A stretch of 64,000 nucleotides of DNA, taken from positions 1-64,000 of the IMG/VR virus record IMGVR_UViG_3300030330_000562; one strand, given 5' to 3'. This document shows positions 1 to 64,000 of this stretch, piece by piece. The stretch is from a virus. Its lineage: Duplodnaviria > Caudoviricetes. Below the pieces are notes generated by a model. That model was not told where the DNA came from, did no database searches, and worked only from the letters and a program-made list of their open reading frames with translations. Within the stretch, counting starts at the first letter, position 1. Every line of letters starts with the position of its first letter. The translations under genes and the position numbers were made by a program.

Positions 1-70
1 AACTGGAACAGCCCCTCAGCCAGGAGAACAGGGCTTCTCAGGTAATACTGGTCAACAACAGATACAATGA
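1..70 (+). CDS. Portal protein, C-terminal fragment (5'-truncated by window)
   Basis: Identical to the last 70 nt of the portal ORF 55251-57347; TGA at 68-70 overlaps the next ATG. Confidence 0.9.
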   Translation, partial: TGTAPQPGEQGFSGNTGQQQIQ

Positions 71-77
71 AACTAGT
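1..77 (+). repeat. 77-nt exact direct repeat, copy 1 (copy 2 at 57278-57354)
   Basis: Base-by-base identity for exactly 77 nt, first mismatch at 78 (a) versus 57355 (c). Confidence 0.95.
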
Positions 78-273
78 AGTGAATAATACTTTAAAACCTT
101 TCGTAAACAATCCAGAGTTGTATAATCCGTTTCTGGAAGAGATAGTTAACAGAATAGATAAAGTTCATAAACGTCTTGAGCAAATCAGTGAAGTAGAAGA
201 ACTGTATCGTGCTCAGGGCGAAATACGTGTGCTTAGAGCGATGTTAAGACTTCGGGAAGATATTAATGGCTAA
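67..273 (+). CDS. Small conserved protein downstream of portal (68 aa)
   Basis: ATGA overlap with portal; homolog at 57344-57550 is 59/68 aa identical. Confidence 0.85.
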   Translation: MKLVVNNTLKPFVNNPELYNPFLEEIVNRIDKVHKRLEQISEVEELYRAQGEIRVLRAMLRLREDING

Positions 274-3200
274 TATAGAAAAACAAATGGAGATGTTTGG
301 CTATACTGCCGAAGAAGCAAAACAAGAAGCTGATAGACTTGCAGCTGATGTAAACACAGATTTAACTTTTAAAGAGGCTGCAACAACTGTAGGTAGTATG
401 TTACCAGGTGTAGGCACTGCCATGACTGTTGCAGAAATAGAAGATGAACTAAAACAAGAAAATCCTAATTATGGTAAGATAGCTTTACTTGGTGGAGCAG
501 AGATAGTTGGTCTTGTTCCTGGACTTGGCACTGCAGCAAAGTCTGGATTAAGAGCTGCAGCAAAAAGACTAGGTGTAGACAAATTAATAAAAGCCATAGA
601 CGCACCTAAACCAGAAGAAGCTGTTAAACTTGAGGCAGGATTTACTGGAACTAATCCACCTACATATGAACCAAGAGTAGATGTAAAACCAAAACTAACT
701 GCAGATGAAATTTTTTTTAGAAAACCAATCATGCAATTTGTTAGATCTTTAGATGTACCTGAAAAAGGTATACTAGGTTCTAATTTTTCAAAACTTGTAG
801 AAAAAAATCCTTCAATCTCACCTACCTCTTTGCAAAAACAATTAATAAATCCTAAAAAAAGATATTCTAAAAAAGAGCTAGAAGATATATTTAAGTCAAA
901 TGAATTTTCTACTGCAGCTATGCCAAAAAAATCGCCATATAAATCTTATCGACAAAATCAAAGACAGCATCAAGTTGGATTTAGGGGTGGATCAGAACAA
1001 GAGTATTTTGAAATACCAATAAAATCTTTTACATCAGATGCTAACATAGCATTCAAGTCAAAAGCTTTTCGTAAACTTCAGAAAGAAAGAAAAAAAGGTA
1101 AACCTGAATTACTTGAATTTAAACCAAAAAAAGATACACATTTTGGAGAACGTTCTATAGCACATCTTAGGGGTTCTATTATAAATCCTCGTTATCATCG
1201 AAATATAGAATCTATTGTAGATTTAACATCTACTCACCCAGAATTTGATAAGATAATAAAAAATGAAAATTTTTTACTTGTTGAAGAACTGCAAAGTAAC
1301 CTTGTTTCAGGTGGATTTTTAGAATCAAAACCTCCATTTACAGAGTATGGTCCACCGCCTATTACTAAAAATAAACAAGCTGTAGAAGAATTAATTAAAG
1401 TTGCTATAGGTAAAGCAGCGAATGAGAATGTAAATTATATTGTTTTTCCAAACGTAACTAGAATAAAACTTGCAAGGGAAAAAATATTTAATCCAAATGA
1501 CAAAGGGGATTTATTCTATCAAACCTATTTTAAACAGGTGAATTCAGCTCTTTCAGATTTAGAAAAAAATTATCCTGTTAAAATATACAATAATGTTAAT
1601 CTACCGTATGACGATAATGCATTTATGCAAACAATAGCATCTACTGGACCAGATATACCCAATACCTACTTAGAAACAATACGACTTGGTAAGAGCTATC
1701 GTACACCAGATGAAATAAATGAAATTATAGATTCAAGCGGTACAGTGTTAGATATAAGCGAACTAGTAAAAAAATTTAAAGTAGAAGAACCGAGACAATT
1801 TGCCGAAGGAGGCACAGTAATGGAGCCAGAACCAAAACCAGAAACCAGACCTTTTCCTGATGTTAAACCACAGGAAAAACCTGAACGTCAAGCTGGAGTA
1901 TACAAAGAAGAATATGACTTTGAAGGAATGCCAGTAGAAATTCCTGTTATTATATTTAAAGATGGGGAAAAAATTGCTTTTGAAAAAGCTCTTCAAACAA
2001 TATCTGAGAGAGGCACTGCAAACGAACCTATTGTAGGCACAGATACTGAAGATCAGGTAAAAGAATTTATTAAAGAGAGAAATCCTACAAGAGAAGAGTT
2101 TGAAACCTATTGGTACAATAAAAGACTAAACAAGGGTGGATCAGTGGAAGATCAAATGGAAATGGCTTTTATGGATGAGGGTGGCCTAACAGATGATGGT
2201 ATGGATAAAGATCCAGTATCAGGTAATGAAGTGCCTTCAGGTTCTATGGCAGAAGAAGTACGAGACGATATACCTGCACAGTTATCTGAGGGTGAATATG
2301 TAGTTCCTGCTGACGTTGTAAGATATTATGGTGTAAAGTTCTTTGAAGATCTACGAGATCAAGCTAAGATGGGTCTAGCTCAAATGGAAGCTGATGGTCG
2401 TATAGGTGGTGAGCCAGTTCCTGATGGTGGCCCTGTAAATCAAGACGACTTGTCTCCACAGGAAATGCAAGCTATACGAGAGGTAATGGGTATGGCTGAA
2501 GGTGGTGATGTACAGAATCCTTATATGCAACAGCAGTTACTGTACAGTCAGCCAAGACCTGCTCCTATAGACGATCAAAAAGATACGATTGTGGATATTA
2601 CTAATCCTGTACAAAACCAGATGCCAGTTCAAAATATGGCTGCAGGTGGTCAGATACAAGGATATCAAACTGGTGGACTTGAGCAAGATTTTCTTAACAC
2701 AGGTCAATCAGCAGTAAACAGAGGCTTTGTGGGATTTCCATTAGGTGCTACAATCTTTCCATCTGAAAAAACTGGTCAAACAGTATTGGGACCAGCTGGA
2801 ACTCAAGTGGCTACAACTGGTGCTATTAACACAGCAGCAACTCAATCTCCAACTTTTACTACCGTAACTCTTTACGGACCTAACGGTGAGATAGTTGTTT
2901 TAACTCTACCAACAGACATAGATCGTTATAATAAACTACTTGCTGAAGGTTACACAACTACAATGCCTGGCACTGCTACAACCACCACTGATACTACCAC
3001 TGATACTACTACTGATACTACTACTGATACAAAAGCTGTAAAAGGTGGTAAAGATGATCCCATAAAAGAAACAATAGGATCAGATCCAAGTAGTTGGATG
3101 GACAAGTTTGATTATAAAGATCTTAATAATTTAGTTGATCAAACAAAGAACTCACTTACAAAATCTCCTATGTTTGGTGCAGACTCTGCACTAGGGGCAT

Positions 3201-3913
3201 TTATGAACGGAACAACAGCAGCACAAGCTGCAGCTAATATTATTATATTAAAGGCTAACGGAGGCGATCCAGATTTTCCAGGGTCTAGACCTGAACTAGT
3301 TTCTGCAGTGCAAGACTTAGAACAACGTTGGAAGCAATATGTTGATAATGATATCCTACTAAAAAATATGCCTGAACAATTTATCAACGGTGATAAACTA
3401 GCAAAAGAAATTGTAGAAAATAACATAGACGTAGCTTTATTTAAAGAATCTAAAGATGTATTTGGTAAAAATATATTTGCAGAAGGCACAGATGAATTTG
3501 AACAATTTGTTAAAAAGGTTGGACCTAAAGGTAGAGGTTCAGAGGGTGCAGCGGAAGCTTTTGCAAGAGTTAGAGAAAGAACAAAAGCAGCAGGTGTAAC
3601 ACCAACAGGAGCACCTCCACCGAGACCTGAAACAGTTTATGATCCTGCAACTGATAAAACAATTGTAAAATCAGGAACTCCAAAAGCTCCACCAGTAAAA
3701 ACTCAAGCACAGAAAGATGCAGATGCTAAAGCTGCTGTGGATGACTGGGTAAAAGCAACTCAAGCTACAAAAGGTAAAAAAGGAATTGCTAGACATAAAG
3801 CAATAAAAGCTCAATCAGAAGCAAGTAAAAGAGCTACAAAAGCTATCAGAGAAAAAACAGGATACAGAGGTTTTACAAGATCAAAAGGTGGACTAATGTC
3901 CAAGGGCAAATAA
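266..3913 (+). CDS. Large modular (polyvalent-type) protein between portal and scaffold, allele A (1215 aa)
   Basis: Long ORF; conserved core DDIPAQLSEGEYVVPADVVRYYG shared with 57543-61847; repeated xxGG motifs; N-terminal LPGVG/VPGLG helical motif; AHLR...LLVEELQS domain. Confidence 0.85.
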   Translation: MANIEKQMEMFGYTAEEAKQEADRLAADVNTDLTFKEAATTVGSMLPGVGTAMTVAEIEDELKQENPNYGKIALLGGAEIVGLVPGLGTAAKSGLRAAAKRLGVDKLIKAIDAPKPEEAVKLEAGFTGTNPPTYEPRVDVKPKLTADEIFFRKPIMQFVRSLDVPEKGILGSNFSKLVEKNPSISPTSLQKQLINPKKRYSKKELEDIFKSNEFSTAAMPKKSPYKSYRQNQRQHQVGFRGGSEQEYFEIPIKSFTSDANIAFKSKAFRKLQKERKKGKPELLEFKPKKDTHFGERSIAHLRGSIINPRYHRNIESIVDLTSTHPEFDKIIKNENFLLVEELQSNLVSGGFLESKPPFTEYGPPPITKNKQAVEELIKVAIGKAANENVNYIVFPNVTRIKLAREKIFNPNDKGDLFYQTYFKQVNSALSDLEKNYPVKIYNNVNLPYDDNAFMQTIASTGPDIPNTYLETIRLGKSYRTPDEINEIIDSSGTVLDISELVKKFKVEEPRQFAEGGTVMEPEPKPETRPFPDVKPQEKPERQAGVYKEEYDFEGMPVEIPVIIFKDGEKIAFEKALQTISERGTANEPIVGTDTEDQVKEFIKERNPTREEFETYWYNKRLNKGGSVEDQMEMAFMDEGGLTDDGMDKDPVSGNEVPSGSMAEEVRDDIPAQLSEGEYVVPADVVRYYGVKFFEDLRDQAKMGLAQMEADGRIGGEPVPDGGPVNQDDLSPQEMQAIREVMGMAEGGDVQNPYMQQQLLYSQPRPAPIDDQKDTIVDITNPVQNQMPVQNMAAGGQIQGYQTGGLEQDFLNTGQSAVNRGFVGFPLGATIFPSEKTGQTVLGPAGTQVATTGAINTAATQSPTFTTVTLYGPNGEIVVLTLPTDIDRYNKLLAEGYTTTMPGTATTTTDTTTDTTTDTTTDTKAVKGGKDDPIKETIGSDPSSWMDKFDYKDLNNLVDQTKNSLTKSPMFGADSALGAFMNGTTAAQAAANIIILKANGGDPDFPGSRPELVSAVQDLEQRWKQYVDNDILLKNMPEQFINGDKLAKEIVENNIDVALFKESKDVFGKNIFAEGTDEFEQFVKKVGPKGRGSEGAAEAFARVRERTKAAGVTPTGAPPPRPETVYDPATDKTIVKSGTPKAPPVKTQAQKDADAKAAVDDWVKATQATKGKKGIARHKAIKAQSEASKRATKAIREKTGYRGFTRSKGGLMSKGK
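2984..3031 (+). repeat. 4 x 12-bp coding tandem repeat (Thr-Thr-Asp-Thr linker)
   Basis: accactgatact x2, actactgatact, actactgataca; encodes TTDT repeats. Confidence 0.9.
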
Positions 3914-3916
3914 CTA

Positions 3917-3963
3917 TAAGGCTACTCAGCTTCGGCTGACCCCAACATAAAAAGGAGAAAAAT
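3917..3963 (+). promoter_or_regulatory. Scaffold gene leader with C(UUCG)G hairpin and Shine-Dalgarno
   Basis: TCAGC-TTCG-GCTGA at 3926-3939, AAGGAG before ATG; identical at 61848-61894 although the flanking genes differ. Confidence 0.7.
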
Positions 3964-4869
3964 ATGCCTGAACTAACAGCAGTAGAAAAACCAAAAACAG
4001 CAGGGTTTGTTGATAGAGGTTACAACTACGAGAAAAAGCGTAAGCGAATGGAAGCCGAAGAAGAGGAGATTCGTAAACTTGAAGCTGAAGCACGTGGAGA
4101 AACAACAACCAACGAAGAACAGCAACCAGAAGAAGAAGCTCCCGAAGAAAAAAAGGCCGATACAGAAGTTAAAGAAGAAACGCTATCTGCTGAAGAAAAA
4201 TCGTTTAAGAAACGCTATGGTGATTTAAGACGCCATATGCAAGAAAAAGAAAAGGAGTGGGACGAGAAGTTTCAAGCCTTTGAAGAACGATTAAAGAAAG
4301 AGGCTATTGTTCCACCTAAGTCTGATGAAGATATAGAAGAGTGGTCTAAAGAGTATCCAGATGTGGCAGGTATTGTAGAAACTATTGCTGCAAAGATAGC
4401 TCAAAAGAAGTTTGATGAAGCTAATCAAGAACTAAAAGACTTGAAGAAAGTACAATCAGAAGCTCAAAGAGCTAAAGCAGAAAGTACAATACGTAAATCA
4501 CATGAGGACTTTGATGATCTACGTGCATCAGATGAGTTTCATAACTGGGTTGATGAACAACCTAAGTGGGTGCAAGATGCACTGTATGAGAACTCAGATG
4601 ATCCAGCTTCTGTAGTTCGTGTTATAGATCTTTATAAAGTAGATAAAGGTCTCACAAAAACTGCAAAGAAAGCAAAAGCAAAAGATGCAGCTTCTACTGT
4701 AACTAAACGTAGTAAAACAGAGATAGATGTAGAAGATGCAAATGACGTAATTCGTGAGTCAGAGGTTGCTAAAATGTCCGACAAGGAGTTTGAAGCAAAT
4801 TCTGATGATATTAACAAAGCTATCCGTTCGGGTAAGTTTGTTTACGATATATCTGGTAAAGCCAGATAA
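3964..4869 (+). CDS. Capsid scaffolding protein
   Basis: Acidic/charged coiled-coil protein directly upstream of major capsid; homolog at 61895-62794. Confidence 0.8.
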   Translation: MPELTAVEKPKTAGFVDRGYNYEKKRKRMEAEEEEIRKLEAEARGETTTNEEQQPEEEAPEEKKADTEVKEETLSAEEKSFKKRYGDLRRHMQEKEKEWDEKFQAFEERLKKEAIVPPKSDEDIEEWSKEYPDVAGIVETIAAKIAQKKFDEANQELKDLKKVQSEAQRAKAESTIRKSHEDFDDLRASDEFHNWVDEQPKWVQDALYENSDDPASVVRVIDLYKVDKGLTKTAKKAKAKDAASTVTKRSKTEIDVEDANDVIRESEVAKMSDKEFEANSDDINKAIRSGKFVYDISGKAR

Positions 4870-4872
4870 CTG

Positions 4873-4900
4873 TTGACAAATTAAAATTCAGCAGTATAAC
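4873..4900 (+). promoter_or_regulatory. Sigma70-type promoter for capsid gene
   Basis: TTGACA-16nt-TATAAC; conserved at 62800-62827 with substitutions only in the spacer. Confidence 0.7.
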
Positions 4901-4903
4901 TAT

Positions 4904-5107
4904 GGGTATGTTGACAAAAGCCTCTTTTTGACTACCTTTTGTCGCACCCAAATCTACAAAAAGTCTAAACTAAGAAGAACTACCTGGACAAGTATAGGCC
5001 CAGTGGTATTAGGTAGCGCAACCTAATATTAACTGCACCCTAGAAAACGTACAGCCCCTTTTAGATGTTTAAGCTTAATTCAAGCCAAATATCAGGAGGA
5101 TTTAATT
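4904..5107 (+). ncRNA. Structured cis-regulatory 5' leader of the major capsid gene (putative)
   Basis: ~200-nt non-coding leader nearly identical to 62831-63034; stem GACAAAAG/CTTTTGTC; stem 5005-5030 with compensatory changes between the copies. Confidence 0.6.
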
Positions 5108-6181
5108 ATGGCTTTTCAAACCGCATCGGGTTACGGTAATTTACCTAATGGTAATTTTAGTCCCGTAATCTATTCCAAGAAGGTACAGCTTGCGTTCCGT
5201 AAAGCTGCTACCGTGGGGGATATCACCAATTCAGATTACTTTGGTGAAATTGCCTCACAAGGCGACACAGTTCGCATAATCAAAGAACCTGAAATCTCAG
5301 TTCAAGCTTATGCACGTGGCACAACAGTCACAGCACAAGATCTTGACGATGAAGATTTTAATCTAGTAGTGGATAAAGCTAACTACTTTGCGTTCAAAAT
5401 GGACGATATCGAAGAAGCTCATTCACACGTAAACTTCATGGATCTTGCAACAGATCGTGCAGCTTACAGACTAGCTGATCAATACGACCAAGAAGTTCTT
5501 GGTTACTTGTCAGGTTTTAAGCAATCTTCTCTGCATGCACAAGCAGACACAGTTAATGACAGTGTAAACGGTTCAAAAGCTGTGACTACCGCAGGTTCAG
5601 ACGAATTGCTTACAAGCATGAAGCTACGTAAAGATTCATTTGGTAACATTACAACGTCATCTGCAGGGGATCATTCAATTCCTGTAGTGGCACGTTTACC
5701 AGGTGCAACTGCTTTACCAACAGCTACAGTTTCACCTGCAATGATTATTGCAAGAATGAAACGATTGCTTGATCAACAACAAGTTGATACACAAGGACGT
5801 TGGCTCGTAATTGACCCAGTGTTCATGGAAATCTTATCAGACGAAGATAGCCGCTTCATGAATGGAGACTACGGTGAGTCTGGTGGACTTCGTAACGGTC
5901 TTGTAATCAACAACTTTCACGGCTTCCGTATGTACGTGTCCTCAAACCTACCTGCTGTAGGTACAGGCCCAGGTACATCAGGATCAGCAAACCAAAATGC
6001 TAACTTTGGTGTGATTGTTGCTGGACATGATTCTGCTGTAGCAACTGCAGAGCAGATCAACAAGACAGAAACATATCGTGACCCTGACAGCTTTGCTGAC
6101 ATTGTCCGTGGTATGCATCTATATGGCAGAAAGATTCTTCGTCCAGAAGCAATCTGTACTGCTAAATACAACGCAGCGTAA
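5108..6181 (+). CDS. Major capsid protein (N4-gp56/P22-coat-like HK97 fold)
   Basis: 357 aa; motifs GDTVRI, YFAFKMDDIE, GRWLVIDP, GFRMYVSSNLP, FADIVRGMHLYGRKIL; strong SD AGGAGG. Confidence 0.92.
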   Translation: MAFQTASGYGNLPNGNFSPVIYSKKVQLAFRKAATVGDITNSDYFGEIASQGDTVRIIKEPEISVQAYARGTTVTAQDLDDEDFNLVVDKANYFAFKMDDIEEAHSHVNFMDLATDRAAYRLADQYDQEVLGYLSGFKQSSLHAQADTVNDSVNGSKAVTTAGSDELLTSMKLRKDSFGNITTSSAGDHSIPVVARLPGATALPTATVSPAMIIARMKRLLDQQQVDTQGRWLVIDPVFMEILSDEDSRFMNGDYGESGGLRNGLVINNFHGFRMYVSSNLPAVGTGPGTSGSANQNANFGVIVAGHDSAVATAEQINKTETYRDPDSFADIVRGMHLYGRKILRPEAICTAKYNAA

Positions 6182-6197
6182 GAAGGGAGATTGAACA

Positions 6198-6734
6198 ATG
6201 GCTACTATTTCAATGAGCACGAACTCAGCCTCTACTTCCAACAATGGCGGTACTGGCAACAAGCAGCTTCGTGGCAGCTTAGTTACTTTACAAAATGATA
6301 TAGATCTTGCAGATGCTATATTACAAAACGGTGGTACTGCACTAGCAGCCAATGATATCATTGAGGCTATTGCTGTTCCTGCCAACACTTTGATACTACA
6401 TGCAGGTTTTGAAGTTGTAACTGCAATGGCAGGTACTACTACAGACTCTTCAATTCACGTTGGTATCACAGGAACAGACGTAGACATTTTTGCTACGGCA
6501 TTTGACTTAGATGGTGCATCAGTAGGAGATCACACTCCTGCTATTACATCTTCAGGTGTATGTTCTAACTTACCAGTGTTTACTGCATCAGCAGACACTA
6601 TTGACGTAGAAATTCATGCGTCAGGTGGAACTATAACTGGTGGTATTATTCGTGTATACGCTGTATGCGTAATGATGGATGACATAACACAGTCTACATC
6701 TGCTAATGAAGTAGATCGTGATCTACTAGCATAA
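6198..6734 (+). CDS. Putative capsid decoration/minor head protein
   Basis: Beta-rich 178-aa ORF immediately after MCP, before a terminator; assignment positional. Confidence 0.5.
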   Translation: MATISMSTNSASTSNNGGTGNKQLRGSLVTLQNDIDLADAILQNGGTALAANDIIEAIAVPANTLILHAGFEVVTAMAGTTTDSSIHVGITGTDVDIFATAFDLDGASVGDHTPAITSSGVCSNLPVFTASADTIDVEIHASGGTITGGIIRVYAVCVMMDDITQSTSANEVDRDLLA

Positions 6735-6743
6735 AGCAACTTT

Positions 6744-6769
6744 AGGGGCTGACTTAGGTTGGCCCCTTT
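6744..6769 (+). terminator. Intrinsic terminator-like hairpin after head genes
   Basis: AGGGGCTGAC-TTAG-GTTGGCCCCT followed by a short T run. Confidence 0.6.
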
Positions 6770-6789
6770 AGCTTACTTAAGGAAAAATT

Positions 6790-7734
6790 ATGGCTCTAAC
6801 ATTTCTTTCGTTAACTAACGATGTAATTACAAGAATGAACGAAGTAACACTTACTTCTACTACTTTTGCTAATGCTAGGGGTGTTCAGGTACAGTGTCAA
6901 AATGCTGTTAATGAGGCCATCAGATATATAAATCAAAGAGAGTTTGGTTATTCTTTTAACCATGCACAGAATAGCTCTACTTTGACTCCAGGTGTTTGTA
7001 GATATACTGCACCAACAGATACTAAATCAATAGACTATGCTACTGCTAGAATTAAAAAAGATGATGACGTTAATGCTGCAGGAAACAATTTAGTACTTCT
7101 TAACTATAACGAGTATATAGAAAAAGGTTATCCTAATGAGGAAGATGATGTTGTAACAACAACCGTCAACGCAGCAGATGGGTTGTCTGCATCCGTAACA
7201 ACGATAACTGTTGCATCCACAACAGACTTTAGTTCAACAGGAACTCTGTACATAGGTGGAGAACAAATAACTTATACAGGTATATCAGGTAACGATTTTA
7301 CAGGATGTACCAGAGGTGCAAATAGTACCACAGCAGCAACAATAGCAAACGGTACAACCGTAACACAGTTTGACGGTGGTGGTGTACCTAGAAACATAGT
7401 CAGAACTCCTGACAATAACTACTTACTATACCCTTATCCAGATAAACAATACACACTTATTTTTGATTACTTTACATTTCCATCTGATCTATCAGCACAT
7501 GGAGATACTACAAGTATTCCTGATAGATTTGCACCTGTAATTGTAGATGGTGCTGCTGCTTTTGTTTATCAATATAGAGGTGAAATACAACAGTATCAAT
7601 TAAACTTTGCTAGGTTTGAGCAAGGCATCAAGAATATGCAAAGTCTACTTATCAACAAGTATGAGTATGTACGATCCACAGTCATCATTGCCCCTAGAGG
7701 TTCAGCTAACTTTATGGGTGGAGTTATTTCCTAA
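6790..7734 (+). CDS. Head-tail adaptor (tail tubular protein A-like)
   Basis: N-terminal LTNDVITRMNEV helix, LYPYPDKQY and IPDRFAPVIVDGA motifs typical of podovirus adaptors; position. Confidence 0.7.
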   Translation: MALTFLSLTNDVITRMNEVTLTSTTFANARGVQVQCQNAVNEAIRYINQREFGYSFNHAQNSSTLTPGVCRYTAPTDTKSIDYATARIKKDDDVNAAGNNLVLLNYNEYIEKGYPNEEDDVVTTTVNAADGLSASVTTITVASTTDFSSTGTLYIGGEQITYTGISGNDFTGCTRGANSTTAATIANGTTVTQFDGGGVPRNIVRTPDNNYLLYPYPDKQYTLIFDYFTFPSDLSAHGDTTSIPDRFAPVIVDGAAAFVYQYRGEIQQYQLNFARFEQGIKNMQSLLINKYEYVRSTVIIAPRGSANFMGGVIS

Positions 7735-9473
7735 TGCCAGATCTATCTCAAGCTCAACCTGCAGCATTTAACTGTGAGGGTGGCTTAGTTTTAAATCGTT
7801 CTACGTTTCTAATGCAACCTGGTGAGGCATTAGAATTAGAAAACTTTGAGCCTGACATTGAGGGTGGTTATAGAAGAATAAATGGTTTTCGTAAATACGT
7901 AAATCAACAAGTACCTCAAACTTCTGACTCTGGTGAAAAAATATTAATGGTTGCTAACTTTGCAGACAAAGTATTAGCAGCTAGAGGTGAAAAGATATTT
8001 AGTTCTGCATCTACTGAGCTTGCAACTAAGATTGTTTCTAGCACAGGTATGACAGGATCTGGAACTATATCTGTAGATTCTACAACAGGCTTTTCCTCTA
8101 GTGGAACGTTACAGATTAACGATGAGTTGTTTACTTATACTGGTGTTACCTCTACTAGTTTTACAGGTGTAACTCGTGCTGCTACTGGTACAACTGCTGC
8201 TAACCATGCTATTGATGATGTAGTGTCAGAGTCTTGGACTGAAAGAGATACTGGCAGAACAAGTGCAGGTAAATATAGTTTTGAGAGATATAACTTTGAT
8301 GGTAACGAAAAGATTATAGTTGTAGATGGTACGAATGCCCCAACTATATTTAATTCTTCTTTATCGGCAACAGATGTTAGTGAGAGTTCTGTAGCAGGTT
8401 CTACAATAGTAGTAGCTTTTAAAGAACATATGTTTTATGCAGGTAAGTCTAGCACACCACAAACATTAGTATTTAGTGAACCTTTTGATGAGGATGGTTT
8501 TCAATCTGCTGACGGTGCAGGAACTATCAAAGTAGATGATAACATTGTCGGACTAAAAGTATTTAGGGATTCTTTATTTATATTCTGTGAAAATAGAATA
8601 TTTAAAATGACAGGATCTAGTCTTAGTAACTTTGCCATACAACCAGTTACCAGAGATATTGGTTGTGTAAATAGAGATACTATACAGGAATTTGCAGGTG
8701 ATCTGTTATTCCTTGGTCCTGATGGACTCAGAACTGTTGCTGCTACTGCAAGGATTGGTGATACGGCTCTTGGTGCTATTACACAAAACGTGCAATCTAT
8801 ATTTGATGCTAACATTAAAGACTCTACAGTTTTTGACAGTGTAGTTATCCCAGACAAAACACAGTACAGAATATTCTTTTCAAAAGCAGGACAAGGTGAA
8901 AACTTAACTAGAGGAATTGTTTGTGTTAGAAGGGCAGATAAGTTTGAGTTTTCTGAAATACGTGGAATAAAACCTGCAGCTACAGATGCCCTAGTTGTTG
9001 ATGGTGATGTAAGAGTTATACATGGTGATTTCTCAGGATTTGTTCACAGACAAGAAGCAGGTAACACCTTTGATGGTACAGCAATATTAGCAAGATACAG
9101 AAGTCCTGATTTAAGTTTTGGAGACACTGGTGTTAGAAAACACATGCAAAGAGTTATCCTTAACTTTAAACCTGAGTCAGCAATAGATGCAGATTTATTT
9201 GTTCGTTACGACAACGAAGCATCTGACTCTGCAAGACCTGCAGCATATCCCCTAGACAGTTCTCAGGTTGCAGCACAGTTTGGTTCTGCAACTTTTAGTA
9301 CAACTAGTAGTGCTGCACAATTTGTTTTTGGTGGGCCTTCACAGCCACTTGTAAGACAGTCAGTAGAGGGATCAGGTTTTTCTGTAGCATTAAGAATTAA
9401 AGATGGTGGAGAGACAGCACCATATTCCCTAAAAGGGTTTCAATTAGAATATTTAGTAGGAGCAAGACGTTAG
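7734..9473 (+). CDS. Tail nozzle (tail tubular protein B-like)
   Basis: 579 aa; LENFEPDIEGGYRRING, GLKVFRDSLFIF, IGCVNRDTIQE, LLFLGPDGLR; follows adaptor. Confidence 0.75.
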   Translation: MPDLSQAQPAAFNCEGGLVLNRSTFLMQPGEALELENFEPDIEGGYRRINGFRKYVNQQVPQTSDSGEKILMVANFADKVLAARGEKIFSSASTELATKIVSSTGMTGSGTISVDSTTGFSSSGTLQINDELFTYTGVTSTSFTGVTRAATGTTAANHAIDDVVSESWTERDTGRTSAGKYSFERYNFDGNEKIIVVDGTNAPTIFNSSLSATDVSESSVAGSTIVVAFKEHMFYAGKSSTPQTLVFSEPFDEDGFQSADGAGTIKVDDNIVGLKVFRDSLFIFCENRIFKMTGSSLSNFAIQPVTRDIGCVNRDTIQEFAGDLLFLGPDGLRTVAATARIGDTALGAITQNVQSIFDANIKDSTVFDSVVIPDKTQYRIFFSKAGQGENLTRGIVCVRRADKFEFSEIRGIKPAATDALVVDGDVRVIHGDFSGFVHRQEAGNTFDGTAILARYRSPDLSFGDTGVRKHMQRVILNFKPESAIDADLFVRYDNEASDSARPAAYPLDSSQVAAQFGSATFSTTSSAAQFVFGGPSQPLVRQSVEGSGFSVALRIKDGGETAPYSLKGFQLEYLVGARR

Positions 9474-12119
9474 ATGGGTAATACATACACGAGACAATCT
9501 AGTTTTACAGACGGTGATGTTATTACTGCCGATCTGTTTAACAACGAATATGATCAACTTTTAGCTGCCTTTGCAGCAAGCACAGGACACACCCACGATG
9601 GCACTGCTGCAGAAGGTGGTCCTATTACTAAACTGTTAGGCACAGGTATTACCATTGGTGATGGCACAGCAGGTACAGATATTACTGTAACCTTTGATGG
9701 TGAGACTAATGATGGTGAACTTAAATGGATGGAAGATGAGGACTACTTTGAGTTCTCTGATGATATTCTTATAGCATCTGATGAAAAGATACAGTTTCGT
9801 GACACAGCTATATTTATAAACTCCAGTGCTGATGGTCAACTTGATCTTGTTGCAGATACAGAAATACAGATTGCTGCTACTACTGTCGATATAAATGGTA
9901 ACGTAGATGTGTCAGGAACACTTACCGTTGCAGGTGCTGTAGACTTTGGTGATGCTGCTTTATCAAATGTAGGTGCAGTACAGCTAGATAGTATTTCAGG
10001 TGATGCTGACTCTAACACAAGTATAGCTTTCAGTGGCTCTGATGTAATTACAGTTACTGCAGGTGGTGAGACACAGGTAACATTTAATAACGGATCAATA
10101 CTTCCTACAACAGATGACGATGTAGACTTAGGCTCTAGCACCTTTGAGTTTAAGGATGGCTTTTTTGATGGTACTCTTCACGCAGATGCAATAAATTTTA
10201 ACGGTACAGCTATAAGTGCAACTGCTGCTGAACTTAACATTATGGATGGTGTAACTGCCACCACTGCAGAGATAAATACTTTAGATGGTATTACAGCAGT
10301 GGTAGGAGAACTTAACGCTCTTGACTTAGGTTCTACAGGCACAGGTACAGCTATTAACTCCAAAGCAGTTGTGTTAGATGCTAACAAAGATTTTACAGGT
10401 ATAAGAAATCTTACACTTGCAGGTGATCTCACCATCAGTGGTGATGACCTAACTATGGGTACAAATACTGCAGGACATCTTCTTATTGCAGACGGTACAA
10501 ACTTTAACCCTACGGCTGTGGGTGATTTATCTGAGATTAGTACTGTAGCTAATGATGACGTATTTCTTGCTGTAGATACATCTGGTGGTGGTCTTAAAAA
10601 GATCACACGTAGCACTATAGTTTCTGGTCTTGCTGTTGGTGGCGTTGCTTTATCTAATGTGGTAGAAGATACTACACCACAACTAGGTGGTGATCTAGAT
10701 GTAAATGGTAACGGTATTGTTTCTACATCTAATGGTAATATTGCACTAACACCAAATGGTTCAGGTGTTGTTAGAATAGATGGTTCTAACGGTATTGATA
10801 TGCAGTCAGGTGCTATCTCTATTAAAAACTCTGGAGCACAATCATATGTTAGATTTTACTGTGAGGCTTCTAACGCACACTATGCTCAATTGCAAGCTCC
10901 TGCTCACTCAGCATTTAGTGGAAACATAACACTAACATTACCTGCTACCACAGATACTTTAGTAGGTAAAACTACAACAGACACTCTAACAAATAAAACA
11001 CTTACAGATCCTGTGATAACAAATATAACAGGCTCTACAATAACTCTAGACTCTGCAGGAGATATTACTCTTGACGCTGATGGTGCAGACGTTCTGTTAA
11101 AAGATGGTGGCACAACTTATGGTGGACTCACTAACAGCAGTGGAGAACTTGTTATAAAATCAGGCACTACATCTGCTATGACATTCAGTGGTGCTAACGT
11201 AACAATAGAAGGTAACTTAACTGTATCAGGCACAACCACTACAGTAAACTCTACCACTGTAACTCTTAACGATCATAATATTGTTCTTGACAGTAACAAC
11301 AGCACATCTGCTGTAGTCAACGGTGCAGGTATTACAATAGAGGGTGGTAGTGGTGACGATGCTACATTTACCTACAATACTACAGGTCCAAAGTTTGAGT
11401 TAAAGTTAGGTTCTAATCACGAAGACTTACAAGTAGATCAACTTATTGCCGCATCTTTAGATATTAGTGGTGACATTGATGTAGACGGCACAGCTAACTT
11501 AGATGTTGTTGATATTGATGGTGCTGTTGACATGGCATCTACTCTAGCTGTTGGTGGTGTAGTTACAGCCAACGCAGGTGTAGTTGTAGATAATATTACT
11601 ATTGACGGAACAGAAATAGATTTATCATCAGGAGACTTGACAGTAGACGTTGCAGGTGATATAATACTTGATGCAGACGGTGGTGACTTTAAGTTTCAAG
11701 ACGGTGGAACTGAGGTACTTAGAATCACTAACTCTTCTAGTGATGTAATTATCAGACCTGTTGTAGATGCTAAAGATCTTATCTTTCAACAAAGAGATGG
11801 AACAGAGGTAGCTAGGATTGAAGACAATGGTACGTTCAATGTTGTCACAGATAAACTAGCAATAAACGGAACTGCTGTAACTTCTACTGCTGCAGAGTTA
11901 AATATACTTGACGGTGCTACAGCAACTGCATCGGAATTAAATTTACTAGATGGTGATACCTCTGTTGGTAGTTCAATAACGTTAGCAGATGCTGACGGTT
12001 TTATAGTAAATGATAATGGCACAATGAAAACTATTCCTGCATCAGATGTAAAAACGTATGCTGCAGGTAGTGCTGCCACTAAAGGATTTGCCATTGCTAT
12101 GGCAATAGTATTTGGATAG
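9474..12119 (+). CDS. Tail fibre protein
   Basis: 881 aa Gly/Thr/Asp-rich; internal repeats NGTA.SATAAELNI.DG and GDI.LDADG; N-terminal GHTHDG motif. Confidence 0.8.
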   Translation: MGNTYTRQSSFTDGDVITADLFNNEYDQLLAAFAASTGHTHDGTAAEGGPITKLLGTGITIGDGTAGTDITVTFDGETNDGELKWMEDEDYFEFSDDILIASDEKIQFRDTAIFINSSADGQLDLVADTEIQIAATTVDINGNVDVSGTLTVAGAVDFGDAALSNVGAVQLDSISGDADSNTSIAFSGSDVITVTAGGETQVTFNNGSILPTTDDDVDLGSSTFEFKDGFFDGTLHADAINFNGTAISATAAELNIMDGVTATTAEINTLDGITAVVGELNALDLGSTGTGTAINSKAVVLDANKDFTGIRNLTLAGDLTISGDDLTMGTNTAGHLLIADGTNFNPTAVGDLSEISTVANDDVFLAVDTSGGGLKKITRSTIVSGLAVGGVALSNVVEDTTPQLGGDLDVNGNGIVSTSNGNIALTPNGSGVVRIDGSNGIDMQSGAISIKNSGAQSYVRFYCEASNAHYAQLQAPAHSAFSGNITLTLPATTDTLVGKTTTDTLTNKTLTDPVITNITGSTITLDSAGDITLDADGADVLLKDGGTTYGGLTNSSGELVIKSGTTSAMTFSGANVTIEGNLTVSGTTTTVNSTTVTLNDHNIVLDSNNSTSAVVNGAGITIEGGSGDDATFTYNTTGPKFELKLGSNHEDLQVDQLIAASLDISGDIDVDGTANLDVVDIDGAVDMASTLAVGGVVTANAGVVVDNITIDGTEIDLSSGDLTVDVAGDIILDADGGDFKFQDGGTEVLRITNSSSDVIIRPVVDAKDLIFQQRDGTEVARIEDNGTFNVVTDKLAINGTAVTSTAAELNILDGATATASELNLLDGDTSVGSSITLADADGFIVNDNGTMKTIPASDVKTYAAGSAATKGFAIAMAIVFG

Positions 12120-12133
12120 AAAGGTAAAAGCAA

Positions 12134-12496
12134 ATGGCAACCCCAAATATAATTAATGTAGCAACTATTACTCCAAAGGTAGCAGTTGGTGCGGTGACAA
12201 CAAGTAGAGCAGACATCGTTGATGTACCTGCAGAAAACTGTGCAAAGATAAACACGTTAATGATATCAAACATAGATGGTACAAATGCTGCTGATATTAC
12301 CGTTGAGGTAAGTGTAGATAACGGATCAAACTATGTTAAGATAGCTAACACAATATCTGTACCTGCTGACGCAACTCTAGTTGTTGTAGGTAAAGACAAC
12401 GGATTTTATTTAGACGAAACAGATCTACTTGCTGTTACAGCTTCTGCTAACAGTGATCTAACATACTTGGTTAGTTACGAACTTCTAGTAGACTAA
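12134..12496 (+). CDS. Tail-associated hypothetical protein
   Basis: 120-aa beta-rich ORF within tail module. Confidence 0.6.
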   Translation: MATPNIINVATITPKVAVGAVTTSRADIVDVPAENCAKINTLMISNIDGTNAADITVEVSVDNGSNYVKIANTISVPADATLVVVGKDNGFYLDETDLLAVTASANSDLTYLVSYELLVD

Positions 12497-12508
12497 AGGT
12501 AATTAATA

Positions 12509-14764
12509 ATGCCCAGATACAACGGTGGTTTTATAGGCCATGATGGTTTGGATGCACCTGATGCACCAACTATTGGTACACCTAGTGCAGGTTCAGCACA
12601 GGCAGATATAGCATTTACTGCAGGTGCTGCAGGAACAACTGCTACAACAGAATTTGTTGCTACAACTAATGATGGTATCGGAGCTACAGGTACTTCATCA
12701 CCTATAACTATTACTGGTTTAACTAACGGTACATCTTACACAGCTAGAGTGTATGCTAAAAATTCTCATGGTACATCTGCTGCTAGTGCAGCTAGTGCTA
12801 GTTTTACCCCTCTTGCAGAAGTTATTAGTAGTTTGTTTAGCACTCATTTATATACTGGAAATAGCTCTACACGAACAATTACCAACGACATTAATCTAAG
12901 TGGTAAAGGTGGTTTAGTTTGGATTAAAGATAGAGATAGTAGCTCTAACTCAAATATACTTTATGACACTGAGCGTGGCGCTTATAAAGGTTTATTTTCA
13001 AATCTTACTAACGCTGAAGATACTAGAAGCACTGGTTTAACTGGATTTACTTCTAGTGGTTTTACATTAGGGTCATTAGGTGCAGAAAACGGTTCTAGCA
13101 ATGATAAAGTTTCTTGGACATGGAGGAAACAGGCTAAATATTTTGATATAGTTACGTATACTGGAAATGGTACTGCAGGTAGAACAATCAGTCATAACTT
13201 AGGTTCTATCCCAGGGATGATTATGATAAAACAATATCAAGCAGGAGAAGCTAGATCTTGGTCTGTTTATCACAGAGGAATGGATTCTTCAGCACCAGAA
13301 GATTATTATATGAGATTAGAAACTACAGGAGCAAGATCAGATGATGTAGGTCAATGGAATGATACTGCTCCTACTTCTTCTGTATTTACTGTAGGCGATA
13401 GCACTTATGTTAATAGTAATGGAGAGTCCTACGTAGCCTACCTATTTGCACATAATAATAATGATGGGGGTTTCGGACCTGACGGTGAAGATATTATCAA
13501 GTGTGGGAGTTTTACTGGTGTAGGTACTGGTGCGGTTAATGTTAATCTTGGTTTTGAGCCTCAGTGGATAATGGTTAAAAATGCTACTAGGTCAGAGGGA
13601 TGGTTTATACAAGATTCAATGAGAGGTATGGCACATGGTGATTGGGAATATCTGTTAGCAAATGAAATTTCCGCAGCAGCAGGTTCTGCTACTAATAGGG
13701 TAGTTCCAACTGCTACTGGTTTTACAATAAATAATAATGGTAGTAGTGCTTTTGGTCAATCTGGAGATACGTGTATCTACGTAGCAATACGTAGACCTGA
13801 TCAAAGTACCCCTACTGCAGGAACTAGTGTGTTTCAAGCGCACACTTATACTGGAGATGGAAGCACAAGAAAGTACAGCTTAAATATAACTCCTGACATG
13901 GTTATAAACCTAAGTAGGAATATTTCTGGTGACTCACCTTCTATCAACGATAGGGTAAGAGGTAGTGGTAAGGAAATGTATACAAGTGGTACTGGGGGTC
14001 AAGCTAGTTATCCAAGTCAAGGTTTGCAGTTAGATCATACTAATGCAATAGAAGTACAAGACTATAGAGACACTAATACTAAAAATTATCTTAATCTTTG
14101 TTGGAAAAGAGCTAAAGGCTATTTTGACATAGTCGCTTACTCAGGCACAGGAAGCAATAGAACTGTAACCCATAACCTTGGTGCTGCACCTGAAATGATG
14201 TGGATAAAACGTTATGATACAACAGGTTCTTGGATGGTATATCATAAAGGTTTAAATGGTGGCACTAATCCAGAGCAATATGTGTTCTATCTACATGATC
14301 CACAAGGCCCTGATCAATCATCTGGACCTTGGAATAATACAGCACCGACAAGTAGTGTGTTTAGTGTGGGTACTAACAACGCTGTTAATAACTCAAGCGG
14401 AGAATACGTAGCCTACCTTTTTGCAACAGTAGCAGGTGTGTCTAAGGTAGGAAGCTATACATCAACGATAGATGCCACTGGCAATGGTACAAATCAAACT
14501 ATTGATTGTGGATTTACCAATGGTGCTAGATTTGTGTTTATTAAACGCTCAGATGGTGCAGGAGACTGGGTAATTTTTGATTCAACAAGAGGGATAACAA
14601 CTAACAGCGATCCACATTATAGATTAAATCAAACATATACAGAAGACTCAGATGCTTATGTTGATATAGAACCACATTCGTCAGGCTTTATAGTTAACCC
14701 AGGTTCAGTACATGTAGGGGGTGATACTCAGGGTCAGACATACGTCTTCTACGCAATCGCATAA
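12509..14764 (+). CDS. Tail fibre/receptor-binding protein (N-terminal FN3-like domain, duplicated beta domain)
   Basis: ITITGLTNGTSYTARVYAKN FN3-like motif; two YFDIV.Y.G.G...HNLG..P.M repeats; paralog of 15995-18532. Confidence 0.7.
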   Translation: MPRYNGGFIGHDGLDAPDAPTIGTPSAGSAQADIAFTAGAAGTTATTEFVATTNDGIGATGTSSPITITGLTNGTSYTARVYAKNSHGTSAASAASASFTPLAEVISSLFSTHLYTGNSSTRTITNDINLSGKGGLVWIKDRDSSSNSNILYDTERGAYKGLFSNLTNAEDTRSTGLTGFTSSGFTLGSLGAENGSSNDKVSWTWRKQAKYFDIVTYTGNGTAGRTISHNLGSIPGMIMIKQYQAGEARSWSVYHRGMDSSAPEDYYMRLETTGARSDDVGQWNDTAPTSSVFTVGDSTYVNSNGESYVAYLFAHNNNDGGFGPDGEDIIKCGSFTGVGTGAVNVNLGFEPQWIMVKNATRSEGWFIQDSMRGMAHGDWEYLLANEISAAAGSATNRVVPTATGFTINNNGSSAFGQSGDTCIYVAIRRPDQSTPTAGTSVFQAHTYTGDGSTRKYSLNITPDMVINLSRNISGDSPSINDRVRGSGKEMYTSGTGGQASYPSQGLQLDHTNAIEVQDYRDTNTKNYLNLCWKRAKGYFDIVAYSGTGSNRTVTHNLGAAPEMMWIKRYDTTGSWMVYHKGLNGGTNPEQYVFYLHDPQGPDQSSGPWNNTAPTSSVFSVGTNNAVNNSSGEYVAYLFATVAGVSKVGSYTSTIDATGNGTNQTIDCGFTNGARFVFIKRSDGAGDWVIFDSTRGITTNSDPHYRLNQTYTEDSDAYVDIEPHSSGFIVNPGSVHVGGDTQGQTYVFYAIA

Positions 14765-14783
14765 CATAAAGGAATAATAAATA

Positions 14784-15995
14784 ATGTCTAACCGTAATGG
14801 CGTATGGTCACTATCTGCACATCTACAAGCCATAGGAGATACTAACTGGCTTATGCCTCCAGGTGTTCCTACAAGTGTAAGTGCTACAGCAGGAAATGCA
14901 CAAGCAACTGTAACTTTTACTGCACCCACCTTTGCAGGTGTACCAGGAACTATTACAGGATTTAAAGTAACTTCTAGTGAAGGAGAAACAGCAACTGGTT
15001 CATCATCACCTATAACTGTCACTGGTCTTACAAACGGAACAGCATATACTTTTACTGTACAAGCACAAAACTCTACTGGTTTTGGTGGTTCTAGTTCTGC
15101 AAGTAGTTCAATATCACCTGCTCTTGGAAGAGGTATTTTTGGTGCAGGTTCTACAGGATCTAGGGTAAATACTATAGACTACGTAAGTATTGCAAGCACA
15201 GGTAATGCTACAGACTTTGGTGATCTTACTGTAGCAAGACAATGTTCCCCCTCTCTTATGTCATCAAGCACAAGATGTATTTTGGGGTCAGGTATAGAAG
15301 TTAGTGTTACTTATGCTACAACGCTTGATTATGTGACAATAGCTAGCACTGGTAATGCTACTGATTTTGGAGATTTAACTGTTGGTAGGTATGGTCAAGC
15401 AGGTTGTTCTAATAGTACAAGAGCCGTCACATTTAATGGAGATCAACAGTCAGGTACAGACAATACAATTGATTATGTAACCATTGCAAGTACAGGTAAT
15501 GCTACAGATTTTGGTGATACGCAAACTACTGTTCGTAATCATGGTGCTTGTGCGTCTCCAACAAGAGGGCTAAGATGTGGAGGAAATGAGAGTGACGTTA
15601 TAGAATACATTACGATTGGTACAACAGGAAACTCTACAGACTTTGGTAATCTTACACAGTCGAGATACTCCCCTGCGTGTGCAGGTTCTAACACAAGAGC
15701 TTGCATGGCAGGGGGAGAACATAGCTCAAAATTTAATATAATAGATTATGTAACAATAGCTTCAACAGGTAACGCTACTGACTTTGGCGATTTAACTGAG
15801 GCGCTTCAGGGTGCAGGTGGAACTAGTAATAGTACTCGTGCAGTTTATGGAGGTGGGGAAACTAGTAGCACTAATAGAAATAATATTGATTACATTACAA
15901 TAGCAAGTACAGGTAATGCACAAGATTTTGGCGATCTGACACAAGGCCGAAGGGCTACGACATGTGGTGGAGATAGTCATGGAGGGATTGCATAG
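14784..15995 (+). CDS. Tail-associated protein: FN3-like domain plus six DY.TIASTGNATDFGDLT repeats
   Basis: ITVTGLTNGTAYTFTVQAQN; six ~40-45-aa repeats. Confidence 0.75.
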   Translation: MSNRNGVWSLSAHLQAIGDTNWLMPPGVPTSVSATAGNAQATVTFTAPTFAGVPGTITGFKVTSSEGETATGSSSPITVTGLTNGTAYTFTVQAQNSTGFGGSSSASSSISPALGRGIFGAGSTGSRVNTIDYVSIASTGNATDFGDLTVARQCSPSLMSSSTRCILGSGIEVSVTYATTLDYVTIASTGNATDFGDLTVGRYGQAGCSNSTRAVTFNGDQQSGTDNTIDYVTIASTGNATDFGDTQTTVRNHGACASPTRGLRCGGNESDVIEYITIGTTGNSTDFGNLTQSRYSPACAGSNTRACMAGGEHSSKFNIIDYVTIASTGNATDFGDLTEALQGAGGTSNSTRAVYGGGETSSTNRNNIDYITIASTGNAQDFGDLTQGRRATTCGGDSHGGIA

Positions 15996-18532
15996 TGTCA
16001 ACTAGAGATTATACAGCTAACGTTATATCTGCTACTCCAGTAGTACCTGATGGTAACTTTAAAGATAGCAAAGCATCAGGTGTGTGGGATATTAATGAAG
16101 CACTAGATCTTATCAAAGGTGGTAACTGGCCTAACGCAGCTAACCTTAACCCTGCTGCTTTTGTTGATGGTTTGTTTCAGACTCATTTGTATACTGGTAC
16201 AGGCTCTTCTGCACAAACGATTACAAACAACATTGATCTAACCAAAGGTGGGCTGGTTTGGGTAAAACATAGGTCTTTATCAGCTAGTCACATTTTAACT
16301 GATAGTGAGCGAGGTGTCCAGTATTTAAGATCAGACACAAATGATGCACAAATAAACCAATCACTGATAACAAATTTTGTATCAACAGGTTTTACTGCAA
16401 ATGGCGACAGTGTAAATTATGCTAATGATAATGGCGAAGATTATGTCTCTTGGACCTTTAGGAAGCAGCCTAAATTTTTTGATATTGTGACGTATACAGG
16501 GAATGGAAGTTCTAGCCAAACGATAAGTCATAGTCTTGGGTCAGTTCCTGGCATGATAATTGTAAAGCGTTATGATGGCACATCAACTGAAGGTTGGGAA
16601 GTGTACCATAGAGGGGTTTCTTTTAATGCAGGAAATCGTTTATTCTTAAACCTTACTAATGCAGTAGCTGTCGGCTCAGGGGCTTTTGCATCTGCACCAA
16701 CTTCAACAGAGTTTTACGTTGGTCCTGACAGTGGCACTAACGCCTCTAGTGGCTCATACATAGCCTACCTATTCGCACACAATGCTGACTCAACAGACTC
16801 TGTGCAAACATCACTACAAGGTAAAACCTTATCAAACTTAGGAAGTGCTTTTGATGGTAGTTATCCAATTACAGAAATAAATGATGGAGTTGCTGAAACA
16901 AATAATGCAAACAGTATAGGATATGTTTCCAATGCTGACATGGACATTTCCGTTGACTATGGTTCAGCCGTTGTTGCAAACGCATATTATATTGCTCCCC
17001 AAGGAGATCAAGGTGGTTCAGTATATAATACACCAACAGCTTTTACTGCATATGGTTCTAATGATGGTTCTTCTTGGACAAGTTTAGCAAGTTTTTCAAG
17101 TATTAGTGGATTTGCGGCAGGTTCTTTTAAAGAGTTCACTTTTAGTAATACAACAGCTTATAGATACTACAGGCTTGAAATTACAGCTTCATCTGCATCA
17201 GGAGTGTCTATAAGTGAATGGGAACTTGGTCTTAAACCTGATGCATCAGAAGTAGGTGACTTTGGTGAGGCTGGAGATTCTAATATTATTAAGTGTGGGG
17301 GTTACACTGGTAATGGTTCTACGGATGGCACAGAAGTAAACCTTGGATTTGAACCGCAATGGTTAATGATAAAGGCTACTTCGGTAGCAAGAGATTGGCA
17401 TATATTCGATGCTATTCGAGGCACTGTTGTTGGTGGTAATGATTCTTTACTACAAGCTAATTTAAGTGATGCTGAGTCATCAGGCACAGAGTTTGTTTCA
17501 TTTACCCCGACAGGTTTTAAGCTTAACTCAACAGATAATAAAGTAAACGGTAACAATCACACCTACATCTTTATGGCAATAAGACGTGGTGGTATGCAAA
17601 CCCCAACTTCAGCGTCTGATGTGTTTGGTGTTAATTACACTTACACATATGATGTTAATGGTGCTACTGGCGGTAGTTCAGCACAACTTATAGGTTATAT
17701 AGGCGAACCTGCTGATCTTAATATGCAAGGTTATAGAAGCGGTAGTAGTTTTAATGCTACTGTTTACGATAGATTGCGAAACAATAAGTATTTTATTACT
17801 AATAGTAATCCAGCAGAAGCATCTGTTTCGGGTAATTTTTGGGATAATATGGCAGGTTTTAGAGAAGTTGCTTCTGCTCAAGATACAACCATGATTAGTT
17901 GGACTTGGAAAAGAGCTAGAGGTTATTTTGACATGGTTGCTTACTCAGGCACAGGAAGTGCAAGAACCGTAAGTCATAACCTTGGTGCAGTGCCTGAGAT
18001 GATTTGGGTTAAAAGAAGAGATTCAGGAGGCTCTTGGGGAGTTTGGCATAAAGATCTTACCTCTGGATACTATTTAAGTATTAACACTAGCGATGCAGAA
18101 GGCTCAAATAGTAATGTTTTTACTACCACTGATCCTACTGCAACACAGTTTTCAGTAGGTAGTCAAGGTTTTACTAACAACTCTGGCGGAACATTCATGG
18201 CCTACCTTTTTGCTACCGTAACAGGTGTATCGAAGGTGGGAAGCTACTCTGGGAATGGTGGCAGTCAGACTATTGATTGTGGTTTTAGTGGCGGTACTGG
18301 TGCTAGGTTTGTTTTAATCAAAAGGACAGATCAAGCGGCTGATTGGAAAGTTTATGATACAGTACGAGGTATTGTTGCAGGTAATGACCCTGAATTAGCT
18401 TTAAACTCAAATGCAGCAGAGGTTACAGGATATGATTATATAGACCCACATTCTTCTGGGTTTATTATACCAGTTGATAATTTTAATACAAATGCATCAG
18501 GTGGCTCATACATCTTCTACGCAATAGCATAG
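15995..18532 (+). CDS. Tail fibre/receptor-binding protein with inserted discoidin (F5/8 type C)-like domain
   Basis: Starts GTG; paralog of 12509-14764; insert with AYGSNDGSSWTSL and AYRYYRLEIT motifs. Confidence 0.7.
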   Translation: MSTRDYTANVISATPVVPDGNFKDSKASGVWDINEALDLIKGGNWPNAANLNPAAFVDGLFQTHLYTGTGSSAQTITNNIDLTKGGLVWVKHRSLSASHILTDSERGVQYLRSDTNDAQINQSLITNFVSTGFTANGDSVNYANDNGEDYVSWTFRKQPKFFDIVTYTGNGSSSQTISHSLGSVPGMIIVKRYDGTSTEGWEVYHRGVSFNAGNRLFLNLTNAVAVGSGAFASAPTSTEFYVGPDSGTNASSGSYIAYLFAHNADSTDSVQTSLQGKTLSNLGSAFDGSYPITEINDGVAETNNANSIGYVSNADMDISVDYGSAVVANAYYIAPQGDQGGSVYNTPTAFTAYGSNDGSSWTSLASFSSISGFAAGSFKEFTFSNTTAYRYYRLEITASSASGVSISEWELGLKPDASEVGDFGEAGDSNIIKCGGYTGNGSTDGTEVNLGFEPQWLMIKATSVARDWHIFDAIRGTVVGGNDSLLQANLSDAESSGTEFVSFTPTGFKLNSTDNKVNGNNHTYIFMAIRRGGMQTPTSASDVFGVNYTYTYDVNGATGGSSAQLIGYIGEPADLNMQGYRSGSSFNATVYDRLRNNKYFITNSNPAEASVSGNFWDNMAGFREVASAQDTTMISWTWKRARGYFDMVAYSGTGSARTVSHNLGAVPEMIWVKRRDSGGSWGVWHKDLTSGYYLSINTSDAEGSNSNVFTTTDPTATQFSVGSQGFTNNSGGTFMAYLFATVTGVSKVGSYSGNGGSQTIDCGFSGGTGARFVLIKRTDQAADWKVYDTVRGIVAGNDPELALNSNAAEVTGYDYIDPHSSGFIIPVDNFNTNASGGSYIFYAIA

Positions 18533-18558
18533 TAAAAAAATAACAACAAAGGATTAAA

Positions 18559-19425
18559 ATGTTAAAAGACTTATCAAAAACTTATAACGAGGATCAGACA
18601 CAACTGGTCACACAAGACATAGACATTCAGCTACCAATGTCAAAGCCTGAATACAAATCTATGTTGGCTAATATAAAAGAACATGCTCCTGCTATACGAC
18701 AGGCATCAAGCAACTTCTACAAGTCTCACTCACAGATGATGAGTGTAACACTGGACGTTACAGCTATCACACCCATACGTTCTATCAAACACAGTCTGGC
18801 TGAGATAGAAAAAACTAAATCTGCACTACAAGAGTCTTACTTTAAAATGAAGAAGGATGAAGTAAAACTAAAGAAGTTAGAACGTAAGCTACTAGAAGAG
18901 ACTGACGATTTAGAACGGGAGATGCTAGAGATTAAGATAACAGAGAAGCAAGCACAGGCTGCAAGCTCTCGTGGTTATGTCGAAGGTGCAGTTCGTAAGT
19001 TAAACTTCTTTACAAATCAGTACGACAATTTGATGGAGAAAATAGGTAAAGAGGAACTAACAGAAGAAGACTACGAGCTAGAAGAAATCAAGTACCACAT
19101 TATGACCTGCATGAAACAAGCACTCAACAGTGCGAGACCTAGAGGTGGTGTCATTGATGAAGGTAACATGATCTACTTGTTTGACTTGGGTATCAACGCA
19201 GCACAGGCACAGGCTGAAGTATTTGCTTACCTAGAGTGGGAGAACAAGATAGTACAAGAAGGTAAAGCACCAGAGCATCATCACACAGTACAGTGGCTAG
19301 AGGCTTGTGCAGACAAGTGGGCACACTGCCCAGGTGACTTTGCTAACAGTCGTGGATTTAACATACTAGATAAAACATCTTTAACAAACACACCTCAATT
19401 GGAGGATAATACAAAGGAGAACTAA
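18559..19425 (+). CDS. Conserved coiled-coil protein following tail fibres
   Basis: 288-aa ORF, SD AAGGA; helical and charged; function unknown. Confidence 0.7.
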   Translation: MLKDLSKTYNEDQTQLVTQDIDIQLPMSKPEYKSMLANIKEHAPAIRQASSNFYKSHSQMMSVTLDVTAITPIRSIKHSLAEIEKTKSALQESYFKMKKDEVKLKKLERKLLEETDDLEREMLEIKITEKQAQAASSRGYVEGAVRKLNFFTNQYDNLMEKIGKEELTEEDYELEEIKYHIMTCMKQALNSARPRGGVIDEGNMIYLFDLGINAAQAQAEVFAYLEWENKIVQEGKAPEHHHTVQWLEACADKWAHCPGDFANSRGFNILDKTSLTNTPQLEDNTKEN

Positions 19426-19426
19426 A

Positions 19427-19636
19427 ATGGGAAAAGATAAAAAGACCCCAGTAATTGTTAATAATAAAGAATATTTTGCAGAAGACTTAACAGATCAACA
19501 GAAGAGTATGTTGAATCACATACAAGACTTAGACCGTAAATTAAAAAGTGCTAAGTTTAACGTTGATCAACTTAACGTAGGCCGAGAAGCATTTATAAGT
19601 ATGCTATCTAACTCACTAGAGAACGTAAATGAGTGA
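19427..19636 (+). CDS. Small coiled-coil hypothetical protein
   Basis: SD AAGGAG; 69 aa. Confidence 0.7.
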   Translation: MGKDKKTPVIVNNKEYFAEDLTDQQKSMLNHIQDLDRKLKSAKFNVDQLNVGREAFISMLSNSLENVNE

Positions 19637-19883
19637 CATCAAACTAACCCCTGAAGATCTAGAAGAGATGCTAGACAACGCAGCTAGACGTGGTGCTAAA
19701 GAGGCACTGCGTTCTATTGGGTTACTTGATGATGATGCAGCTAAAGATATCATAGAGATGCGTAGTCTTCTAGAGGCTTGGAGAGACACACGTAAATCTG
19801 TTTGGTCAACAATAGTTAAAGTAACCACTGTCGCACTGCTAACATTTATTGCAGGTGCAGTGTGGATGACAATGGGTAAGTAA
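19629..19883 (+). CDS. Small membrane protein, DUF6127-like (holin-like topology)
   Basis: AARRGAKEALRSIGL..DDAAKDI.EMRSLLEAW motif plus C-terminal transmembrane segment. Confidence 0.6.
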   Translation: MSDIKLTPEDLEEMLDNAARRGAKEALRSIGLLDDDAAKDIIEMRSLLEAWRDTRKSVWSTIVKVTTVALLTFIAGAVWMTMGK

Positions 19884-19893
19884 GGGAATAGAC

Positions 19894-21771
19894 ATGGCAA
19901 TTTCAGAAAATTCACCAGATATAAGACTTGCAAGAAAGTTCTTAGGCTTTGAAGGACCACCTCAACAGCTTGATAATTTTTTACAAGCTAATCCTGCAGC
20001 AGCTGCACGTATGGGTAAATACAGACAAGCCATGATGAGTATGAGTGGTATGCGTGTAGGTGCTCAAGCAGGCACTGCTGGAACATCTCTTGAAGACTTT
20101 CAAAAGATGCAGCAAGATCTTATTGTTCAAACTATGAAACCTGCCCCTGCTACTGTAAGCCAGATCACACCTCAAGCAGGTCAAACTATTCCATCTACTG
20201 CAGGTCAGGCAACTGCGACAGCTCCTACAACTCCTGCTGCTACAGTGGGATCAGTACAGCAAATGCCTACACCTACAGCAATGACTGCTGGAACTATGAC
20301 TGCTGATACTGCTGCTACAGATGTGGCTACAGAGGCTGCTAAATTAACTGCTGCTCAAGGAGCTATAAGACCTGGTGCAATAATTCCTGTAGAACAACAA
20401 ACAACTAGTGCTGTTTCTAATGTAAAAGAAGCTCAAGGAACAGCAATACAAATAGACAGTCCAGAAGCTAGAAAAATAAAAACAGATCCTGTAACTGGTG
20501 AAAGTGAAATAATATCTGGTGCTGCTAATGCTCAAACTGCGGCTGCATTTACTGAAGCAAGGCAACATGCTGAAGCTACACCTACTAAACAAGCCACAGT
20601 TCAAGGTCAGTTAGAGGGATTGATGGCTCAGTTCGAGAGTGGTGCTACACCCTCTTGGGCTGCTGGAGCCATGAGAGCTGCAACCAGTGCTATGATTTCT
20701 AGAGGTTTAGGTGCATCTTCGATAGCAGGACAAGCTATTGTACAGGCAGCTATGGAATCTGCGTTACCAATTGCACAAATGGATGCACAGGTAATGGCTC
20801 AGTTTGAAGCACAGAACTTATCTAACAGACAACAACGTGCAATGCTTGCTGCACAACAACGTGCTGCATTTATAGGTCAAGAGTTTGATCAAGCATTTCA
20901 AGCTCGTGTGCAAAATGCTTCTCGTCTAGCTGACATAGCTAATAGAAACTTTACAGCTGAACAACAGATAGCATTAGAGGATTCTCGTGCTCTTAACACA
21001 ATGGAGTTATCTAATCTATCTAATAGCCAAGCCATAGTAATGGCAGAGGCTGCTGCTTTATCTCAACTTGACATAGCAAATTTATCAAATAGACAACAAA
21101 CTGCTGTACAAAATGCTCAAAACTTTTTGCAAATGGATATGACAAACCTTGCAAATACACAGCAAACTGAGTTGTTTAAGACTCAACAAAACATACAAGC
21201 TTTGTTTACAGATCAAGCTGCAAGAAATGCTGCAGAACAATTTAACGCTACAAGTGAAAATCAAACTAACCAGTTCTTTGCTAATCTTTCTGCCCAAGCA
21301 TCACAGTTTAATGCAGCCCAACAGAATGCCATGAATCAGTTTGATGTAAATGCTACCAATGCCATGCGTCAGTTTAACTCAGAGGTACAACAACAACGTG
21401 ATCTGTTTAATGCACAAAATGGTTTAGTCATTGCTCAAGCTAACGCACAGTGGAGACAGAATCTAGCAACAGTTAATACTGCAGCAGAGAATCAAGCAAA
21501 CATGGACTTTGCTAAAACTATAAATGCTATGTCCATGAAAAACTTAGATGAGATATGGCAACGTGAACGAGACATTATGTCGTTTGCATTTACTGCTGAT
21601 CAGTCTGCAATGGATAGGGCATTACAAATTATAATGGGTGATAAAGAACTTGAGATAGCTAGAGAAAAACTTAACAATGTTAAGAAAACAGAAAATACAC
21701 AGCTTGCCATGAGATTCTTATTTGGCTCAAGTCCAACAGGTATTCTTGGTGGAGTACTAGGAGCGTTATAG
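19894..21771 (+). CDS. Internal virion (ejection) protein, Ala/Gln/Asn-rich
   Basis: 625 aa; QQ..L.N/NAQQFN repeats; first gene of internal-protein cluster. Confidence 0.7.
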   Translation: MAISENSPDIRLARKFLGFEGPPQQLDNFLQANPAAAARMGKYRQAMMSMSGMRVGAQAGTAGTSLEDFQKMQQDLIVQTMKPAPATVSQITPQAGQTIPSTAGQATATAPTTPAATVGSVQQMPTPTAMTAGTMTADTAATDVATEAAKLTAAQGAIRPGAIIPVEQQTTSAVSNVKEAQGTAIQIDSPEARKIKTDPVTGESEIISGAANAQTAAAFTEARQHAEATPTKQATVQGQLEGLMAQFESGATPSWAAGAMRAATSAMISRGLGASSIAGQAIVQAAMESALPIAQMDAQVMAQFEAQNLSNRQQRAMLAAQQRAAFIGQEFDQAFQARVQNASRLADIANRNFTAEQQIALEDSRALNTMELSNLSNSQAIVMAEAAALSQLDIANLSNRQQTAVQNAQNFLQMDMTNLANTQQTELFKTQQNIQALFTDQAARNAAEQFNATSENQTNQFFANLSAQASQFNAAQQNAMNQFDVNATNAMRQFNSEVQQQRDLFNAQNGLVIAQANAQWRQNLATVNTAAENQANMDFAKTINAMSMKNLDEIWQRERDIMSFAFTADQSAMDRALQIIMGDKELEIAREKLNNVKKTENTQLAMRFLFGSSPTGILGGVLGAL

Positions 21772-21786
21772 GTTAAGGAATAAAAT

Positions 21787-22608
21787 ATGTCTGAATTAAA
21801 TTATAAAATTAATTACACAAGTATGATTGATGCTCTACAAATGGGTGGCACTGCAGGTTTAGAATCTCTTAGATCTTCTAGAACTACTAGAGGTCTTGGT
21901 ACAAAATTAGATACTGAAAAGTATGTAAAAGATGAGGAGGATAAACCATCTCTACAAAAAAGAATTTTAGATAGTATGGATAAAGTTAAAAAAGAAAATA
22001 AAACTATGGCGGAGAGGATGAAAGAATTTGGTGTTGAAAAAGATCCTGTAACTGGAGAGCTAGTAAGGACAGATCCACCAATTAAAAAACCAACTGAGAT
22101 TTCTAAAACATCTGGTATAACTGTAGACTCAGCCTATGAAACTTCTTTTAAATTAATGGATGATTTGAGGAAAGATTATAATTTAACTACAGAACAAGCT
22201 GCAGCTTTTGTTGGAAACCTTTGGTATGAAACTGGTGGGTTTACTGCCTTTCAAGAGATTGATCCAAAAGTAGGAAGAGGTGGTTTAGGATTTGCTCAAT
22301 GGACAGCATCAAGAAGAGTTACTTTTGAGGAATATCTTAGACAACAGGGTAATTTAAGTGCAGACGATTATGGTGCAAACTATGGGTATTTAAAGAAAGA
22401 ATTAAATTCAACAGAGAAAAAAGTTTTAAAGACTTTACGAGGTCAAGTTGCAAGATCTGGAGAAAATGTAGTTGATATAGAAGAGGCAACAGAAATAATA
22501 TCTGATGTCTTTTTTAGACCTAAAGAAGAAACAGCACGTAAAGATAGAAGAATTGATGCTGCAAAAGATATTTTACAAAGGTACAAAGAGGACAGGAGTC
22601 TTAAATAA
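21787..22608 (+). CDS. Internal virion protein with phage tail lysozyme-type domain
   Basis: AAAFVGNLWYETGG...GLGFAQWT.SRR motif. Confidence 0.7.
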   Translation: MSELNYKINYTSMIDALQMGGTAGLESLRSSRTTRGLGTKLDTEKYVKDEEDKPSLQKRILDSMDKVKKENKTMAERMKEFGVEKDPVTGELVRTDPPIKKPTEISKTSGITVDSAYETSFKLMDDLRKDYNLTTEQAAAFVGNLWYETGGFTAFQEIDPKVGRGGLGFAQWTASRRVTFEEYLRQQGNLSADDYGANYGYLKKELNSTEKKVLKTLRGQVARSGENVVDIEEATEIISDVFFRPKEETARKDRRIDAAKDILQRYKEDRSLK

Positions 22609-23129
22609 TGTTAATGTTTGAAAGACCTATACCAGGCCAGTCATTGACTGCAGAACCAAAGAGCCAAGCTTTTGAAAGACCTCCAGAGATAACTGATCCT
22701 ATCGAAGCTTTAGATGCACACATGGATAATCTTGCTAGAGAAGGTGCAATGGAAGATGCACTATACTTTTTAGAGTTTGGTGTAGATCTGGTAACACTAG
22801 TTCAAGGTATACTTCGTGGTGCTGTAATGGAAGGTATACATAGTATTGATGTAAGTCTTATCATCGCACCTGTATTACACGAACATATAAAGGGTTTTGC
22901 TGATGCATCTGGAGTAGAGTATAACGAGGGTTTTGAAAACGAAGAGGGTAAGAAAGCATTGTCTTACAGGCGTGATGTAGCTAGGGCAAAAGAAATGTTA
23001 AAACAAATAAAAGAAGAAGATGCTCCTAGCCCAGACTCTTTTGTTCCAGAGCCTATGGAAGAACCAGAACCAGAGCCTGAGATAGAAGAACAAGAACCAG
23101 TTCAAACTGGTCTAATGGCGAGGATGTAA
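22608..23129 (+). CDS. Hypothetical (internal virion) protein
   Basis: PIPGQSLT.EP...FERPP motif; overlaps previous stop. Confidence 0.7.
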   Translation: MLMFERPIPGQSLTAEPKSQAFERPPEITDPIEALDAHMDNLAREGAMEDALYFLEFGVDLVTLVQGILRGAVMEGIHSIDVSLIIAPVLHEHIKGFADASGVEYNEGFENEEGKKALSYRRDVARAKEMLKQIKEEDAPSPDSFVPEPMEEPEPEPEIEEQEPVQTGLMARM

Positions 23130-23131
23130 CT

Positions 23132-24094
23132 ATGGGTGTTGCTAGAGGAATACTTAATTATTTAGAAGATGTAGATGCAGCTCGGGCTGTAGAAAAGAAA
23201 AAACAAGATGAGCGAGAAGCTCTAGCTTTTGAGTTAGAGATGAAGTATGGTAGTAACTTTTTAGCTCCCTCTAAAAAAGGTAAAGATACAGGTACATCTT
23301 CTAGGACAGCTGTCGCTGCATTGATGAAAACATACAATGTTAGTGAAGAAGCACTTGCGCCTATCTTAGCTAGTGGTGATAAAACAGCGGCACCTAGATT
23401 ATTAAATATATTAGAGAAACAGAAATTAAAATATGGAGGTGAAGGATTAATTTTACCTGAAGATGTTGTATCAGGTATAATTGAAGATGCTGTGATAACT
23501 CAGTCAGCTACAAGGGAAATAGATTTTTCTAGGCTAGAAGACTTTATTGGTCGTGAGATGGATTCATTGTATAAGGATCTCTTAAAGTCACAGTCAAAAG
23601 ATCCTGGAGCTGTGTTCTTTCCTGAACCTGTTTTTGTGGAGAGACCATCTTTAGAAGATCTAGATAGGTTTGAGAAGAGAGCAATTGCAGGTAATCTAAC
23701 TCGTGCTCAAGATGAATTAAATATGGTTATGAATAAAATAGCTGAGTTTAATTCTTTAGATGAAGGTGGTAATCTTACAACAGATCAGATAGCTGAACGT
23801 GCTTGGTTGACTGACAGAAAAGTTGAAATTGAAACTGCTGTAAAATCTTTTGAAGATGATAACGTAGTGCCAATAGCAGGTTTATATGGAACAGCTTATA
23901 CTAGAACATTACAACAACTCTATCCTAAGTATGAAGATGCTTATCTTAATCCTGCACTATTAAATGCCTCTAGTAAAGATATTACTGTTCCTAATAGAGC
24001 AGTTGCTGAAAGTTTAGCTGCAGCTGGAATATTAAAAGAAGGCGATGTTGTAATTAATGGGCAGACTGGTAAGAAAATTAGAATTGGTGGCTAA
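23132..24094 (+). CDS. Putative internal virion protein
   Basis: 320-aa ORF in ejection-protein cluster. Confidence 0.65.
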   Translation: MGVARGILNYLEDVDAARAVEKKKQDEREALAFELEMKYGSNFLAPSKKGKDTGTSSRTAVAALMKTYNVSEEALAPILASGDKTAAPRLLNILEKQKLKYGGEGLILPEDVVSGIIEDAVITQSATREIDFSRLEDFIGREMDSLYKDLLKSQSKDPGAVFFPEPVFVERPSLEDLDRFEKRAIAGNLTRAQDELNMVMNKIAEFNSLDEGGNLTTDQIAERAWLTDRKVEIETAVKSFEDDNVVPIAGLYGTAYTRTLQQLYPKYEDAYLNPALLNASSKDITVPNRAVAESLAAAGILKEGDVVINGQTGKKIRIGG

Positions 24095-27000
24095 ATGGCA
24101 GAGCAATTTGAAGATCCAATAACTATAGGTGATAAAAATTTTGAACCACCTATAGTTACAGAAGGAGACTTTGAAGAACCTATTGAACTAGACAGAGTTA
24201 CTACTCAGTCTCCCATAGTTCCTCAAGGTATTGACAACTCTTCCTATGTTGATCTAGAAAAAATTTTTGCAGACTATGGTCGTAAGCTAACTAAAGAAGA
24301 CATCTTAAATGATGATCGTCTCATGGAAGTTATTCGTTCTAGTTTAGAAGCTAGATTTACTCCAAGTGGTGTGCTCACTAAAGCTAGACGTGGTGTCACT
24401 GGTTTAGCAGGTGGTGCCATAGGTGGATTATCTTCTCAAGACTACCGTGAGATGAGTGACAATAAAGTTTTTGAGGTCTGGCAGAACTATCAAAGATCTT
24501 TTGCTGGGGGTCAGACAGTTACGACAGGTAACGAGATAGCCTATGGTATGTCATCAGATGATAATACTAAGGTAAAACTTGGGGCAGGTTATCTTTTATT
24601 CGACCAAATGGACAATGCTTTTACAGGCGAAGGTTCTTGGTCAGAGATGGGTGATGCTATTTGGGACTACAGTAAGTCTGCTGTTTATGACCCATCAACA
24701 ATACTTTCTTTAGGTTTAGGTAAACTATTTGGTTTTGGTGCAACTAAAGCAAGCGGTGCAGTAGCACGTAACCTTATGGTCAAGGCTTATCAAGAACAGG
24801 TTAAAAGAGGTGTAGGTAAACAGACAGCTCTAGCCAGTGTAGGCAAAGCAGTTGCCACTACTCTACCATATGCCACAGCAGATGCTATAATAGGTGCAGG
24901 TGTAGATGTATTGTATCAAACCCAACTTATTGATGTAGGTGTTCAGAAAGAATATTCAGCTGCTCAAACAGCGATTGCATCGGCAGGTGCTCTTGTTGTT
25001 ATACCTACATTAAAAACAGTAGGTGCATCTATCAAAGAGTTTCGTAAAAGTGAGATAGCACCACAGTTTTTAGCATATAAAGAGTTCGATGAGAACGTTC
25101 TTAAAATAAGTTTAGAAGATGCTAAGAAAGCACTTCGTAAACGAGTTAAAAAGAAAGTTCTCATTGATTCCGTTGACGAGAACTTTGGTTTAATAAAAGG
25201 CAATACAAAAGATTTTTTAGCTTGGCCTAAGTTTAGAGAAAAGGCAAAAGAACGTGTTGCAGTTCGTGGTGAAAAATATACAGATGACGAAGTGACAAAT
25301 GCTTTCTTTCAATACTTCTTTTTAGGAAATCCAGATGGTAAAACAAAAGGTTATTATCAAGCTTTAAAAGAAGCAGGGTTTGTTGTTCACGAATCTATGT
25401 TAGAAGAAGTAAATAAAAAGACTGGTAGAAGCATTGGCATATCAGGTGTATTTGGTCAAAGTATTAAATTTCTTTCAGTACCTAAAGTTAAACAGATAGT
25501 TAAAAAGTTTGAGAAAGATACTGGATATAAACTAAGGTTTATGGATGAGGACGGTATTGTTATAACTGGAGATAACGTTACACCAGTAAGTCTTGCCTCA
25601 CACTTTGCACGTCAAGCAAGTCTTGCAGGTGAAAGCTTGTGGCTACCATCTCACCTTAGTCGTTTAGAAAAAGCTGGAGTAGATATTAAAGATGCTGTAG
25701 CAATCGCAGGTGGTAATGCTAAACTAGCTGATGAACCTAAACGATTACAATATACCATGTCTGTTTATAAAAGACTTCTTACATCTCACTTAGCTACAAC
25801 TGGTGCAAACGTAAAAGGTTTTACACAGCTTGTAAGTATTAACAGTCTTGCAGATTTTTTTACAGCTGCTGTTAATCTTGGTCAAGCACGTTTAGCTAAA
25901 CGTGCAGGTGATATAGAGTCTGCAGAAAAATTTATGAATAGATCCTATGGCTCTGCAGTTGGTGCTATCCGTAGAGGAGTTGATGTATTATCTCCAGACA
26001 TATCTATGGAGTACGCTGACAAAATACTTTCCTTAAATCCAGAGGTTGCTTCAAAATTATTTAGAGATGTTTCTGGTGATGGTGGTGTGCGTGATGCTTT
26101 ATCTGATTTTAATTTAGATAAGATTAAACGTAAACCAGGCAGTGTTCTTGAAGGATCAGAAGAAGCAGAGATGCTAGCGTTTAGAGGCATTGATGCTGTA
26201 ACCAAAGGTGCTCAAACATTAACCATGGTTAGGCTACAAGATGAGCTAACTAAGATATGGTCTTTTGGTACGAACCTAAATCAGGCAATCATGCGTGAAT
26301 ATGGCATGACATTTGAGAAGTTTTTTGATCCTGCTAAAGCTGCTGACACTGCACTTGAAATGTCATCTGATAGATTTCAAAAAAATGTTTTAGATAAAGC
26401 AGTGTTTCGTACACTAAGAGAAACAGCTTCTGTCAATTGGTCCACACTTCCAGGAAAAGAATCTTTAATCTCTGCTAGAACTTGGGCAAAGAGTGTTGAA
26501 GCATTTACAAACAAAACTCCTTTGGGTTTTATAGTACCTTTTGGTAGCTTCTTAAATACTACAGTAGCAACCATGGCTGACTTAATTGGTATAAATGCCA
26601 TGAGGTTTGCAGTTAAAAAGATGACAGGTCAAGAGTTAGACTTTGCAACTCGTGAGGGTGCAGAGGCACTAGGTAAAATGGCAGCAGGTTGGTCTCTAAT
26701 TGCAACAGGTATTTATGTAACAGGTGGTGCTAAAGATAGAATAGAAAACAACCTAGCTTACAACCAAGATATGCAACCTGATGGTAGTATTCAAGATAGA
26801 AAATATGATTGGCCTGTCTCAACTATGAGACTCTTATCTCAGATAGGTGCACATGGCTTAGGTGTAGATAATAATTGGGAATGGAGTGAAGTTCCTACAG
26901 ATCTTTGGAAAGAATTAGCAGTTCAAGTTGGTGGACAAGCTGTAAGAGATCTAGATGCTACGGGTCAAACTATTGTTTACGCAAGTGAACAAGCTCTAGA

Positions 27001-27742
27001 AGGTAATTTTCAACCTTTAGAAGATATGTTTGGTGGGGCCACAGCTAGAATTACTCAAGGTGCAACAAGACCACTAGATCCTATCAATCAAGTTTGGGGT
27101 ATGGTATCTGATGTTAATCTAAATCCTGATAGAAGACAGGGTGCAGAAACTCAGAATCAAATGCTTCGTTATATTGATAATGTACTTGGTAATACAAAAG
27201 AGGGTATGCCAAGACGTGCTACTCCAACAAGAGGTAGACAGTTTGTCCCAGATATAGGAAAACAAATACTTGGAAATAGAACACTTCAAGTTCCTAATCT
27301 AATAGAGAAGATGATGAATGCTGCAGGTAGACCGTACTGGAAGTCAATACGTTTTGATGGACCTGCAGAGATTAAAAATAAAATGGACGCATTGGCAGCT
27401 CCGTTCTTTGAGACAAGAGCTTTAGAGTATTTAAAAAAGAATCCAGATTATTTTAGATTACCGTTAAAAGATAAACAAAAGATATTAGATACAATATCTA
27501 CAAAAGTTAAACAAGATGTAACCGACATTGTAAAAACAGGTATGCCTAAAAGTATAAATGTTTTAAGAACTCTTTCAGGTAAAAATAAAAAAGAAGTTAG
27601 AAACGTCATGAAGTTTCTAGGTATCGAAGGTAGTATAGAGGACTTATTAAAAGAGGAGGATGGTCTCCAACAACTGTTACGAATACAAAGTCTAGTTGAT
27701 AGCTACGATGATATATTCTATGGAGATCTAGACTTAGACTAA
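24095..27742 (+). CDS. Large internal virion (ejection) protein
   Basis: 1215 aa, helical, last gene of late arm, typical gp16-like position. Confidence 0.7.
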   Translation: MAEQFEDPITIGDKNFEPPIVTEGDFEEPIELDRVTTQSPIVPQGIDNSSYVDLEKIFADYGRKLTKEDILNDDRLMEVIRSSLEARFTPSGVLTKARRGVTGLAGGAIGGLSSQDYREMSDNKVFEVWQNYQRSFAGGQTVTTGNEIAYGMSSDDNTKVKLGAGYLLFDQMDNAFTGEGSWSEMGDAIWDYSKSAVYDPSTILSLGLGKLFGFGATKASGAVARNLMVKAYQEQVKRGVGKQTALASVGKAVATTLPYATADAIIGAGVDVLYQTQLIDVGVQKEYSAAQTAIASAGALVVIPTLKTVGASIKEFRKSEIAPQFLAYKEFDENVLKISLEDAKKALRKRVKKKVLIDSVDENFGLIKGNTKDFLAWPKFREKAKERVAVRGEKYTDDEVTNAFFQYFFLGNPDGKTKGYYQALKEAGFVVHESMLEEVNKKTGRSIGISGVFGQSIKFLSVPKVKQIVKKFEKDTGYKLRFMDEDGIVITGDNVTPVSLASHFARQASLAGESLWLPSHLSRLEKAGVDIKDAVAIAGGNAKLADEPKRLQYTMSVYKRLLTSHLATTGANVKGFTQLVSINSLADFFTAAVNLGQARLAKRAGDIESAEKFMNRSYGSAVGAIRRGVDVLSPDISMEYADKILSLNPEVASKLFRDVSGDGGVRDALSDFNLDKIKRKPGSVLEGSEEAEMLAFRGIDAVTKGAQTLTMVRLQDELTKIWSFGTNLNQAIMREYGMTFEKFFDPAKAADTALEMSSDRFQKNVLDKAVFRTLRETASVNWSTLPGKESLISARTWAKSVEAFTNKTPLGFIVPFGSFLNTTVATMADLIGINAMRFAVKKMTGQELDFATREGAEALGKMAAGWSLIATGIYVTGGAKDRIENNLAYNQDMQPDGSIQDRKYDWPVSTMRLLSQIGAHGLGVDNNWEWSEVPTDLWKELAVQVGGQAVRDLDATGQTIVYASEQALEGNFQPLEDMFGGATARITQGATRPLDPINQVWGMVSDVNLNPDRRQGAETQNQMLRYIDNVLGNTKEGMPRRATPTRGRQFVPDIGKQILGNRTLQVPNLIEKMMNAAGRPYWKSIRFDGPAEIKNKMDALAAPFFETRALEYLKKNPDYFRLPLKDKQKILDTISTKVKQDVTDIVKTGMPKSINVLRTLSGKNKKEVRNVMKFLGIEGSIEDLLKEEDGLQQLLRIQSLVDSYDDIFYGDLDLD

Positions 27743-27745
27743 AAC

Positions 27746-27774
27746 AAAAGGGGGCTAAACGCCCCCTCTTTTTT
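27746..27774. terminator. Bidirectional intrinsic terminator between convergent arms
   Basis: AAAA-GGGGGC-TAAAC-GCCCCC-TCTTTTTT between convergent stops at 27742 and 27773. Confidence 0.85.
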
Positions 27775-28021
27775 ATGTATCATCTTCTAACATATAGTCT
27801 GCCCAATCAAAAGATGCTTTCTTAATTTCTTGCATTCTCCAAGTCTGTCTACCTGATGAGATAAAACCACCCATAGCTTGACCTGCTAAGTATAAACGAG
27901 GTGTTAATTCTTTTACCTTAGCAGGTTTACGTTTTTGTTGAGCAAACTTTTTAGCTTCTTCTTCGAGACTCTTTGTCAAGTACTTGCTCCTTGTTTTTGA
28001 AGTAGGCTTTGTTAAAGCCAA
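27773..28021 (-). CDS. Hypothetical protein (true start may be TTG further downstream)
   Basis: ORF ending at terminator; RLYLAGQAMGG motif. Confidence 0.6.
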   Translation of the reverse strand: MALTKPTSKTRSKYLTKSLEEEAKKFAQQKRKPAKVKELTPRLYLAGQAMGGFISSGRQTWRMQEIKKASFDWADYMLEDDT

Positions 28022-28157
28022 ACTCCCAGTCCCTATGATCTTTTGTATTTTGAGGATAGGGATTAGTTAGGTTTCCTACTAAGAAACCTCTGTAGCCTTG
28101 ATTAAACGGCTTGGCTACTTTCGCTTTTGTAGTTGTACTAGTGCGCTTAGATACCAT
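27951..28157 (-). CDS. Small protein with RMF-like G..G...NPY......W..GF motif
   Basis: QGYRGFLVGNLTNPYPQNTKDHRDWEFGFN. Confidence 0.5.
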   Translation of the reverse strand: MVSKRTSTTTKAKVAKPFNQGYRGFLVGNLTNPYPQNTKDHRDWEFGFNKAYFKNKEQVLDKESRRRS

Positions 28158-28423
28158 TGTGCTTTCTCCAAATCTTGTACACCATTTTTATATCGCCATC
28201 TGTGGAGATACTTTGCAATATTACCTCTATAGTAACCTGTTAGCTCTTCATCTGTCAAGAAGTCTTCTATATACTTAATACATTCTATTGTGCCTTGACC
28301 ATAGTGTTGAGGCTTTTTTACTGGATCATAGTCATTACCCATAGTCAGTGTTGTAGGACTATCGTCAGTTATAGTTACAGTATCTTTAGATAACTCTGCT
28401 ATCGCATCATCAAAATTTATCAT
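28115..28423 (-). CDS. DUF3310-family protein
   Basis: DPVKKPQHY..GTIECI, GYYRGNIAKYLHRWRYKNGVQDLEKAQWYL. Confidence 0.85.
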   Translation of the reverse strand: MINFDDAIAELSKDTVTITDDSPTTLTMGNDYDPVKKPQHYGQGTIECIKYIEDFLTDEELTGYYRGNIAKYLHRWRYKNGVQDLEKAQWYLSALVQLQKRK

Positions 28424-28866
28424 AAGTTTATTAACTCCGCTTCTTGGTATGGAATGTGAAAGAATGTTTCACCCTTTGGGATTCTCCTGCCGACAGCAAC
28501 CTTGAGTGTATCATCTGTCATAAGAGTATCCTTTATACGCCATGCTTTGTCCATAAATTTATTTAAGACGTAAAAGTTTAACACTCCATTTTGATCTTTA
28601 TATTTTTCTACGAGTCTCCTTTTTCTTCCTGGGATTCTAATCTCAGCCCAATGCTCAGGCCATTCATCTTTCCAAGATGACTTAACTTCTACTTCATTAA
28701 AATAGGTAAACCCATCTTTCGTAGAAACTATATCAGCATCAAAAGTTTCTTTGTCCTTAACAATAGTGTGTCCTTTTGATATCAGATAATCTGACAGAGT
28801 TTTCTTTGATGGCTCATCTACCAGATCATAAATATCTTTTCTAAAAGGTCTAACGTGAACTTGCAT
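28420..28866 (-). CDS. Hypothetical protein, possible PD-(D/E)xK fold
   Basis: ADIV...EVEVK motif. Confidence 0.55.
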   Translation of the reverse strand: MQVHVRPFRKDIYDLVDEPSKKTLSDYLISKGHTIVKDKETFDADIVSTKDGFTYFNEVEVKSSWKDEWPEHWAEIRIPGRKRRLVEKYKDQNGVLNFYVLNKFMDKAWRIKDTLMTDDTLKVAVGRRIPKGETFFHIPYQEAELINL

Positions 28867-28867
28867 A

Positions 28868-30769
28868 TTATGCTCCTATGTCTACTATTTCACAAACGTC
28901 ACCAGTACAAGCAAGAGTTTGGCTGCTTGCAGTAGTATCTTCTTTTTCATACTCTGAAAGCTTTGCCCAGTCAATACTTTTTGGCATTATTTTTGATAAT
29001 TTTTTATAATCGTCTTTTGTGCAACTTTGGTATGGTGCTTGCTGATAAGTATGTTCGTTATAAGGTAAAAAACTTACTCCAGACATCTCATCAAAATGCT
29101 CGTAAACAAATGCACCTACTTCAAACCATTCATCCTTTCTCACATTAATTGTTACGCTAGGTTTATGCTCACACCAATGTCTTTGATACACTAACCAAGT
29201 TTTTAATTGTTGGATAGCTGAGACATTGTCAGTGACTACTGCTCCTTGAGGAGCTTTAACTGGAAATGAAAACACAGTTGTTTGATCTGGCTTCATGAAG
29301 TCAGCTTCATTAGGGATACCTTGATCTTTCATAAACTGTGTGAGTGGGTCTTTGTTATCTCCTCTAACGGTTCTAATGTAATGATGTGAATGACGTGCAT
29401 GGATTCCAGAGGCAGAGTCAACTAATTGTGATACTGTGCCTGATGGTTTGACACACGTAATTGCTGCGCTTGGTGTAATGCCAAGGCGGTCAGCCCAAGC
29501 AGTATTAGTATAAATAGCAACTTCTCGTAAATGTTCAAGAGTATTCTCCAATCCTTTGTTTTTAAGTGTTAGTAATGGGTTATCCATTATCCCTGTGAGA
29601 GACACACCGAGCAGTCGTTCTTCTTCGGTATTTCGCTGCCACACCTTTCGCAGATATGGGAATTTTGTGAACGTGCTTTGGATCGTCCCAAGTATTGTGG
29701 CACATCTGACCTTTCGCTCCAAGTCTTCAATCGTATCAGTGGCTCGTACAACAACCTCTGTAAGATTACAGAATTGGTAAGGTCTAAGAATAATTTCACT
29801 GCACGGATTGGTGCCAAACTCAAAGTCAGGATCACGCCTGTTGTTTTTTGCAGCTTGTTTTTTAGATGCTTCCCTATTAAATACACCTCGTTCTCCACTT
29901 CCTGATTCTACTAATGCTAACCACTCTCGCATAAATGATACGCTGTCTGGTTTTTCTGTATAAGCTACAGAGTTATTTGCCAAAGCTCTTTGTGGATTGT
30001 TGTCCCACCAGTTACCTGATTTAGCATGGCGCATTCTGTCATCTGATAGATTAGATAAACTTATCATTGCAGATCTTCGAACACCACCTACTACTACAAC
30101 CTCACCAATCTTACACATCAGATCGTGACACTCAATTGATGATAGCCTACGTCCTTGTGCCTCCTTGAATATACTCACCGCAAAGTTGAATAAGTCAACC
30201 AATGGTGCAGGGCCAGATGCTCTACCACCGAAGGTTTTAAGTCTTGCACCTGCAGGACGAACTTTAGAGACATCCCACTTGGAGATCTCACCTGCCCAAA
30301 GAAGAGCTAGCAATTGTCTGAACGCCTTAGCCCAGCCTTCCTTACTGTCCTTTACCACAATGGTAGTATCACTCTCGAAGAGTTCTGGAACCTCTGGGAG
30401 CTTAGAGATGAACTGACGCTCGACACTGAAGCCGACACCAGTACCACAGAGCAGAATGAACATAGCTTCGTCAAAGGACTTTGGATCATCTACGGGTAAA
30501 TAACTACAGTTATACCCTGCTGTATTATCTCTTTCTAAAGCTGGACCTGCAGTCATCATGGCTCGCATAGAAGGCATAACTTCTAGTCCTAATATAGATG
30601 CTCTTATTTCGTTGTATACATCGTGGTCGATGTCATAGCCCACAACGTTATGCATGTAGCGATCTACAGTCTCTGACCAAGACTCACGTCTTCCATCTTT
30701 TTCAAGCCAACGAGCATATCGTGAAGTATGTATAAAAGCTTGATAATCAGTTGGTAAATAGTTATTCAT
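28868..30769 (-). CDS. nrdJ: Class II (adenosylcobalamin-dependent) ribonucleotide reductase
   Basis: PSMRAMMTAG, GYNCSY, GGVRRSAMI, GTNPCSEI, TCVKPSGTVSQL, C-terminal ACTGDVCEI; no class I small subunit in the genome. Confidence 0.93.
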   Translation of the reverse strand: MNNYLPTDYQAFIHTSRYARWLEKDGRRESWSETVDRYMHNVVGYDIDHDVYNEIRASILGLEVMPSMRAMMTAGPALERDNTAGYNCSYLPVDDPKSFDEAMFILLCGTGVGFSVERQFISKLPEVPELFESDTTIVVKDSKEGWAKAFRQLLALLWAGEISKWDVSKVRPAGARLKTFGGRASGPAPLVDLFNFAVSIFKEAQGRRLSSIECHDLMCKIGEVVVVGGVRRSAMISLSNLSDDRMRHAKSGNWWDNNPQRALANNSVAYTEKPDSVSFMREWLALVESGSGERGVFNREASKKQAAKNNRRDPDFEFGTNPCSEIILRPYQFCNLTEVVVRATDTIEDLERKVRCATILGTIQSTFTKFPYLRKVWQRNTEEERLLGVSLTGIMDNPLLTLKNKGLENTLEHLREVAIYTNTAWADRLGITPSAAITCVKPSGTVSQLVDSASGIHARHSHHYIRTVRGDNKDPLTQFMKDQGIPNEADFMKPDQTTVFSFPVKAPQGAVVTDNVSAIQQLKTWLVYQRHWCEHKPSVTINVRKDEWFEVGAFVYEHFDEMSGVSFLPYNEHTYQQAPYQSCTKDDYKKLSKIMPKSIDWAKLSEYEKEDTTASSQTLACTGDVCEIVDIGA

Positions 30770-31122
30770 CTGTTGTCTCCTGATCCAGATATTACACCAC
30801 GTTTTTTTCTGTCTTGTAGCTTACTAAGATTAGTTTTAGCTATATCATTCATACTAACATTTAGATCTCTACACAATGCGGCAATGTACCACAGACAATC
30901 TCCAATCTCGTCAGCTATAGCTTTACGATCAAAGTCACCATCACGTAAGATCTTTTTTACTTTGTTTGCAACTTCACCTGCTTCTGCAGCTAATCCAAGT
31001 GCAGGATAAATAACAGCATGTTTTTTACTATAAATGGCAGTTTCAGCGGCAAGCTTTTGAAAATCATCCATATCCATTGAGTTATAATATTTAAAAGGTT
31101 CTATATTAGTTTCATTAATCAC
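30766..31122 (-). CDS. MazG-like nucleotide pyrophosphohydrolase
   Basis: LGLAAEAGEVANKVKK...DEIGDCLWY...NLSKLQDR. Confidence 0.85.
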   Translation of the reverse strand: MINETNIEPFKYYNSMDMDDFQKLAAETAIYSKKHAVIYPALGLAAEAGEVANKVKKILRDGDFDRKAIADEIGDCLWYIAALCRDLNVSMNDIAKTNLSKLQDRKKRGVISGSGDNR

Positions 31123-31273
31123 GGTTTACCTCACACTCTTCTACTATAATATCATCTATATCATACAAACTTGTCATAAGTAAATCTTGTATGACCTCAC
31201 AATTGTCTCCGAACGTTTCTAAAAAGTTGGCCTCTGGGTCAACTATTATTCTTAAAGATATTTCAAACTCCAT
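31115..31273 (-). CDS. Small acidic hypothetical protein (52 aa, MEFEISLRII...), not in ORF track
   Basis: Read manually; fills the gap between neighbouring genes. Confidence 0.6.
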   Translation of the reverse strand: MEFEISLRIIVDPEANFLETFGDNCEVIQDLLMTSLYDIDDIIVEECEVNRD

Positions 31274-31284
31274 CGGAAAGACCC

Positions 31285-31524
31285 CTAGTTATACTCAGGA
31301 GTATCAGGCATGTCAACAACTAACGGTTCGATATTTTTAAGAAAATACTTTTTCCATTCATATGCAGAATCAAAATCATCAAACCAAAAATTATCTTCAC
31401 CCATTACACCATCTATCTCTGATTTACAAACAAGAAAATAATTAGATCCTGTCGGTGCATCACTATCTTCTACATCTTCTACTGCTATTGGACCTTCCAT
31501 AACACCCCACACTTTTACTTTCAT
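31285..31524 (-). CDS. Hypothetical protein
   Basis: 79-aa ORF in operon. Confidence 0.65.
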   Translation of the reverse strand: MKVKVWGVMEGPIAVEDVEDSDAPTGSNYFLVCKSEIDGVMGEDNFWFDDFDSAYEWKKYFLKNIEPLVVDMPDTPEYN

Positions 31525-31525
31525 A

Positions 31526-31867
31526 CTATTTCCAATTTCTTAATAAGTCCATGTAGTGCTCAAGACTTATCATTGTTATCCAGGACTTTCTATCAGCTCG
31601 AAAGAACACTACTGGTTCACCTTTCCCATGCTTACTGGCTTGCTCCATGTAATCGTAGGCTGTTTTCATACCAGACTTTCTACGTTTAACTTCGATAGTT
31701 ATTGGTAGCTTTTTTCTGGCTGCGGGAGATAGTTGAATATCTTCACCTGTGTCTCCCATAGTTGTAGACTTGATGTCATCTTCTTCAAACTCTGGAAATA
31801 CTTCCAATAGTTTATCTCTGATTTCATTCTGTCCAGTTCTACCTTTTGCTTTAGCTGCTCTTGACAT
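31526..31867 (-). CDS. Holliday junction resolvase-like PD-(D/E)xK nuclease
   Basis: KAKGR..Q, GEDI, IEVKRRK, PVVFFRADR. Confidence 0.75.
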   Translation of the reverse strand: MSRAAKAKGRTGQNEIRDKLLEVFPEFEEDDIKSTTMGDTGEDIQLSPAARKKLPITIEVKRRKSGMKTAYDYMEQASKHGKGEPVVFFRADRKSWITMISLEHYMDLLRNWK

Positions 31868-31873
31868 GACTTA

Positions 31874-32650
31874 TTACAACCAAGATGGTTTCTCCATAAC
31901 AGTATAGTCACCCCAGTTTGTACCATAATCAGATTGTTTTTCTGCCTTTGCAATAGTAGCTAAGGTTTTATGTAAATGTTTCATACCCCAATGCATAATC
32001 TCATTACCCATAATATGTAGATGAGAAACATACGGTGCAGTTTTTTCACAAGCTATAAAAGAAAACTTCTTTATATTATATCCAGCTAGCTTGCAAGTAT
32101 AAACATAGTGAGCACCTTGTAAAAAATACCCATACTTCACACACTCTTTTAAGAAACCTTTAGGACTAGCATCCTGTGTTGTCTTAACATCAAACACTGT
32201 TTGTTCTGATTCAATCATTAAGTCGGGTCTTGTTTTAAGAGTAAGGCCTGAGATAGGATCTTCTGCAAAAATACTTACCTCGTTTAACCTATCTGGATGG
32301 TTAAGGTAAGACGCACAGACTGGATTCTCTAACGCACCCTTTGTTATACAGTTAGCTACGTTATATTCTACCTCTGTTAGAAGTATCTGGTCTTCAGTAA
32401 GATTTGCTTTTAAATTTTTATATGCAATGCTAGACTTAGTCTTTGGACCTTTTACTACTAGATCACGTTCTTTTTCTAACAGGTTGGCATGTACTGCACT
32501 TCCCATTGCAAATGCAGGATTGTTTGCATTACGTTTTTCACCTTTCCAATGTGCAAGTGATTTCTTAAATACAGCTTTCACTGCACTAGAAGATATACCA
32601 TCTCGCATATGGTATTCTTGATTAGACATATTTTCTATTACATTTTCCAT
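31874..32650 (-). CDS. RecE/exonuclease VIII-like PD-(D/E)xK exonuclease
   Basis: YH...ISSS, GSAVHA.LLE, KTRPD, VFDVKTT, YFLQGAHY. Confidence 0.8.
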   Translation of the reverse strand: MENVIENMSNQEYHMRDGISSSAVKAVFKKSLAHWKGEKRNANNPAFAMGSAVHANLLEKERDLVVKGPKTKSSIAYKNLKANLTEDQILLTEVEYNVANCITKGALENPVCASYLNHPDRLNEVSIFAEDPISGLTLKTRPDLMIESEQTVFDVKTTQDASPKGFLKECVKYGYFLQGAHYVYTCKLAGYNIKKFSFIACEKTAPYVSHLHIMGNEIMHWGMKHLHKTLATIAKAEKQSDYGTNWGDYTVMEKPSWL

Positions 32651-32668
32651 TCTATATCCTTAAAAGGT

Positions 32669-32686
32669 GGCTCCCCGAAGGGAGCC
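32669..32686 (-). terminator. Terminator-like hairpin with C(UUCG)G loop after SSB
   Basis: Minus strand GGCTCCC-TTCG-GGGAGCC followed by ACCTTTT. Confidence 0.65.
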
Positions 32687-32704
32687 TAGTTGTTTTGGAG
32701 GAGG

Positions 32705-33211
32705 TTAAAACAACACTTCGCTTTGTTTTTCTTCTTGAGCTACAGGTGGTGGCGAAGCATCATCCCCTGCAGTATCTGCTACATAGGTAACATGATCAAT
32801 AACTTTGACTTTGTCTAACCTAGTACCGACAATATTAGGTCGGCTTGTGTCGTAAACGGATAGCTCTACTTCTACAGTAGACCCATTACCAATGGTGCCG
32901 TCAGAACTGATATCCCAAGTAGAACCATCAGACTTTTGAACAATAGGTGCACCACTGTCCCAGTCTTTACCAGTGTTAAATTTACGTATAAACTTTACTT
33001 TAGTTCCACGTCCTTCTGCATCTGGCGTACCCTTCTTCATCGAACGTGAAGCTTTTAGGGTAGCTAGGTTATCATCATCCATAATGATGTCAATAGTGCA
33101 AGCACCATCATGGTCTCTGTAGACTCCGTCAAAACCGTCCATGTCACGGTTAGTTTCAAATACTCTTGCCCATTCGGCAATACCAGTTAGTTTAATTTTA
33201 CGTGTAGCCAT
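32705..33211 (-). CDS. Single-stranded DNA-binding protein (T7 gp2.5-like)
   Basis: IGNGSTVEV OB-fold motif, acidic tail ending in Phe, SD AGGAGG, next to PolA. Confidence 0.75.
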   Translation of the reverse strand: MATRKIKLTGIAEWARVFETNRDMDGFDGVYRDHDGACTIDIIMDDDNLATLKASRSMKKGTPDAEGRGTKVKFIRKFNTGKDWDSGAPIVQKSDGSTWDISSDGTIGNGSTVEVELSVYDTSRPNIVGTRLDKVKVIDHVTYVADTAGDDASPPPVAQEEKQSEVLF

Positions 33212-33225
33212 GTTGGCCTCCTTTA

Positions 33226-35073
33226 CTAATGCACGTCACTATAACGTTGACCATACTGTATGTCAATACCTAAGTCAACATTTAATTTAAGTTTTTGGTT
33301 AAGTTTTTTTACAGCCCAGTTTAATGCATCACTGTGCTCATTTTGCTCTCCTTCTTTTACTAGGTTAATAGACTCGTCATGAAACTGACCAATGATATTT
33401 GGTCTACGTGTTCGATAATATGCAACCCACTTGTCAAAACAATATGCACCAGTAGATTGATTAAGTGTAGAGAACACATCTTTTTCATAACGAAGCGAAT
33501 GCCAGAAACCACTTACAGGATTTTGTACCCACATCTCACCGTTGATCTGTCTTATCTTTTGATCCTCAGAAAACTTTTTTACCGACCAGTTTCGATTCCA
33601 ATATGCATCAAGCAATGCTTGAGACTGTGGGACACTCATCCCTGTGGTTCGAGATAACTTGGCAGCTCCAACGCCATAGGTTGCAGAATAGTTGACAACT
33701 TTGTAGTTCTTACGTAGTGCTTTCAGCTCTGGTTTTGTTCCGTGGTTGTAAGCATCAATATCAGACTGCTTGATTGCCCCTGCATGTTTGGCTAAGTCAA
33801 GATGTGGGTCAAAACCTGCTTGAGACATTTCATGTACGTAGTCGGGATCGTAAGGCTGCATGTAATGTCTCTTAGTCGTATCCTCAAGGGAAGTCATATC
33901 CGCACCGCAAAGAACATAACCAGTTGGTGCTGTTAAGCAGCCACGTATCTCCTTGCCCCACGGTCTATCAATTCCTGGAAGATTAACCAAAGGTTTCTTA
34001 TGCTTGAATCGTAAGGTGTTAGTAAGACCGTCAATTTCAGCTCTAACGTATCCGTCTTGTTCACACTCAAGAAAGCCTTGAAAGATTCCAAGTCGGTGTT
34101 GCATCACAGTCAAACCCTCAAGTACTTCTACCATTGGATTAGTTTCTGCAATTAGTTTTACTGAGTCTGTAAGTTCACCTTCCTTACGAACTTGTGGTAT
34201 TTTTCTTTCTTCTCCTGTCTCCTTATTTTTGTCATACTTAAATGTGCAAGGTTCCCACCCTAAAGAGTAGAGCCAATCTTTTACTTGGTCCGTAGAGTTA
34301 GGGTTTGGATCTTCCCAACTTTTGATGACTTCAACTTCACCATCAAAATGTAAAGGCAAACCATTCTCTTGTAGGAGATCAAACCAACGTTGTCCGTGAG
34401 CCGATGCAGTGCCATCTTTTCTAAAACAATTCTTTGGTCTACTCTTTTTGGTGGTCACTTTCCGCTTTGGCATTACGCTAATTAGTTCAGCTTCCTTATC
34501 AGCTTTCTGTTTTGTAAGATCAGCAACACACTTCTCTGCCAACTCTACATCTAACTTCCAACCAACTTTCTCAGCCGCTGCAGCGCAATTCATCTTAAAC
34601 TCTAGGTAGCGGAAAAATTTGTCGAGATTTACTCTGTCTTTATATATAAACATAAATCTTTTTAGGAGATCTTGCCACAAGCACGAGTTTATCTTTACAT
34701 CTTCTGTACATCGGTGAGCATAATCCTCTTTTGATAGGTTATTCCAATCATTAATCTGCGGTTTGGGAATACCAAAGTCTTCACCAAATGATTCTAGACC
34801 ATGCTTAGAACGGTTGTAGTTAAGAACCCAAGACATAGGTAGTGTATCAAATAGTTGAGCTTTGATCTTAATACCTAGTATCTTTTCTAGAAGTGGGATA
34901 TCATATCTAATAATATTGTGGCCTATTAATCCAGGTTGCGCAAGCAATAGATTACGCATGTCAGAGTAGTCGAACAAAGTCTTGTACTCTCTACCATCAT
35001 CAGTATAAGACAGGCAGTGTATTTTTGTTGCTTTGTCCAACAATCCGTTAGCTTCTACATCAAATACAATCAT
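33226..35073 (-). CDS. polA: Family A DNA polymerase with 3'-5' exonuclease, no 5'-3' exo domain
   Basis: VFDVEANG, GHNIIRYD, GADMTSLE, RKNYKVVNYSATYG, QFHDE. Confidence 0.95.
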   Translation of the reverse strand: MIVFDVEANGLLDKATKIHCLSYTDDGREYKTLFDYSDMRNLLLAQPGLIGHNIIRYDIPLLEKILGIKIKAQLFDTLPMSWVLNYNRSKHGLESFGEDFGIPKPQINDWNNLSKEDYAHRCTEDVKINSCLWQDLLKRFMFIYKDRVNLDKFFRYLEFKMNCAAAAEKVGWKLDVELAEKCVADLTKQKADKEAELISVMPKRKVTTKKSRPKNCFRKDGTASAHGQRWFDLLQENGLPLHFDGEVEVIKSWEDPNPNSTDQVKDWLYSLGWEPCTFKYDKNKETGEERKIPQVRKEGELTDSVKLIAETNPMVEVLEGLTVMQHRLGIFQGFLECEQDGYVRAEIDGLTNTLRFKHKKPLVNLPGIDRPWGKEIRGCLTAPTGYVLCGADMTSLEDTTKRHYMQPYDPDYVHEMSQAGFDPHLDLAKHAGAIKQSDIDAYNHGTKPELKALRKNYKVVNYSATYGVGAAKLSRTTGMSVPQSQALLDAYWNRNWSVKKFSEDQKIRQINGEMWVQNPVSGFWHSLRYEKDVFSTLNQSTGAYCFDKWVAYYRTRRPNIIGQFHDESINLVKEGEQNEHSDALNWAVKKLNQKLKLNVDLGIDIQYGQRYSDVH

Positions 35074-36683
35074 GCTGCCATATCACTCCTTTCGTATGGA
35101 ATCTCTTCAGATAAGATCGTAGTCTCTGGGTCGTAGTAGACTGAGCCTGCTCTACCAAGTTTAGCAAAAGGTCGGTTCTTATCAACTATAAACTCAGTTG
35201 TATTCTGCAGAATCTCATCTTCTGATTCTACATCCCTTTCTATCTTTATACATATTATTGCCTCTTCTTCAAGAGAGGCTGCGTATTTTGTCCTACCATC
35301 GTCATTAACCTGTGATATAAATACCACACCTATGTTTAGCTCCTTGGCTAGTTGAGCCATGCGTGAGCCAAGTGTGGTCAGTGTGCTAGTAGCACCATCC
35401 ACACCAGTGTTAGATAGGTATGCAAGTCTCTGAACATGGTCTACAAAAATATAGTCTGCACCAAAAGATGTTACAGCCATTCGGGTATAGTCCAGTAGAC
35501 TCAGAGGATCATCATGAGACTGCATTTCAAAGATGATTGTTCTGTTGTTTTCTGAGTCAGCAATCTTGTTTGCTGCTTCTTCTACTTCATCAAGACTGTA
35601 TCCATTGCGGTCAGCATCTTCGTGAGTTCTAACATTACTGCCTAGGTGATAGGTAGCCATAGCTCGAAGAGTTGTAGACTTCATCTCTTCCATGTGTAAC
35701 AATGCTATCTTTACGTTCTCATTTTGAAGTAGTCCAGTCTCGAAGTATCTGATCACTTCAGTCTTACCAGTGCCACGAGGTGCTTTGATAAATGTTAGAC
35801 CACCTTTGACCATGCCACGGATCTTCTCATCAAGACCTGCATGACCAGTGGATACATACTCGTATGGACTCTCGTTACGTAAGGCAAGAGAGAAGTCGTC
35901 ACGAGAACAGAAGAAGTTCTCAGGGCTGTACCGTTGAGGCTTCTTAGCTGCCCACATCAAGTCTTTACCATCACCTGCCTGTAAGAAATCATTAGCATCT
36001 TTGTGCTTAGACATGGGCACGTACCAGAACTTATCTGGAAAAGCTTGGTATAACTTGTCTGCGGCTCTACGTCCTGCAGGATCTAATTCACCTGCATAGA
36101 TAATCTCTTTGAAGGACGACAGATAAAGGTAATTATGTTTAATAAACTTCTCACCAATACTAGCAGATGGTAATGACTTTACAGGAAATGTCTTACCAAG
36201 TATCTGATACAGTGATGCAGCATCAAACTCACCTTCAGTAATGTAAATGCGTTGGCTTGTCCCTGCGTTAAACTCAGGACCAAACAGATGGTTCATACCC
36301 ATGCCACGATCTTTTGTCCAAGACTTAGACTTATCATCTACCAGTCGATACTTGACAGTGTGTGGGTATTTATATGCATACCTGACTGGACGTCCATCAT
36401 CACCAATCTGCAAGGCAATGCCGTACAATTCAGCAACGTCAGCATCTAGCCCACGTATACCCTCGTGAGTCTGCGACTCAATTTTTATATCCATAGGGTT
36501 TCTCCTCTCCTTTAATGGATACTCACTTTTTACCCAATCAAATACCTGCGGCATATCTTTCATTGGGTAAGACCTAGAACAGGAGTGACAGTGACCATAG
36601 CCATCATCATTCCAGTTAAAGGCATCACTTGATCCACACTCAACATACGGACATGCTAGATGTGGATTATCATTACTCGCCAT
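35070..36683 (-). CDS. T7 gp4-like primase-helicase
   Basis: Zn finger CPYVECGSSD...CHSC; TOPRIM ITEGEFDA; Walker A APRGTGKTE; Walker B IFVDH. Confidence 0.92.
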   Translation of the reverse strand: MASNDNPHLACPYVECGSSDAFNWNDDGYGHCHSCSRSYPMKDMPQVFDWVKSEYPLKERRNPMDIKIESQTHEGIRGLDADVAELYGIALQIGDDGRPVRYAYKYPHTVKYRLVDDKSKSWTKDRGMGMNHLFGPEFNAGTSQRIYITEGEFDAASLYQILGKTFPVKSLPSASIGEKFIKHNYLYLSSFKEIIYAGELDPAGRRAADKLYQAFPDKFWYVPMSKHKDANDFLQAGDGKDLMWAAKKPQRYSPENFFCSRDDFSLALRNESPYEYVSTGHAGLDEKIRGMVKGGLTFIKAPRGTGKTEVIRYFETGLLQNENVKIALLHMEEMKSTTLRAMATYHLGSNVRTHEDADRNGYSLDEVEEAANKIADSENNRTIIFEMQSHDDPLSLLDYTRMAVTSFGADYIFVDHVQRLAYLSNTGVDGATSTLTTLGSRMAQLAKELNIGVVFISQVNDDGRTKYAASLEEEAIICIKIERDVESEDEILQNTTEFIVDKNRPFAKLGRAGSVYYDPETTILSEEIPYERSDMAA

Positions 36684-36940
36684 TATTAGCCTCCTCTCGT
36701 TCCTTGGCTCTTTGTCTCTCTTCTTTAGTCATAGGGCGTATCTCTTTTGATATACCCTTTATGCGATCAATGTGCCATTCTTGTGGTTCTTGCTTTACCA
36801 TAGTGGATTCATCATGTCAAACAATTTATACCAAGATGATCCCTCTAGTGCTAGCCACATGAGGATCGGTACACCAATTAGAAAGAACACGCAAGTTAAA
36901 AATGCCCACATGAGACCTTTTGTCGTACAATAGTTTTCTG

Positions 36941-37129
36941 TCATCTATTAAATCCTCTACTTGTTTGTTGAATCTGTGCGGATGTTTCGTCATCCCAACC
37001 ATCTTGAATTGACTTACAACTTTCTTTTGGGCAGTCTGTGTATTTAGTTGCGTTAAAATATTCTTTACAGATGGGACACTCTATCTCTCTGTATCTTCTC
37101 ATCATGCGTATGCCCTCAGTGCTATCCAA
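36941..37129 (-). CDS. Small Cys-containing hypothetical protein (probable start ~37105)
   Basis: CPIC...CPKESC; overlaps thyX stop. Confidence 0.55.
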   Translation of the reverse strand: MDSTEGIRMMRRYREIECPICKEYFNATKYTDCPKESCKSIQDGWDDETSAQIQQTSRGFNR

Positions 37130-37791
37130 GATTCTGGAAATAACTCAATCATTTTGTCTCCTATTTGTTCTGCTACTAACCTAGTCTCATACTGAGTATC
37201 AGGTTTTAATCGTAGTCCACACATCTTTGAAAATGCATAGAGTGAACCTGACCAATACCATTCAGTCATTGTAGACTGTGGTAGTACCATACGTGCTTGT
37301 TCTGGAGCAATACCTTTGTCCAATAACTTTGAATATAAAGCACGGCACCACTCAGTAGTCTCCACTACATCATCTAAAAGCTCTAGATCTTCTTTTAAAT
37401 CTATAAAACCTTCACTACCTTGTTTTTTGTCTTTTGCACGTCCACGCCATACATCGTCTTTAGGCCAATACCAATCAGGTTTATCATCCACATATCTACG
37501 GCTGATTTCATTCCAAGGCATGTACTCATGCTTCTGTAGCTGACGTGCTACAAAGATAGGAGCCTTAACATGAAACGTAGCAAAGGCATGATTGAATGGT
37601 GACTTGTGGTGATGCCTAGCTAGGTAATTAATTAACTTTGTATCTGTCTCTGGAAGAAACGGAATCATAGTGGGATCATCACCTAGACTTTCATGATTAA
37701 GAGGCTTACTATTTTTACCAAAGCTAACTCTAGCTGCATTGACCACGGATAGATCACTACCCATGTGATCAATGTATGTTACTTTAATCAT
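37102..37791 (-). CDS. thyX: Flavin-dependent thymidylate synthase
   Basis: VVNAARVSF, H.SPFNH, PIFVARQL.KH, WNEISRRYV, EQARMVLPQS. Confidence 0.93.
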   Translation of the reverse strand: MIKVTYIDHMGSDLSVVNAARVSFGKNSKPLNHESLGDDPTMIPFLPETDTKLINYLARHHHKSPFNHAFATFHVKAPIFVARQLQKHEYMPWNEISRRYVDDKPDWYWPKDDVWRGRAKDKKQGSEGFIDLKEDLELLDDVVETTEWCRALYSKLLDKGIAPEQARMVLPQSTMTEWYWSGSLYAFSKMCGLRLKPDTQYETRLVAEQIGDKMIELFPESWIALRAYA

Positions 37792-37793
37792 TC

Positions 37794-38189
37794 CTACTCC
37801 TTATAAAATATGTGTGACCCTAAAGTCACAGTATGTTTATAGTGTTTACTCCAAAAAGGTTTAACATAGTTTGCATGGTAGTAGACAGATCCATCTGTAT
37901 TGTCCTTGACATGCCCATACACTACTTTGTGTGCAACAAGCTGAGAGTCTAACCATGCTCGTCTTTCTCTAGGTTTATCTGACTTACCATCACAGTACCA
38001 ACTAAATTGACACTTACCTAGACCTTTTTCTAAACCCTGATACACCACCTTACACGCATCGTTAGGAAACTTATCATCAGCTACACGATTAAGCACAACG
38101 TGAGCTACTGCATACTGTCCCTCTAACGGTTCACTACGTGCCTCATAGTACACGTTAAGTGCAATGCATGTAAGCATCTCAGCTATCAT
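37794..38189 (-). CDS. SleB-like cell wall hydrolase
   Basis: ALNVYYEARSE, VAHVVLNRV, CQFSWYCDGK, YYHA.YV.P.W, IGSHIFY-like end. Confidence 0.88.
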   Translation of the reverse strand: MIAEMLTCIALNVYYEARSEPLEGQYAVAHVVLNRVADDKFPNDACKVVYQGLEKGLGKCQFSWYCDGKSDKPRERRAWLDSQLVAHKVVYGHVKDNTDGSVYYHANYVKPFWSKHYKHTVTLGSHIFYKE

Positions 38190-38392
38190 TTATTTACTCC
38201 CATGTTCATCGGTGCATAGACTTCACCATTATATTGACTGCCAGTCTCATTATCTACACCAAAGTTACACCATGCTAAGATAACTAGTATAGCCAGTATC
38301 CAATAGACCGCTGTCTTACTGTACTTGATAAACTTTTCATAGGTTTTCTTAGCTTCTATCTCTGCAAGTTCGTTCGGTGCTTTTCCTTTCAT
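38186..38392 (-). CDS. Small membrane protein
   Basis: AKKTYEKF plus one hydrophobic segment. Confidence 0.6.
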   Translation of the reverse strand: MKGKAPNELAEIEAKKTYEKFIKYSKTAVYWILAILVILAWCNFGVDNETGSQYNGEVYAPMNMGVNK

Positions 38393-38506
38393 TCTTCTAT
38401 ATCCTTTCCCTTATGCTTCTTCTTTCTAGGCACTACACCCTTCTTTCTATCAGGTATAGCTTTCTGTTTATACTTTGGTTGCCGAAGGTCTTTTGCCATC
38501 GGGTTT

Positions 38507-38704
38507 TTAATGTATCGGTCCTTCATACCAGTCATCCCATACTTCACTAAGTTCATCGTGGAACTCTATATCAGCAGCCATCAAAAAGAAAAGAGCTGAT
38601 AGCTCCACTGCATATTCATCTTTAATTTTACCTTGAGCAAACAACTTGCCATACTTTCTAAAAGTAGAGGCAGGTATGCTTCTCTCATGTTTCTTTTTCT
38701 TCAT
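38507..38704 (-). CDS. Hypothetical protein
   Basis: 65-aa ORF overlapping integrase stop. Confidence 0.55.
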   Translation of the reverse strand: MKKKKHERSIPASTFRKYGKLFAQGKIKDEYAVELSALFFLMAADIEFHDELSEVWDDWYEGPIH

Positions 38705-39585
38705 TGCCTTTGTCTCCTCTCCAATGCAGACTTTGCGGTTTTTAAACTAAATTTATTATACGGATTTAGACTGCTGACATTCTTGTGTCCAGTCACAGAT
38801 TGAATGGCTAAGTGGTCTACGTCACTCTCAATCATCTGAACAATGGCGGTCTTACGCAGATCACCTACCCTCAGCTCATCAGGAAGGCAAGCAATAGCCT
38901 TAACCTCTGCCAGTAGTCCAGTCATCTGGGAAACTGTTAGCGGTCTGTAGGCACCGTCTGAGGCTCTGTGGTGAGGCACTACATACGGTTGGAAGTCCCA
39001 GTCACCCTTCTGTTCAGTGAGCATGGCAATTAAGTTAGGTGGTATCGGTAATTCTACCTCAGCTCCACGTTTAGTTTGTTTGATTTGTACAACTCCCTCA
39101 TCAAGATCAACGTTGTCCCAAGTTAGATTGCGAATATCTATTGGACGTTGACCCCACTCATAGCACATCAATACGATCAACCCGATGTTACGCCATTCGA
39201 ATTTAGTAAAGGCGGTATCGAGAAATGATAGTACCTGATCGTGTGTCCATACGACAGATCGTGGTTCACTGCTACGTTTCTTAACTTTAGCCATTGGATT
39301 AGTCACCATTATCTCCATTGATATGAGGTAGTTGATGAGAACTGAAAACACCCTAGCGTTATGGTTTGCATTCGAGGTGGATGTTTCCAGCTCCCACGTA
39401 TCGTATATCTCAGAGCACATCGGTACGGTCAACTTGTTTAGCTTCACGTTACCAAGTCGTCTTCCCATAACAGACATACGACAGAAAGCTAATAGACAAC
39501 ACTCGTAGTTCTTTTGAGAGGAACTAGAGAGGGAGCAGAACTGGCGAGTGTGGAGATAATTGTCTACAGCTTTATTAAATTTCAT
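38701..39585 (-). CDS. Tyrosine recombinase/integrase (start at 39585 preferred; track gives 39600)
   Basis: GQRPIDIR, KQTKRG, GDLRKT, VTGHK...PY catalytic motifs. Confidence 0.88.
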   Translation of the reverse strand: MKFNKAVDNYLHTRQFCSLSSSSQKNYECCLLAFCRMSVMGRRLGNVKLNKLTVPMCSEIYDTWELETSTSNANHNARVFSVLINYLISMEIMVTNPMAKVKKRSSEPRSVVWTHDQVLSFLDTAFTKFEWRNIGLIVLMCYEWGQRPIDIRNLTWDNVDLDEGVVQIKQTKRGAEVELPIPPNLIAMLTEQKGDWDFQPYVVPHHRASDGAYRPLTVSQMTGLLAEVKAIACLPDELRVGDLRKTAIVQMIESDVDHLAIQSVTGHKNVSSLNPYNKFSLKTAKSALERRQRQ

Positions 39586-39635
39586 ATCTTTCCTATCCAA
39601 TGTGAACAGTCATCATGTGGGTCATCTACTTCCAT
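39582..39635 (-). CDS. 17-aa leader ORF (MEVDDPHDDCSHWIGKI) coupled to integrase
   Basis: SD AGGAGG at 39641-39646 (minus); its TGA overlaps the integrase ATG (ATGA). Confidence 0.5.
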   Translation of the reverse strand: MEVDDPHDDCSHWIGKI

Positions 39636-39665
39636 AGGCACCTCCTACATTAAGGAGCCTATAGT

Positions 39666-39730
39666 TATACTTAAAGTTTATAATAATACTACTATTAATA
39701 TTAAAAAACTTTAAGTATACTTTAAGTATA
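39666..39730. repeat. AT-rich inverted-repeat element A (origin-like)
   Basis: TATACTTAAAGT...ACTTTAAGTATA arms around an AT-rich core; related to 46452-46548. Confidence 0.75.
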
Positions 39731-39772
39731 TAAAATACACTAATTTACTAATTAATCAAGTGTGACATGTCG

Positions 39773-40741
39773 TCACATATATTTCTTCCAATACTTATTA
39801 CTACCATAATTGTCTGCGTAGTTGTAATACCTAGACATATCATCAATGTGGCACTCCTCCATGAGTGTGTGTGGGTTAAAGCCATACTGGTCAAGCAGCT
39901 CTGCAATCCTAGTTGGGTAGTCAACAATAATCTGCTCAAGAGCAAAAGTATTATCTTCATCGTAATCATACCTGTAACCATATTTGTCATTGCGTTGCCA
40001 CAAGTCCTCAACCTTGGATGCATCACGCTCAAACACTAGACCAGACCAGTCAGATTGACACAGTGCAATCAGTAATTCATCAGCATAATCAAGGTCTTGC
40101 ACCTCGTTCTTAGTGTGTTGATTGTAGTAGCCAACACTGATATTAGTGCACTCAGATACTACTGAAGCATACTCATTGCTATCGGTATAAGAACCAGTGT
40201 TGTCAGGTTCTAATAGTGGCATATTTACAACATCTGCAAAAGATTTTGCAAAGGCATCAGATGCAGTACGCAGTCCCATCTGGTGTGTGATCACAGAGTT
40301 CTGACCCTTACGATCAAAAGATATTACTGCGTCAATGTAACTCAGCCACTGAGGTTCAGATGCTACAAGCTGCTGACTACCCTGACACCCAGACTCTTCT
40401 GCTGCATGAATAACATAGACACCTTTTACACCGAACTCAATCATGCCAAGGATCAGCCATACACCAGTGGTGCAGTCAGCACCTAGACAATTAGAGTCAG
40501 CATGGTTAGATACAGACACTACGTCATTCATAATGATTAGCTTTTGAAAGCCATCAGTGCTATGCACAGTGTCATGGTGTGCAGTAAAACATAGATTAGG
40601 TTTGTCACCTATCACCTTGATATAATTACCAAACTTGTCAGGCTTGCCGAACGTAGGTTCGAGAAACCTCTTACAAAAAGCTCGCTGCGTAGCACTACCC
40701 TCTGGTCGTTTGTAACGCAACATTTCTACTAGACTATGCAT
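39773..40741 (-). CDS. M28/M20-like zinc metallopeptidase
   Basis: FTAHHDTVH, LGADCTTG, HAAEESG, ISFDR, CTNISVGY..QH Zn ligands. Confidence 0.8.
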   Translation of the reverse strand: MHSLVEMLRYKRPEGSATQRAFCKRFLEPTFGKPDKFGNYIKVIGDKPNLCFTAHHDTVHSTDGFQKLIIMNDVVSVSNHADSNCLGADCTTGVWLILGMIEFGVKGVYVIHAAEESGCQGSQQLVASEPQWLSYIDAVISFDRKGQNSVITHQMGLRTASDAFAKSFADVVNMPLLEPDNTGSYTDSNEYASVVSECTNISVGYYNQHTKNEVQDLDYADELLIALCQSDWSGLVFERDASKVEDLWQRNDKYGYRYDYDEDNTFALEQIIVDYPTRIAELLDQYGFNPHTLMEECHIDDMSRYYNYADNYGSNKYWKKYM

Positions 40742-42360
40742 TAGTCATCCTCCTCTTTTCTTTTCCAAATACCATCTGTTTCATCAAGCTCTAGCTCATC
40801 ACCCTCAGCTTCTTCAATAGATATAGTGTCACCTACATGAGTGATAGCTTTCTGATCGGCAGCATATACCTCACCATCCCAATCGGATATGAAGTAAGTA
40901 CCTGCATCAATAGCACGTTGACTGATATAGCAATCCTGATCCTCACAATAGTAGGCTAGGTCAGTGTGCCAGTACTCATCGTCATTATCACAGTACATGA
41001 AGTGATCACCATACTCAACAGCCCAATCACTAACACGCTCCTCAGTATAACCATTTCTACAACCGTAAGGTACATAGACCGTGTAAGACTGATCAACGTG
41101 ATAATCTGCATCTGCATACTCGCAATAGAAATGCTCATCATAATAGCAGTCATTGCAGTAGTGCTGCTCAGTATACTCACTAAAGTAATATTCTGTCTCC
41201 ATCAAACCACAACCACAATTATCACACTGACAATCGTGAACACTAAGTGTACCTGAGTAGCCACTGGCATCAATGTCACCAGCATCAGAGATGATAAGAT
41301 ACTCACCATTGTCATGTAATCTGCGTGGCTCAGGGTCAAGGTATGGTGCATAGAAAGAATCCTCATCATCATCGACTGGCTTACGCACTAGCCTAGCACC
41401 CTCCCATGCACCATCACAACCATACTCACCACCGTTGGTATTGATATGATGCTCTATCAAATCTATAGCTTGCTCTGACACACCATATATCGGACCGCCT
41501 CTGTACGTGCCATCGGGCATGACACGAACCACACAACGAGATGCGATCTTACCGTCTGCATCTTCTGACCATAAGATCTTGAAGTCACCACTTGCGTAGA
41601 CTGACACTGGATGTACAGGCAAGTGATCGAAATCATACCGCATACATGATGATGCACTAGACTTACGTTGATAAGTGGTGTTGATATTGTCAGTAGGGGC
41701 TTGCGTCCATGAGTATGCTTTGACAAAGTCTGCTGCATCTGTACCCTCCTTGAGAAATAGCTTACGTGTAGCAAACCTGTTAAGATACATATCAGTAAGC
41801 TCAATAATCTGTTTATGTTCTAGCTCAGGAAACATCATAGAAAATGCACGAGCTGGCTTCATGGCAACCTCACGCTCACGCTCAAAGCGATCACGAGCCG
41901 ATTGATACATGGTGATCTTAGGTGCAAACCGTTTGGATCTGCGAGGTGAGAAGCATCGCATACGTATTGTAATCTTGACCTCAGTTTTTACTGCAAGAGT
42001 ACCTCCAGTCACTCGTGATAATGCTCGGTCAAACCATGTGATTAGTGTATCGTCACGGTCACGATTCCACATATTTACCTCATCGTAGTTACCCCATGCC
42101 TTGAGTACAGGGTCAATCTCATCAGGTGCAGACCAGTCACGTTTAACAACAAAGCCATTCTCCTGTGGCTCTGATACTAAGAACTTCATGTCATTGATCC
42201 AGATAGTACCACCAGTCAACTCTCTAGTGTTGTCGTAGTGTACATTTATCTGTGGCATATCCACATCGTAGTTCTTGTACAGCTCAAGTTGTGAAGCAAG
42301 GTGTGCATTGTATGCAGTGACCTTGTCCATATCATGAGGCATTAACCAATATTTAGCCAT
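40741..42360 (-). CDS. Conserved early protein with SSCM motif and acidic Cys/Tyr-rich Zn-ribbon-like C-terminus
   Basis: SSCMRY...HPVSVY...SRCVVR; CDNC...YCNDC repeats; TAATG coupling to the peptidase. Confidence 0.7.
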   Translation of the reverse strand: MAKYWLMPHDMDKVTAYNAHLASQLELYKNYDVDMPQINVHYDNTRELTGGTIWINDMKFLVSEPQENGFVVKRDWSAPDEIDPVLKAWGNYDEVNMWNRDRDDTLITWFDRALSRVTGGTLAVKTEVKITIRMRCFSPRRSKRFAPKITMYQSARDRFEREREVAMKPARAFSMMFPELEHKQIIELTDMYLNRFATRKLFLKEGTDAADFVKAYSWTQAPTDNINTTYQRKSSASSCMRYDFDHLPVHPVSVYASGDFKILWSEDADGKIASRCVVRVMPDGTYRGGPIYGVSEQAIDLIEHHINTNGGEYGCDGAWEGARLVRKPVDDDEDSFYAPYLDPEPRRLHDNGEYLIISDAGDIDASGYSGTLSVHDCQCDNCGCGLMETEYYFSEYTEQHYCNDCYYDEHFYCEYADADYHVDQSYTVYVPYGCRNGYTEERVSDWAVEYGDHFMYCDNDDEYWHTDLAYYCEDQDCYISQRAIDAGTYFISDWDGEVYAADQKAITHVGDTISIEEAEGDELELDETDGIWKRKEEDD

Positions 42361-42361
42361 G

Positions 42362-42853
42362 TTAGTTCCTCCATTCTGGCTCTCTACCCCAACGCCATGT
42401 CAGGGTAATATTGTTTTCTTTCCAACGATCATTCATATACATCCGATACGCTTGATGCACGTCATCAACATCTGAATAATCAACTCCACGTTCTAAATTC
42501 CTAGCACAGTTGGCAAACGGTGTCAACCCCTCACTAGGAAAATATCCACTATCTGCATACTTTTGAAAGTCAGTAAGCAGATTAGCAGACTTGTGCAACC
42601 CATCCTTCTGTAAGAATAGGTGTGACATATGACTAAGCAACCACTTGAAGTTAGCTCGTGATTGCCTAGCCCAGATTGTACAAGGGTGGTTCAAGTATGC
42701 CACCTTGTACACCGATAAGTCAGTATCTGGACACAGTATACGCACTGCGGTAGACAACATTTGCGCAGATTCCAATATCATTTTGTTCTTGCGAATGTCG
42801 TCTAACCACTGTGCAGACTGCATCGGACACTTATCCAATGCAAATATATTCAT
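42362..42853 (-). CDS. Pyrimidine-dimer DNA glycosylase (DenV)-like family protein
   Basis: MNIF.LD..P...A, KMILESAQMLST, NHPCTIWAR, AYRMY motifs. Confidence 0.7.
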   Translation of the reverse strand: MNIFALDKCPMQSAQWLDDIRKNKMILESAQMLSTAVRILCPDTDLSVYKVAYLNHPCTIWARQSRANFKWLLSHMSHLFLQKDGLHKSANLLTDFQKYADSGYFPSEGLTPFANCARNLERGVDYSDVDDVHQAYRMYMNDRWKENNITLTWRWGREPEWRN

Positions 42854-42856
42854 GTA

Positions 42857-43225
42857 TTAATTACTCCCATCACCCATGCTTTTATTGATTATAGCTTGTG
42901 CAAAGTCATTGAGCTTACCACTAAGCCATGCATTGTCGTCCTTCTGAGCTTGCTTGAGCTGCATCAACTCAGCCTTAACCTTGTTATGCTCAGTCTTAAG
43001 CACCTTGAAGTTCTTAGCTATTCTCTCAGCTTTAGTTGGCATAGGTAGACGCTTTGCAACTTTTAGAGAGAAGCCATGCTTTCTAAGCCACAGAATAAGC
43101 GCAGATCTGTGCATACCGAAGTGGTCACACACTTCCTGTTGTGTTATAGATGGATTGCCCATGTACATTTGACACGCTGCAATTTGAACTTCTACATCGA
43201 AACGATTACCATTTGAATTACCCAT
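42857..43225 (-). CDS. HTH-containing protein with C-terminal coiled coil (candidate regulator)
   Basis: ITQQEVCDHFGMHRSALILWLRKHG. Confidence 0.6.
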   Translation of the reverse strand: MGNSNGNRFDVEVQIAACQMYMGNPSITQQEVCDHFGMHRSALILWLRKHGFSLKVAKRLPMPTKAERIAKNFKVLKTEHNKVKAELMQLKQAQKDDNAWLSGKLNDFAQAIINKSMGDGSN

Positions 43226-43247
43226 AATGATCTCCTATAATTTGGGT

Positions 43248-43595
43248 TTAAATTAAACTGCGAACTTCCGCAGTCACGTTATAGTCTGCGACAAACCATC
43301 CACCATTGAATGATATACTGTACAGACCAAAGTTTGGATCAGACTGTTTAATTGCTGATACAATATCAGACAGACTTTCACCAGACATCTTTACAGTTTT
43401 GGTATCACTACCATCAAAGTACGTACCCTCAAGCACGTACTCATCCACCATCTTTACAGCTTGAGCAACCTGAGCATAAGCATAAGCTGCTAGTTGTCTT
43501 TTCCAAAACGGTGTAAGTTTAGGCTTACTTGCACCAAACTTAGAACGTTTTACTGACAGAATTTTTTCTGTTTCTTGTAATTCATGTATCAACAT
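43248..43595 (-). CDS. Hypothetical early protein
   Basis: 115-aa ORF in early operon. Confidence 0.6.
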   Translation of the reverse strand: MLIHELQETEKILSVKRSKFGASKPKLTPFWKRQLAAYAYAQVAQAVKMVDEYVLEGTYFDGSDTKTVKMSGESLSDIVSAIKQSDPNFGLYSISFNGGWFVADYNVTAEVRSLI

Positions 43596-43609
43596 TGTTT
43601 ACAAACCCT

Positions 43610-43834
43610 TCATTCGTTAGACACAATACGGCTGACAGTATCCTCTGCAAACTTTATAGTACCATCGGGTAGATGCACCTCAAGCTCCATGTTGGTATGC
43701 CCGAAGTCACTATCCCTGCGTTGCAATCTACACACGATTTCATTTAGACTACTACCTGTTTCATCTAACATTACTGGTTCTTCTGCACCCATTGGGTAAT
43801 ACCAACCAGTTAAAATTACACTATGATTTTCCAT
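43610..43834 (-). CDS. Hypothetical early protein
   Basis: 74 aa; TAATG overlap with upstream ORF. Confidence 0.6.
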   Translation of the reverse strand: MENHSVILTGWYYPMGAEEPVMLDETGSSLNEIVCRLQRRDSDFGHTNMELEVHLPDGTIKFAEDTVSRIVSNE

Positions 43835-43989
43835 TATGTATCCTCACCATCATTAATAAATACTACAATTTTAAAACCGAAATTCTCAGTTTCATAGTCC
43901 TCACCCTTGATATAATCAAAAATTATATCTCGCATGATGTCAATATCTGAGCAATCAAACTCAGTTAATTCAATTTCTTTTATTGCCAT
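43834..43989 (-). CDS. Small acidic early protein (51 aa, MAIKEIELTEFD...), not in ORF track
   Basis: Read manually; TAATG coupling to 43610-43834. Confidence 0.55.
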   Translation of the reverse strand: MAIKEIELTEFDCSDIDIMRDIIFDYIKGEDYETENFGFKIVVFINDGEDT

Positions 43990-44072
43990 TTATATACCTT
44001 TCACAAATTGAACGGATGCGTGTGATGACAATGACTTTACCATTGTCACCATACAACACCCACTTTTTACCA

Positions 44073-44333
44073 TTATATACTAACTTCATGATCTTCATAC
44101 TCATCCACAAATTCCACATTGTAGTCAAGTATCTCAACCCATTTAAGTCCATACACGTGTGCATAGTAACCGTTTACGTGTCCACTTGACGCACCATGTC
44201 TAGGACAAGTCGCATTTCGCAATACGTCTGGCTCACCACGAAAGTTTTCTATCGGATCATTCAATGATACTGGTTGCATATCATCCTCAGTTACTAGGCG
44301 AAATGTTGCCCCATTAAAGTTTTCTTCAATCAT
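44073..44333 (-). CDS. Hypothetical early protein
   Basis: SD AAGGAG; 86 aa with CPRH motif. Confidence 0.65.
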   Translation of the reverse strand: MIEENFNGATFRLVTEDDMQPVSLNDPIENFRGEPDVLRNATCPRHGASSGHVNGYYAHVYGLKWVEILDYNVEFVDEYEDHEVSI

Positions 44334-44346
44334 GTTATACTCCTTC

Positions 44347-44405
44347 TCTCTAGATTAACATGAGAAAACACCTGACAAAATATTATCAGGTGTTTATTCG
44401 GTTAA
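44347..44405 (-). repeat. Intergenic repeat/hairpin copy 1 (RNase III-site-like)
   Basis: 26-nt exact repeat TCTCTAGATTAACATGAGAAAACACC shared with 44685-44710; long imperfect stem. Confidence 0.75.
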
Positions 44406-44416
44406 CCATCGATTAA

Positions 44417-44674
44417 TTATGCTAGATCATAATCATAATCTTTTGGATACATCTCACCTACAAAACTTTCCTCATCAAAGTTATGGAATTCATCACTTTC
44501 ACGAATTCGATCAAAGCAAATAAACTTATCATAATCATTAGTAAAATACCGGATGCAATCACAATAAGTTATAGCCTTTTGATAATACTTATTCCTCAAA
44601 TCTCTTTGCTTTGCTCTATCGGATCTTTTGATACAATAAATCGCTTTTCTTTCCCATTGATAAACTATGTTCAT
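44417..44674 (-). CDS. Hypothetical early protein
   Basis: 85-aa ORF between the two hairpin repeats. Confidence 0.6.
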   Translation of the reverse strand: MNIVYQWERKAIYCIKRSDRAKQRDLRNKYYQKAITYCDCIRYFTNDYDKFICFDRIRESDEFHNFDEESFVGEMYPKDYDYDLA

Positions 44675-44684
44675 GTTTTCCCTT

Positions 44685-44745
44685 TCTCTAGATTAACATG
44701 AGAAAACACCCGACAGAATACTATCGGGTGCTTATCCAATGTTAA
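44685..44745 (-). repeat. Intergenic repeat/hairpin copy 2 (RNase III-site-like)
   Basis: As copy 1, with compensatory CCTGA/TCAGG to CCCGA/TCGGG change. Confidence 0.75.
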
Positions 44746-44766
44746 GCAAAGTGTTATATTATAACA

Positions 44767-45282
44767 TTACGCTGCCGCTGTAACGCCTTTTTTATCCATA
44801 ATCTTTTGATTGTTTAATTCTTTTTGAACCACTTGCAATGCTGCAATCATAGCACCAATACGCTCTGGATTGCGTTTTGCTACACCTTGAGCATACTTAA
44901 CTGGATCAAAATCTACTACTTCTGTTTCTGTTCTAAATGCACTAGACCATTTAGATCCACGCATTGAAATACCGTCTGCTACCAACTGATTAAGTGTATC
45001 AACTGCACTATTTGTAAGTGTAGCATTTTTAGTTTTGATACGATATTGATTAGTCTTTTTATCAATATTAATATTAACACCTGACCAGATCGATCTGATA
45101 GTCAACTCAAAATTATTAGCACCGTCTTTTTTAGATTTAATCTTATCTAACATCATAGCAATAATCGAAGTATCACCAGTTTTGATAGCATGGTTTACAG
45201 CATCAAGAGTGTTTTGACCCATTGCAATTCCGTTGCCTAAGTTACGTGAAAAGTTACCTACGAATTTTTTAATATCTTGCAT
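44767..45282 (-). CDS. First gene of early arm, hypothetical
   Basis: Strong SD AGGAGG; 171 aa. Confidence 0.75.
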   Translation of the reverse strand: MQDIKKFVGNFSRNLGNGIAMGQNTLDAVNHAIKTGDTSIIAMMLDKIKSKKDGANNFELTIRSIWSGVNINIDKKTNQYRIKTKNATLTNSAVDTLNQLVADGISMRGSKWSSAFRTETEVVDFDPVKYAQGVAKRNPERIGAMIAALQVVQKELNNQKIMDKKGVTAAA

Positions 45283-46422
45283 TTTAATCTCCTATTAATG
45301 CAATTACTGTTGTCGATATAACATCATGTTATACCGTCAATATACTTAATAAATATATTGAGAGTATAACATAGGGCATCAAGTATAAAACTTAATGCCC
45401 TAAAACTTTTCATCTTATAGCGTTTATTCCCTAATGTTTTGAACCATAGTCAAAGGCTCAAAATAAATAGTCGCTTGATATAGAAAGTTTGCCCATACCG
45501 CACCACTATTTAGAACTATTACTTTTTTCATTTCTGGTTTTGCATTTGTCCACCAGTGACCCGTCCACCTTGCGTTATAAAGTTACCGCTAATAGTTGGC
45601 ATCTGAAAAACTCTTGCGATTTTTCTCGACTGTTTCCTAGTCTGAAATCAATACTTTTTTGATCCTAACTTATATGAAACCACGGAGAACATGTAGAAAT
45701 AAATTCCCTTATATCAGCTATACCGTAAGCGAATAACCTAGTTTATCGGTCAATGCAGCGTTACCATAACTGCATATTGGTTTACTGTAACTAAATGTTA
45801 CTGGATAGATCTACTAGTTAAACCACCAATTGAGAATAACCACTCAGTGTAGATCTAAAATGTCAAATATCGTGGGCTTAAAGGTAAGGGCTGAAACTCC
45901 GACTACTGCCTTGCCATAAACAACAGCTAGTTCGGTATTTTCAAAGACAAGAAAAAAATTATAACCTATTGATTTTAAAAGAAAGAAAGTTGAAATTAAA
46001 AGGTCACAACTGTTGACCTAGCTAATATAATAATCCAGCCAGATAGCTCTAAAAAATCAGTGAAAAAATCAGTATGGGTATACATAACTTTTCAGTTTTT
46101 CGCTCCAGCTAGTAAATGTTATGTTATAACATCCAGAATAGCAGCTATTTAATAATATATTGTATAATTTACTGAATAAAATCAGTTAGTTACCTTAAAA
46201 ATTACGATAGTTTCTACAAACGGGCTAAACGCAATGTTATAACATAACGGCCGTATGGGTCACACGGGGTATACCCGTACGTATATATGCCCAATGACAG
46301 AGATGTGATTTTTTAGTTTGGACAAAATGTCGCACCTTTTCCCTAAAACTAGCTGTTAACCTTTATTTTGTGATCACAAATATAAAAACGCAACGTCATT
46401 TAAAATAAAATTAAAAAAGTAG

Positions 46423-46451
46423 TTGACTTCGGGGGCAACATACATTATAAT
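46423..46451 (+). promoter_or_regulatory. Sigma70-type promoter
   Basis: TTGACT-17nt-TATAAT. Confidence 0.75.
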
Positions 46452-46548
46452 TATACTTAATGTATACTTAAAGTAACCTTAAGTTTATTAATTACTACTA
46501 ATATTAATAGTTATTATATACTTTAAGTAACTTTAAGTATACTTTAGT
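46452..46548. repeat. AT-rich inverted-repeat element B (origin-like)
   Basis: Reiterated ACTTAAAGT/ACTTTAAGT arms around a TACTACTA-containing AT core; related to 39666-39730. Confidence 0.75.
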
Positions 46549-46610
46549 CATTACTAGAAACGATAAGAAAATAAAAATTAAACTTTTTTTGTCGTAGCAC
46601 ATAAAAAGTG

Positions 46611-46639
46611 TTGACTTTACCAAAAAATTTAGGTATAAC
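46611..46639 (+). promoter_or_regulatory. Sigma70-type promoter at head of late arm
   Basis: TTGACT-17nt-TATAAC. Confidence 0.7.
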
Positions 46640-46642
46640 TAG

Positions 46643-46897
46643 ATGAAGAAACCAGCAATGTATTCTTCTGACAATGTCGTAGAAGAATTTTACAGGGCAT
46701 TAGCTTCAGAAGATGAAGGTAAACTACGTAGAGTACACATTCCTAGATCCGATGTGTTCTACATTAGAGAAAAAATACGAAATGATACAGGTATAAAGTA
46801 CTCTCTAGACAGGGTAGAGAGAGCTATGTACCTTGAAGGTCATTTAAAAGCACGAGATGTACTAGATCCTAGAAGAAAACGAGATTGGGAAGACTAA
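46643..46897 (+). CDS. Hypothetical protein
   Basis: 84 aa, first ORF of late arm. Confidence 0.65.
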   Translation: MKKPAMYSSDNVVEEFYRALASEDEGKLRRVHIPRSDVFYIREKIRNDTGIKYSLDRVERAMYLEGHLKARDVLDPRRKRDWED

Positions 46898-47227
46898 ATG
46901 GTAGTAGACTTTGACATTGATGGTGATGGAAAGGTTACAGAAGAAGAAGTAGCCATGAAAGAACGTATGCTTGAGATAGAGCTACGTGAAGAAAAGGCAG
47001 AATCACAAAAATTTATGGCTTGGGTAGCTATGGGTATGATGATTATTTTCACTATCTTCTTATTTACCCCATTAATGTCAGATTCTAGAGTAAATGCCCT
47101 TGCAGATTTGCTTGGGCTATTTTATATTGCACAAACTGGTGTAGTAGCAGCCTATATGGGCGCAACAGCTTATATGGCAGGTAAGCCAATGGGCAATAAA
47201 ATGGCAATGAAAAAGGATATGAGATAA
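46898..47227 (+). CDS. Putative holin with N-terminal EF-hand-like loop
   Basis: DIDGDGKVTEEE followed by two hydrophobic segments; upstream of endolysin. Confidence 0.6.
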   Translation: MVVDFDIDGDGKVTEEEVAMKERMLEIELREEKAESQKFMAWVAMGMMIIFTIFLFTPLMSDSRVNALADLLGLFYIAQTGVVAAYMGATAYMAGKPMGNKMAMKKDMR

Positions 47228-47511
47228 TGGTGGAGGAAAAAAAATCAGGGTATCATCCTGGAGGTAGAGTAAGAGGAAGACCTGTGAGAAGGGGTAGACC
47301 TACTCAAGCTAGACCTACATCAAGAAGAAGACAACAAGTAGCTTCTAAAATTAATGCACCTGGAATACGTGAAACTTTAGCTAAAAAAAGAACTATTAGA
47401 TCTACAGGAAGACCTTCAACAAGAAGGAAACCTCCATCAAGAGCTAATCCAATAAGCAGATTTAATCAAGCTAGCAGAAGAGCTATGGGCAGATTTAACA
47501 GGAGAAAATAA
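47227..47511 (+). CDS. Arg-rich basic protein
   Basis: 94 aa, very Arg-rich, YHPGG motif. Confidence 0.6.
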   Translation: MVEEKKSGYHPGGRVRGRPVRRGRPTQARPTSRRRQQVASKINAPGIRETLAKKRTIRSTGRPSTRRKPPSRANPISRFNQASRRAMGRFNRRK

Positions 47512-47978
47512 TGGGTTTTAGATTAAGTCAGAGATCACTGGATAAATTAGAGGGTGTACACCCAGCTATGACTGGAGTTGTCGAAAGAGCTATTCAACTT
47601 ACAGATGTAGACTTTGGAGTTACGCAGGGTATACGTACTCTAGATGAGCAGAAGGCTAATGTAGCTGCAGGAAGATCTCAGACTATGAAATCTAAGCACT
47701 TATTACAGGATGATGGCTTCAGTCATGCGGTGGATGTAGTAGCTTATGTAGGATCAGACGTATCCTGGGAGTTAAACCTCTACGATAACATCTGTGACGC
47801 ATTTAAAAAGGCTGCAGAAGAAACTGAAGCAGCCGTAAAGTGGGGTGCTGCCTGGTCTGAGGGAGATATTAGGTCGTATCCCGGCACAGCAGAGGATGCA
47901 ATGATGGCATACGTAGACTTACGTAGATCACAGGGACGTAGACCTTTCATTGATGCACCTCACTTTGAGTTAATGTAG
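47511..47978 (+). CDS. Endolysin, M15 (L-Ala-D-Glu) peptidase type
   Basis: LSQRSLDKLEGVHP, VTQGIRT, SKHL...HAVDV, WGAAW, DAPHFEL. Confidence 0.88.
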   Translation: MGFRLSQRSLDKLEGVHPAMTGVVERAIQLTDVDFGVTQGIRTLDEQKANVAAGRSQTMKSKHLLQDDGFSHAVDVVAYVGSDVSWELNLYDNICDAFKKAAEETEAAVKWGAAWSEGDIRSYPGTAEDAMMAYVDLRRSQGRRPFIDAPHFELM

Positions 47979-48187
47979 TGAAAGAGTTTTTATTAGTTAT
48001 AAGTATGTGGGGCAACACTGGTGAAGAGTGGGTATACACAGGTAATCAGTATATTATGCAGGAACTGTTTACTGAGCAACAGTGTGAAATAATTGCTCAA
48101 AATGCAAACTGGGAAAAGTATGAAGAGAATGAATACTTAGGTTTGCAGTTTGATTGTTTTAACAAAGCTGATAGGCAGTGGAAATAG
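47978..48187 (+). CDS. Hypothetical protein
   Basis: GTG start; hydrophobic N-terminus, two Cys. Confidence 0.55.
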   Translation: MKEFLLVISMWGNTGEEWVYTGNQYIMQELFTEQQCEIIAQNANWEKYEENEYLGLQFDCFNKADRQWK

Positions 48188-48191
48188 TAGT

Positions 48192-48518
48192 ATGGAAAAT
48201 TTAAAACTTCCAGTAGCTCTTGTAGCTGCAATGGCTATACAACTGGCAGGTGGTGTTTGGTGGGTATCTCAACAATCAGCCACTATAACTTCTTTAGAAG
48301 AAACAGTATCTCAACTAGGATCTCGTATGGCTATTGAAGATAACATAAATCTTAAAAGAGATGCCAAGCAAGCCTTAGATGAAATAGAAGAGCTTTGGGA
48401 AGAGACTCAATTTCTTTGGGAAGAAGCTAATAGTATGGCTAAACATATGACATCTATTATAGAACTACAACAACGTATTGCCATAGTAGAAAATACTTTA
48501 ACTTACGTGAGTCCTTAA
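48192..48518 (+). CDS. Membrane-anchored coiled-coil protein (inner-spanin-like); track start 48150
   Basis: N-terminal transmembrane segment then coiled coil; in lysis cluster. Confidence 0.55.
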   Translation: MENLKLPVALVAAMAIQLAGGVWWVSQQSATITSLEETVSQLGSRMAIEDNINLKRDAKQALDEIEELWEETQFLWEEANSMAKHMTSIIELQQRIAIVENTLTYVSP

Positions 48519-48880
48519 TGAGATGGTTAATATTCGTTTTATTCTTATCTGGGTGTGGTTTGAGTACTCTCCTTCCGCTAGGCGGATCAGGCGGGCCTAC
48601 AGTAAATTCTAATGCACAGATAGGTGCAGAAAATAGGCAGTCTGCAGTAAGTGTTGAGCAAAATACAACTGCAGGTAGAGATGTAATTTCAAAAGAAGTA
48701 GAGACAGGATCAGTGGGAAGCTTAGATATTATAAATACAAATATACCACCTTGGGTTATGTTACTCTTAATACTTGGTTGGCTACTACCAACACCTACAG
48801 AAATAGGCAGAGGTATAATGAATTTTATACTAACTCTATTTGGTAGAAAAGATAATCCCAAGTATGAAAGATATAAGTAA
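48518..48880 (+). CDS. Lipoprotein with C-terminal hydrophobic segment (spanin-like)
   Basis: Lipobox LSG-C at residue 13; IPPWVMLLLILGWLLP. Confidence 0.65.
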   Translation: MRWLIFVLFLSGCGLSTLLPLGGSGGPTVNSNAQIGAENRQSAVSVEQNTTAGRDVISKEVETGSVGSLDIINTNIPPWVMLLLILGWLLPTPTEIGRGIMNFILTLFGRKDNPKYERYK

Positions 48881-49122
48881 TGAGAAATTACAAAAACGAG
48901 TATAAGAAGTATCAAGGTACATCTGTACAGAAAAAGAATAGGGCTTCACGTAATGCAGCTCGCAACACGTTGAAGAAAGCAGGAGTAGTAAAAAAAGGCG
49001 ATGGCAAGGACGTAAACCATCGTAATGGTAATCCCAGAGACAATAGGTCAAAGAATCTATCAGTTACAACTAAACGTGCTAATAGGTCTTTTCCTAGAAA
49101 TAGCAGAGCAGGAAAAAGATAA
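48880..49122 (+). CDS. Small HNH endonuclease-like protein
   Basis: DGKDVNHRNGNPRDNRSKNL...ANRS. Confidence 0.7.
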   Translation: MRNYKNEYKKYQGTSVQKKNRASRNAARNTLKKAGVVKKGDGKDVNHRNGNPRDNRSKNLSVTTKRANRSFPRNSRAGKR

Positions 49123-49418
49123 TGACGACTAAGCGTAAAAGCACAGGGATGAAGGGTCTGACTATTAAAGGGGGCCATAAACGTCCTACTAAAAAAGGCG
49201 CTGGTATGACAGCTAAAGGTGTAGCTGCGTATAGAAGAAAAAATCCTGGGTCTAAACTTAAGACTGCTGTTACTGAAAAAAAACCATCAAGTAAAGCTAG
49301 GGCTGCAAGACGTAAGTCTTTCTGTGCTAGATCCGCAGGACAAATGAAAAAATTTCCAAAAGCAGCTAAAGATCCTAATTCAAGATTAAGACAGGCTCGT
49401 AGAAGATGGCGTTGTTAG
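49122..49418 (+). CDS. Basic protein (RRKSFCARS...RRRWRC family)
   Basis: 98 aa Lys/Arg-rich; GMTAKGVAAYR...PGSKLK motif. Confidence 0.7.
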   Translation: MTTKRKSTGMKGLTIKGGHKRPTKKGAGMTAKGVAAYRRKNPGSKLKTAVTEKKPSSKARAARRKSFCARSAGQMKKFPKAAKDPNSRLRQARRRWRC

Positions 49419-49613
49419 ATGTGGATTGCATTCGTACTTCTTTGCAGCACACCTGCAGCAATATCTTGTGAAGTGTTTCCAAAAACAGAAGCAACTTTTC
49501 CTACAGAACAGTCTTGTTTTGATGAAGCATCAATTGTAGCTAACTATTTTCGAAGTAGAGGTTATCTAGCAAGACCACAGTGTATAAATGTTAAAACAGG
49601 AGTTTCATTATGA
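49419..49613 (+). CDS. Small secreted/membrane Cys-containing protein
   Basis: Hydrophobic N-terminus; four Cys. Confidence 0.6.
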   Translation: MWIAFVLLCSTPAAISCEVFPKTEATFPTEQSCFDEASIVANYFRSRGYLARPQCINVKTGVSL

Positions 49614-49705
49614 AGATGATAAGATGGTTATGGAGATATTTTAGAAGAATAGGTTGTGCAATTTTAAATAAAAATTGTGGACCTGAATGCAACTGTAAGG
49701 CGTAG
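49610..49705 (+). CDS. 31-aa Cys-rich peptide (MKMIRWLWRYFRRIGCAILNKNCGPECNCKA), not in ORF track
   Basis: ATGA overlap with the previous gene; ends 4 nt before the next ATG. Confidence 0.5.
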   Translation: MKMIRWLWRYFRRIGCAILNKNCGPECNCKA

Positions 49706-49709
49706 TAAC

Positions 49710-50000
49710 ATGGCTTTAACAAAACAAAATAAAACTAAAGTTAAGAAAGTAATTAAAGGTTTAAAGAAAGCCTCTAAATTACATGCAGGTCAAGCAAAGA
49801 CTTTAAAAAAAGTAAGTGGAATGTCTAAAGGTGGTAGTACAGTCAACAAAGCAGGTAACTATACCAAGCCTGGGATGCGCAAGAGTTTATTCAACTCAAT
49901 CAAGGCTGGAAGTAAGGGCGGCAATCCAGGCCAATGGTCAGCCAGAAAAGCTCAGATGTTGGCTAAACAGTACAAAGCAAAAGGCGGAGGCTACAAGTAG
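49710..50000 (+). CDS. Basic protein with MSKGG motif (track start 49677)
   Basis: GQWSARKAQMLAKQYKAKGGGYK. Confidence 0.7.
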   Translation: MALTKQNKTKVKKVIKGLKKASKLHAGQAKTLKKVSGMSKGGSTVNKAGNYTKPGMRKSLFNSIKAGSKGGNPGQWSARKAQMLAKQYKAKGGGYK

Positions 50001-50236
50001 TGAAGGCTCCTCAAAAGTCCCTAAAAAAGTGGACAAAACAAAAGTGGCGTACAAAGAGTGGCAAGCCTAGTTCTAAGACTGGTGAACGTTATCTACCTAC
50101 TGCGGCTATTAAGTCTCTTAGCAGCGCTGAGTATGCAGCTACAACCAGAGCTAAACGAAAAGGCAAGGCGGCAGGTAAGCAGCATGTGGCTCAACCTAAG
50201 AAGATTGCAAAAAAGACCAGAGCCTTTAGGAAATAA
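50000..50236 (+). CDS. Basic protein
   Basis: QKSLKKWTKQKWRT..GERYLP motif. Confidence 0.7.
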   Translation: MKAPQKSLKKWTKQKWRTKSGKPSSKTGERYLPTAAIKSLSSAEYAATTRAKRKGKAAGKQHVAQPKKIAKKTRAFRK

Positions 50237-50238
50237 AC

Positions 50239-50544
50239 ATGGCGAAGAAACCAGATCCAAAAGTAGGAACAGGTAAAAAACCAAAAGGGTCTGGACGCAG
50301 ACTATATACGGATGAGAACCCAAAAGATACGGTTCCAATTAAGTTTGCTACTATGGCTGATGCAAAAGCTACAGTAGCTAAAGTAAAAAGAATAAAAAAA
50401 CCTTATGCAAGGAAGATTCAGATCTTGACAGTTGGTGAACAACGTGCTAAAGTAATGGGAAAGACAGCAATAGCAAATGTCTTTAAACAAGCTAAAGCAG
50501 ACTTGCGAAGGAAACATAAAAAAGATGCCGTATCTACAAAGTAG
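50239..50544 (+). CDS. Basic protein
   Basis: GRRLYTDENPKDTVPIKF motif. Confidence 0.7.
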   Translation: MAKKPDPKVGTGKKPKGSGRRLYTDENPKDTVPIKFATMADAKATVAKVKRIKKPYARKIQILTVGEQRAKVMGKTAIANVFKQAKADLRRKHKKDAVSTK

Positions 50545-51205
50545 TATACCCTACTTCAAAGCATGGGTTCGTAGAGAGTATACAAAAAATTTAGAAGAAT
50601 ACCACGGAGAGTTTTTACATGCTATGGTAATTGGTGTAACCACCATGCCAAACAGGACTCTAAGTTTTCAAGTTATATTTACAGGTTGTGAGTCAGATTT
50701 TGATGACTCAGAAAATGTACATGGTGGTGCAATGTGGGCAAGAATGCCTCTAACAGCACTCGTGGCAGATACCCCCCTAGAAGAATGGCCTACAGAGTTA
50801 CCACCATATTTAGCACAACCCTGGGATTGTATGTCGCATACACACTCAGTATATAAATTAGAAAGAGCTACACCTGCTCCTTGGATAGCTAAGGTAGATG
50901 GTGAGTTCTATCCTGCAAAATATTACTTCACTGTAGACTACACAGATAACGAAGTAGCAGACGATCCTGCACAACATAAACAATCTCATGTTTTAGAATT
51001 GTTAGACGCAGGTGAATACACAGGTAACATGGTTGCGTTGCCCAATAATAGAGTGAGAGTAACTCACCCAGCTTGGTTTGAAACTGGACAAGGTGCTCCA
51101 GATTTTAGACCTAATCAAAATATTTATAACTCAAAAGAAAACGTAGACTATGTATGGGATACGCAACGAGTGTTTAACAATTTATATAGTGAGGAAGAAC
51201 AATGA
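50525..51205 (+). CDS. Conserved phage protein of unknown function (track start 50477)
   Basis: GGAMWARMPL, QPWDC, YYFTVDY, HKQSHV, LPNNRVR. Confidence 0.75.
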   Translation: MPYLQSSIPYFKAWVRREYTKNLEEYHGEFLHAMVIGVTTMPNRTLSFQVIFTGCESDFDDSENVHGGAMWARMPLTALVADTPLEEWPTELPPYLAQPWDCMSHTHSVYKLERATPAPWIAKVDGEFYPAKYYFTVDYTDNEVADDPAQHKQSHVLELLDAGEYTGNMVALPNNRVRVTHPAWFETGQGAPDFRPNQNIYNSKENVDYVWDTQRVFNNLYSEEEQ

Positions 51206-51573
51206 AACCAGATTTTTTAGATATTGATAAAGACGGTGATAAAAAAGAGTCTATGAAAAAAGCCTCTAAAGACCGTAAAAAGAAAAAAGGAATGGCTAAA
51301 GGTGGGGCTATGATGAAGAAAAAAGGTATGGCTAATGGTGGTGCTATGATGAAAAAGAAAGGCATGGCCAAAGGCGGAGCACAAATGAAAAAGAAGGGTA
51401 TGGCTAACGGTGGAGCCATGATGAAGAAAAAGGGTATGGCTAACGGTGGAGCAATGAAAAAGAAAGCTTACGCTAAGGGTGGTAGAGTTGCCATGTATAA
51501 CGTAGGTGGAATGGTTAAGTCTTCTGGTGAGCTTAATACAGGTATTGCTAGACCTAAAAATACCTACAAGTAA
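51202..51573 (+). CDS. Basic repeat protein (KKKGMAxGGAxM)n
   Basis: Five 11-12-aa repeats plus two variant GG motifs; N-terminal DIDKDGD. Confidence 0.8.
   Translation: MKPDFLDIDKDGDKKESMKKASKDRKKKKGMAKGGAMMKKKGMANGGAMMKKKGMAKGGAQMKKKGMANGGAMMKKKGMANGGAMKKKAYAKGGRVAMYNVGGMVKSSGELNTGIARPKNTYK
51280..51483 (+). repeat. ~36-bp degenerate coding tandem repeat
   Basis: Encodes KKKGMA(K/N)GGA(M/Q)M x5 and KKKAYAKGG. Confidence 0.85.
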
Positions 51574-51584
51574 GGAGTAATACA

Positions 51585-52043
51585 ATGGCAGGTAAATACG
51601 ATGGTATGACCTTTAAAAAAGCTTTTAATGCCGCACGTAAAGAAAAAGGTGCAGGTAAAGTTTTTACTTATAAAGGTAAAAGATATACTACTAATTTAAA
51701 AGAAGAAGAAAAGAAAATTACAAGACGTAAATCAGGTGCTCCTAAGAAATCTCTTAAACCTAAAAAACGTCCAGGTTCAGGTAGTGTAGCTGTAGAAAAA
51801 ATTACAGTCACAAAACTTCCACCTGCTTTTACTATTCCAACTAAAGGTGCTCAAGCTAAGATGAGTATTGGACAGCGAGAAGCTTTATCTAAAAAAATAG
51901 ATAGGATAGAGAAAAAAATGAGAAAAGATTTTAAAGATAGTCCTAGTTTAGTAGATGATATTTTAAGAGCAATAAAAAACTTTAGAAGAAAAAATCCATC
52001 TGCTAGTCAGGTTAAAAAAGAAAAATCTAGATTTAAATCGTGA
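51585..52043 (+). CDS. Basic protein
   Basis: FKKAFNAARK..G.GKVFTYKGKRYTT motif; SD AAGGAG. Confidence 0.7.
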   Translation: MAGKYDGMTFKKAFNAARKEKGAGKVFTYKGKRYTTNLKEEEKKITRRKSGAPKKSLKPKKRPGSGSVAVEKITVTKLPPAFTIPTKGAQAKMSIGQREALSKKIDRIEKKMRKDFKDSPSLVDDILRAIKNFRRKNPSASQVKKEKSRFKS

Positions 52044-52050
52044 GGAATAG

Positions 52051-52287
52051 ATGAAAATAGAAGGTGATAAGGTAGTAGATCAATATGGTGCCATTCTTGC
52101 AGAGTATATTCGTGGAGAATGGCACACGAAAGATCCTGCTGTATTAAATTTTGTAAAAGATACAGAAGAAGTAAAAGTACGTGCTCGTAATAAAAAGGGT
52201 CAACTAATTGGAGACGATCCTTCTACCCCTGATATAAATGAAGCTTGGACTACCAAGGTAGTTAAAAAGGTTAAAGGAAAGTCATAA
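52051..52287 (+). CDS. Hypothetical protein
   Basis: RARNKKGQLIGDDPSTPDINEAW motif. Confidence 0.7.
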   Translation: MKIEGDKVVDQYGAILAEYIRGEWHTKDPAVLNFVKDTEEVKVRARNKKGQLIGDDPSTPDINEAWTTKVVKKVKGKS

Positions 52288-52292
52288 CGGGT

Positions 52293-52373
52293 TTGCATTT
52301 TTATCTATAGTAACTTACTATAAAATATAGTATAACTACTCCTGCCCAGTTAGGGCTAACATAGGAGTAGAAA
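52293..52373 (+). promoter_or_regulatory. Promoter, palindromic operator and SD-sequestering hairpin upstream of DUF1127 gene
   Basis: TTGCAT-17nt-TACTAT; TATAGTAA-C-TTACTATA; CTACTCCT/AGGAGTAG stem. Confidence 0.55.
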
Positions 52374-52538
52374 ATGATTAAACGTTTATTTAATAGGATA
52401 ATAGAAGCAAGAGCAGAATCAGCAAGACGTAAGATTGCAAAAATGCAACTTTACAGAATGACTGATAGAGAGCTAAGAGACTTAGGAATAGGTAGATGTG
52501 ATATAGAAAGGGTTGTACTGACAGGTAAAGCCCTTTGA
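52374..52538 (+). CDS. DUF1127 (YjiS-like) small protein, 54 aa, not in ORF track
   Basis: Manual translation MIKRLFNRIIEARAESARRKIAKMQLYRMTDRELRDLGIGRCDIERVVLTGKAL; L..MTDRELRDLGI.R.DI signature; SD AGGAG. Confidence 0.82.
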   Translation: MIKRLFNRIIEARAESARRKIAKMQLYRMTDRELRDLGIGRCDIERVVLTGKAL

Positions 52539-52589
52539 AAAGTACAATAACTTCTTTAATGATTCTAGGAGTACTTTGGGAGGAGGCTC

Positions 52590-53054
52590 GTGGACCCAGT
52601 TACAATAATCGGTGGAGCTACCGTAGCGTTCAATGCATTGAAGAGAGGCTTTCAGGTAGGTAAAGATCTGCAAGATATGTCAGGACAGTTAACTCAATGG
52701 GCAAGTGCTATGAGTGATCTGTCCTACGCAGAGCAAAAAAACAAAAACCCACCTTGGTGGAAAGCACTTAACGGACAATCTGTTGAAGCTCAGGCTTTAG
52801 AAATATTTACAGCTAAAAAGAAAGCTGAAGCCATGCGTAAAGAACTTAAAGACTGGATTAGTTTCAGTATGGGTCCATCTGCATGGGATGAGCTTGTAGC
52901 AACTGAAGGTAAAATACGTAAACAAAAGAAAGAACAAGAATATCGTAAAGCTGAAATGCAAGAGGCAATCATAACTTGGGGTCTTTCAGGTTTTATACTC
53001 TTACTGTTTATAGGTATTTTTTCTTTCGTAGTATATATGGTGAAATATGGCTAG
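52590..53054 (+). CDS. Conserved phage protein with C-terminal transmembrane segment
   Basis: MDPVTII.GAT.AFNA.K motif; GTG start. Confidence 0.7.
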   Translation: MDPVTIIGGATVAFNALKRGFQVGKDLQDMSGQLTQWASAMSDLSYAEQKNKNPPWWKALNGQSVEAQALEIFTAKKKAEAMRKELKDWISFSMGPSAWDELVATEGKIRKQKKEQEYRKAEMQEAIITWGLSGFILLLFIGIFSFVVYMVKYG

Positions 53055-53415
53055 AAATTTAACAGAAAAACAACAGAAGTTTTTAGATGTATTGTTTGAA
53101 GAAGCTGGAGGTAATTTATCTACAGCTAGAAAACTTGCAGGTTATGCAGACGGTGTATCTTCAAAAGCAATTGCAGAGTCTCTATCTGAAGAGATTGCAG
53201 AGCTAACTAAAAGATTTATTAGTTCATCGGCTGTAAAAGCTGCATATTCAATGTTTGAGGTTATGAACAATCCTACAGACTTAGGTAATAAAGAAAAGAT
53301 GGCAGCAGCAAAAGATGTTTTAGACCGTAGTGGTTTTATTAAAACAGAGAAGGTAGAAGTATCTGCAGCTAACCCACTATTTATTTTACCACAGAAAGCT
53401 AATGAAGACGAATAA
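53047..53415 (+). CDS. Putative terminase small subunit
   Basis: LTEKQQKFL...AGY HTH-like N-terminus, AAKDVLDRSG; upstream of TerL. Confidence 0.65.
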   Translation: MARNLTEKQQKFLDVLFEEAGGNLSTARKLAGYADGVSSKAIAESLSEEIAELTKRFISSSAVKAAYSMFEVMNNPTDLGNKEKMAAAKDVLDRSGFIKTEKVEVSAANPLFILPQKANEDE

Positions 53416-53821
53416 AACTTGGAAGCTACCCAAACCTGTAGAGGTAGATGGTAAGTATGAGTGGAGACCAGTTGTAAGAGTTGGAACTCACGTACCATTT
53501 GGATATAAACAAGATCCTAATGATGAGGATATACTACTACCAATTCCAGAAGAACTAGAGTTATTTGAAAAAGCTAAAAAGTTTCTAAAGCAATATAGTT
53601 ACAGAGAAGTTGCAGCTTGGCTCAGTACTCAATCAGAACGATACATTTCTCATGTAGGTTTATATAAGAGGGTAAAAATTGAGCAACAACGTAAGAACGA
53701 AGCTTCAACTCAACGCTACCTTGCCAAAAGGTACAAAGAAGCGTTACAAAAAGCGGAAAAGCTCGAAACCCAAAGACTTGGTTACAGAGAAAAAGTTAGC
53801 TCCAGCCCAACCGAAGCCTGA
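53402..53821 (+). CDS. DNA-binding protein (recombinase-HTH-like) in packaging module
   Basis: VPFGY, SYREVAAWLS, ISHVGLYKR. Confidence 0.6.
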   Translation: MKTNKTWKLPKPVEVDGKYEWRPVVRVGTHVPFGYKQDPNDEDILLPIPEELELFEKAKKFLKQYSYREVAAWLSTQSERYISHVGLYKRVKIEQQRKNEASTQRYLAKRYKEALQKAEKLETQRLGYREKVSSSPTEA

Positions 53822-55241
53822 AGAAATAGACTTTGAAAAAGCTAGAGAGATAATATTTGAACCTAATGTTGGACCTCAAACTGACTTTTTGGCAGCAACA
53901 GAACAAGAAGTTTTATATGGAGGAGCAGCAGGTGGTGGCAAATCTTATGCGATGGTTGCAGACCCAGTGCGTTATTTGGGGAATCCAAATGCACGAATGC
54001 TACTTGTTCGTAGGAGCACAGAAGAGCTTAGAGAACTTATATCAGTAAGTAAACAACTTTATCCTAAAGCTATTCCTGGGATAAAGTTTATGGAAAGAGA
54101 TAAAACTTGGGTAGCTCCATCAGGTGCTACATTGTGGATGTCCTACCTCGACAGAGAGGATGATGTCATGAGATACCAAGGTCAAGCCTTTAACTGGATT
54201 GGCTTTGACGAACTTACACAATGGCCTTCACCTTATGCATGGAACTATATGAGATCACGTCTCCGTACAACAAGGGCTTCAGGTTTGCCACTGTATATGA
54301 GAGCGACTAGCAACCCTGGAGGTCCAGGACATCAGTGGGTAAAAAGAACGTTTATTGACCCTCAAGTTCCTAATAACTCGTTCTATGCTACTGATGAAAA
54401 TGGAGAGGTGATATCGTGGCCGAAAGGTCATAGTCGAGAGGGTGAGCCTCTGTTCAAACGAAAGTTCATCCCTGCCACCCTCTTCGACAATCCGTATCTG
54501 GCAGATGATGGTTTATACGAAGCTAATCTTCTTTCGTTACCTGAACATCAACGTAGACAACTACTCGAAGGTGATTGGGATATAAATGAAGGCGCAGCTT
54601 TTCCTGAGTTTAACAGAAACATACACGTAGTAGAACCTTACGAAATACCCTCTAATTGGATACACTTTAGAGCTTGTGATTATGGTTATGGTTCATACAC
54701 TGGTGTTCTTTGGTTTACTATAGTTCCTGGATCTGAACAGCTAGTAGTATATAGAGAGTTATATGTATCAAAAGTTACAGCTACTGATTTAGCCGATATG
54801 ATACTAGAAATAGAGGGTGAAGAGGGAGAAAAAATACGTTACGGAGTTCTTGACTCATCTCTCTGGCATAAACGTGGTGATACTGGTCCAAGTTTAGCAG
54901 AACAAATGATTCTAAAAGGTTGTAGATGGAGACCTTCAGATAGATCAAAAGGCTCTCGTGTAGCAGGTAAAAACGAGTTACACAGACGATTGCAGGTAGA
55001 TGAATTTACAGAAGAACCCAGACTTGTGTTTTTTTCTAATTGCACTAACCTTATATCTCAGTTACCCTCTATTCCGTTAGATAAAAAGAATCCAGAGGAT
55101 GTAGATACACACGCAGAAGACCACTTATATGACGCATTGAGATACGGTATAATGACTAGACCACGAAGTAATATTTTTGATTTTGACCCTGCTGCACAAC
55201 GTACAGGTTTTCAAGCATCAGATCCCACATTTGGATACTAA
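53679..55241 (+). CDS. terL: Terminase large subunit (exact start uncertain)
   Basis: Walker A YGGAAGGGKS, IGFDELTQ, RATSNPGG, FIPATLFDNPYL, nuclease DYGY and DHLYDALRY. Confidence 0.95.
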   Translation: MSNNVRTKLQLNATLPKGTKKRYKKRKSSKPKDLVTEKKLAPAQPKPEEIDFEKAREIIFEPNVGPQTDFLAATEQEVLYGGAAGGGKSYAMVADPVRYLGNPNARMLLVRRSTEELRELISVSKQLYPKAIPGIKFMERDKTWVAPSGATLWMSYLDREDDVMRYQGQAFNWIGFDELTQWPSPYAWNYMRSRLRTTRASGLPLYMRATSNPGGPGHQWVKRTFIDPQVPNNSFYATDENGEVISWPKGHSREGEPLFKRKFIPATLFDNPYLADDGLYEANLLSLPEHQRRQLLEGDWDINEGAAFPEFNRNIHVVEPYEIPSNWIHFRACDYGYGSYTGVLWFTIVPGSEQLVVYRELYVSKVTATDLADMILEIEGEEGEKIRYGVLDSSLWHKRGDTGPSLAEQMILKGCRWRPSDRSKGSRVAGKNELHRRLQVDEFTEEPRLVFFSNCTNLISQLPSIPLDKKNPEDVDTHAEDHLYDALRYGIMTRPRSNIFDFDPAAQRTGFQASDPTFGY

Positions 55242-55250
55242 GGAAATAAA

Positions 55251-57347
55251 ATGGCAGAAGAAAATTTTGAAGAAATGATTATGGACATGGAACAAACAGT
55301 GTCTATAGAAGACGTTGTAGAAGAAGATTATTCAGATCCACTTACAGGTCATATTGTACAGTTTGTTAAAGATAGGTATAGTAAAGCTGATACAGCTAGA
55401 CAAATGGATGAAGAACGTTGGATTCAAGCTTATAGAAACTATCGTGGATTATATGGACCTGATGTACAATTTACATCTACAGAAAAATCTCGTATCTTTG
55501 TAAAAGTAACTAAAACAAAAGTTCTTGCAGCTTATGGTCAAATAGCAGAAGTACTATTTGGTGGTAATAGGTTTCCAATCAGTGTTGACCCAACAATTTT
55601 ACCAGAAAACGTAGAAGATACTGTTAGTTTTGAAACTAACCCTGAATTAAAGAAAGCAATTGATTCAAATATGGGTGAGTTACTTCCAGGAGAAACTATG
55701 CCAGAATTTAAAGAGCGTCTGGGTGCTTTGTCTGGTACATTAGAGCCTATTATTGATGATGTAAAACCTGGTGCAGGTAAAACTCCAACTGCAGCTCAAC
55801 TGCATCCTGCTGAAGTTGCAGCTAAGAAAATGGAAAAGAAGATACATGATCAATTAGAAGAATCTCATGCAAAAAAACATTTACGTGCTGCTGCTTTTGA
55901 GTCAGCACTTTTTGGTACAGGGGTTATGAAAGGCCCATTTGCTATAGATAAAGAATATCCAAATTGGGATGAAGAAGGTAATTACTCTCCTACATTTAAA
56001 ACAATTCCTCAAACTTCATCTGTGTCTATTTGGAATTTTTACCCAGATCCAGATGCTGCTACTATGGAAGAGGCAGAGTATGTTGTAGAAAGACACAAGA
56101 TGTCACGTTCTCAAGTACGTGGTTTAAAAAATCGTCCATACTTTAGAGAAAATGCAGTAGATAATGCCCTAAAACTTGGTGAAAGTTATCGTAAACAGTG
56201 GTGGGAACACATCATGGAAGATAACTCAGAAGAAGATAGAGCTGATCGTTTTGAAGTTCTAGAGTTTTGGGGTTTTGTAGATAAAGAGATGATAAAAGAT
56301 CAGGGAGTAGATATCCCTAAAGATTTAGAAGATGCAGATCAACTAAGTGTAAATATCTGGATTTGTAATGGACAAGTATTAAGACTTGTAATGAATCCAT
56401 TTACTCCAGCTTATATACCTTATTTTGTAGCTCCTTATGAGATGAATCCATATAGTATTTTTGGTATTGGTATTGCCGAAAATATGGACGATACTCAAAC
56501 ACTTATGAATGGCTTTATGCGAATGGCGGTAGATAACGCAGCATTGTCTGGTAATCTACTAATTGAGGTAGACGAGACTAATCTCGTCCCAGGGCAAGAC
56601 CTCTCCGTGTATCCAGGAAAAGTGTTTAGGAGACAGGGAGGGGCACCTGGTCAAGCTATCTTTGGAACTAAGTTCCCCAACGTATCTAACGAGAACATGC
56701 AGATGTTCGATAAAGCAAGGGTATTAGCTGATGAATCAACTGGTTTTCCATCTTTCGCACATGGTCAGACAGGCGTTAGTGGAGTGGGTCGTACTGCTTC
56801 TGGTATTTCTATGCTTATGTCTGCTGCCAACGGCAGTATACGCAATGTAGTTAAAAACATAGATGACTATCTACTAGCACCACTAGGTAAAGCCTTTTTT
56901 GGTTTTAATATGCAGTTTGACTTTGATAAAGAAATTAAAGGTGACTTGGAGATAAAAGCTCGTGGTACAGAAAGTCTTATGGCTAATGAAGTGCGTAGCC
57001 AACGCCTTATGCAATTTATGCAAGTGGTATCAAACCCTGCACTCGCTCCATTCGCACGTATGGACTATATTGTACGTGAAATTGCTAAGTCAATGGATCT
57101 TGATCCAGATAAAGTTGGAAACAATATGGCGGAAGCTGCGATTCAAGCTGAGATTTTAAAAGAGTTTAGAGAAACTAATCCACCTCCTGCACCACCTCCA
57201 GGAGTAAATGCTCCTCAGAACGCACCTGCTGGCGCACAAGTGCAGGATACTCAAGGTAGTGGGGGTGGTACTATAGGAACTGGAACAGCCCCTCAGCCAG
57301 GAGAACAGGGCTTCTCAGGTAATACTGGTCAACAACAGATACAATGA
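55251..57347 (+). CDS. Portal protein
   Basis: 698 aa after TerL; YRNYRG, KTKVLAAYGQ, GTGVMKGP, WNFYPDP, GIGIAENM. Confidence 0.9.
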   Translation: MAEENFEEMIMDMEQTVSIEDVVEEDYSDPLTGHIVQFVKDRYSKADTARQMDEERWIQAYRNYRGLYGPDVQFTSTEKSRIFVKVTKTKVLAAYGQIAEVLFGGNRFPISVDPTILPENVEDTVSFETNPELKKAIDSNMGELLPGETMPEFKERLGALSGTLEPIIDDVKPGAGKTPTAAQLHPAEVAAKKMEKKIHDQLEESHAKKHLRAAAFESALFGTGVMKGPFAIDKEYPNWDEEGNYSPTFKTIPQTSSVSIWNFYPDPDAATMEEAEYVVERHKMSRSQVRGLKNRPYFRENAVDNALKLGESYRKQWWEHIMEDNSEEDRADRFEVLEFWGFVDKEMIKDQGVDIPKDLEDADQLSVNIWICNGQVLRLVMNPFTPAYIPYFVAPYEMNPYSIFGIGIAENMDDTQTLMNGFMRMAVDNAALSGNLLIEVDETNLVPGQDLSVYPGKVFRRQGGAPGQAIFGTKFPNVSNENMQMFDKARVLADESTGFPSFAHGQTGVSGVGRTASGISMLMSAANGSIRNVVKNIDDYLLAPLGKAFFGFNMQFDFDKEIKGDLEIKARGTESLMANEVRSQRLMQFMQVVSNPALAPFARMDYIVREIAKSMDLDPDKVGNNMAEAAIQAEILKEFRETNPPPAPPPGVNAPQNAPAGAQVQDTQGSGGGTIGTGTAPQPGEQGFSGNTGQQQIQ

Positions 57348-57550
57348 AACTAGTCGTGAACAATACTTTAAAACCTTTCGTAAATAATCCAGAGTTGTAT
57401 AATCCATTTCTGGAAGAGATAGTTATTAGAATAGATAAAGTTCATAAACGTCTTGAGCAGCTTAACGATATAGAAGAAGTATATCGTGCTCAAGGTGAGA
57501 TACGTATGCTCAGATCAATGTTAAGACTTAGGGATGATATTAATGGCTAA
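57344..57550 (+). CDS. Small conserved protein downstream of portal, allele B
   Basis: Homolog of 67-273. Confidence 0.85.
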   Translation: MKLVVNNTLKPFVNNPELYNPFLEEIVIRIDKVHKRLEQLNDIEEVYRAQGEIRMLRSMLRLRDDING

Positions 57551-60500
57551 TACAGCAGAACAGATGCATGAAATAGAGCATTTTAATCAAAATACAGATT
57601 CACCTAAAAACATTCAAGAACAGATGGGAGTACTTGGTTATACTCCAGAAACAACAGATAAAAATTCATCTCGTATTCTGCCTCCCAATATTAGCTACCC
57701 TGCTCCTTTTCTTTCAAAAGATTCATCTAACATTAAAGGTTTAACTTACGGAGAACTTATTGTTGATAATATACTATTTTTAGATAATAATTATGAAAGT
57801 AGTATAGAAGGTATTTATAATAAATTTAGTGAAGATAAAAAAGGTTTTTTAAAAGCACTGGGTCAAAGTATTTATGACTCAGCCAAAAAATTTATGTATG
57901 AACCCTCAAAAATACCAGGAACTGATACATATATTCCTGCAGAATTATCAAGAGGACAAAAAGTTGGAGAGTTTGTTTTTGATTCTTTAAAAGATATAAA
58001 AGATGCAGTTGTAAGACTTTCTTCAGAAGATCTTGATGCTAGATTACAAAATATGTTTAATGTTAATTCTAAAGATGCAACTAACGAACAAGTATCTCAA
58101 GCTAGAGAGTCTGTTATCGTGGATACACTTGCTGCACTTGAACTTATACCTGCACTTGGGCCTACTGCAAAAGTTACAAAAGAAACAATATCTGGTGCTG
58201 TAAAGCTTGCAGATAGAGTTACAGTAAATCCAAGTGCATTAGGCACTATTGGGGGAAATTTTGCGTTAAGAACTCCTGGAGAAACTGGTAATTTTAAAAG
58301 AGCTATAGATTTTTTTAAGAAAAAAGGTGGTACTGATCCTAATAATTTTAAAGATATAAATAGAAAAATGTACAATAAATTTGGTTGGTACATTAATCCT
58401 TCTGATGGACAATGGCGTTATCAAATATCAGATAAGAATTCTAAATTAGACCTTAAAAATTTTAAAGTACAAATTAGAAATTTAGGTCTCAATGAAACTA
58501 AAACTTTAAAACTATCTGATATTTTAACACATGATCAATTATTTAAAAGATACCCTCATCTAAAAAATATTAATGTTCAATTTGAAAATAGATTTAAAAA
58601 CCCAATTACTGATGGCTTACCATCTTTAGGATCTTTTTCTGGGGGTGATAATCTAATAAAAATAAATGTAAATAAAGATAGAGGAGTTGACGTATCTAAT
58701 CTAGGAAATAGTGCAAGTTTTAAAGCTACTTTATTTCATGAAATACAACATGCAATACAAGAGTATGAAGGTTTTATTCCAGGCACAAGTACTATAAATA
58801 TACCTATTGAAGTAACAAAAAAACATTCAACTATGTTAGCTAATAATCTTGATTTTAATAGAAATCAAAGAAAAAAAATAATTGAAGAAATTGAGGGTTC
58901 TGCTTTAGAACACAAAATTAATACTGATACTTTATTAGCACATTTTTTACAAGATAGGTATCTTAAAACAGGGGTAGTGTTATTTACAAGTGAAGACGAA
59001 GTAATAAAAAAGTTTGCTGATGCTGTAGAAAAAGTAGGTTTACCTCCTAATATATTTGATGTTCCACCAGGATCTAGTAAAGCGTTTTTAGATTTAAGTG
59101 ATGATTTAAATAGATTAAGAAATAGTTTTTTAGATGATGTAAAAACAAAAAAAGCAATAGGGTATATTGAAGATTTACTTTATAGAGGATCAGGTGGAGA
59201 GCTAGAAAGCACTGGAGTAGAGGTAGAACTTGATAGTGCTCAAAATAAATTACGTTATCCTTTAGATGTAGAACAAGATATAATTAAGGCAAGAAAACTT
59301 GAAGATTTTGCAGGTAGTTTAGATGAAACAGCACAACAAGCTCTAATTCCAGAAGATCCTGGCTATTATAGAAGACAAACTTATAGAAAAGCTAATCCAG
59401 GCGTAGTTGATGTAAAAGTTGATATTGATTTGACTAAATATAAATATCATAAACTAGATCAAATTCCACCTGCAAAAGATTTAAATGATCCAGAATATTT
59501 AGCTTATCAAAAATTATCAAAAGAAAGTAGTGCTGTAAAACGTAGAGATGCACGTACTAAATTTCTTTTAGATAATATTATTAAAGATAACTCTCAGTTA
59601 AAAAAAGTAAAAAACCTTAAAAATGGAGATACTTTTTCTTATACACTTCCAAATGGAAAAACTGTAAAAGTAAAATTTGATAAGGTAAAAACACAAAAAA
59701 TTAAACGTAGTGATTTAAGTGAAACAGATGATACACTTATTATTAAAGATACTAGACCTAATAAATATAAAGAGGAAATGAGTGATTTTATCATACCATA
59801 TGCACGTCTTGAAATTATTGATAGTGATGCACCAGACTTAGAAATTACAATACCTAATCTTATAAAAAATAGTGATCTAGTTAAAGACGGTAAAAATTTT
59901 AACCTATTAGATTTAGGGGATACTAGACCCGAAGAAGGTGCTTTTAGTAAAATAAAAAGTTTATTTGGATTTGCCGAAGGAGGCGACACAGTGAAACCAG
60001 AACCAAAACCAGAAACCAGACCTTTTCCTGATGTTAAACCACAGGCAAAACCTGACTCGGATGAATACAGAGGTCGTACTTATGATATATACTCTGTAGA
60101 AATTGATGGAATAGAAACAAATGTTATTGAGTTTAAAGACGGTAAAAAAATATCTGCACCTCAAATACGGCAAATGTTTGAAGAATATAAAAGTGCTTCA
60201 GAATCAATTCCAGGAAAACAAACTTCACAAGAAATATCAAAATTTCTTGAGGATAATAATCCTACGTATGATGAGTTTATCAGACACTTTACTGCTAAAA
60301 GAATAAATAAAGGTGGACTGATAGGAGATCAAATGGAAATGGCTTTTATGAACGAAGGTGGCCTAACAGATGACGGTATGGATGTAGATCCAGTATCAGG
60401 TAATGATATACCTTCAGGTTCTATGGCAGAAGAGGTACGAGATGATATACCTGCACAGTTGTCCGATGGTGAATATGTAGTTCCTGCTGATGTCGTAAGA

Positions 60501-61847
60501 TACTACGGTGTCAAGTTCTTTGAAGATCTTAGAGATCAAGCTAAAATGGGTTTAGCTCAAATGGAGGCCGATGGTCGTATAGGTGGTGAGCCTGTACCTG
60601 CAGGTGGTCCAATAAATACTGAAGAGCTATCTCCAGAAGAGATGCAAGCTATACAAGAAATGATGGGTATGTCTGAGGGTGGTTCTGTAAATGCTTTGAA
60701 AACACAACAAGAGCTTCTTGAACAACCAGCTAATAAAGCTGTAGGTAATCCACAAATGATGTATGGTGGTGGTCAAGTTAGAGGCTATCAAAACTCAAGT
60801 CTTGTTGCACAAGCAGAGTCTAATTTATTAGGTGGACAATCTCTATCTCAGGTTGAACAACAGATGCTATCTGCAGCAGGAAATAAACCTTATACAGGGC
60901 AACCTTTAGGTTTTTCCCTTTTTGGAGGTTCTAACACTGGTGTAAAACAAGATCAATCTCAAACTTCTGCTTTTACTCCTATATTTTTATATAATAAAGC
61001 TGGTCAAAATAAATATGTAAGTAGTGAAAAAGAAAAAGCAAAGGCAATAGCTGATGGTTATACTATGACACTAGAGCAGTACAATATTTATAGATCACAA
61101 TCTGGTGGTTCTGGTGGTAGTGGTGGTAGTAGTTCTACAGTAACAACAGGTGATGAAGATAAAGAAATAAAATCTTGGGGTCAAGCTGTAAATTGGAATA
61201 ATGTAGATGATATTAAACAATTTGTAGCTCAGGCTGAAAGAGGTAATCTATCTGGTTCTGGTAGATTTTTAAGAGGTGCAGGTTTTGCAATTGCTGGATT
61301 ACCAGGTGCAATGTTAGCAGGAGCATTTCAAATTGGTAAGGGTTTAAATAGTATATACGATATGGAAGCTGCAAAAATTATTGCAGAGGCAAAAGGACAT
61401 ACCGAGTTAGCTACTGAAATACAAGAGGGTATAGATACTTACTTAAAAACTGCAGGTGATATTGCAAACTTTTTATATAAACCTGAAAGTAAAGCTGTTA
61501 TGAGAAGAGTTGATGGGGTGTTTGCAGGAACTGGTTATGAAGATGTTAACTCATGGGCAGCAGGTACTAGAAGAACAATAGTTTCAGATTATAAAAAAGG
61601 CAAAGAATTTGATAGTAAAAAATCTAAACAAGCAGGAGATAAAAGAAAAAGAAAAGCTATGAAAGCTTTTAATAAATTACAGAAAAATAAAGATAGTTAT
61701 ATAGCAAGCTCATCTACTCCAGGTGAAACAGCAGATAATATATCTCAATTAGAAAAATCACTTTCAGCATCAGCACAAAATCCTTCTGGTACAATAAGTT
61801 TAAACAAAGGTGGATTGATGCAAAAAAAGAAAAAGGCAAAGAAATAA
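57543..61847 (+). CDS. Large modular (polyvalent-type) protein, allele B, with zincin-like metallopeptidase (HEIQH) region (track start 57534)
   Basis: GWY...DGQWRYQISD, LSDIL.H..LF..YP.L, LFHEIQHAIQEYEGF; shares the SEGEYVVPADVV-type core with allele A. Confidence 0.85.
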   Translation: MANTAEQMHEIEHFNQNTDSPKNIQEQMGVLGYTPETTDKNSSRILPPNISYPAPFLSKDSSNIKGLTYGELIVDNILFLDNNYESSIEGIYNKFSEDKKGFLKALGQSIYDSAKKFMYEPSKIPGTDTYIPAELSRGQKVGEFVFDSLKDIKDAVVRLSSEDLDARLQNMFNVNSKDATNEQVSQARESVIVDTLAALELIPALGPTAKVTKETISGAVKLADRVTVNPSALGTIGGNFALRTPGETGNFKRAIDFFKKKGGTDPNNFKDINRKMYNKFGWYINPSDGQWRYQISDKNSKLDLKNFKVQIRNLGLNETKTLKLSDILTHDQLFKRYPHLKNINVQFENRFKNPITDGLPSLGSFSGGDNLIKINVNKDRGVDVSNLGNSASFKATLFHEIQHAIQEYEGFIPGTSTINIPIEVTKKHSTMLANNLDFNRNQRKKIIEEIEGSALEHKINTDTLLAHFLQDRYLKTGVVLFTSEDEVIKKFADAVEKVGLPPNIFDVPPGSSKAFLDLSDDLNRLRNSFLDDVKTKKAIGYIEDLLYRGSGGELESTGVEVELDSAQNKLRYPLDVEQDIIKARKLEDFAGSLDETAQQALIPEDPGYYRRQTYRKANPGVVDVKVDIDLTKYKYHKLDQIPPAKDLNDPEYLAYQKLSKESSAVKRRDARTKFLLDNIIKDNSQLKKVKNLKNGDTFSYTLPNGKTVKVKFDKVKTQKIKRSDLSETDDTLIIKDTRPNKYKEEMSDFIIPYARLEIIDSDAPDLEITIPNLIKNSDLVKDGKNFNLLDLGDTRPEEGAFSKIKSLFGFAEGGDTVKPEPKPETRPFPDVKPQAKPDSDEYRGRTYDIYSVEIDGIETNVIEFKDGKKISAPQIRQMFEEYKSASESIPGKQTSQEISKFLEDNNPTYDEFIRHFTAKRINKGGLIGDQMEMAFMNEGGLTDDGMDVDPVSGNDIPSGSMAEEVRDDIPAQLSDGEYVVPADVVRYYGVKFFEDLRDQAKMGLAQMEADGRIGGEPVPAGGPINTEELSPEEMQAIQEMMGMSEGGSVNALKTQQELLEQPANKAVGNPQMMYGGGQVRGYQNSSLVAQAESNLLGGQSLSQVEQQMLSAAGNKPYTGQPLGFSLFGGSNTGVKQDQSQTSAFTPIFLYNKAGQNKYVSSEKEKAKAIADGYTMTLEQYNIYRSQSGGSGGSGGSSSTVTTGDEDKEIKSWGQAVNWNNVDDIKQFVAQAERGNLSGSGRFLRGAGFAIAGLPGAMLAGAFQIGKGLNSIYDMEAAKIIAEAKGHTELATEIQEGIDTYLKTAGDIANFLYKPESKAVMRRVDGVFAGTGYEDVNSWAAGTRRTIVSDYKKGKEFDSKKSKQAGDKRKRKAMKAFNKLQKNKDSYIASSSTPGETADNISQLEKSLSASAQNPSGTISLNKGGLMQKKKKAKK

Positions 61848-61894
61848 TAAGGCTACTCAGCTTCGGCTGACCCCAACATAAAAAGGAGAAAAAT

Positions 61895-62794
61895 ATGCCT
61901 GAATTAGCAGAAGTAGAAACACCAAAAACAGCAGGGTTTGTTGATAGAGGTTACAACTACGAAAAGAAGCGTAAGCAAATGGAAACGGAAGAAGAGGAGA
62001 TTCGTAAACTTGAAGCTGAACAACGTGGAGAAACAGACGAAGAACAGCAACCAGAAAAAGAAACTTCCAAAAAGAAAGAGACCGATACAGAAGCTAAAGA
62101 AGAAACGCTATCTGCTGAAGAAAAATCGTTTAAAAAGCGTTATGGCGATCTAAGACGCCATATGCAAGAAAAAGAAAAGGAATGGGAAGATAAGTTTAAA
62201 GCCTTTGAGAAACGATTAGAAAAAGAATCTATTGTACCACCTAAGTCTGATGAAGATATAGAAGAGTGGTCTAAAGAATATCCAGACGTAGCAGGTATAG
62301 TAGAAACTATTGCTGCTAAAAAAGCTCAAGAGATGTTTAATAAAGCTGAAGCTCGTATGCAAGAGTTTGATAAAATTCAAACAGAAGCTGAAAGAACTAA
62401 GGCTGAAAGTATCATACGTAAATCACACGAAGACTTTGATGATCTACGTGCATCTGATGAATTTCATAACTGGGTTGAAGAACAACCTAAATGGGTACAA
62501 GATGCACTGTACGAAAACTCAGATGATCCAGCCTCTGTAGTTCGTGTTATAGATCTATATAAAGTAGATAAAGGTCTAACTAAGAGTGCAAAGAAAGCAA
62601 AAGCTAAAGATGCAGCCTCTACAGTCACAAAACGTAGTAAAACACAAGTAGATGTAGAAGATGCAAATGACGTAATTCGTGAGTCAGAAGTTGCTAAAAT
62701 GTCCGATAAGGAATTTGAAGAAAAGTCTGACGATATTAACAAAGCTATCCGTTCGGGTAAATTTGTTTACGATGTATCTGGCAAAGCTAGATAA
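61895..62794 (+). CDS. Capsid scaffolding protein, allele B
   Basis: Homolog of 3964-4869. Confidence 0.8.
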   Translation: MPELAEVETPKTAGFVDRGYNYEKKRKQMETEEEEIRKLEAEQRGETDEEQQPEKETSKKKETDTEAKEETLSAEEKSFKKRYGDLRRHMQEKEKEWEDKFKAFEKRLEKESIVPPKSDEDIEEWSKEYPDVAGIVETIAAKKAQEMFNKAEARMQEFDKIQTEAERTKAESIIRKSHEDFDDLRASDEFHNWVEEQPKWVQDALYENSDDPASVVRVIDLYKVDKGLTKSAKKAKAKDAASTVTKRSKTQVDVEDANDVIRESEVAKMSDKEFEEKSDDINKAIRSGKFVYDVSGKAR

Positions 62795-62830
62795 AACTGT
62801 TGACAAATTAATTTTCAGCAGTATAACTAT

Positions 62831-63034
62831 GGGTATGTTGACAAAAGCCTCTTTTTGACTACCTTTTGTCGCACCCAAATTCATAAAAAGTCTAAACTAA
62901 GAAGAACTACCTGGACAAGTATAGGCCCAGTGGTATTTGCTAGCGCAAGTAAGTATTAACTGCACCCTAGAAAACGTACAGCCCCTTTTAGATGTTTAAG
63001 CTTAATTCAAGCCAAATATCAGGAGGATTTTATC
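62831..63034 (+). ncRNA. Structured capsid-gene leader, allele B (putative)
   Basis: Homolog of 4904-5107; promoter TTGACA/TATAAC at 62800-62827. Confidence 0.6.
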
Positions 63035-64000
63035 ATGGCTTTTACAACCGCAGGAGGATACGGTAACTTACCTAACGGTAATTTTTCCAGTGTCATATAC
63101 TCCAAAAAAGTACAGCTTGCATTTCGCAAGAGTACAGTAGTCGGTGATATCACTAATTCAGATTATTTTGGGGAGATTGCTGCCCAAGGTGATACAGTGA
63201 AAATCATCAAAGAACCTGAAATCTCAGTAAGCGCATACGCTCGTGGGACTCAGGTAAATGCACAAGATCTAGACGATGAGGATTTCTCTCTAGTCGTTGA
63301 CAAAGCAAACTACTATGCTTTTAAAATTGACGACATTGAAGAAGCTCACTCACACGTCAACTTCATGGATCTTGCTACCAACCGTGCAGCATATCGTTTA
63401 GCTGATCAGCATGACCAAGAAGTACTTGGTTATCTATCAGGTTTTAAACAGTCTGCATTACATACCGATGCTGATACAGTCAATGACCAAGTAAATGGTA
63501 CAAAAGCTGTAGCAAGCGCAGGTTCAGACGAACTGCTTTCTTCAATGAAACTGAAGAAAGGTGACTTCGGTAACATCACAACAACTTCTGCAGGAGATCA
63601 CTCAATTCCTGTAGCAGCACGTCTACCAGGTGCAACTGCGTTGCCAACAGCAACTGTTTCCCCTGCGATGATTATAAATCGTATGAAACGTTTGTTGGAC
63701 CAACAACAAGTTGATTCACAAGGCAGATGGCTAGTTGTAGATCCAGTATTTATGGAAATCTTAGCAGATGAGGATTCTCGATTCTTAAATGCTGATTACG
63801 GTGAATCAGGTGCTCTACGCAACGGCCTAGTGCTAAACAACATGCATGGTTTTAGAATGTATGTTTCTTCAAACCTTCCTCACGTAGGTACAGGTTCAGG
63901 AACTTCAGGTTCTGCAAACCAGAATGCTAACTTTGGTGTGATTGTTGCAGGTCATGATTCTGCTGTTGCAACTGCAGAGCAGATCAGTAAGACTGAAACA
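63035..64000 (+). CDS. Major capsid protein, allele B (3'-truncated by window)
   Basis: Manual translation MAFTTAGGYGNLPNGNFSSVIYSKKVQLAFRK... open to the window end; homolog of 5108-6181. Confidence 0.92.
   Translation, partial: MAFTTAGGYGNLPNGNFSSVIYSKKVQLAFRKSTVVGDITNSDYFGEIAAQGDTVKIIKEPEISVSAYARGTQVNAQDLDDEDFSLVVDKANYYAFKIDDIEEAHSHVNFMDLATNRAAYRLADQHDQEVLGYLSGFKQSALHTDADTVNDQVNGTKAVASAGSDELLSSMKLKKGDFGNITTTSAGDHSIPVAARLPGATALPTATVSPAMIINRMKRLLDQQQVDSQGRWLVVDPVFMEILADEDSRFLNADYGESGALRNGLVLNNMHGFRMYVSSNLPHVGTGSGTSGSANQNANFGVIVAGHDSAVATAEQISKTET

Follow-up and report, generated by a model that had tools for sequence, protein, structure and literature searches.

A tape-measure-type cassette flanked by Gly-Gly motifs at the core of a mosaic post-portal protein in a marine podovirus

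The post-portal gene and its surroundings

The window analysed here comprises the first 64,000 nucleotides of IMG/VR record IMGVR_UViG_3300030330_000562, which derives from a marine podovirus of the HMO-2011 type. The complete record measures 86,433 bases and is equivalent to ∼1.5 rounds of a genome of ∼57 kb, the two passes being 84–90% identical. Because the record runs ∼1.5 times round this genome, the gene that follows the portal gene is encountered twice, as versions A and B, which represent two strain versions of it. The post-portal gene is located between the portal gene and the scaffold and capsid genes (Table 1). Tail genes are not its neighbours, and it does not occupy the position of a tape measure protein (TMP) gene in a long-tailed phage, after the tail chaperones and before the distal tail protein. 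A presumed block of ejection proteins is found separately, at 21.8–27.7 kb.

Version A is characterized by an N-terminal cargo region (residues 1 to ∼510), a conserved centre (residues ∼512–900), a variable C-terminal part and a Lys-rich tail. Version B harbours a different N-terminal cargo, with an HExxH motif and a weak match to LPD23, whereas the core is the same. The part common to the two is restricted to the central ∼400 amino acids, which are 49% identical, and nucleotide similarity begins at base 1798, one base 5′ of the FAEGG codons. The invariant core of version A contains ..DDIPAQLSEGEYVVPADVV.. and is homologous to a cassette of TMPs; when both versions were scanned against Pfam, NCBIfam and PHROG, no informative family was returned for it.

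When 41 plus-strand and 27 minus-strand proteins were scanned against Pfam and PHROG, neither a prohead protease nor any endopeptidase family (JAB, C39, adenain-like or another) was detected, hence no virus-encoded cognate protease for Gly-Gly sites; the capsid module likewise showed no protease family. The sole peptidase-family match in these scans was an early Peptidase_M28, which is an exopeptidase family. Explanations based on double-glycine leaders with C39 and on ubiquitin-like proteins with JAB were dropped, as no such peptidase emerged from the scans.

Table 1. Coordinates of the post-portal genes, their motifs and related features in the window
Feature	Position	Strand	Remarks
Post-portal mosaic protein, version A	266..3913	+	1215 aa
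FAEGG, version A	1799..1813	+	aa 512–516; A/B similarity begins here, protein and DNA
LNKGG, version A	2126..2140	+	aa 621–625; cargo/core junction motif
MDEGG, version A	2171..2185	+	aa 636–640; end of QMEMAF helix; GG invariant in homologues
Invariant acidic core, version A	2180..2416	+	aa 639–717, 79 aa, net charge -11
MAEGG, version A	2492..2506	+	aa 743–747; downstream flank; GG nearly invariant
MAAGG and YQTGG, version A	2636..2677	+	aa 791–804 (starts 791, 800); low-confidence linker downstream
C-terminal tail, version A	3878..3910	+	..SKGGLMSKGK; SKGGLM and Lys/Gly run
Scaffold-like gene	3964–4869		separate, in capsid module; family of unknown function
YHPGG	47251..47265	+	94-aa Arg-rich protein, ORF 47227–47511
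MSKGG	49821..49835	+	107-aa basic protein, ORF 49677–50000; N-boundary of conserved domain phrog_17747
ORF 51202 protein	51202..51573	+	123 aa, Lys-rich, net charge +27
Post-portal mosaic protein, version B	57534..61847	+	1437 aa
FAEGG, version B	59970..59984	+	aa 813–817
INKGG and MNEGG, version B	60303..60362	+	aa 924–943 (starts 924, 939)
Invariant core, version B	60357..60593	+	aa 942–1020
MSEGG and MYGGG, version B	60669..60773	+	aa 1046–1080 (starts 1046, 1076)
C-terminal LNKGGLM and Lys run, version B	61800..61844	+

Distribution of the motif

A preliminary description of this DNA had proposed that the motif [FYMLI]xxGG marks module boundaries and recurs across unrelated late proteins. 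Every motif that it quoted is present, both in the two versions of the post-portal protein, at the places given, and in the three small proteins listed in Table 1. Counts were compared with residue shuffles within each protein (2000 rounds). Versions A and B together contain 14 motifs against 3.9 expected (p<0.0005), and the ORF 51202 protein 7 against 0.7. The 24 remaining late structural proteins are at background level, with 20 observed and 16 expected (p=0.19); the remaining small plus-strand proteins show 2 against 1.4 and the early proteins 1 against 4.2. The enrichment is thus real, but it is limited to two cases, the post-portal protein and a single repeat protein; with the other late proteins at background, the idea of a motif recurring across unrelated late proteins, as a general late-protein signal, does not hold.

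The ORF 51202 protein contains five 12-residue units, KKKGMA(K/N)GGAMM, accompanied by YAKGG and YNVGG; the array is encoded by a 36-bp tandem repeat present in 5.2 copies (51280–51465). Its family numbers 516 clusters in marine metagenomes, with 3–10 motif copies per protein among the 120 listed, and a unit of the form KKKG-[YM]-A-K-GG-[AM] occurs also in three small basic protein families of related IMG/VR contigs. No homologue was detected in cultured phages, the genomes of CRP-9 and HMO-2011 among them. The lone MSKGG and the lone YHPGG are singly not above chance, and the Arg-rich protein that harbours the latter matched no family in scans of the small proteins.

Conservation of the core and its flanking motifs

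The GEYV segment had been described as the best conserved part of the large protein, and the homologues bear this out: ∼37 columns of the core are invariant over 93–150 homologue clusters. At E≤1e-3 the core was retrieved from 3228 representative clusters, within proteins of 176–2050 amino acids and at positions ranging from residue 1 to beyond residue 1400. Segment and motif behave as one evolutionary unit; the motifs are placed at fixed offsets from the invariant 79-residue acidic core across 150 homologue clusters. Motif density amounts to 0.17 per 100 residues in the N-terminal cargo, which is background, versus 0.74 per 100 residues downstream.

The N-terminal parts bear no relation to one another, either between versions A and B or among 112 long homologues; pairwise similarity among the latter sets in at the position of LNKGG in version A. 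The Φ-x-K-G-G motif (Φ, hydrophobic) at this cargo/core junction is the site of 58% of 11,964 pairwise similarity breakpoints, so that the suggested role as module boundary holds for the main boundary of the protein. Natural homologues devoid of cargo begin directly after this motif. At the opposite end, NKGGLM followed by poly-Lys closes the protein in 114 of 150 homologue clusters, and the C-terminal motif is maintained even though the ∼300 residues ahead of it are unrelated, in keeping with what had been seen between the two versions. As to the nature of the cargo, LPD23 exceeds its cut-off in one homologue (P0102, 35.5 bits, cut-off 27) and scores 16–24 bits in P0002 and P0123. Possible enzyme modules are limited to the HExxH motif of version B and, in CRP-9, a region containing Cys and His, both discerned by eye; scans with curated enzyme families gave no match.

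Relationship to tape measure proteins

A tblastn search with a 62-residue core query against 50,697 phage records produced hits in 230 records. Among the matches listed, those outside the HMO and pelagiphage groups are nearly all annotated as TMPs: a Burkholderia phage TMP (E=2e-4), a Gordonia phage TMP (E=1e-3) and further TMPs of Mycobacterium, Arthrobacter, Vibrio, Acinetobacter, Stenotrophomonas and Streptomyces phages. Within the stretch examined, a GG motif lies just upstream of the ..IPAxLSxGE(F/Y)V.. strand in 10 of 10 TMP cassettes and another one downstream in 7 of 10. By hhalign, the core profile matched single TMP cassettes at 96.9%, 94.9% and 93.7%, with shuffled controls at ≤0.7%, a comparison that is partly circular, as the examples were picked from BLAST hits. 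By both tblastn and hhalign, therefore, the post-portal protein harbours the GG-flanked cassette that TMPs carry near their C-terminus.

Phage lambda gpH had been brought into the comparison, and the FATGG, GEFVF and YATGG strings attributed to it are indeed present in its sequence. The C-terminal region of gpH is collinear with the Burkholderia TMP, both motifs included (E=2e-12). Direct comparison of the core profile with gpH is not significant (hhalign 0.3%; the core HMM likewise) and with JBD30 gp46 it is weak (hhalign 2.3%). On these alignments, the homology of the two proteins to the core is real but transitive, via intermediate TMPs. The cassette extends over residues ∼731–785 of gpH and ∼1017–1085 of gp46.

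Curated TMP families (Pfam TMP_2 and Tape_meas_lam_C, NCBIfam) find no match in the post-portal protein, whose sole TMP-labelled match is phrog_3547 ‘tape measure’ (2e-5), and the cassette itself is not covered by any entry of Pfam, NCBIfam or the PDB. Its identification with PF09718, Tape_meas_lam_C, was rejected: this domain maps to residues 627–701 of gpH, upstream of the cassette, takes the corresponding upstream position in the Burkholderia TMP and has no match in the IMG/VR record. A homologue search with the gpH C-terminus retrieved only identical Escherichia coli prophage copies, which are unusable for a profile. A literature search on the motif strings turned up nothing relevant, and a paper dissecting the TP901-1 TMP mentions neither cleavage nor the motif.

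The GEYV domain could be modelled with AlphaFold2 on a 93-row alignment, with no confident monomer fold: the core appears as an extended chain and one long helix with a pLDDT of 52–70, and the motifs fall at helix C-ends or inside linkers with pLDDT<50. A Foldseek comparison of the model with the PDB gave nothing at E≤0.001, and a PDB profile search yielded Lys-rich low-complexity matches only.

A putative hook in a probably ejected protein

The interpretation that we favour, with evenly balanced confidence, is that the GEYV segment and the flanking Φ-A-x-G-G motifs constitute one conserved block, the near-C-terminal cassette of siphophage TMPs, which here forms the core of a mosaic, cargo-carrying and predicted virion protein that is probably ejected. 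We infer docking, ejection and the role of the C-terminal tail along the following lines. The acidic core, presumably lacking a stable fold alone, would fold into a short hairpin-plus-helix ‘hook’ upon binding a partner or upon oligomerization, and through this hook the post-portal protein may dock in the DNA exit channel, with the GG motifs acting as flexible, helix-capping joints on either flank of the hook. The NKGGLM–poly-Lys C-terminus would be the distal tip resting on the channel plug, like the ..MRDGGLF of gpH on gpI. Being both tolerant and conserved, the joints could serve as the positions at which recombination swaps cargo modules. Cutting at a joint, as in T5 and lambda, is possible and not required by the model.

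The placement of the gene with portal, scaffold and capsid genes, apart from the presumed ejection block, speaks against this model. The hook role of TMPs is moreover a published prediction, except in T5, whose hook element shows no detectable homology, and the tandem motif arrays in small Lys-rich proteins are left unexplained by the model.

The cassette is widespread: the podoviral form by itself accounts for 3228 representative clusters, and TMPs of phages of Actinobacteria and Proteobacteria carry it as well. As the core of a head-encoded cargo protein in one of the most abundant groups of ocean podoviruses, it would tie together two classes of proteins that precede DNA into the cell, and it would define a natural joint at which phages exchange delivered enzyme modules.

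A possible, though rather doubtful, alternative by analogy with the maturation of adenovirus core proteins and T4 internal peptides is that the Φ-A-x-G-G joints are obligatory proteolytic sites, at which the post-portal polyprotein would be separated into cargo, core and tail, and the Lys-rich repeat proteins into cationic peptides of 10–12 residues. The motifs lie in exposed, low-confidence linkers of the AlphaFold2 model, the invariance of the GG exceeds the needs of a helix cap, and the natural cargo-less proteins begin just where a cut behind the junction motif would leave them. Phage T5 pb2 is cut exactly before AEGGMM although its 1219 residues include only 5 GG and 2 A-x-G-G; this cut precedes Ala, however, rather than following GG, and the C-terminal region of pb2 shows no detectable homology to the cassette. 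Phage lambda gpH is cut in a Gly-rich stretch just before the first FATGG: cleavage at F733|A734 would give 79.8 and 12.5 kDa, compared with reported fragments of ∼78–79 and ∼14 kDa (PMC12617516), but the gel masses would be matched just as well by any cut between residues 700 and 740. Further objections come from the phage itself, in which no endopeptidase family was found, the only candidates being the early Peptidase_M28 and the HExxH motif in version B's own cargo, and in which the capsid module combines a separate scaffold-like gene with no detected protease family. An extended form of this reading, that the joints are a conserved maturation cut shared by siphophage TMPs and a podoviral head-encoded ejection protein, made by the cassette itself or a host protease, with the Lys-rich arrays as precursors of cationic peptides of 10–12 residues packaged with DNA, is improbable in our estimate; if true, it would answer the old question of how and where gpH is cut.

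It is similarly unlikely that motif and Lys run jointly form a short linear packaging tag recognized by the acidic GEYV core or the portal, such that tagged small basic proteins and the protein's own tail would be packaged into the head along with the DNA. Sequence features that suggest such a tag are the KKKG-[YM]-A-K-GG-[AM] unit, shared by the three small basic families and the 516 metagenomic clusters and resembling the C-terminal end of most post-portal homologues, the opposite charges of the core and the ORF 51202 protein, and the adjacency of post-portal and portal genes. However, CRP-9 and HMO-2011 carry the core with no detectable ORF 51202 homologue, and the motifs of TMPs are not accompanied by Lys runs. 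Since cassette and motifs work in TMPs, which are proteins of the tail lumen, head targeting cannot be their shared function: a cassette that also operates inside siphophage tails sits uneasily with a role in capsid targeting.

Least probable is the absence of any system, with the motif a generic helix stop or flexible linker and its enrichment the product of one cassette's common descent and of slippage in Lys/Gly/Met-rich low-complexity repeats: helix-end and linker positions, the variable copy number of the ORF 51202 tandem repeat among relatives and the background level in other late proteins would fit, but GG and Φ/Ala are kept across marine podoviruses and siphophages infecting Actinobacteria and Proteobacteria, the C-terminal motif outlasts the unrelated sequence ahead of it and the maturation cut of T5 falls at a motif of this kind.

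Comparison with known systems

The capsid targeting sequence of the T4 type is an N-terminal peptide removed by the prohead protease. This parallel was rejected, as no prohead protease was found and the motif lies within the protein or at its C-terminus, its density in the N-terminal cargo being that of background. The adenovirus protease cleaves (M/I/L)XGG-X sites in core proteins, and the polyproteins of African swine fever virus (ASFV) are processed at Gly-Gly-X. A hydrophobic residue with Gly-Gly in basic, DNA-associated virion proteins is common to these viruses and the present phage; this is an analogy only, as the pattern there is Φ-x-GG and here Φ-x-x-GG, and no cognate cysteine protease family was found.

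Polyvalent proteins of phages and conjugative elements, reportedly defined by Iyer, Burroughs, Anand, de Souza and Aravind in 2017, are said to be large mosaics with exchangeable enzyme-like modules and LPD domains. The post-portal protein shares this architecture, with its unrelated N-terminal parts and with LPD23 above cut-off in one homologue and weak in version B. The conserved anchor is different: here it is a TMP-type cassette rather than a MuF-like or other described head-incorporation domain.

In phage T5, pb2 is matured to pb2* and pb2C by a cut that was mapped experimentally after R1127, directly before AEGGMM, and the segment preceding it is a hook binding to the hub (Linares et al. 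2023, PMC10038345); the title of a cited reference suggests that the host may take part in pb2 maturation. The likeness to the cassette lies in the A-E-G-G-hydrophobic motif that immediately follows the cut. The pb2 C-terminus as a cassette homologue was rejected by hhalign, and the parallel is kept at the level of the motif.

A closer relative is JBD30 gp46, in which residues 1022–1066 are the authors' predicted hook, composed of two helices and a short hairpin and serving as the baseplate anchor of the TMP (Valentova et al. 2024, PMC11445458). This published hook coincides with the cassette, flanked by GFASGG and HATGG, and matches the TMP cassette profile at 98.5%; hook and cut at 1066 are both predictions, and compared directly with the HMO-type core it gives the weak match stated above.

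Phage lambda gpH is matured to gpH* and gpHC by a cut within the Gly-rich stretch adjoining the cassette (PMC12617516). A coiled coil is formed by residues 818–842, and the RDGGLFS that comes after it rests on the gpI plug (PMC10721106; PMC12617516). As a tail ruler encoded among tail genes, gpH carries TMP_2 and Tape_meas_lam_C domains, whereas the post-portal protein follows a podovirus portal, has neither domain and is equipped with a swappable N-terminal cargo and a poly-Lys end. The order of elements is the same: FATGG, the ..GEFVF.. strand and helix, YATGG, a variable stretch and a C-terminal helix ending in ..MRDGGLF. The cassette offers concrete and cheap tests of where and how gpH is cut.

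Source of the record and the two versions of the post-portal gene

Terminase and portal DNA of the virus is 65–74% identical to that of the Roseobacter phages CRP-9, CRP-13 and CRP-1 and of Puniceispirillum phage HMO-2011, and a family scan of the late genes revealed SU10-type portal and adaptor families together with the capsid family Phage_capsid_4. Positions 1–6073 are repeated at 57278–64000, with 84–90% identity, in a record of 86,433 b; the assembly therefore covers ∼1.5 turns of a genome of ∼57 kb, with two strains joined. It is a chimera of strains that occur together and not a single genome with two alleles: the supposed alleles A and B are the strain versions of one gene, located after the portal gene and a 68-aa ORF. 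Only a central stretch of ∼400 aa is common to both (49% identity). The N-terminal part ahead of the invariant acidic GEYV segment, here termed cargo and core, respectively, is wholly different between the strains. In the homologue of CRP-9 (L001:3559–4500 of its genome record) this part includes a Cys/His-containing region that by eye resembles NlpC/CHAP-type hydrolases.

Positions of the features discussed (window numbering)
Feature	Position	Strand	Remark
Post-portal protein, version A	266–3913	+	1215 aa
Flanking domain of A, aa 544–623	1895–2134	+	AlphaFold2 pLDDT 92–97
Flanking domain of A, aa 865–893	2858–2944	+	AlphaFold2 pLDDT 92–97
Protein of presumed ejection block	23132–24094		320 aa
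Early/replication proteins	28115–45282	−
Small basic protein	49122–49418		matches DUF6321
Small basic protein, neighbour of the preceding	49677–50000		matches phrog_17747; MSKGG right at domain N-boundary
ORF 51202	51202–51573	+	123 aa, Lys-rich
N-terminal part of ORF 51202	51202–51300	+	EF-hand/dockerin-like D-x-D-x-D-G loop ahead of Lys-rich repeats
Post-portal protein, version B	57534–61847	+	1437 aa
Cargo of B	57534–59970	+	HExxH motif (HEIQH), weak LPD23 match

Distribution of the GG motif

All the [FYMLI]xxGG peptides quoted in the preliminary description are present in the sequence. Against a background of residues shuffled 2000 times within each protein, A and B together harbour 14 motifs where 3.9 are expected (p<0.0005) and ORF 51202 contains 7 where 0.7 are expected. 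The remaining 24 late structural proteins accommodate 20 motifs versus 16 expected (p=0.19), the remaining small plus-strand proteins 2 versus 1.4 and the early proteins 1 versus 4.2, and neither the lone YHPGG nor the lone MSKGG of two other small basic proteins is significant by itself. The predicted excess of the motif in late over early proteins is thus confined to A, B and ORF 51202, with other late proteins at background, and the view of the motif as a recurrent mark of unrelated late proteins is not borne out. The minus-strand early/replication proteins contain 9 GG dipeptides versus 17.7 expected, about half of what their composition predicts.

A conserved core at module boundaries

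A HMMER search with the 111-aa core retrieved 3228 representative clusters at E≤1e-3, in proteins of 176–2050 aa where the core is located anywhere from the N-terminus to past residue 1400. In the best 150 of these clusters plus four references (n=154), the motif lies at fixed offsets from GEYV: −60 (107/154), −40 (150/154), and also +65 and +95. The homologue alignment has approximately 37 invariant columns; the GG at −40 is among them, and the GG at +65 is nearly invariant. Motif density is 0.17 per 100 aa in the N-terminal cargo, which equals background, versus 0.74 downstream.

Pairwise comparison of 112 homologues that have a long N-terminal part placed 58% of the 11,964 boundaries of similarity no more than a few residues from the phi-x-K-G-G motif (phi, hydrophobic), and natural cargo-less forms, such as HMO-2011 gp49, begin directly after it. 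Nucleotide similarity between A and B begins at base 1798, 1 base ahead of the FAEGG codons. At the other extremity, a GG-hydrophobic sequence with a Lys/Arg run forms the C-terminal end in 114 of 150 clusters, preceded by ∼300 unrelated aa. For the cargo/core junction and the C-terminus, the proposal of a motif at module boundaries is therefore upheld.

Homology with tape measure proteins

When 50,697 phage records were searched by tblastn with a 62-aa core, 230 matched, and among the matches listed nearly all that do not belong to the HMO-type and pelagiphage group carry an annotation as tape measure proteins (TMPs). They include the Burkholderia phiE125 group (E=2e-4), Gordonia phage Clawz (1e-3) and phages of Mycobacterium, Arthrobacter, Vibrio, Acinetobacter, Stenotrophomonas, Streptomyces and Enterobacter. 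A 363-aa hypothetical protein of the 60.9-kb Rhizobium phage RHph_TM3_14A (L089:2128–3216) also matches the core; its cassette, as we term the core with its flanking motifs, is at the C-terminal end with LASGG ahead, adding a third genomic context to the TMPs and the HMO-type phages. All ten TMP cassettes examined display a GG motif, mostly phi-A-x-G-G, 8–25 residues ahead of a common strand (D-x-I-P-A-x-L-S-x-G-E-(F/Y/H)-V) and its helix, and in 7/10 a second motif follows the strand within the stretch examined.

Aligned by hhalign with single TMP cassettes, the core profile scored 96.9% (Burkholderia), 94.9% (Gordonia) and 93.7% (Arthrobacter), and twelve shuffled controls did not exceed 0.7%; these values are partly circular because the examples were chosen from BLAST matches, and the near-exclusive TMP annotation among weak matches is the more independent argument. 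Against lambda gpH or JBD30 gp46 alone the profile reached just 0.3% and 2.3%. The C-terminal region of gpH is collinear with the Burkholderia TMP, both motifs aligned (E=2e-12), and JBD30 scored 98.5% against the TMP cassette profile; the resemblance to lambda put forward in the preliminary description is therefore correct, via intermediates. Pfam Tape_meas_lam_C maps upstream of the cassette, which is thus uncatalogued.

The best reading, which we rate as evenly balanced, is that an invariant TMP-type hook-and-joint cassette anchors a mosaic cargo protein that is probably ejected, with the GG motifs providing flexible joints for module exchange.

Possible proteolytic processing

Obligatory cutting at the GG joints appears unlikely, yet it is the strongest of the alternatives. 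Lambda gpH is cut in a Gly-rich region just ahead of the cassette into gpH* and gpHC (PMC12617516); a candidate site, F733|A734, would yield 79.8 and 12.5 kDa versus the reported ∼78–79 and ∼14, a result compatible with cleavage there and not discriminating. In the T5 TMP pb2, which contains just five GG in 1219 aa and has no detectable homology to the cassette, the mapped cut after R1127 falls directly ahead of AEGGMM. Among 41 plus-strand and 27 minus-strand proteins scanned against Pfam and PHROG, no prohead protease or other endopeptidase was detected; the sole peptidase family is Peptidase_M28 (1.3e-5), in an early protein of the minus-strand block at 28–45 kb.

In the presumed ejection block, a protein of 320 aa terminates exactly in IRIGG. 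In the second strain copy (record positions 81680–85192) its 285-aa counterpart does not end in this way, and the next protein, of 1170 aa, ends in RFGG.

Small Lys-rich proteins

In ORF 51202 a 36-bp x 5.2 tandem repeat encodes KKKGMA(K/N)GGAMM units, and related IMG/VR contigs harbour 24 small basic ORFs, in three families, all built from a unit of this type. The ORF 51202 family comprises 516 clusters in the database searched, all metagenomic, and no homologue is detectable in cultured HMO-type phages. Among the 120 clusters listed, proteins carry 3–10 motif copies with invariant GG, the hydrophobic residue being Tyr or Met and its neighbour Ala. A packaging tag common to the post-portal protein and these Lys-rich proteins is improbable.

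Pfam EF-hand_1 matched weakly (0.0023) within the plus-strand protein set, a match not tied to a particular ORF, and Dockerin_1 occurs in 34% of members of one Atlas neighbour cluster.

Fold of the core and known tape measure proteins

The core has no match in Pfam, NCBIfam or PDB families. AlphaFold2, with a 93-row alignment, predicted two small confident domains flanking it, neither matched in PDB, and a Foldseek search with the model returned no match. The core itself is modelled at pLDDT of only 52–70, as an extended chain and one long helix. The combination of an invariant sequence with a monomer fold that is not confident suggests that this segment takes its fold upon binding a partner or within an oligomer. 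The model places the GG motifs at the C-ends of helices or in linkers of pLDDT<50; that they are plain linkers is very unlikely.

In lambda, three gpHC copies remain bound to gpI (PMC12617516), and a coiled coil at residues 818–842 leads into RDGGLFS, which rests on the gpI plug (PMC10721106). The C-terminal helix of gpH thus shares its final motif with the NKGGLM tail of the post-portal proteins. In JBD30, residues 1022–1066, for which a hook that holds the TMP in the baseplate was predicted by the authors, correspond exactly to the cassette.

Follow-up and report, generated by a model that had tools for sequence, protein, structure and literature searches.

Post-portal proteins of HMO-2011-type podoviruses combine a conserved core with variable N-terminal modules

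The gene that follows the portal gene in HMO-2011-type podoviruses encodes a protein with a nearly constant core and a front half that differs from phage to phage. We describe it from a window of 64,000 nucleotides (the whole stretch of DNA analysed, positions 1 to 64,000 of the 86-kb IMG/VR contig IMGVR_UViG_3300030330_000562), which holds two versions of the gene, A and B. The swapping of the front half suggests that virions contain the protein and deliver it into host cells. We think it moderately probable that it is a modular polyvalent protein, in which a constant carrier bears swapped cassettes and is packaged and injected; packaging and injection are what we infer. HMO-2011-type phages have been reported to rank with the most abundant and most widely distributed virus groups of the ocean (PMC9038755), and very few insertions and deletions have been described in their morphogenesis module (PMC8528129). 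The gene is a variant of the known polyvalent-protein theme, and the genomic literature that we found on HMO-2011-type phages describes neither this theme nor the variability of the gene.

Two genotypes and their gene neighborhood

That the two versions share a contig is due to a strain bubble that was unrolled during assembly. Bases 1-77 of the contig are identical to bases 57278-57354 and bases 28881-29033 to bases 86281-86433, as found by own-genome search and exact-match scan, and the last 67 nt of the portal gene upstream of B recur as its first bases in the window. Demonstrably, two co-occurring HMO-2011-type podoviruses were joined in this contig as an unrolled assembly bubble, and A and B do not belong to one genome. 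The bubble with its two genotypes also gives some ground for regarding the A/B difference as an assembly artefact, in which the assembler made chimeric ORFs, but this is extremely unlikely. A type A gene with a 91% identical N-region lies on an independent contig (L008). An identical B protein (P0003) is found on another contig, and relatives of B aa 240-620 are found on a 49-kb contig (90% identity) and a 57.6-kb contig (75%). These independent contigs rule out a chimera as the source of the two versions, and both ORFs are unbroken with normal neighbors on either side.

The gene order was TerL, portal (SU10-like), a 68-aa ORF, the large gene, the phrog_13678 gene (putative scaffold) and the major capsid protein gene, as assigned with Pfam and PHROG, and it bears out the placement between portal and scaffold given by a first-pass annotation of this DNA. 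The 68-aa ORF has equivalents in HMO-2011, CRP-9 and CRP-2 and matched no family in Pfam or PHROG; its two copies are 90% identical in nucleotide sequence. It overlaps the large gene by 8 nt in A and, if B starts at 57543, in B as well. This start is likely to be the true one, because it gives MANTAEQ.. and the same overlap as in A. In the ORF lists of the window, no additional ORF was present between the large gene and the scaffold candidate. The first-pass annotation had remarked that no immunity ORF follows, and this holds: the next gene is the conserved phrog_13678 gene, which is 84% identical in nucleotide sequence between the copies, is syntenic in the isolates HMO-2011, CRP-9 and CRP-2, and is not an immunity gene. 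The features are listed in Table 1.

Table 1. Coordinates of the post-portal genes, their modules and their neighbors in the window
Feature	Position	Strand	Evidence or remark
Portal gene (698 aa)	55251..57347	+	directly upstream of B; Pfam SU10_portal 3.4e-27; phrog_332, phrog_1216
Conserved 68-aa ORF between portal and large gene	copy A 67..273; copy B 57344-57550	+	ORF lists
Version A, post-portal polyvalent protein (1215 aa)	266..3913	+	ORF list, BLASTP; 91% identical N-region on contig L008
A aa 1-125: QMEMFGY leader and Gly-rich helical "lead" module (LPGVG..VPGLG)	266..640	+	BLASTP, jackhmmer module maps
A aa 122-504: GNAT-fold-like module (a2 + a3), predicted	629..1777	+	
Cargo/core junction	1799..1874	+	FAEGG motif (aa 512-516), then 49-nt island
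Conserved core of A, aa 629-765	2150..2560	+	alignments; >584 IMG/VR loci; tblastn to HMO-2011 and CRP phages
Divergent C-terminal region of A, aa 901-1215	2966..3910	+	Lys-rich tail ending ..KGGLM...
Downstream conserved gene, putative scaffold	3964..4869 (A side); 61895-62794 (B side)	+	phrog_13678, 1.9e-52
Version B, post-portal polyvalent protein (1437 aa from 57534)	57534..61847	+	ORF lists; identical protein in public collection (P0003)
B module b1, aa 1-240	57534..58253	+	C-terminal part resembles "lead" module
B LPD23 and zincin-type metallopeptidase, aa 240-480	58251..58973	+	LPD23 aa 279-305; HEIQH aa 402-406 (nt 58737-58751)
B aa 480-805: helical continuation of zincin unit and module b3	58971..59948	+	shared with L048, L060, L028, L075
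Conserved core of B, aa 932-1067	60327..60734	+	counterpart of 2150-2560; BLASTP, jackhmmer

Conserved core and variable N-terminal modules

BLASTP gave one real alignment between the two proteins, A505-900 with B806-1180 (49% identity, E 6e-106), and no similarity between their N-terminal parts. The earlier view that these halves are unrelated therefore stands; the motifs quoted in its support are all present (LPGVG/VPGLG, HF..AHLR and LLVEELQS in A; GWY..DGQWRY.ISD and LFHEIQHAIQ in B). The cargo regions had also been called AT-rich, and the GC content is 0.322 in cargo A (GC3 0.129) and 0.289 in cargo B (GC3 0.093) against a contig mean of 0.378 (sd 0.029, 1.5-kb windows); the lowest-GC windows of the contig fall in the B cargo. 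At the joint between cargo and core, 49 nt (1826-1874) are identical to 59997-60045 in the exact-match scan and encode PEPKPETRPFPDVKPQ. This identity island and the low GC content of the cassettes speak for exchange of the cassettes by recombination. Motifs of the form (F/L/M)(A/N/D)(E/K)GG recur at module borders and are enriched (4 observed, 0.2 expected).

The core of A includes a near-invariant block of about 70 aa (DPVSGNEVP..EVRDDIPAQLSEGEYVVPADVVRYYGVKFFEDLR..GRIGGEPVP), and the core was found at more than 584 IMG/VR loci. Searches of Pfam and of solved structures connected the core, by sequence or profile, neither with MuF nor with known ejection proteins or any solved structure. The C-terminal thirds of A and B are unrelated by BLASTP and homologous after jackhmmer iteration, and their alignment consensus ends in NKGGLMxKxKKKK. 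Sequence searches of solved structures with the A cargo, the B cargo and the core plus C-terminus returned nothing meaningful, the matches being TPR repeats and Lys/Glu-rich low-complexity segments. In the ESM Atlas, the A module and the core plus C-terminus matched only unnamed viral clusters, with scores below 0.9.

We compared 79 related loci whose cores are 74-93% identical, and used 47 unique full-length proteins for module mapping. The stretch ahead of the core is 3 to 1425 aa long, whereas the C-terminal part measures 317 to 481 aa. Six named modules and at least 17 residual clusters make up more than 20 types of N-terminal module in the 47 proteins, most of them without a known family. 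Phages with portals 89-92% identical to that of the window have post-portal proteins of 670 to 1850 aa. Minimal natural forms of 480-550 aa have the core at the N-terminus and no cassette. Two relatives (L051 and L022) carry the zincin and GNAT-like units in series, which indicates cassettes and not exclusive alleles. The idea of interchangeable payload alleles thus survives in part: an exchangeable payload is the most economical account of the 79 loci and their range of 3-1425 aa, but the payloads are not mutually exclusive. The cultured relative CRP-2 has an N-terminal Cell Wall Hydrolase domain in gp58 (PF07486, 1.3e-11), and a homolog of A (P0058) has a CHAP/NlpC-P60 domain. Cell-wall hydrolase domains are typical of virion-borne entry proteins.

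Version A starts with the "lead" module, whose LPGVG..VPGLG segment had been likened to pre-toxin TG motifs. This likeness is not upheld, since aa 1-510 of A have no match to any Pfam family at E<=5, Pre-toxin TG included, and the module is widely shared. It is common to most relatives, sometimes in an internal position, and the ..PALGPTAK.. stretch of B is related to it, as the BLASTP and jackhmmer module maps show; it is therefore not cargo specific to A. Going by these sequence comparisons, the segment is a shared linker-like module and not a pre-toxin TG domain. Its highest Kyte-Doolittle window is 1.59 (aa 72-90).

For the following domain of A, a possible nuclease-like fold had been suggested. 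No nuclease was present among the fold matches of the module model: all 50 top VIA-align matches are GNAT-fold proteins, and the best Foldseek matches are Rtt109/p300 acetyltransferases. The model contains the GNAT core arrangement (beta4-alpha3-beta5-alpha4-beta6). The two parts a2 and a3 always occur together and in a fixed order, consistent with a single fold interrupted by an insert. The module had no Pfam GNAT match at E<=5, and 10 distant family members had no Pfam match of any kind. The canonical Q/RxxGxG/A pyrophosphate-binding motif is absent, and the equivalent loop reads PPITKNK. Residues QRQ232-234, H292, H300, R302, E341, Q343, S344, P364-365, Y421 and Y436 are invariant. On the basis of the model, the A cassette is an insert-bearing, highly divergent domain of the GNAT fold with a predicted activity like that of acyl-CoA acyltransferases, and it would represent a divergent GNAT-fold family restricted to these post-portal proteins. 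A search for related loci with the A module alone yielded 2 close loci only. The unit always adjoins the core and may be a semi-constant accessory rather than free cargo.

The first-pass annotation had recognized in version B the LPD23-plus-zincin architecture of phage polyvalent proteins, and several lines of evidence agree with it. LPD23 (PF18838) scored 16.3 bits on the whole of B (E 0.0085) and 18.5 bits on aa 241-480 (E 0.0017) against a cut-off of 27. The same family was found in the N-regions of 7 relatives (best E 9.9e-10), and PF18838 is present in nearly all proteins homologous to the B unit (31-75% identity). The block GW(Y).DP.DGQWR(Y/F).I.D is aligned between B and the LPD23 homologs. 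Distant homologs of the unit are classical polyvalent proteins with ART-PolyVal, LPD3, LPD39, HD, M78 or GNAT domains. The invariant residues of the unit are D300, H333, Y340, P341, H402, E403, Q405, H406, Q409 and E412; H402, E403, H406, Q409 and E412 are invariant in 25 sequences, and in the model the motif is part of helix 155-172. This agrees with zincin-like metallopeptidases, in which HExxH sits on a helix and an acidic ligand follows downstream. P0015, P0020 and P0031 have the HExQHAIQxxEGF column as well, and in them it is covered by SprT-like or DUF6782 Pfam matches. The AF2 model of aa 240-620 (pLDDT 84) has long helical hairpins. Its BFVD fold search gave 15 matches at E<=1e-3 (best 5e-9), mostly "large polyvalent protein associated domain" proteins. 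Against PDB structures, Foldseek and VIA (a wide search and a second look) returned only helical-hairpin look-alikes, as the hairpin at 193-306 dominated the comparison and masked the zincin lobe. The profile of the unit matched only the WLM protease 5jig in PDB (E 0.46). The zincin of B may not be an effector but a peptidase that processes its own protein.

Possible roles and relation to known systems

The constant carrier part of the protein consists of a pre-core, the core of about 140 aa with its near-invariant block of about 70 aa, the divergent C-terminal region and the Lys-rich NKGGLM tail. Zero to several cassettes stand ahead of it and are exchanged by recombination among closely related phages: one GNAT-fold cassette in A, the LPD23 and HExxH zincin unit with two further modules in B, and cell-wall hydrolases, both cassettes in series or none in relatives. 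In the mechanism that we propose, the invariant core would be an encapsidation anchor that binds the portal, the scaffold or the capsid interior, so that a few copies of the protein would be packed per head. At infection the protein, N-terminal modules included, would leave through the portal and tail, and the modules would act in the envelope or cytoplasm, where they would hydrolyze peptidoglycan, acylate a target in the host or in nucleic acid, and cleave proteins. The zincin would most likely cleave its own polyprotein or host proteins, and the (F/L/M)(A/N/D)(E/K)GG border motifs are candidate cleavage or recombination joints. Delivery with the virion is proposed because of the wall-hydrolase cassettes in CRP-2 gp58 and P0058 and the position of the gene beside the portal and head genes. 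A bolder version is rather unlikely: a non-MuF capsid-delivery carrier of a new kind whose head-to-tail cassettes, bounded by xEGG/xKGG, would be freed by proteolysis after ejection, one common cassette being a new, insert-bearing p300/Rtt109-like acyltransferase, which the phage would inject so that a target in the host, or in the phage's own nucleic acid, is acylated as soon as infection starts. If the protein is packaged and injected, it contains a new carrier domain for virion cargo, and the locus offers a natural library of first-strike effectors that phages use in marine bacteria. CRP-2, CRP-9 and HMO-2011 are cultured systems for such a study.

The wall-hydrolase cassettes would also fit a virion-borne, ejected component of the entry apparatus or ejectosome that is not an anti-host or anti-defence carrier. 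Peptidoglycan hydrolases, a processing zincin and membrane-active helices would then serve envelope penetration and self-processing only, and the carrier would form part of the DNA conduit. The Gly-rich, weakly hydrophobic lead module, the long helical hairpins of the B model and the proposal of autoprocessing as the main role of polyvalent-protein zincins (PMC5512222) point the same way. However, the GNAT-fold cassette and the many cassettes without an assigned function are hard to reconcile with envelope penetration alone, and the minimal forms indicate that cassettes are dispensable for entry; we regard this account as rather unlikely. A purely morphogenetic role in the producer cell, as assembly chaperone, internal scaffold or carrier of a maturation protease, is less likely still. 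Here the variable N-terminus would reflect relaxed constraint or assembly interactions. The gene does lie among head-assembly genes, in a place that a prohead protease or scaffold gene occupies in many phages, the zincin could serve as maturation protease, and the GG-type junction motifs could be maturation cleavage sites. Yet the zincin unit is present in only 11 of the 47 unique full-length proteins and so is not an essential maturation protease, wall hydrolases make little sense in the producer cytoplasm, and the B unit has its homologs among the polyvalent proteins that phages and mobile elements encode (ART-PolyVal, LPD3/LPD39, HD, GNAT). It is very improbable that the protein is a tape measure of the tail, as a PHROG label would have it. 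Of the 29 core plus C-terminal sequences, 19 have a match to phrog_3547 ("tail length tape measure protein"; best E 8.7e-8), but it extends over a small portion of the 1767 profile positions and probably stems from the family's own members, labelled automatically. The gene is in the head block and not the tail block, and HMO-2011-type phages are podoviruses, which to our knowledge have no tape measure; the label is likely a mis-annotation. HMO-2011 was placed among podoviruses through its tubular tail B protein (PMC4819975).

The modular polyvalent carrier, which we prefer, has its closest counterpart in the phage polyvalent proteins, whose genes adjoin those of portal and terminase and for which packaging has been predicted (Iyer, Burroughs, Anand, de Souza & Aravind 2017, PMC5512222). 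Common to both are large multidomain proteins next to portal or terminase genes, the zincin HExxH hub, predicted packaging and delivery with the DNA, and the accretion and shuffling of enzymatic cassettes, GNATs and peptidoglycan hydrolases included; the B unit is homologous to LPD23-bearing proteins. Several unrelated enzymatic domains per polypeptide are found in B, in L051 and L022 and with the wall hydrolases; A alone has one recognizable enzymatic fold. Unlike polyvalent proteins, the present family has a lineage-specific, nearly invariant carrier core without a Pfam family, minimal forms free of cassettes, and a recurrent xEGG/xKGG motif at junctions. Going by its lack of matches in Pfam, GNAT models included, the GNAT-like cassette may differ from the two RimI-like GNAT families of PMC5512222. 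Conflict-system GNATs (the tRNA-acetylating toxins AtaT/TacT, phage Mu Mom and p300/Rtt109-type acetyltransferases) share no sequence similarity with the A module, which has large inserts and lacks their canonical pyrophosphate-binding motif.

MuF polymorphic toxins have an N-terminal MuF domain (PF04233), a C-terminal toxin and a downstream immunity gene. As in these toxins and in MuF head proteins (SPP1 gp7, Mu gp30), the gene follows the portal, the protein joins a constant part to an enzymatic part that can be exchanged, and packaging in the head with delivery at infection is proposed. Unlike in MuF toxins, the variable part is N-terminal and no immunity gene is downstream. Pfam detected no MuF domain in the whole proteins or their parts, and in the absence of Pfam matches the MuF and PT-TG identities were rejected.

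Ejection proteins with peptidoglycan hydrolases, such as T7 gp16 with its N-terminal transglycosylase, resemble CRP-2 gp58 (PF07486) and P0058 (CHAP/NlpC-P60) in having an enzymatic N-terminal head on a long protein. They differ in that A and B have no recognizable wall hydrolase and that the gene belongs to the head block and not to a T7-like internal-core block. The coliphage N4 virion RNA polymerase gp50 and crAss-like virion cargo are likewise giant ejected proteins packaged in the head, as the present protein would be. No RNA polymerase module was found in it, it has no significant sequence or fold link to N4 gp50, and its cassettes vary among near-identical phages. The zincin region of the N4 protein is required for encapsidation (PMC5512222), and a weak row of the BFVD search with B was a crAss "RNAP associated protein fused to zincin protease" (E 0.23).

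Two phage genotypes in one contig

The IMG/VR viral contig containing the window is 86,433 bp long, and the window is its first 64 kb. An exact-match scan of the contig revealed that bases 1-77 are an exact copy of 57278-57354 and that, in a second stretch beyond the window, the final 153 bases (86281-86433) are identical to 28881-29033. Between these repeats, 78-28880 is colinear with 57355-86280, with 69-91% identity in the alignable parts and the rest unalignable. Given the exact end repeats and the colinear, partly alignable arms, the 86.4-kb contig is an unrolled de Bruijn assembly bubble of two co-occurring related HMO-2011-type phages, composed of two alternative structural arms and one shared replication arm. 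It amounts to about 1.5 genome lengths, and the completeness and length estimates of the IMG/VR record are therefore misleading. The first-pass annotation described the two versions of the post-portal protein gene (A and B) as two alleles; they are orthologs belonging to two phage genotypes, not a pair of genes within one genome. Independent contigs carry version A and likewise version B, which excludes an assembly chimera for either ORF. A search of a phage collection with the protein's conserved middle returned only Puniceispirillum phage HMO-2011, eleven Roseobacter CRP phages and one uncultured Caudoviricetes record; the phage type is HMO-2011-like.

Upstream of both versions lie a portal gene of SU10 type and then a conserved ORF of 68 aa; downstream come phrog_13678, a conserved gene and scaffold candidate, and the gene for the major capsid protein. 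The position between portal and scaffold candidate is thus confirmed for both versions, as is the lack of a downstream immunity gene: no ORF fit for that role lies 3' of the big gene, where the next gene is the conserved phrog_13678. The 68-aa ORF overlaps the big gene by 8 nt, is also present in HMO-2011, CRP-2 and CRP-9, and matched no family; its product may serve the post-portal protein as partner or chaperone. Version B has two in-frame ATGs, at 57534 and 57543. The latter is probably the start: it yields MANTAEQ.. and reproduces the 8-nt overlap geometry of version A.

Positions of the features discussed
Feature	Position (nt)	Remarks
ORF A	266-3913	1215 aa
ORF B	57534-61847	1437 aa from first ATG
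Conserved 68-aa ORF	67-273; 57344-57550	between portal gene and big gene
Junction motif, A	1799-1816, 2126-2140, 2171-2185, 2492-2506	
Junction motif, B	59970-59984, 60303-60317, 60348-60362, 60669-60683, 61800-61814	
49-nt identity island	1826-1874 = 59997-60045	encodes PEPKPETRPFPDVKPQ; exact-match scan
Lys/Ala-rich C-terminal ~100 residues	3600-3910; 61500-61844	

A conserved core with exchanged N-terminal modules

The modular architecture and the turnover of cassettes are evident from comparison of the relatives. The N-termini were correctly described as unrelated: the first 500 (A) and 800 (B) residues share nothing by BLASTP, and the sole alignment joins A505-900 to B806-1180 at 49% identity. 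The C-terminal thirds are homologous upon profile iteration. The cargo, that is, the variable N-terminal part, is AT-rich as had been noted, with GC of 0.322 in A and 0.289 in B compared with 0.378 (sd 0.029) on average across the contig, and the contig's lowest-GC windows fall within the B cargo.

The core is encoded at at least 584 IMG/VR loci. Among 79 loci with core identities of 74-93%, the stretch ahead of the core motif varies from 3 to 1425 aa, and the part behind it keeps within 317-481 aa. Post-portal proteins range from 670 to 1850 aa in phages whose portals are 89-92% identical to the window's, and in minimal natural forms (480-550 aa) and HMO-2011 gp49 the core stands right at the N-terminus. 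A near-invariant block of about 70 aa within the core is more conserved than the portal of the same phages. Profile mapping of 47 unique full-length proteins placed six named N-terminal modules (lead, a2, a3, b1, the zincin unit and b3) and at least 17 more module clusters. Wall hydrolases are among the cassettes: CRP-2 gp58 (L007:5542-7485) has a Cell Wall Hydrolase domain (PF07486, E 1.3e-11, aa 33-138) before the conserved core, and one homolog of A has CHAP/NlpC-P60. CRP-2 gp58 is annotated as hypothetical despite this clear domain.

N-terminal content is exchanged among relatives, as the idea of polymorphic cargo holds. However, the zincin unit and the GNAT-like unit (a2 + a3 of A) occur in series in two related loci (L051 and L022), so they are cassettes and not exclusive alleles. 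The LPGVG..VPGLG segment of A, previously likened to a pre-toxin TG motif, matched neither PT-TG nor any other Pfam family. It is the lead module, which most relatives have, some at internal positions, and B holds a related stretch; the segment is shared architecture, not A cargo.

Family and fold of the two cassettes

The family of the B cassette and the fold of the A cassette were each identified. In B alone, Pfam matches were sub-threshold for LPD23 (16-18 bits, under the cut-off of 27) and likewise for Peptidase_M91 and DUF6782. The assignment holds because of homologs. A homology search with B aa 240-620 returned 34 long proteins, nearly all with PF18838 (LPD23), and the distant homologs are classical polyvalent proteins with ART-PolyVal, LPD3, LPD39, HD, M78, SprT-like or GNAT domains. 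Three homologous proteins (P0015, P0020 and P0031) have a SprT-like or DUF6782 metallopeptidase match within about 45-90 residues after LPD23, and the HEIQH of B aligns in the column covered by these matches. H402, E403, Q405, H406, Q409 and E412 are invariant in the alignment, as are D300, H333, Y340 and P341. In the AlphaFold model of B aa 240-620 (pLDDT 84), HExxH sits on a helix that comes behind a small sheet, and long helical hairpins follow. The model gave 15 BFVD matches at E<=1e-3, mostly to 'large polyvalent protein associated domain' proteins; against solved structures the lists were filled by the helical hairpin and no solved zincin was matched. The B profile found only a WLM protease (E 0.46) among PDB sequences. 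The proposed LPD23-plus-zincin reading thus stands at the family level through homologs, and the B unit belongs to this class of phage polyvalent proteins.

The A cargo gave no lead in Pfam, PDB sequences or Atlas. A profile search of 1.84 billion representative proteins returned 201 clusters with the A module, almost all of long proteins. The HMO-2011-type core is also present in 82 of the 137 newly returned representatives, and many of the remaining ones look truncated because they stop exactly at the module end. The module is therefore essentially private to this post-portal protein family. Structural alignment of the AlphaFold model of A aa 122-520 (pLDDT 73, pTM 0.81) against 48,161 solved chains gave GNAT-fold matches that include the AtaT and TacT toxins, phage Mu Mom, Nat enzymes and p300, and the top Foldseek rows were Rtt109 and p300 (E ~1e-2).

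Junctions and proposed delivery

The motif [FLMI][AND][EK]GG occurs four times in A and five times in B against 0.2-0.3 expected, a count reached in 0 of 2000 shuffles. Its copies fall on the borders between cargo and pre-core and between pre-core and core, and at the core end, and in relatives the motif directly precedes internal lead modules. The family consensus C-terminus is the motif as NKGGLM, then a lysine run, and the (D/E)QMxMAF found after junctions resembles the N-terminus of the post-portal protein itself. The motif could mark cleavage sites or be a trace of head-to-tail fusion of units. The 49-nt island identical in A and B lies right after FAEGG at the cargo/core border, where the flanking DNA is unrelated or weakly similar, and it is present with at most 6 mismatches in only 5 of 80 related loci. 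It is likely a recent recombination joint. The junction features would fit candidate recombination joints, proteolytic sites or both.

Gene position, the wall-hydrolase cassettes and the phage polyvalent-protein framework (PMC5512222) lead us to infer that the invariant core would be the procapsid anchor, that the protein would be ejected at infection, and that the cassettes would then work in the host envelope or in the cytoplasm. The zincin could process the protein itself or serve as an effector. We propose that the whole protein works like polyvalent or MuF-type cargo carriers. However, it is not a MuF protein, since it has no MuF domain, reversed polarity and no immunity gene. New here are a carrier core specific to the lineage, an extreme turnover of cassettes in a dominant ocean phage group, the private GNAT-fold family and the junction motif; none of them is mentioned in the genomic papers on the HMO-2011-type group that were consulted.

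The Lys-rich tail is a possible DNA-binding element inside the capsid; it also yields spurious PDB matches to other Lys-rich tails. phrog_3547 ("tail length tape measure protein") matches the core and C-terminal part in 19 of 29 members, and this label on podovirus head-block proteins is probably a mis-annotation.

Follow-up and report, generated by a model that had tools for sequence, protein, structure and literature searches.

The window, as we call the whole 64,000-nt stretch of DNA analysed here, covers the first 64 kb of an IMG/VR record of 86,433 nt. This record holds ~1.5 divergent copies of a podophage genome of about 58 kb (~57.9 kb). The head genes follow in the order terminase, SU10-type portal, large post-portal protein, 301-aa scaffold-like protein (PHROG 13678), a 238-nt spacer and capsid; a 178-aa protein and an SU10-type adaptor are encoded 3′ of the capsid gene. 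The open reading frame (ORF) behind the spacer encodes the major head protein (PHROG 267 at 1e-63; Pfam Phage_capsid_4), which belongs to the same capsid family as the P22 coat protein according to the Pfam note on the HMO-2011 record. The nearest named phages are Roseobacter phages CRP-9 and CRP-13 and Puniceispirillum phage HMO-2011, and the genome is therefore that of an HMO-2011-type phage.

The spacer begins with a sigma70-like promoter, and TTGACA-N16-TATAAC is found in the window only in the two spacer copies. Of 69 distinct upstream regions, nearly all have the promoter directly 3′ of the scaffold stop codon, so that the promoter assigned to the leader in a preliminary description of this DNA is conserved in nearly all homologs. 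The capsid transcript is predicted to start at ~4904–4907. The pair formed by the capsid and 178-aa genes is followed by a terminator-like hairpin (6745–6766), suggesting that the capsid message is short and abundant. The genes upstream of the leader are co-directional with it, and read-through into the leader is possible. No conserved ORF was found in the leader, which contains only short closed ORFs of inconsistent length (median 18 codons). A hidden small ORF was rejected, because the ORF lengths are inconsistent and the indels do not come in threes. From its position and sequence, we assign the ~205-nt element as the 5′ untranslated leader of a promoter-driven capsid mRNA in HMO-2011-type podophages. 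The features of both leaders are listed in Table 1.

The leader copies at 4873–5107 and 62800–63034 are separated by 57,927 nt, and the ~1.5 genome copies in one record account for what had been described as two alleles. Within the spacer (4870–5107) the copies differ at ~12 positions (5%), compared with ~9% for the last 370 nt of the scaffold-like gene and ~25% for the first 390 nt of the capsid gene; the leader is thus less diverged than the flanking coding sequence, as had been noticed. The copy differences at 5011–5027 sit in one hairpin, GGTATTAGGT-AGCGCA-ACCTAATATT in one copy versus GGTATTTGCT-AGCGCA-AGTAAGTATT in the other. All 10 of its pairs are kept, with two double changes (A-U to U-A and G-C to C-G) and two one-sided changes to G·U, which bears out the compensatory changes previously proposed for this stem.

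Table 1 Features of the scaffold and capsid leaders in the window
Feature	Position	Strand	Sequence, pairing or support
Third motif copy, scaffold-gene leader	3920..3943	+	GG-CUAC-[UCAGC UUCG GCUGA]-CC-CC
Sigma70-like promoter of capsid transcript	4873..4900	+	−35 TTGACA 4873–4878, N16, −10 TATAAC 4895–4900
P1, 5′-terminal hairpin with module A	4904..4949	+	Loop CC 4921–4922 opposite CUAC 4932–4935; inner hairpin 4923–4931
Outer helix, 5′ strand AAGUC-UAAAC	4961..4970	+	Pairs with 5067–5076; closes rod
P2 5′ strand 4974–4978; module B long strand (A)CUAC 4979–4983; P3 5′ strand 4984–4989	4974..4989	+	Covariation
AGUA 4991–4994; P4 5′ strand AGG 4996–4998; CC 4999–5000	4991..5000	+	Invariant (CC) or ≥90% conserved
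P5, variable hairpin	5001..5035	+	Apical loop AGCGCA 5015–5020
Loop CAC 5036–5038; P4 3′ strand CCU 5039–5041; GAAA 5043–5046; P3 3′ strand 5049–5054	5036..5061	+	As partner strands
Module B short strand CC 5055–5056; P2 3′ strand 5057–5061	5036..5061	+	As partner strands
Outer helix, 3′ strand GUUUAAGCUU 5067–5076; P6 option; AAGCC 5082–5086	5067..5086	+	Outer helix covaries
A/U-rich tract; Shine-Dalgarno GGAGGA 5095–5100; capsid start codon 5108–5110	5087..5110	+	Conserved in alignments
Scaffold-leader motif, second genome copy	61851..61874	+	Same motif
Second, divergent promoter and leader copy	62800..63037	+	95% identical; 87 bits with model R1

Homologs of the leader

A capsid-protein search of IMG/VR returned at least 599 related stretches, from which 80 loci were kept; the scaffold–capsid spacer measures 221–293 nt in nearly all of these. 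A DNA pattern of the conserved core yielded at least 119 further contigs, divergent members included. The homolog set comprised ~100 distinct leaders from IMG/VR contigs and named phages (65–97% identity), and two covariance models were built, R1 for the core and R2 for the whole leader; R2 aligned 97 leaders. With R1/R2, the leader was detected in CRP-9, CRP-13, CRP-603, CRP-2, HMO-2011, CRP-3, CRP-1 and CRP-345, and was also matched in a freshwater podovirus from Manatee Spring. Neither model matched pelagiphages HTVC115P and HTVC033P, Aeromonas phage 1233 or Vibrio phage CHOED, which carry homologous capsid and scaffold genes with spacers of only 16–58 nt. Those leader-bearing phages that have a named host (phages of Roseobacter, SAR116, Rhizobium and Sinorhizobium) all infect Alphaproteobacteria, none of them SAR11. 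In bacterial and archaeal genomes (596 Gb) the pattern gave at least 120 exact matches; all 80 that were retrieved fail R1, indicating chance matches.

The preliminary description could not assign the leader to a named RNA family, and the Rfam search that it called for agrees: Rfam 15 has no match in the window at the gathering threshold, and at E ≤ 10 on 4700–5300 it returned only SNORD37, DUF2800 and eiav_FSE noise (12–16 bits against thresholds of 40–60). We found no described motif in the literature on HMO-2011-type phages or on capsid leaders. The leader is thus a new RNA family, notable for an unusual motif that is repeated and for a loop that might mediate dimerisation, although structured regulatory leaders as such are already known.

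Fold of the leader

The proposal that the capsid gene has a structured leader is upheld by ~100 homologs, with double-sided changes in 37 of the 40 modelled pairs in the 97-leader alignment. Across these leaders the 40-pair model is 87.3% paired, compared with 33–47% for slid controls, and its covariation (0.378 versus 0.035–0.077) was reached by none of 500 shuffles. For the 22 pairs of the core in 104 distinct sequences, the values are 87.9% paired versus 31–44% for slid partners and a covariation of 0.31 versus 0.05–0.07, again with no shuffle in 500 as high. RNAalifold on the raw MAFFT alignment recovered the 5′ hairpin only, with massive covariation; the remaining helices were found by anchoring on invariant bases and with the covariance models. 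The folding energy of the single sequence is unremarkable (z = −1.8), and the case for structure therefore rests on comparison and not on thermodynamics. G·U and U·G cells outnumber A·C and C·A cells by 145 to 81 which, together with the lack of a conserved ORF, indicates that the structure is RNA on the + strand. We conclude with high confidence that the leader is a conserved structured RNA.

From 5′ to 3′, the leader consists of a hairpin (P1), a long rod that is closed by an outer helix and contains a loop-E-like AGUA/GAA element, a variable hairpin (P5), an A/U-rich tract and the Shine-Dalgarno sequence; ~27 of its positions are invariant, mostly in loops. Positions are given below either as window coordinates or as n, the window coordinate minus 4900. 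In P1, RNAalifold predicts 10 pairs with 15–38 double-sided changes each, and in the 97-leader alignment helices 1 and 2 are 91–96% paired, with all nine of their pairs covarying. The 5′ stem described earlier (4913–4920/4936–4943) is real, with 19–38 double changes per pair across homologs. The outer helix (n61–70/n167–176) has 10 pairs, 77% of them paired, and a covariation of 0.173 versus 0.099 in shuffles (0/500); its pair G4963–C5074 (G63–C174) becomes A-U in 15 sequences. Duplex search located it in 86–89 distinct sequences, in clade-specific variants that include whole-helix replacements. Swapping partner strands discriminated weakly (cognate −6.9, foreign −6.2 and shuffled −3.8 kcal/mol) because the core of this helix is conserved.

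Inside the rod, P2 (n74–78/n157–161) is 85–87% paired and P3 (n84–89/n149–154) 87%. The P3 pair G4986–C5052 (G86–C152) is replaced by A-U (12–15 sequences), U-A or C-G, and becomes A-U wherever CCUG is CCUA. P4 (n96–98/n139–141) is 93% paired, and one clade has U-A in place of A-U. AGUA 4991–4994 (n91–94) and GAA 5043–5045 (n143–145), each at least 90% conserved, abut P4 and are absent in one group of homologs (L052); by sequence they would fit the loop-E/sarcin-ricin (bulged-G) consensus. P5, the hairpin with the copy differences at 5011–5027, has a base (n101–104/n132–135) and an apical stem above it, with 89% of base pairs and 92% of apical pairs formed, all covarying; the hairpin is shortened to 10–18 nt in a few homologs and is nearly absent in some.

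In 73 of 95 distinct hairpins, P5 is capped by one of three self-complementary tetranucleotides (GGCC, GCGC or GAUC), compared with 4 of 31 and 6 of 37 control hairpins (13–16%). Exchanges among the three preserve self-complementarity, a pattern that, judged from sequence, would fit a loop–loop dimer. In kissing-loop elements the loop is self-complementary and stays so upon change, and the P5 loop behaves in the same way. It shares with HIV-1 DIS, the MoMuLV GACG tetraloops and the phi29 pRNA contacts a GC-rich self-complementary hairpin apex with unpaired flanking purines; unlike these, it comprises only 4 nt, lies in the mRNA leader of a dsDNA phage and has no similarity to pRNA.

Two alternative pairings had been suggested for the leader. 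In one, both copies of GCACCC would compete for the 5′ GGGU. The first copy lies in the 5′ hairpin, as its variable 3′ strand. The second ACCC pairs with GGGU in only 50% of sequences and without covariation, and its CACCC is conserved because it is part of helix P4 and the internal loop; this switch is not retained. The other, a GACU/AGUC pseudoknot, is ambiguous: 75% of the cells pair and one pair covaries (A-U, G-C, U-A), but G30 and A31 belong to the strongly covarying local hairpin, and AGUC has a better-supported, covarying partner in GCUU 5073–5076.

GCUU itself (n173–176) has two possible partners, the upstream AAAG(U) of the outer helix and the downstream AAGC 5082–5085, with which it forms the P6 hairpin. 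P6 is compatible with the data, with covariation not above shuffles. AAGCC 5082–5086 (n182–186), nearly invariant, is 93–100% complementary to GGCUU at the start codon, where GGCU is also constrained by the Met-Ala coding sequence. For AAGCC/GGCUU and for CCUCUU/AGGAGG, an anti-Shine-Dalgarno pairing, the strands are complementary, both sides are invariant and no covariation was found. The bases of these three pairings are nearly invariant, so that covariation is unable to support pairings near the ribosome-binding site. When the covariation-supported helices are enforced, the energy model predicts a hairpin whose loop holds the Shine-Dalgarno sequence and whose stem includes the AUG. We hypothesize that a switch may operate at the capsid ribosome-binding site.

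The CC/CNAC internal loop

One asymmetric internal loop, CC opposite CNAC, is present twice in the capsid leader. Module A, in P1, reads A-G-CC-UC opposite GA-CUAC-CU, and module B, in the rod, reads GA-(A)CUAC-CUG opposite CAG-CC-UC. Both follow a common scheme in which helix H1 closed by R-Y is followed by CNAC versus CC and by helix H2 closed by C-G, with the consensus 5′-G-CC-YC on one strand and 5′-GR-CNAC-C on the other. A third copy forms a small hairpin in front of the scaffold-like gene (ATG 3964); its end lies 8 nt upstream of the Shine-Dalgarno sequence. The same loop with the same flanking pairs occurs at 3922–3941, 4921–4935 and 4979–4983/5055–5056, and covarying helices flank all three. 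The preliminary description was right about the compensatory hairpin and the 5′ stem but missed the rod, the repeated loop and the self-complementary apex.

The scaffold-leader motif is conserved in 78 distinct upstream regions. Parsing with the motif pattern succeeded for 34 regions, which contain 31 hairpin variants; pairs 1–5 form in all of them and covary, through C-G/U-A/G-C exchanges. The end of the motif is 12–21 nt from the scaffold ATG, directly beside the Shine-Dalgarno sequence. No further CC/CNAC copies were found in the 64-kb window, where the motif occurs at the scaffold and capsid leaders only; a match at 6723–6766 was rejected as a copy and is the terminator-like hairpin instead. 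Rhizobium phage RHph_N3_13 and Sinorhizobium phage phiM6, whose capsids are only ~55% identical to that of the window and whose spacers are shorter, have a single compact hairpin with two opposed loop copies before the capsid gene. They retain the loop without the whole rod, which makes the loop the most widely kept element.

C-loops are asymmetric internal loops in hairpin stems whose longer strand starts with C, and they can bind proteins (PMC9516175). All three copies here have this form, with C-N-A-C as the long and CC as the short strand. They differ from C-loops in the two invariant C residues of the short strand, and the likeness is a lead from sequence. The CC/CNAC loop may be a new RNA motif, either protein-binding or tertiary, and its presence in both leaders suggests that the two head-building proteins are under joint control.

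Possible functions of the leader

We propose, at about even confidence, that the CC/CNAC loops are putative sites of one trans-acting factor on the scaffold and capsid mRNAs. The loops would be operators for a single phage or host RNA-binding protein that tunes the translation and/or stability of both messages jointly. On the scaffold mRNA, binding would occlude the adjoining ribosome-binding site; on the capsid mRNA, it would stabilise the rod and outer helix. Competition between the outer helix and P6 for GCUU 5073–5076 could then determine whether AAGCC 5082–5086 is free to pair at the start codon. The 5′-terminal hairpin probably also shields the mRNA from 5′-end-dependent decay. We prefer the operator reading because the same invariant loop is found on the messages of both head-building proteins, because one copy abuts a ribosome-binding site, and because stabilisation or processing needs no invariant unpaired bases.

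Translational operators of phage assembly and replication proteins are known from the MS2 coat protein and from T4 RegA and gp32. Like them, the scaffold motif is a small structured RNA at or beside the ribosome-binding site of a highly expressed phage gene. P22 offers the same kinds of genes, coat and scaffold, and to our knowledge no operator sequence has been defined for the autoregulation of its scaffold. The motif described here is an internal loop instead of a hairpin loop and has three copies on two messages. Ribosomal-protein leaders use internal-loop nucleotides as protein-binding mimics and couple synthesis to assembly. The capsid leader resembles them as a conserved structured 5′ leader with invariant internal-loop nucleotides; unlike them, it belongs to a phage late operon and has no match to an Rfam r-protein leader.

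The P22 scaffolding protein is subject to translational autoregulation (10.1101/2022.12.13.520362) and the capsid of the window belongs to the P22 coat family, which makes assembly-coupled control a natural candidate. In such feedback, the loops on both messages would be recognised by one protein, either an unassembled head protein (scaffold or coat) or a phage RNA-binding protein dedicated to this task, which would thereby set their ratio, and a P5 kissing dimer would lend cooperativity; we regard this specific form as doubtful. The scaffold-like protein was rejected as the obvious factor. It has homologs in the leader-less pelagiphages and Vibrio and Aeromonas phages, and leader-bearing phages do not share a conserved N-terminus (~70 residues) in this protein.

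Several alternatives to an operator have to be weighed. The T7 gene 10 unit consists of the phi10 promoter, a structured leader and the Tphi terminator, and the leader described here might likewise be a passive 5′ stabiliser and translation enhancer of the late mRNA with the highest expression, acting without a dedicated trans-factor. In both systems the major capsid gene is immediately preceded by a leader and served by a strong promoter of its own, and a terminator-like hairpin lies shortly downstream, here at 6745–6766, which would give a unit like that from phi10 to Tphi. The 5′-terminal hairpin begins within a few nucleotides of the predicted start, and the promoter is strong, as is the Shine-Dalgarno sequence that accompanies the A/U-rich tract. 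The two differ in that the leader of the window has a sigma70-like host-type promoter, ~200 nt, a covarying multi-helix fold and invariant loops, and no known sequence similarity to that of T7. Stabiliser hairpins do not need invariant unpaired nucleotides, whereas most of the ~27 invariant positions here are in loops, and the loop is found again in the scaffold leader and in the distant Rhizobium phages; we therefore consider a passive leader unlikely. The loops could also mark RNase III- or RNase E-type cleavage that separates the scaffold and capsid messages, as at the T7 R sites. Long irregular helices with conserved asymmetric loops between late genes would suit such processing, and transcripts of the co-directional upstream genes might read through into the leader. 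The T7 RNase III sites, however, repeat a hairpin and loop at several intercistronic positions, whereas the motif is confined to two leaders in the window. The capsid leader has its own promoter and needs no processing for its 5′ end, and the helices beside the loops are often only 2–5 bp, so that cleavage is an improbable function.

A functional RNA that dimerises or oligomerises through the P5 loop, as part of the leader or after release, with a role in head assembly or message pairing, would explain why the apex of most P5 hairpins is self-complementary far above controls, why this survives apex exchanges and why the purines flanking the centres of the AGCGCA and AGGCCA loops stay unpaired. 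We give this possibility little weight. No terminator or conserved 3′ end was found before the Shine-Dalgarno sequence in the homolog leaders, P5 is a loop-less stub in a few homologs and carries GGCA or GGCG loops in at least ten, and a 4-nt kissing contact is weak. The phi29 pRNA has its own gene and defined ends, and its molecules form a ring on the portal through intermolecular loop pairs, whereas the leader runs into the capsid ribosome-binding site without a terminator, has one self-complementary loop only and is not matched by the Rfam pRNA model. A riboswitch, in which a small molecule bound by the rod and its conserved loops would act on capsid translation by way of the alternative GCUU pairing, would be in keeping with the conserved unpaired nucleotides of the internal loops and with a covarying closing helix that could compete with a downstream hairpin near the ribosome-binding site. 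We judge it highly improbable, given that the loop also forms a minimal hairpin before the scaffold gene and occurs twice per capsid leader, that the gene context is scaffold and capsid only with no metabolic gene and no similarity to Rfam riboswitches, and that the motif was not found in bacterial genomes, where the 80 pattern matches all fail the model. Last, the conservation could reflect DNA, as an operator, a cruciform or a replication or packaging site; as DNA, P5 is an almost perfect palindrome whose centre is itself palindromic, and an inverted repeat spans the promoter. G·U pairs, however, are common and exceed A·C, the internal loops are asymmetric and strand-specific, helix sequences vary freely while complementarity is retained, and the element lies exactly between promoter and ribosome-binding site; a DNA-level role is extremely unlikely.

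HMO-2011-type phages, whose hosts are SAR116 and Roseobacter, make up a very abundant group in ocean viromes, and we know of no work on the control of their late genes. The leader adds a large, strongly covarying RNA family without a match in Rfam 15; over 100 distinct members were collected, IMG/VR contains no fewer than 599 related capsid loci, and the alignment of leaders is a ready seed for a new Rfam family. Its small repeated motif links two proteins whose ratio decides correct head assembly, and the leader is a concrete, mutable RNA element with which assembly-coupled translational control can be studied in dsDNA phages. If the feedback reading is true, the loop would be a sequence-defined operator, in a marine phage group that ranks among the most abundant, for a form of control so far known only phenomenologically from P22.

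About 1.5 genome copies in one record

The 86,433-nt record holds a genome of ~57.9 kb about 1.5 times, with the copies offset by 57,927 nt and their divergence ranging regionally from 5 to 25%. A genuine 86-kb genome is less likely than an assembly, concatemer-like or chimeric, of two strains that occurred together.

Insertions and loop variants in the capsid leader

The loop of P6, the hairpin that lies between the rod (the long-range helix domain) and the Shine–Dalgarno sequence, holds structured insertions of 50–90 nt in 12 homologs (L043, L100, L149, L167, L169, L135, L201 (CRP-13), L102, L134, L130, L192 and L086). In CRP-13 such an insertion lengthens the spacer to 328 nt. In the Manatee Spring podovirus (L203, MW202701), an HNH endonuclease gene separates the scaffold and capsid genes, leaving a spacer of 116 nt, and the end of this ORF is overlapped by the match to R1, the covariance model of the leader core. 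The gene appears to be that of a homing endonuclease inserted in the leader.

In Rhizobium and Sinorhizobium phages, the repeated asymmetric internal loop CC/CNAC occurs twice within one compact hairpin 5′ of the capsid gene: the two loops (AUAC and CUAC) oppose each other about 13 bp apart, a pseudo-symmetric arrangement that would suit a dimeric binder. The clade with L204 (HMO-2011), L206/L207 (CRP-603/CRP-2), L161 and L114 has a variant of module A, the internal loop of the 5′ hairpin, in which UG replaces CC across from CUAC; its −10 box is TAAAAC.

Promoter features and a possible end of the capsid transcript

In the capsid promoter, an inverted repeat, ACUGUUGA...UCAGCAGU, covers both the −35 box and the spacer in the window and in homologs, though not in all of them; its variable outer bases covary in many homologs, as in AUGGUUGAC...GUCAAGCAU. 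The repeat may serve a dimeric DNA-binding protein as its operator, or else form a 3′ hairpin of the scaffold message. A perfect promoter match, TTGACA-17-TATAAT with an extended −10 TG, lies within the ORF at 9474–12119, just upstream of the ORF at 12134–12496; this predicted promoter may be a second late promoter. Last, 3′ of the 178-aa ORF that follows the capsid gene, a GC-rich hairpin (GGGGCUGAC UUAG GUUGGCCCC) is followed by UUUAGCUU. The hairpin resembles a terminator, and a short capsid transcript would end there.

Positions of the features described
Feature	Source	Position
HNH endonuclease gene	L203	15–584
R1 match	L203	560–651
Compact two-loop hairpin	L210 (RHph_N3_13)	578–640
Compact two-loop hairpin	L211 (phiM6)	540–600
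Promoter inverted repeat	window	4870–4896
Terminator-like hairpin	window	6745–6766
Predicted promoter	window	11637–11665
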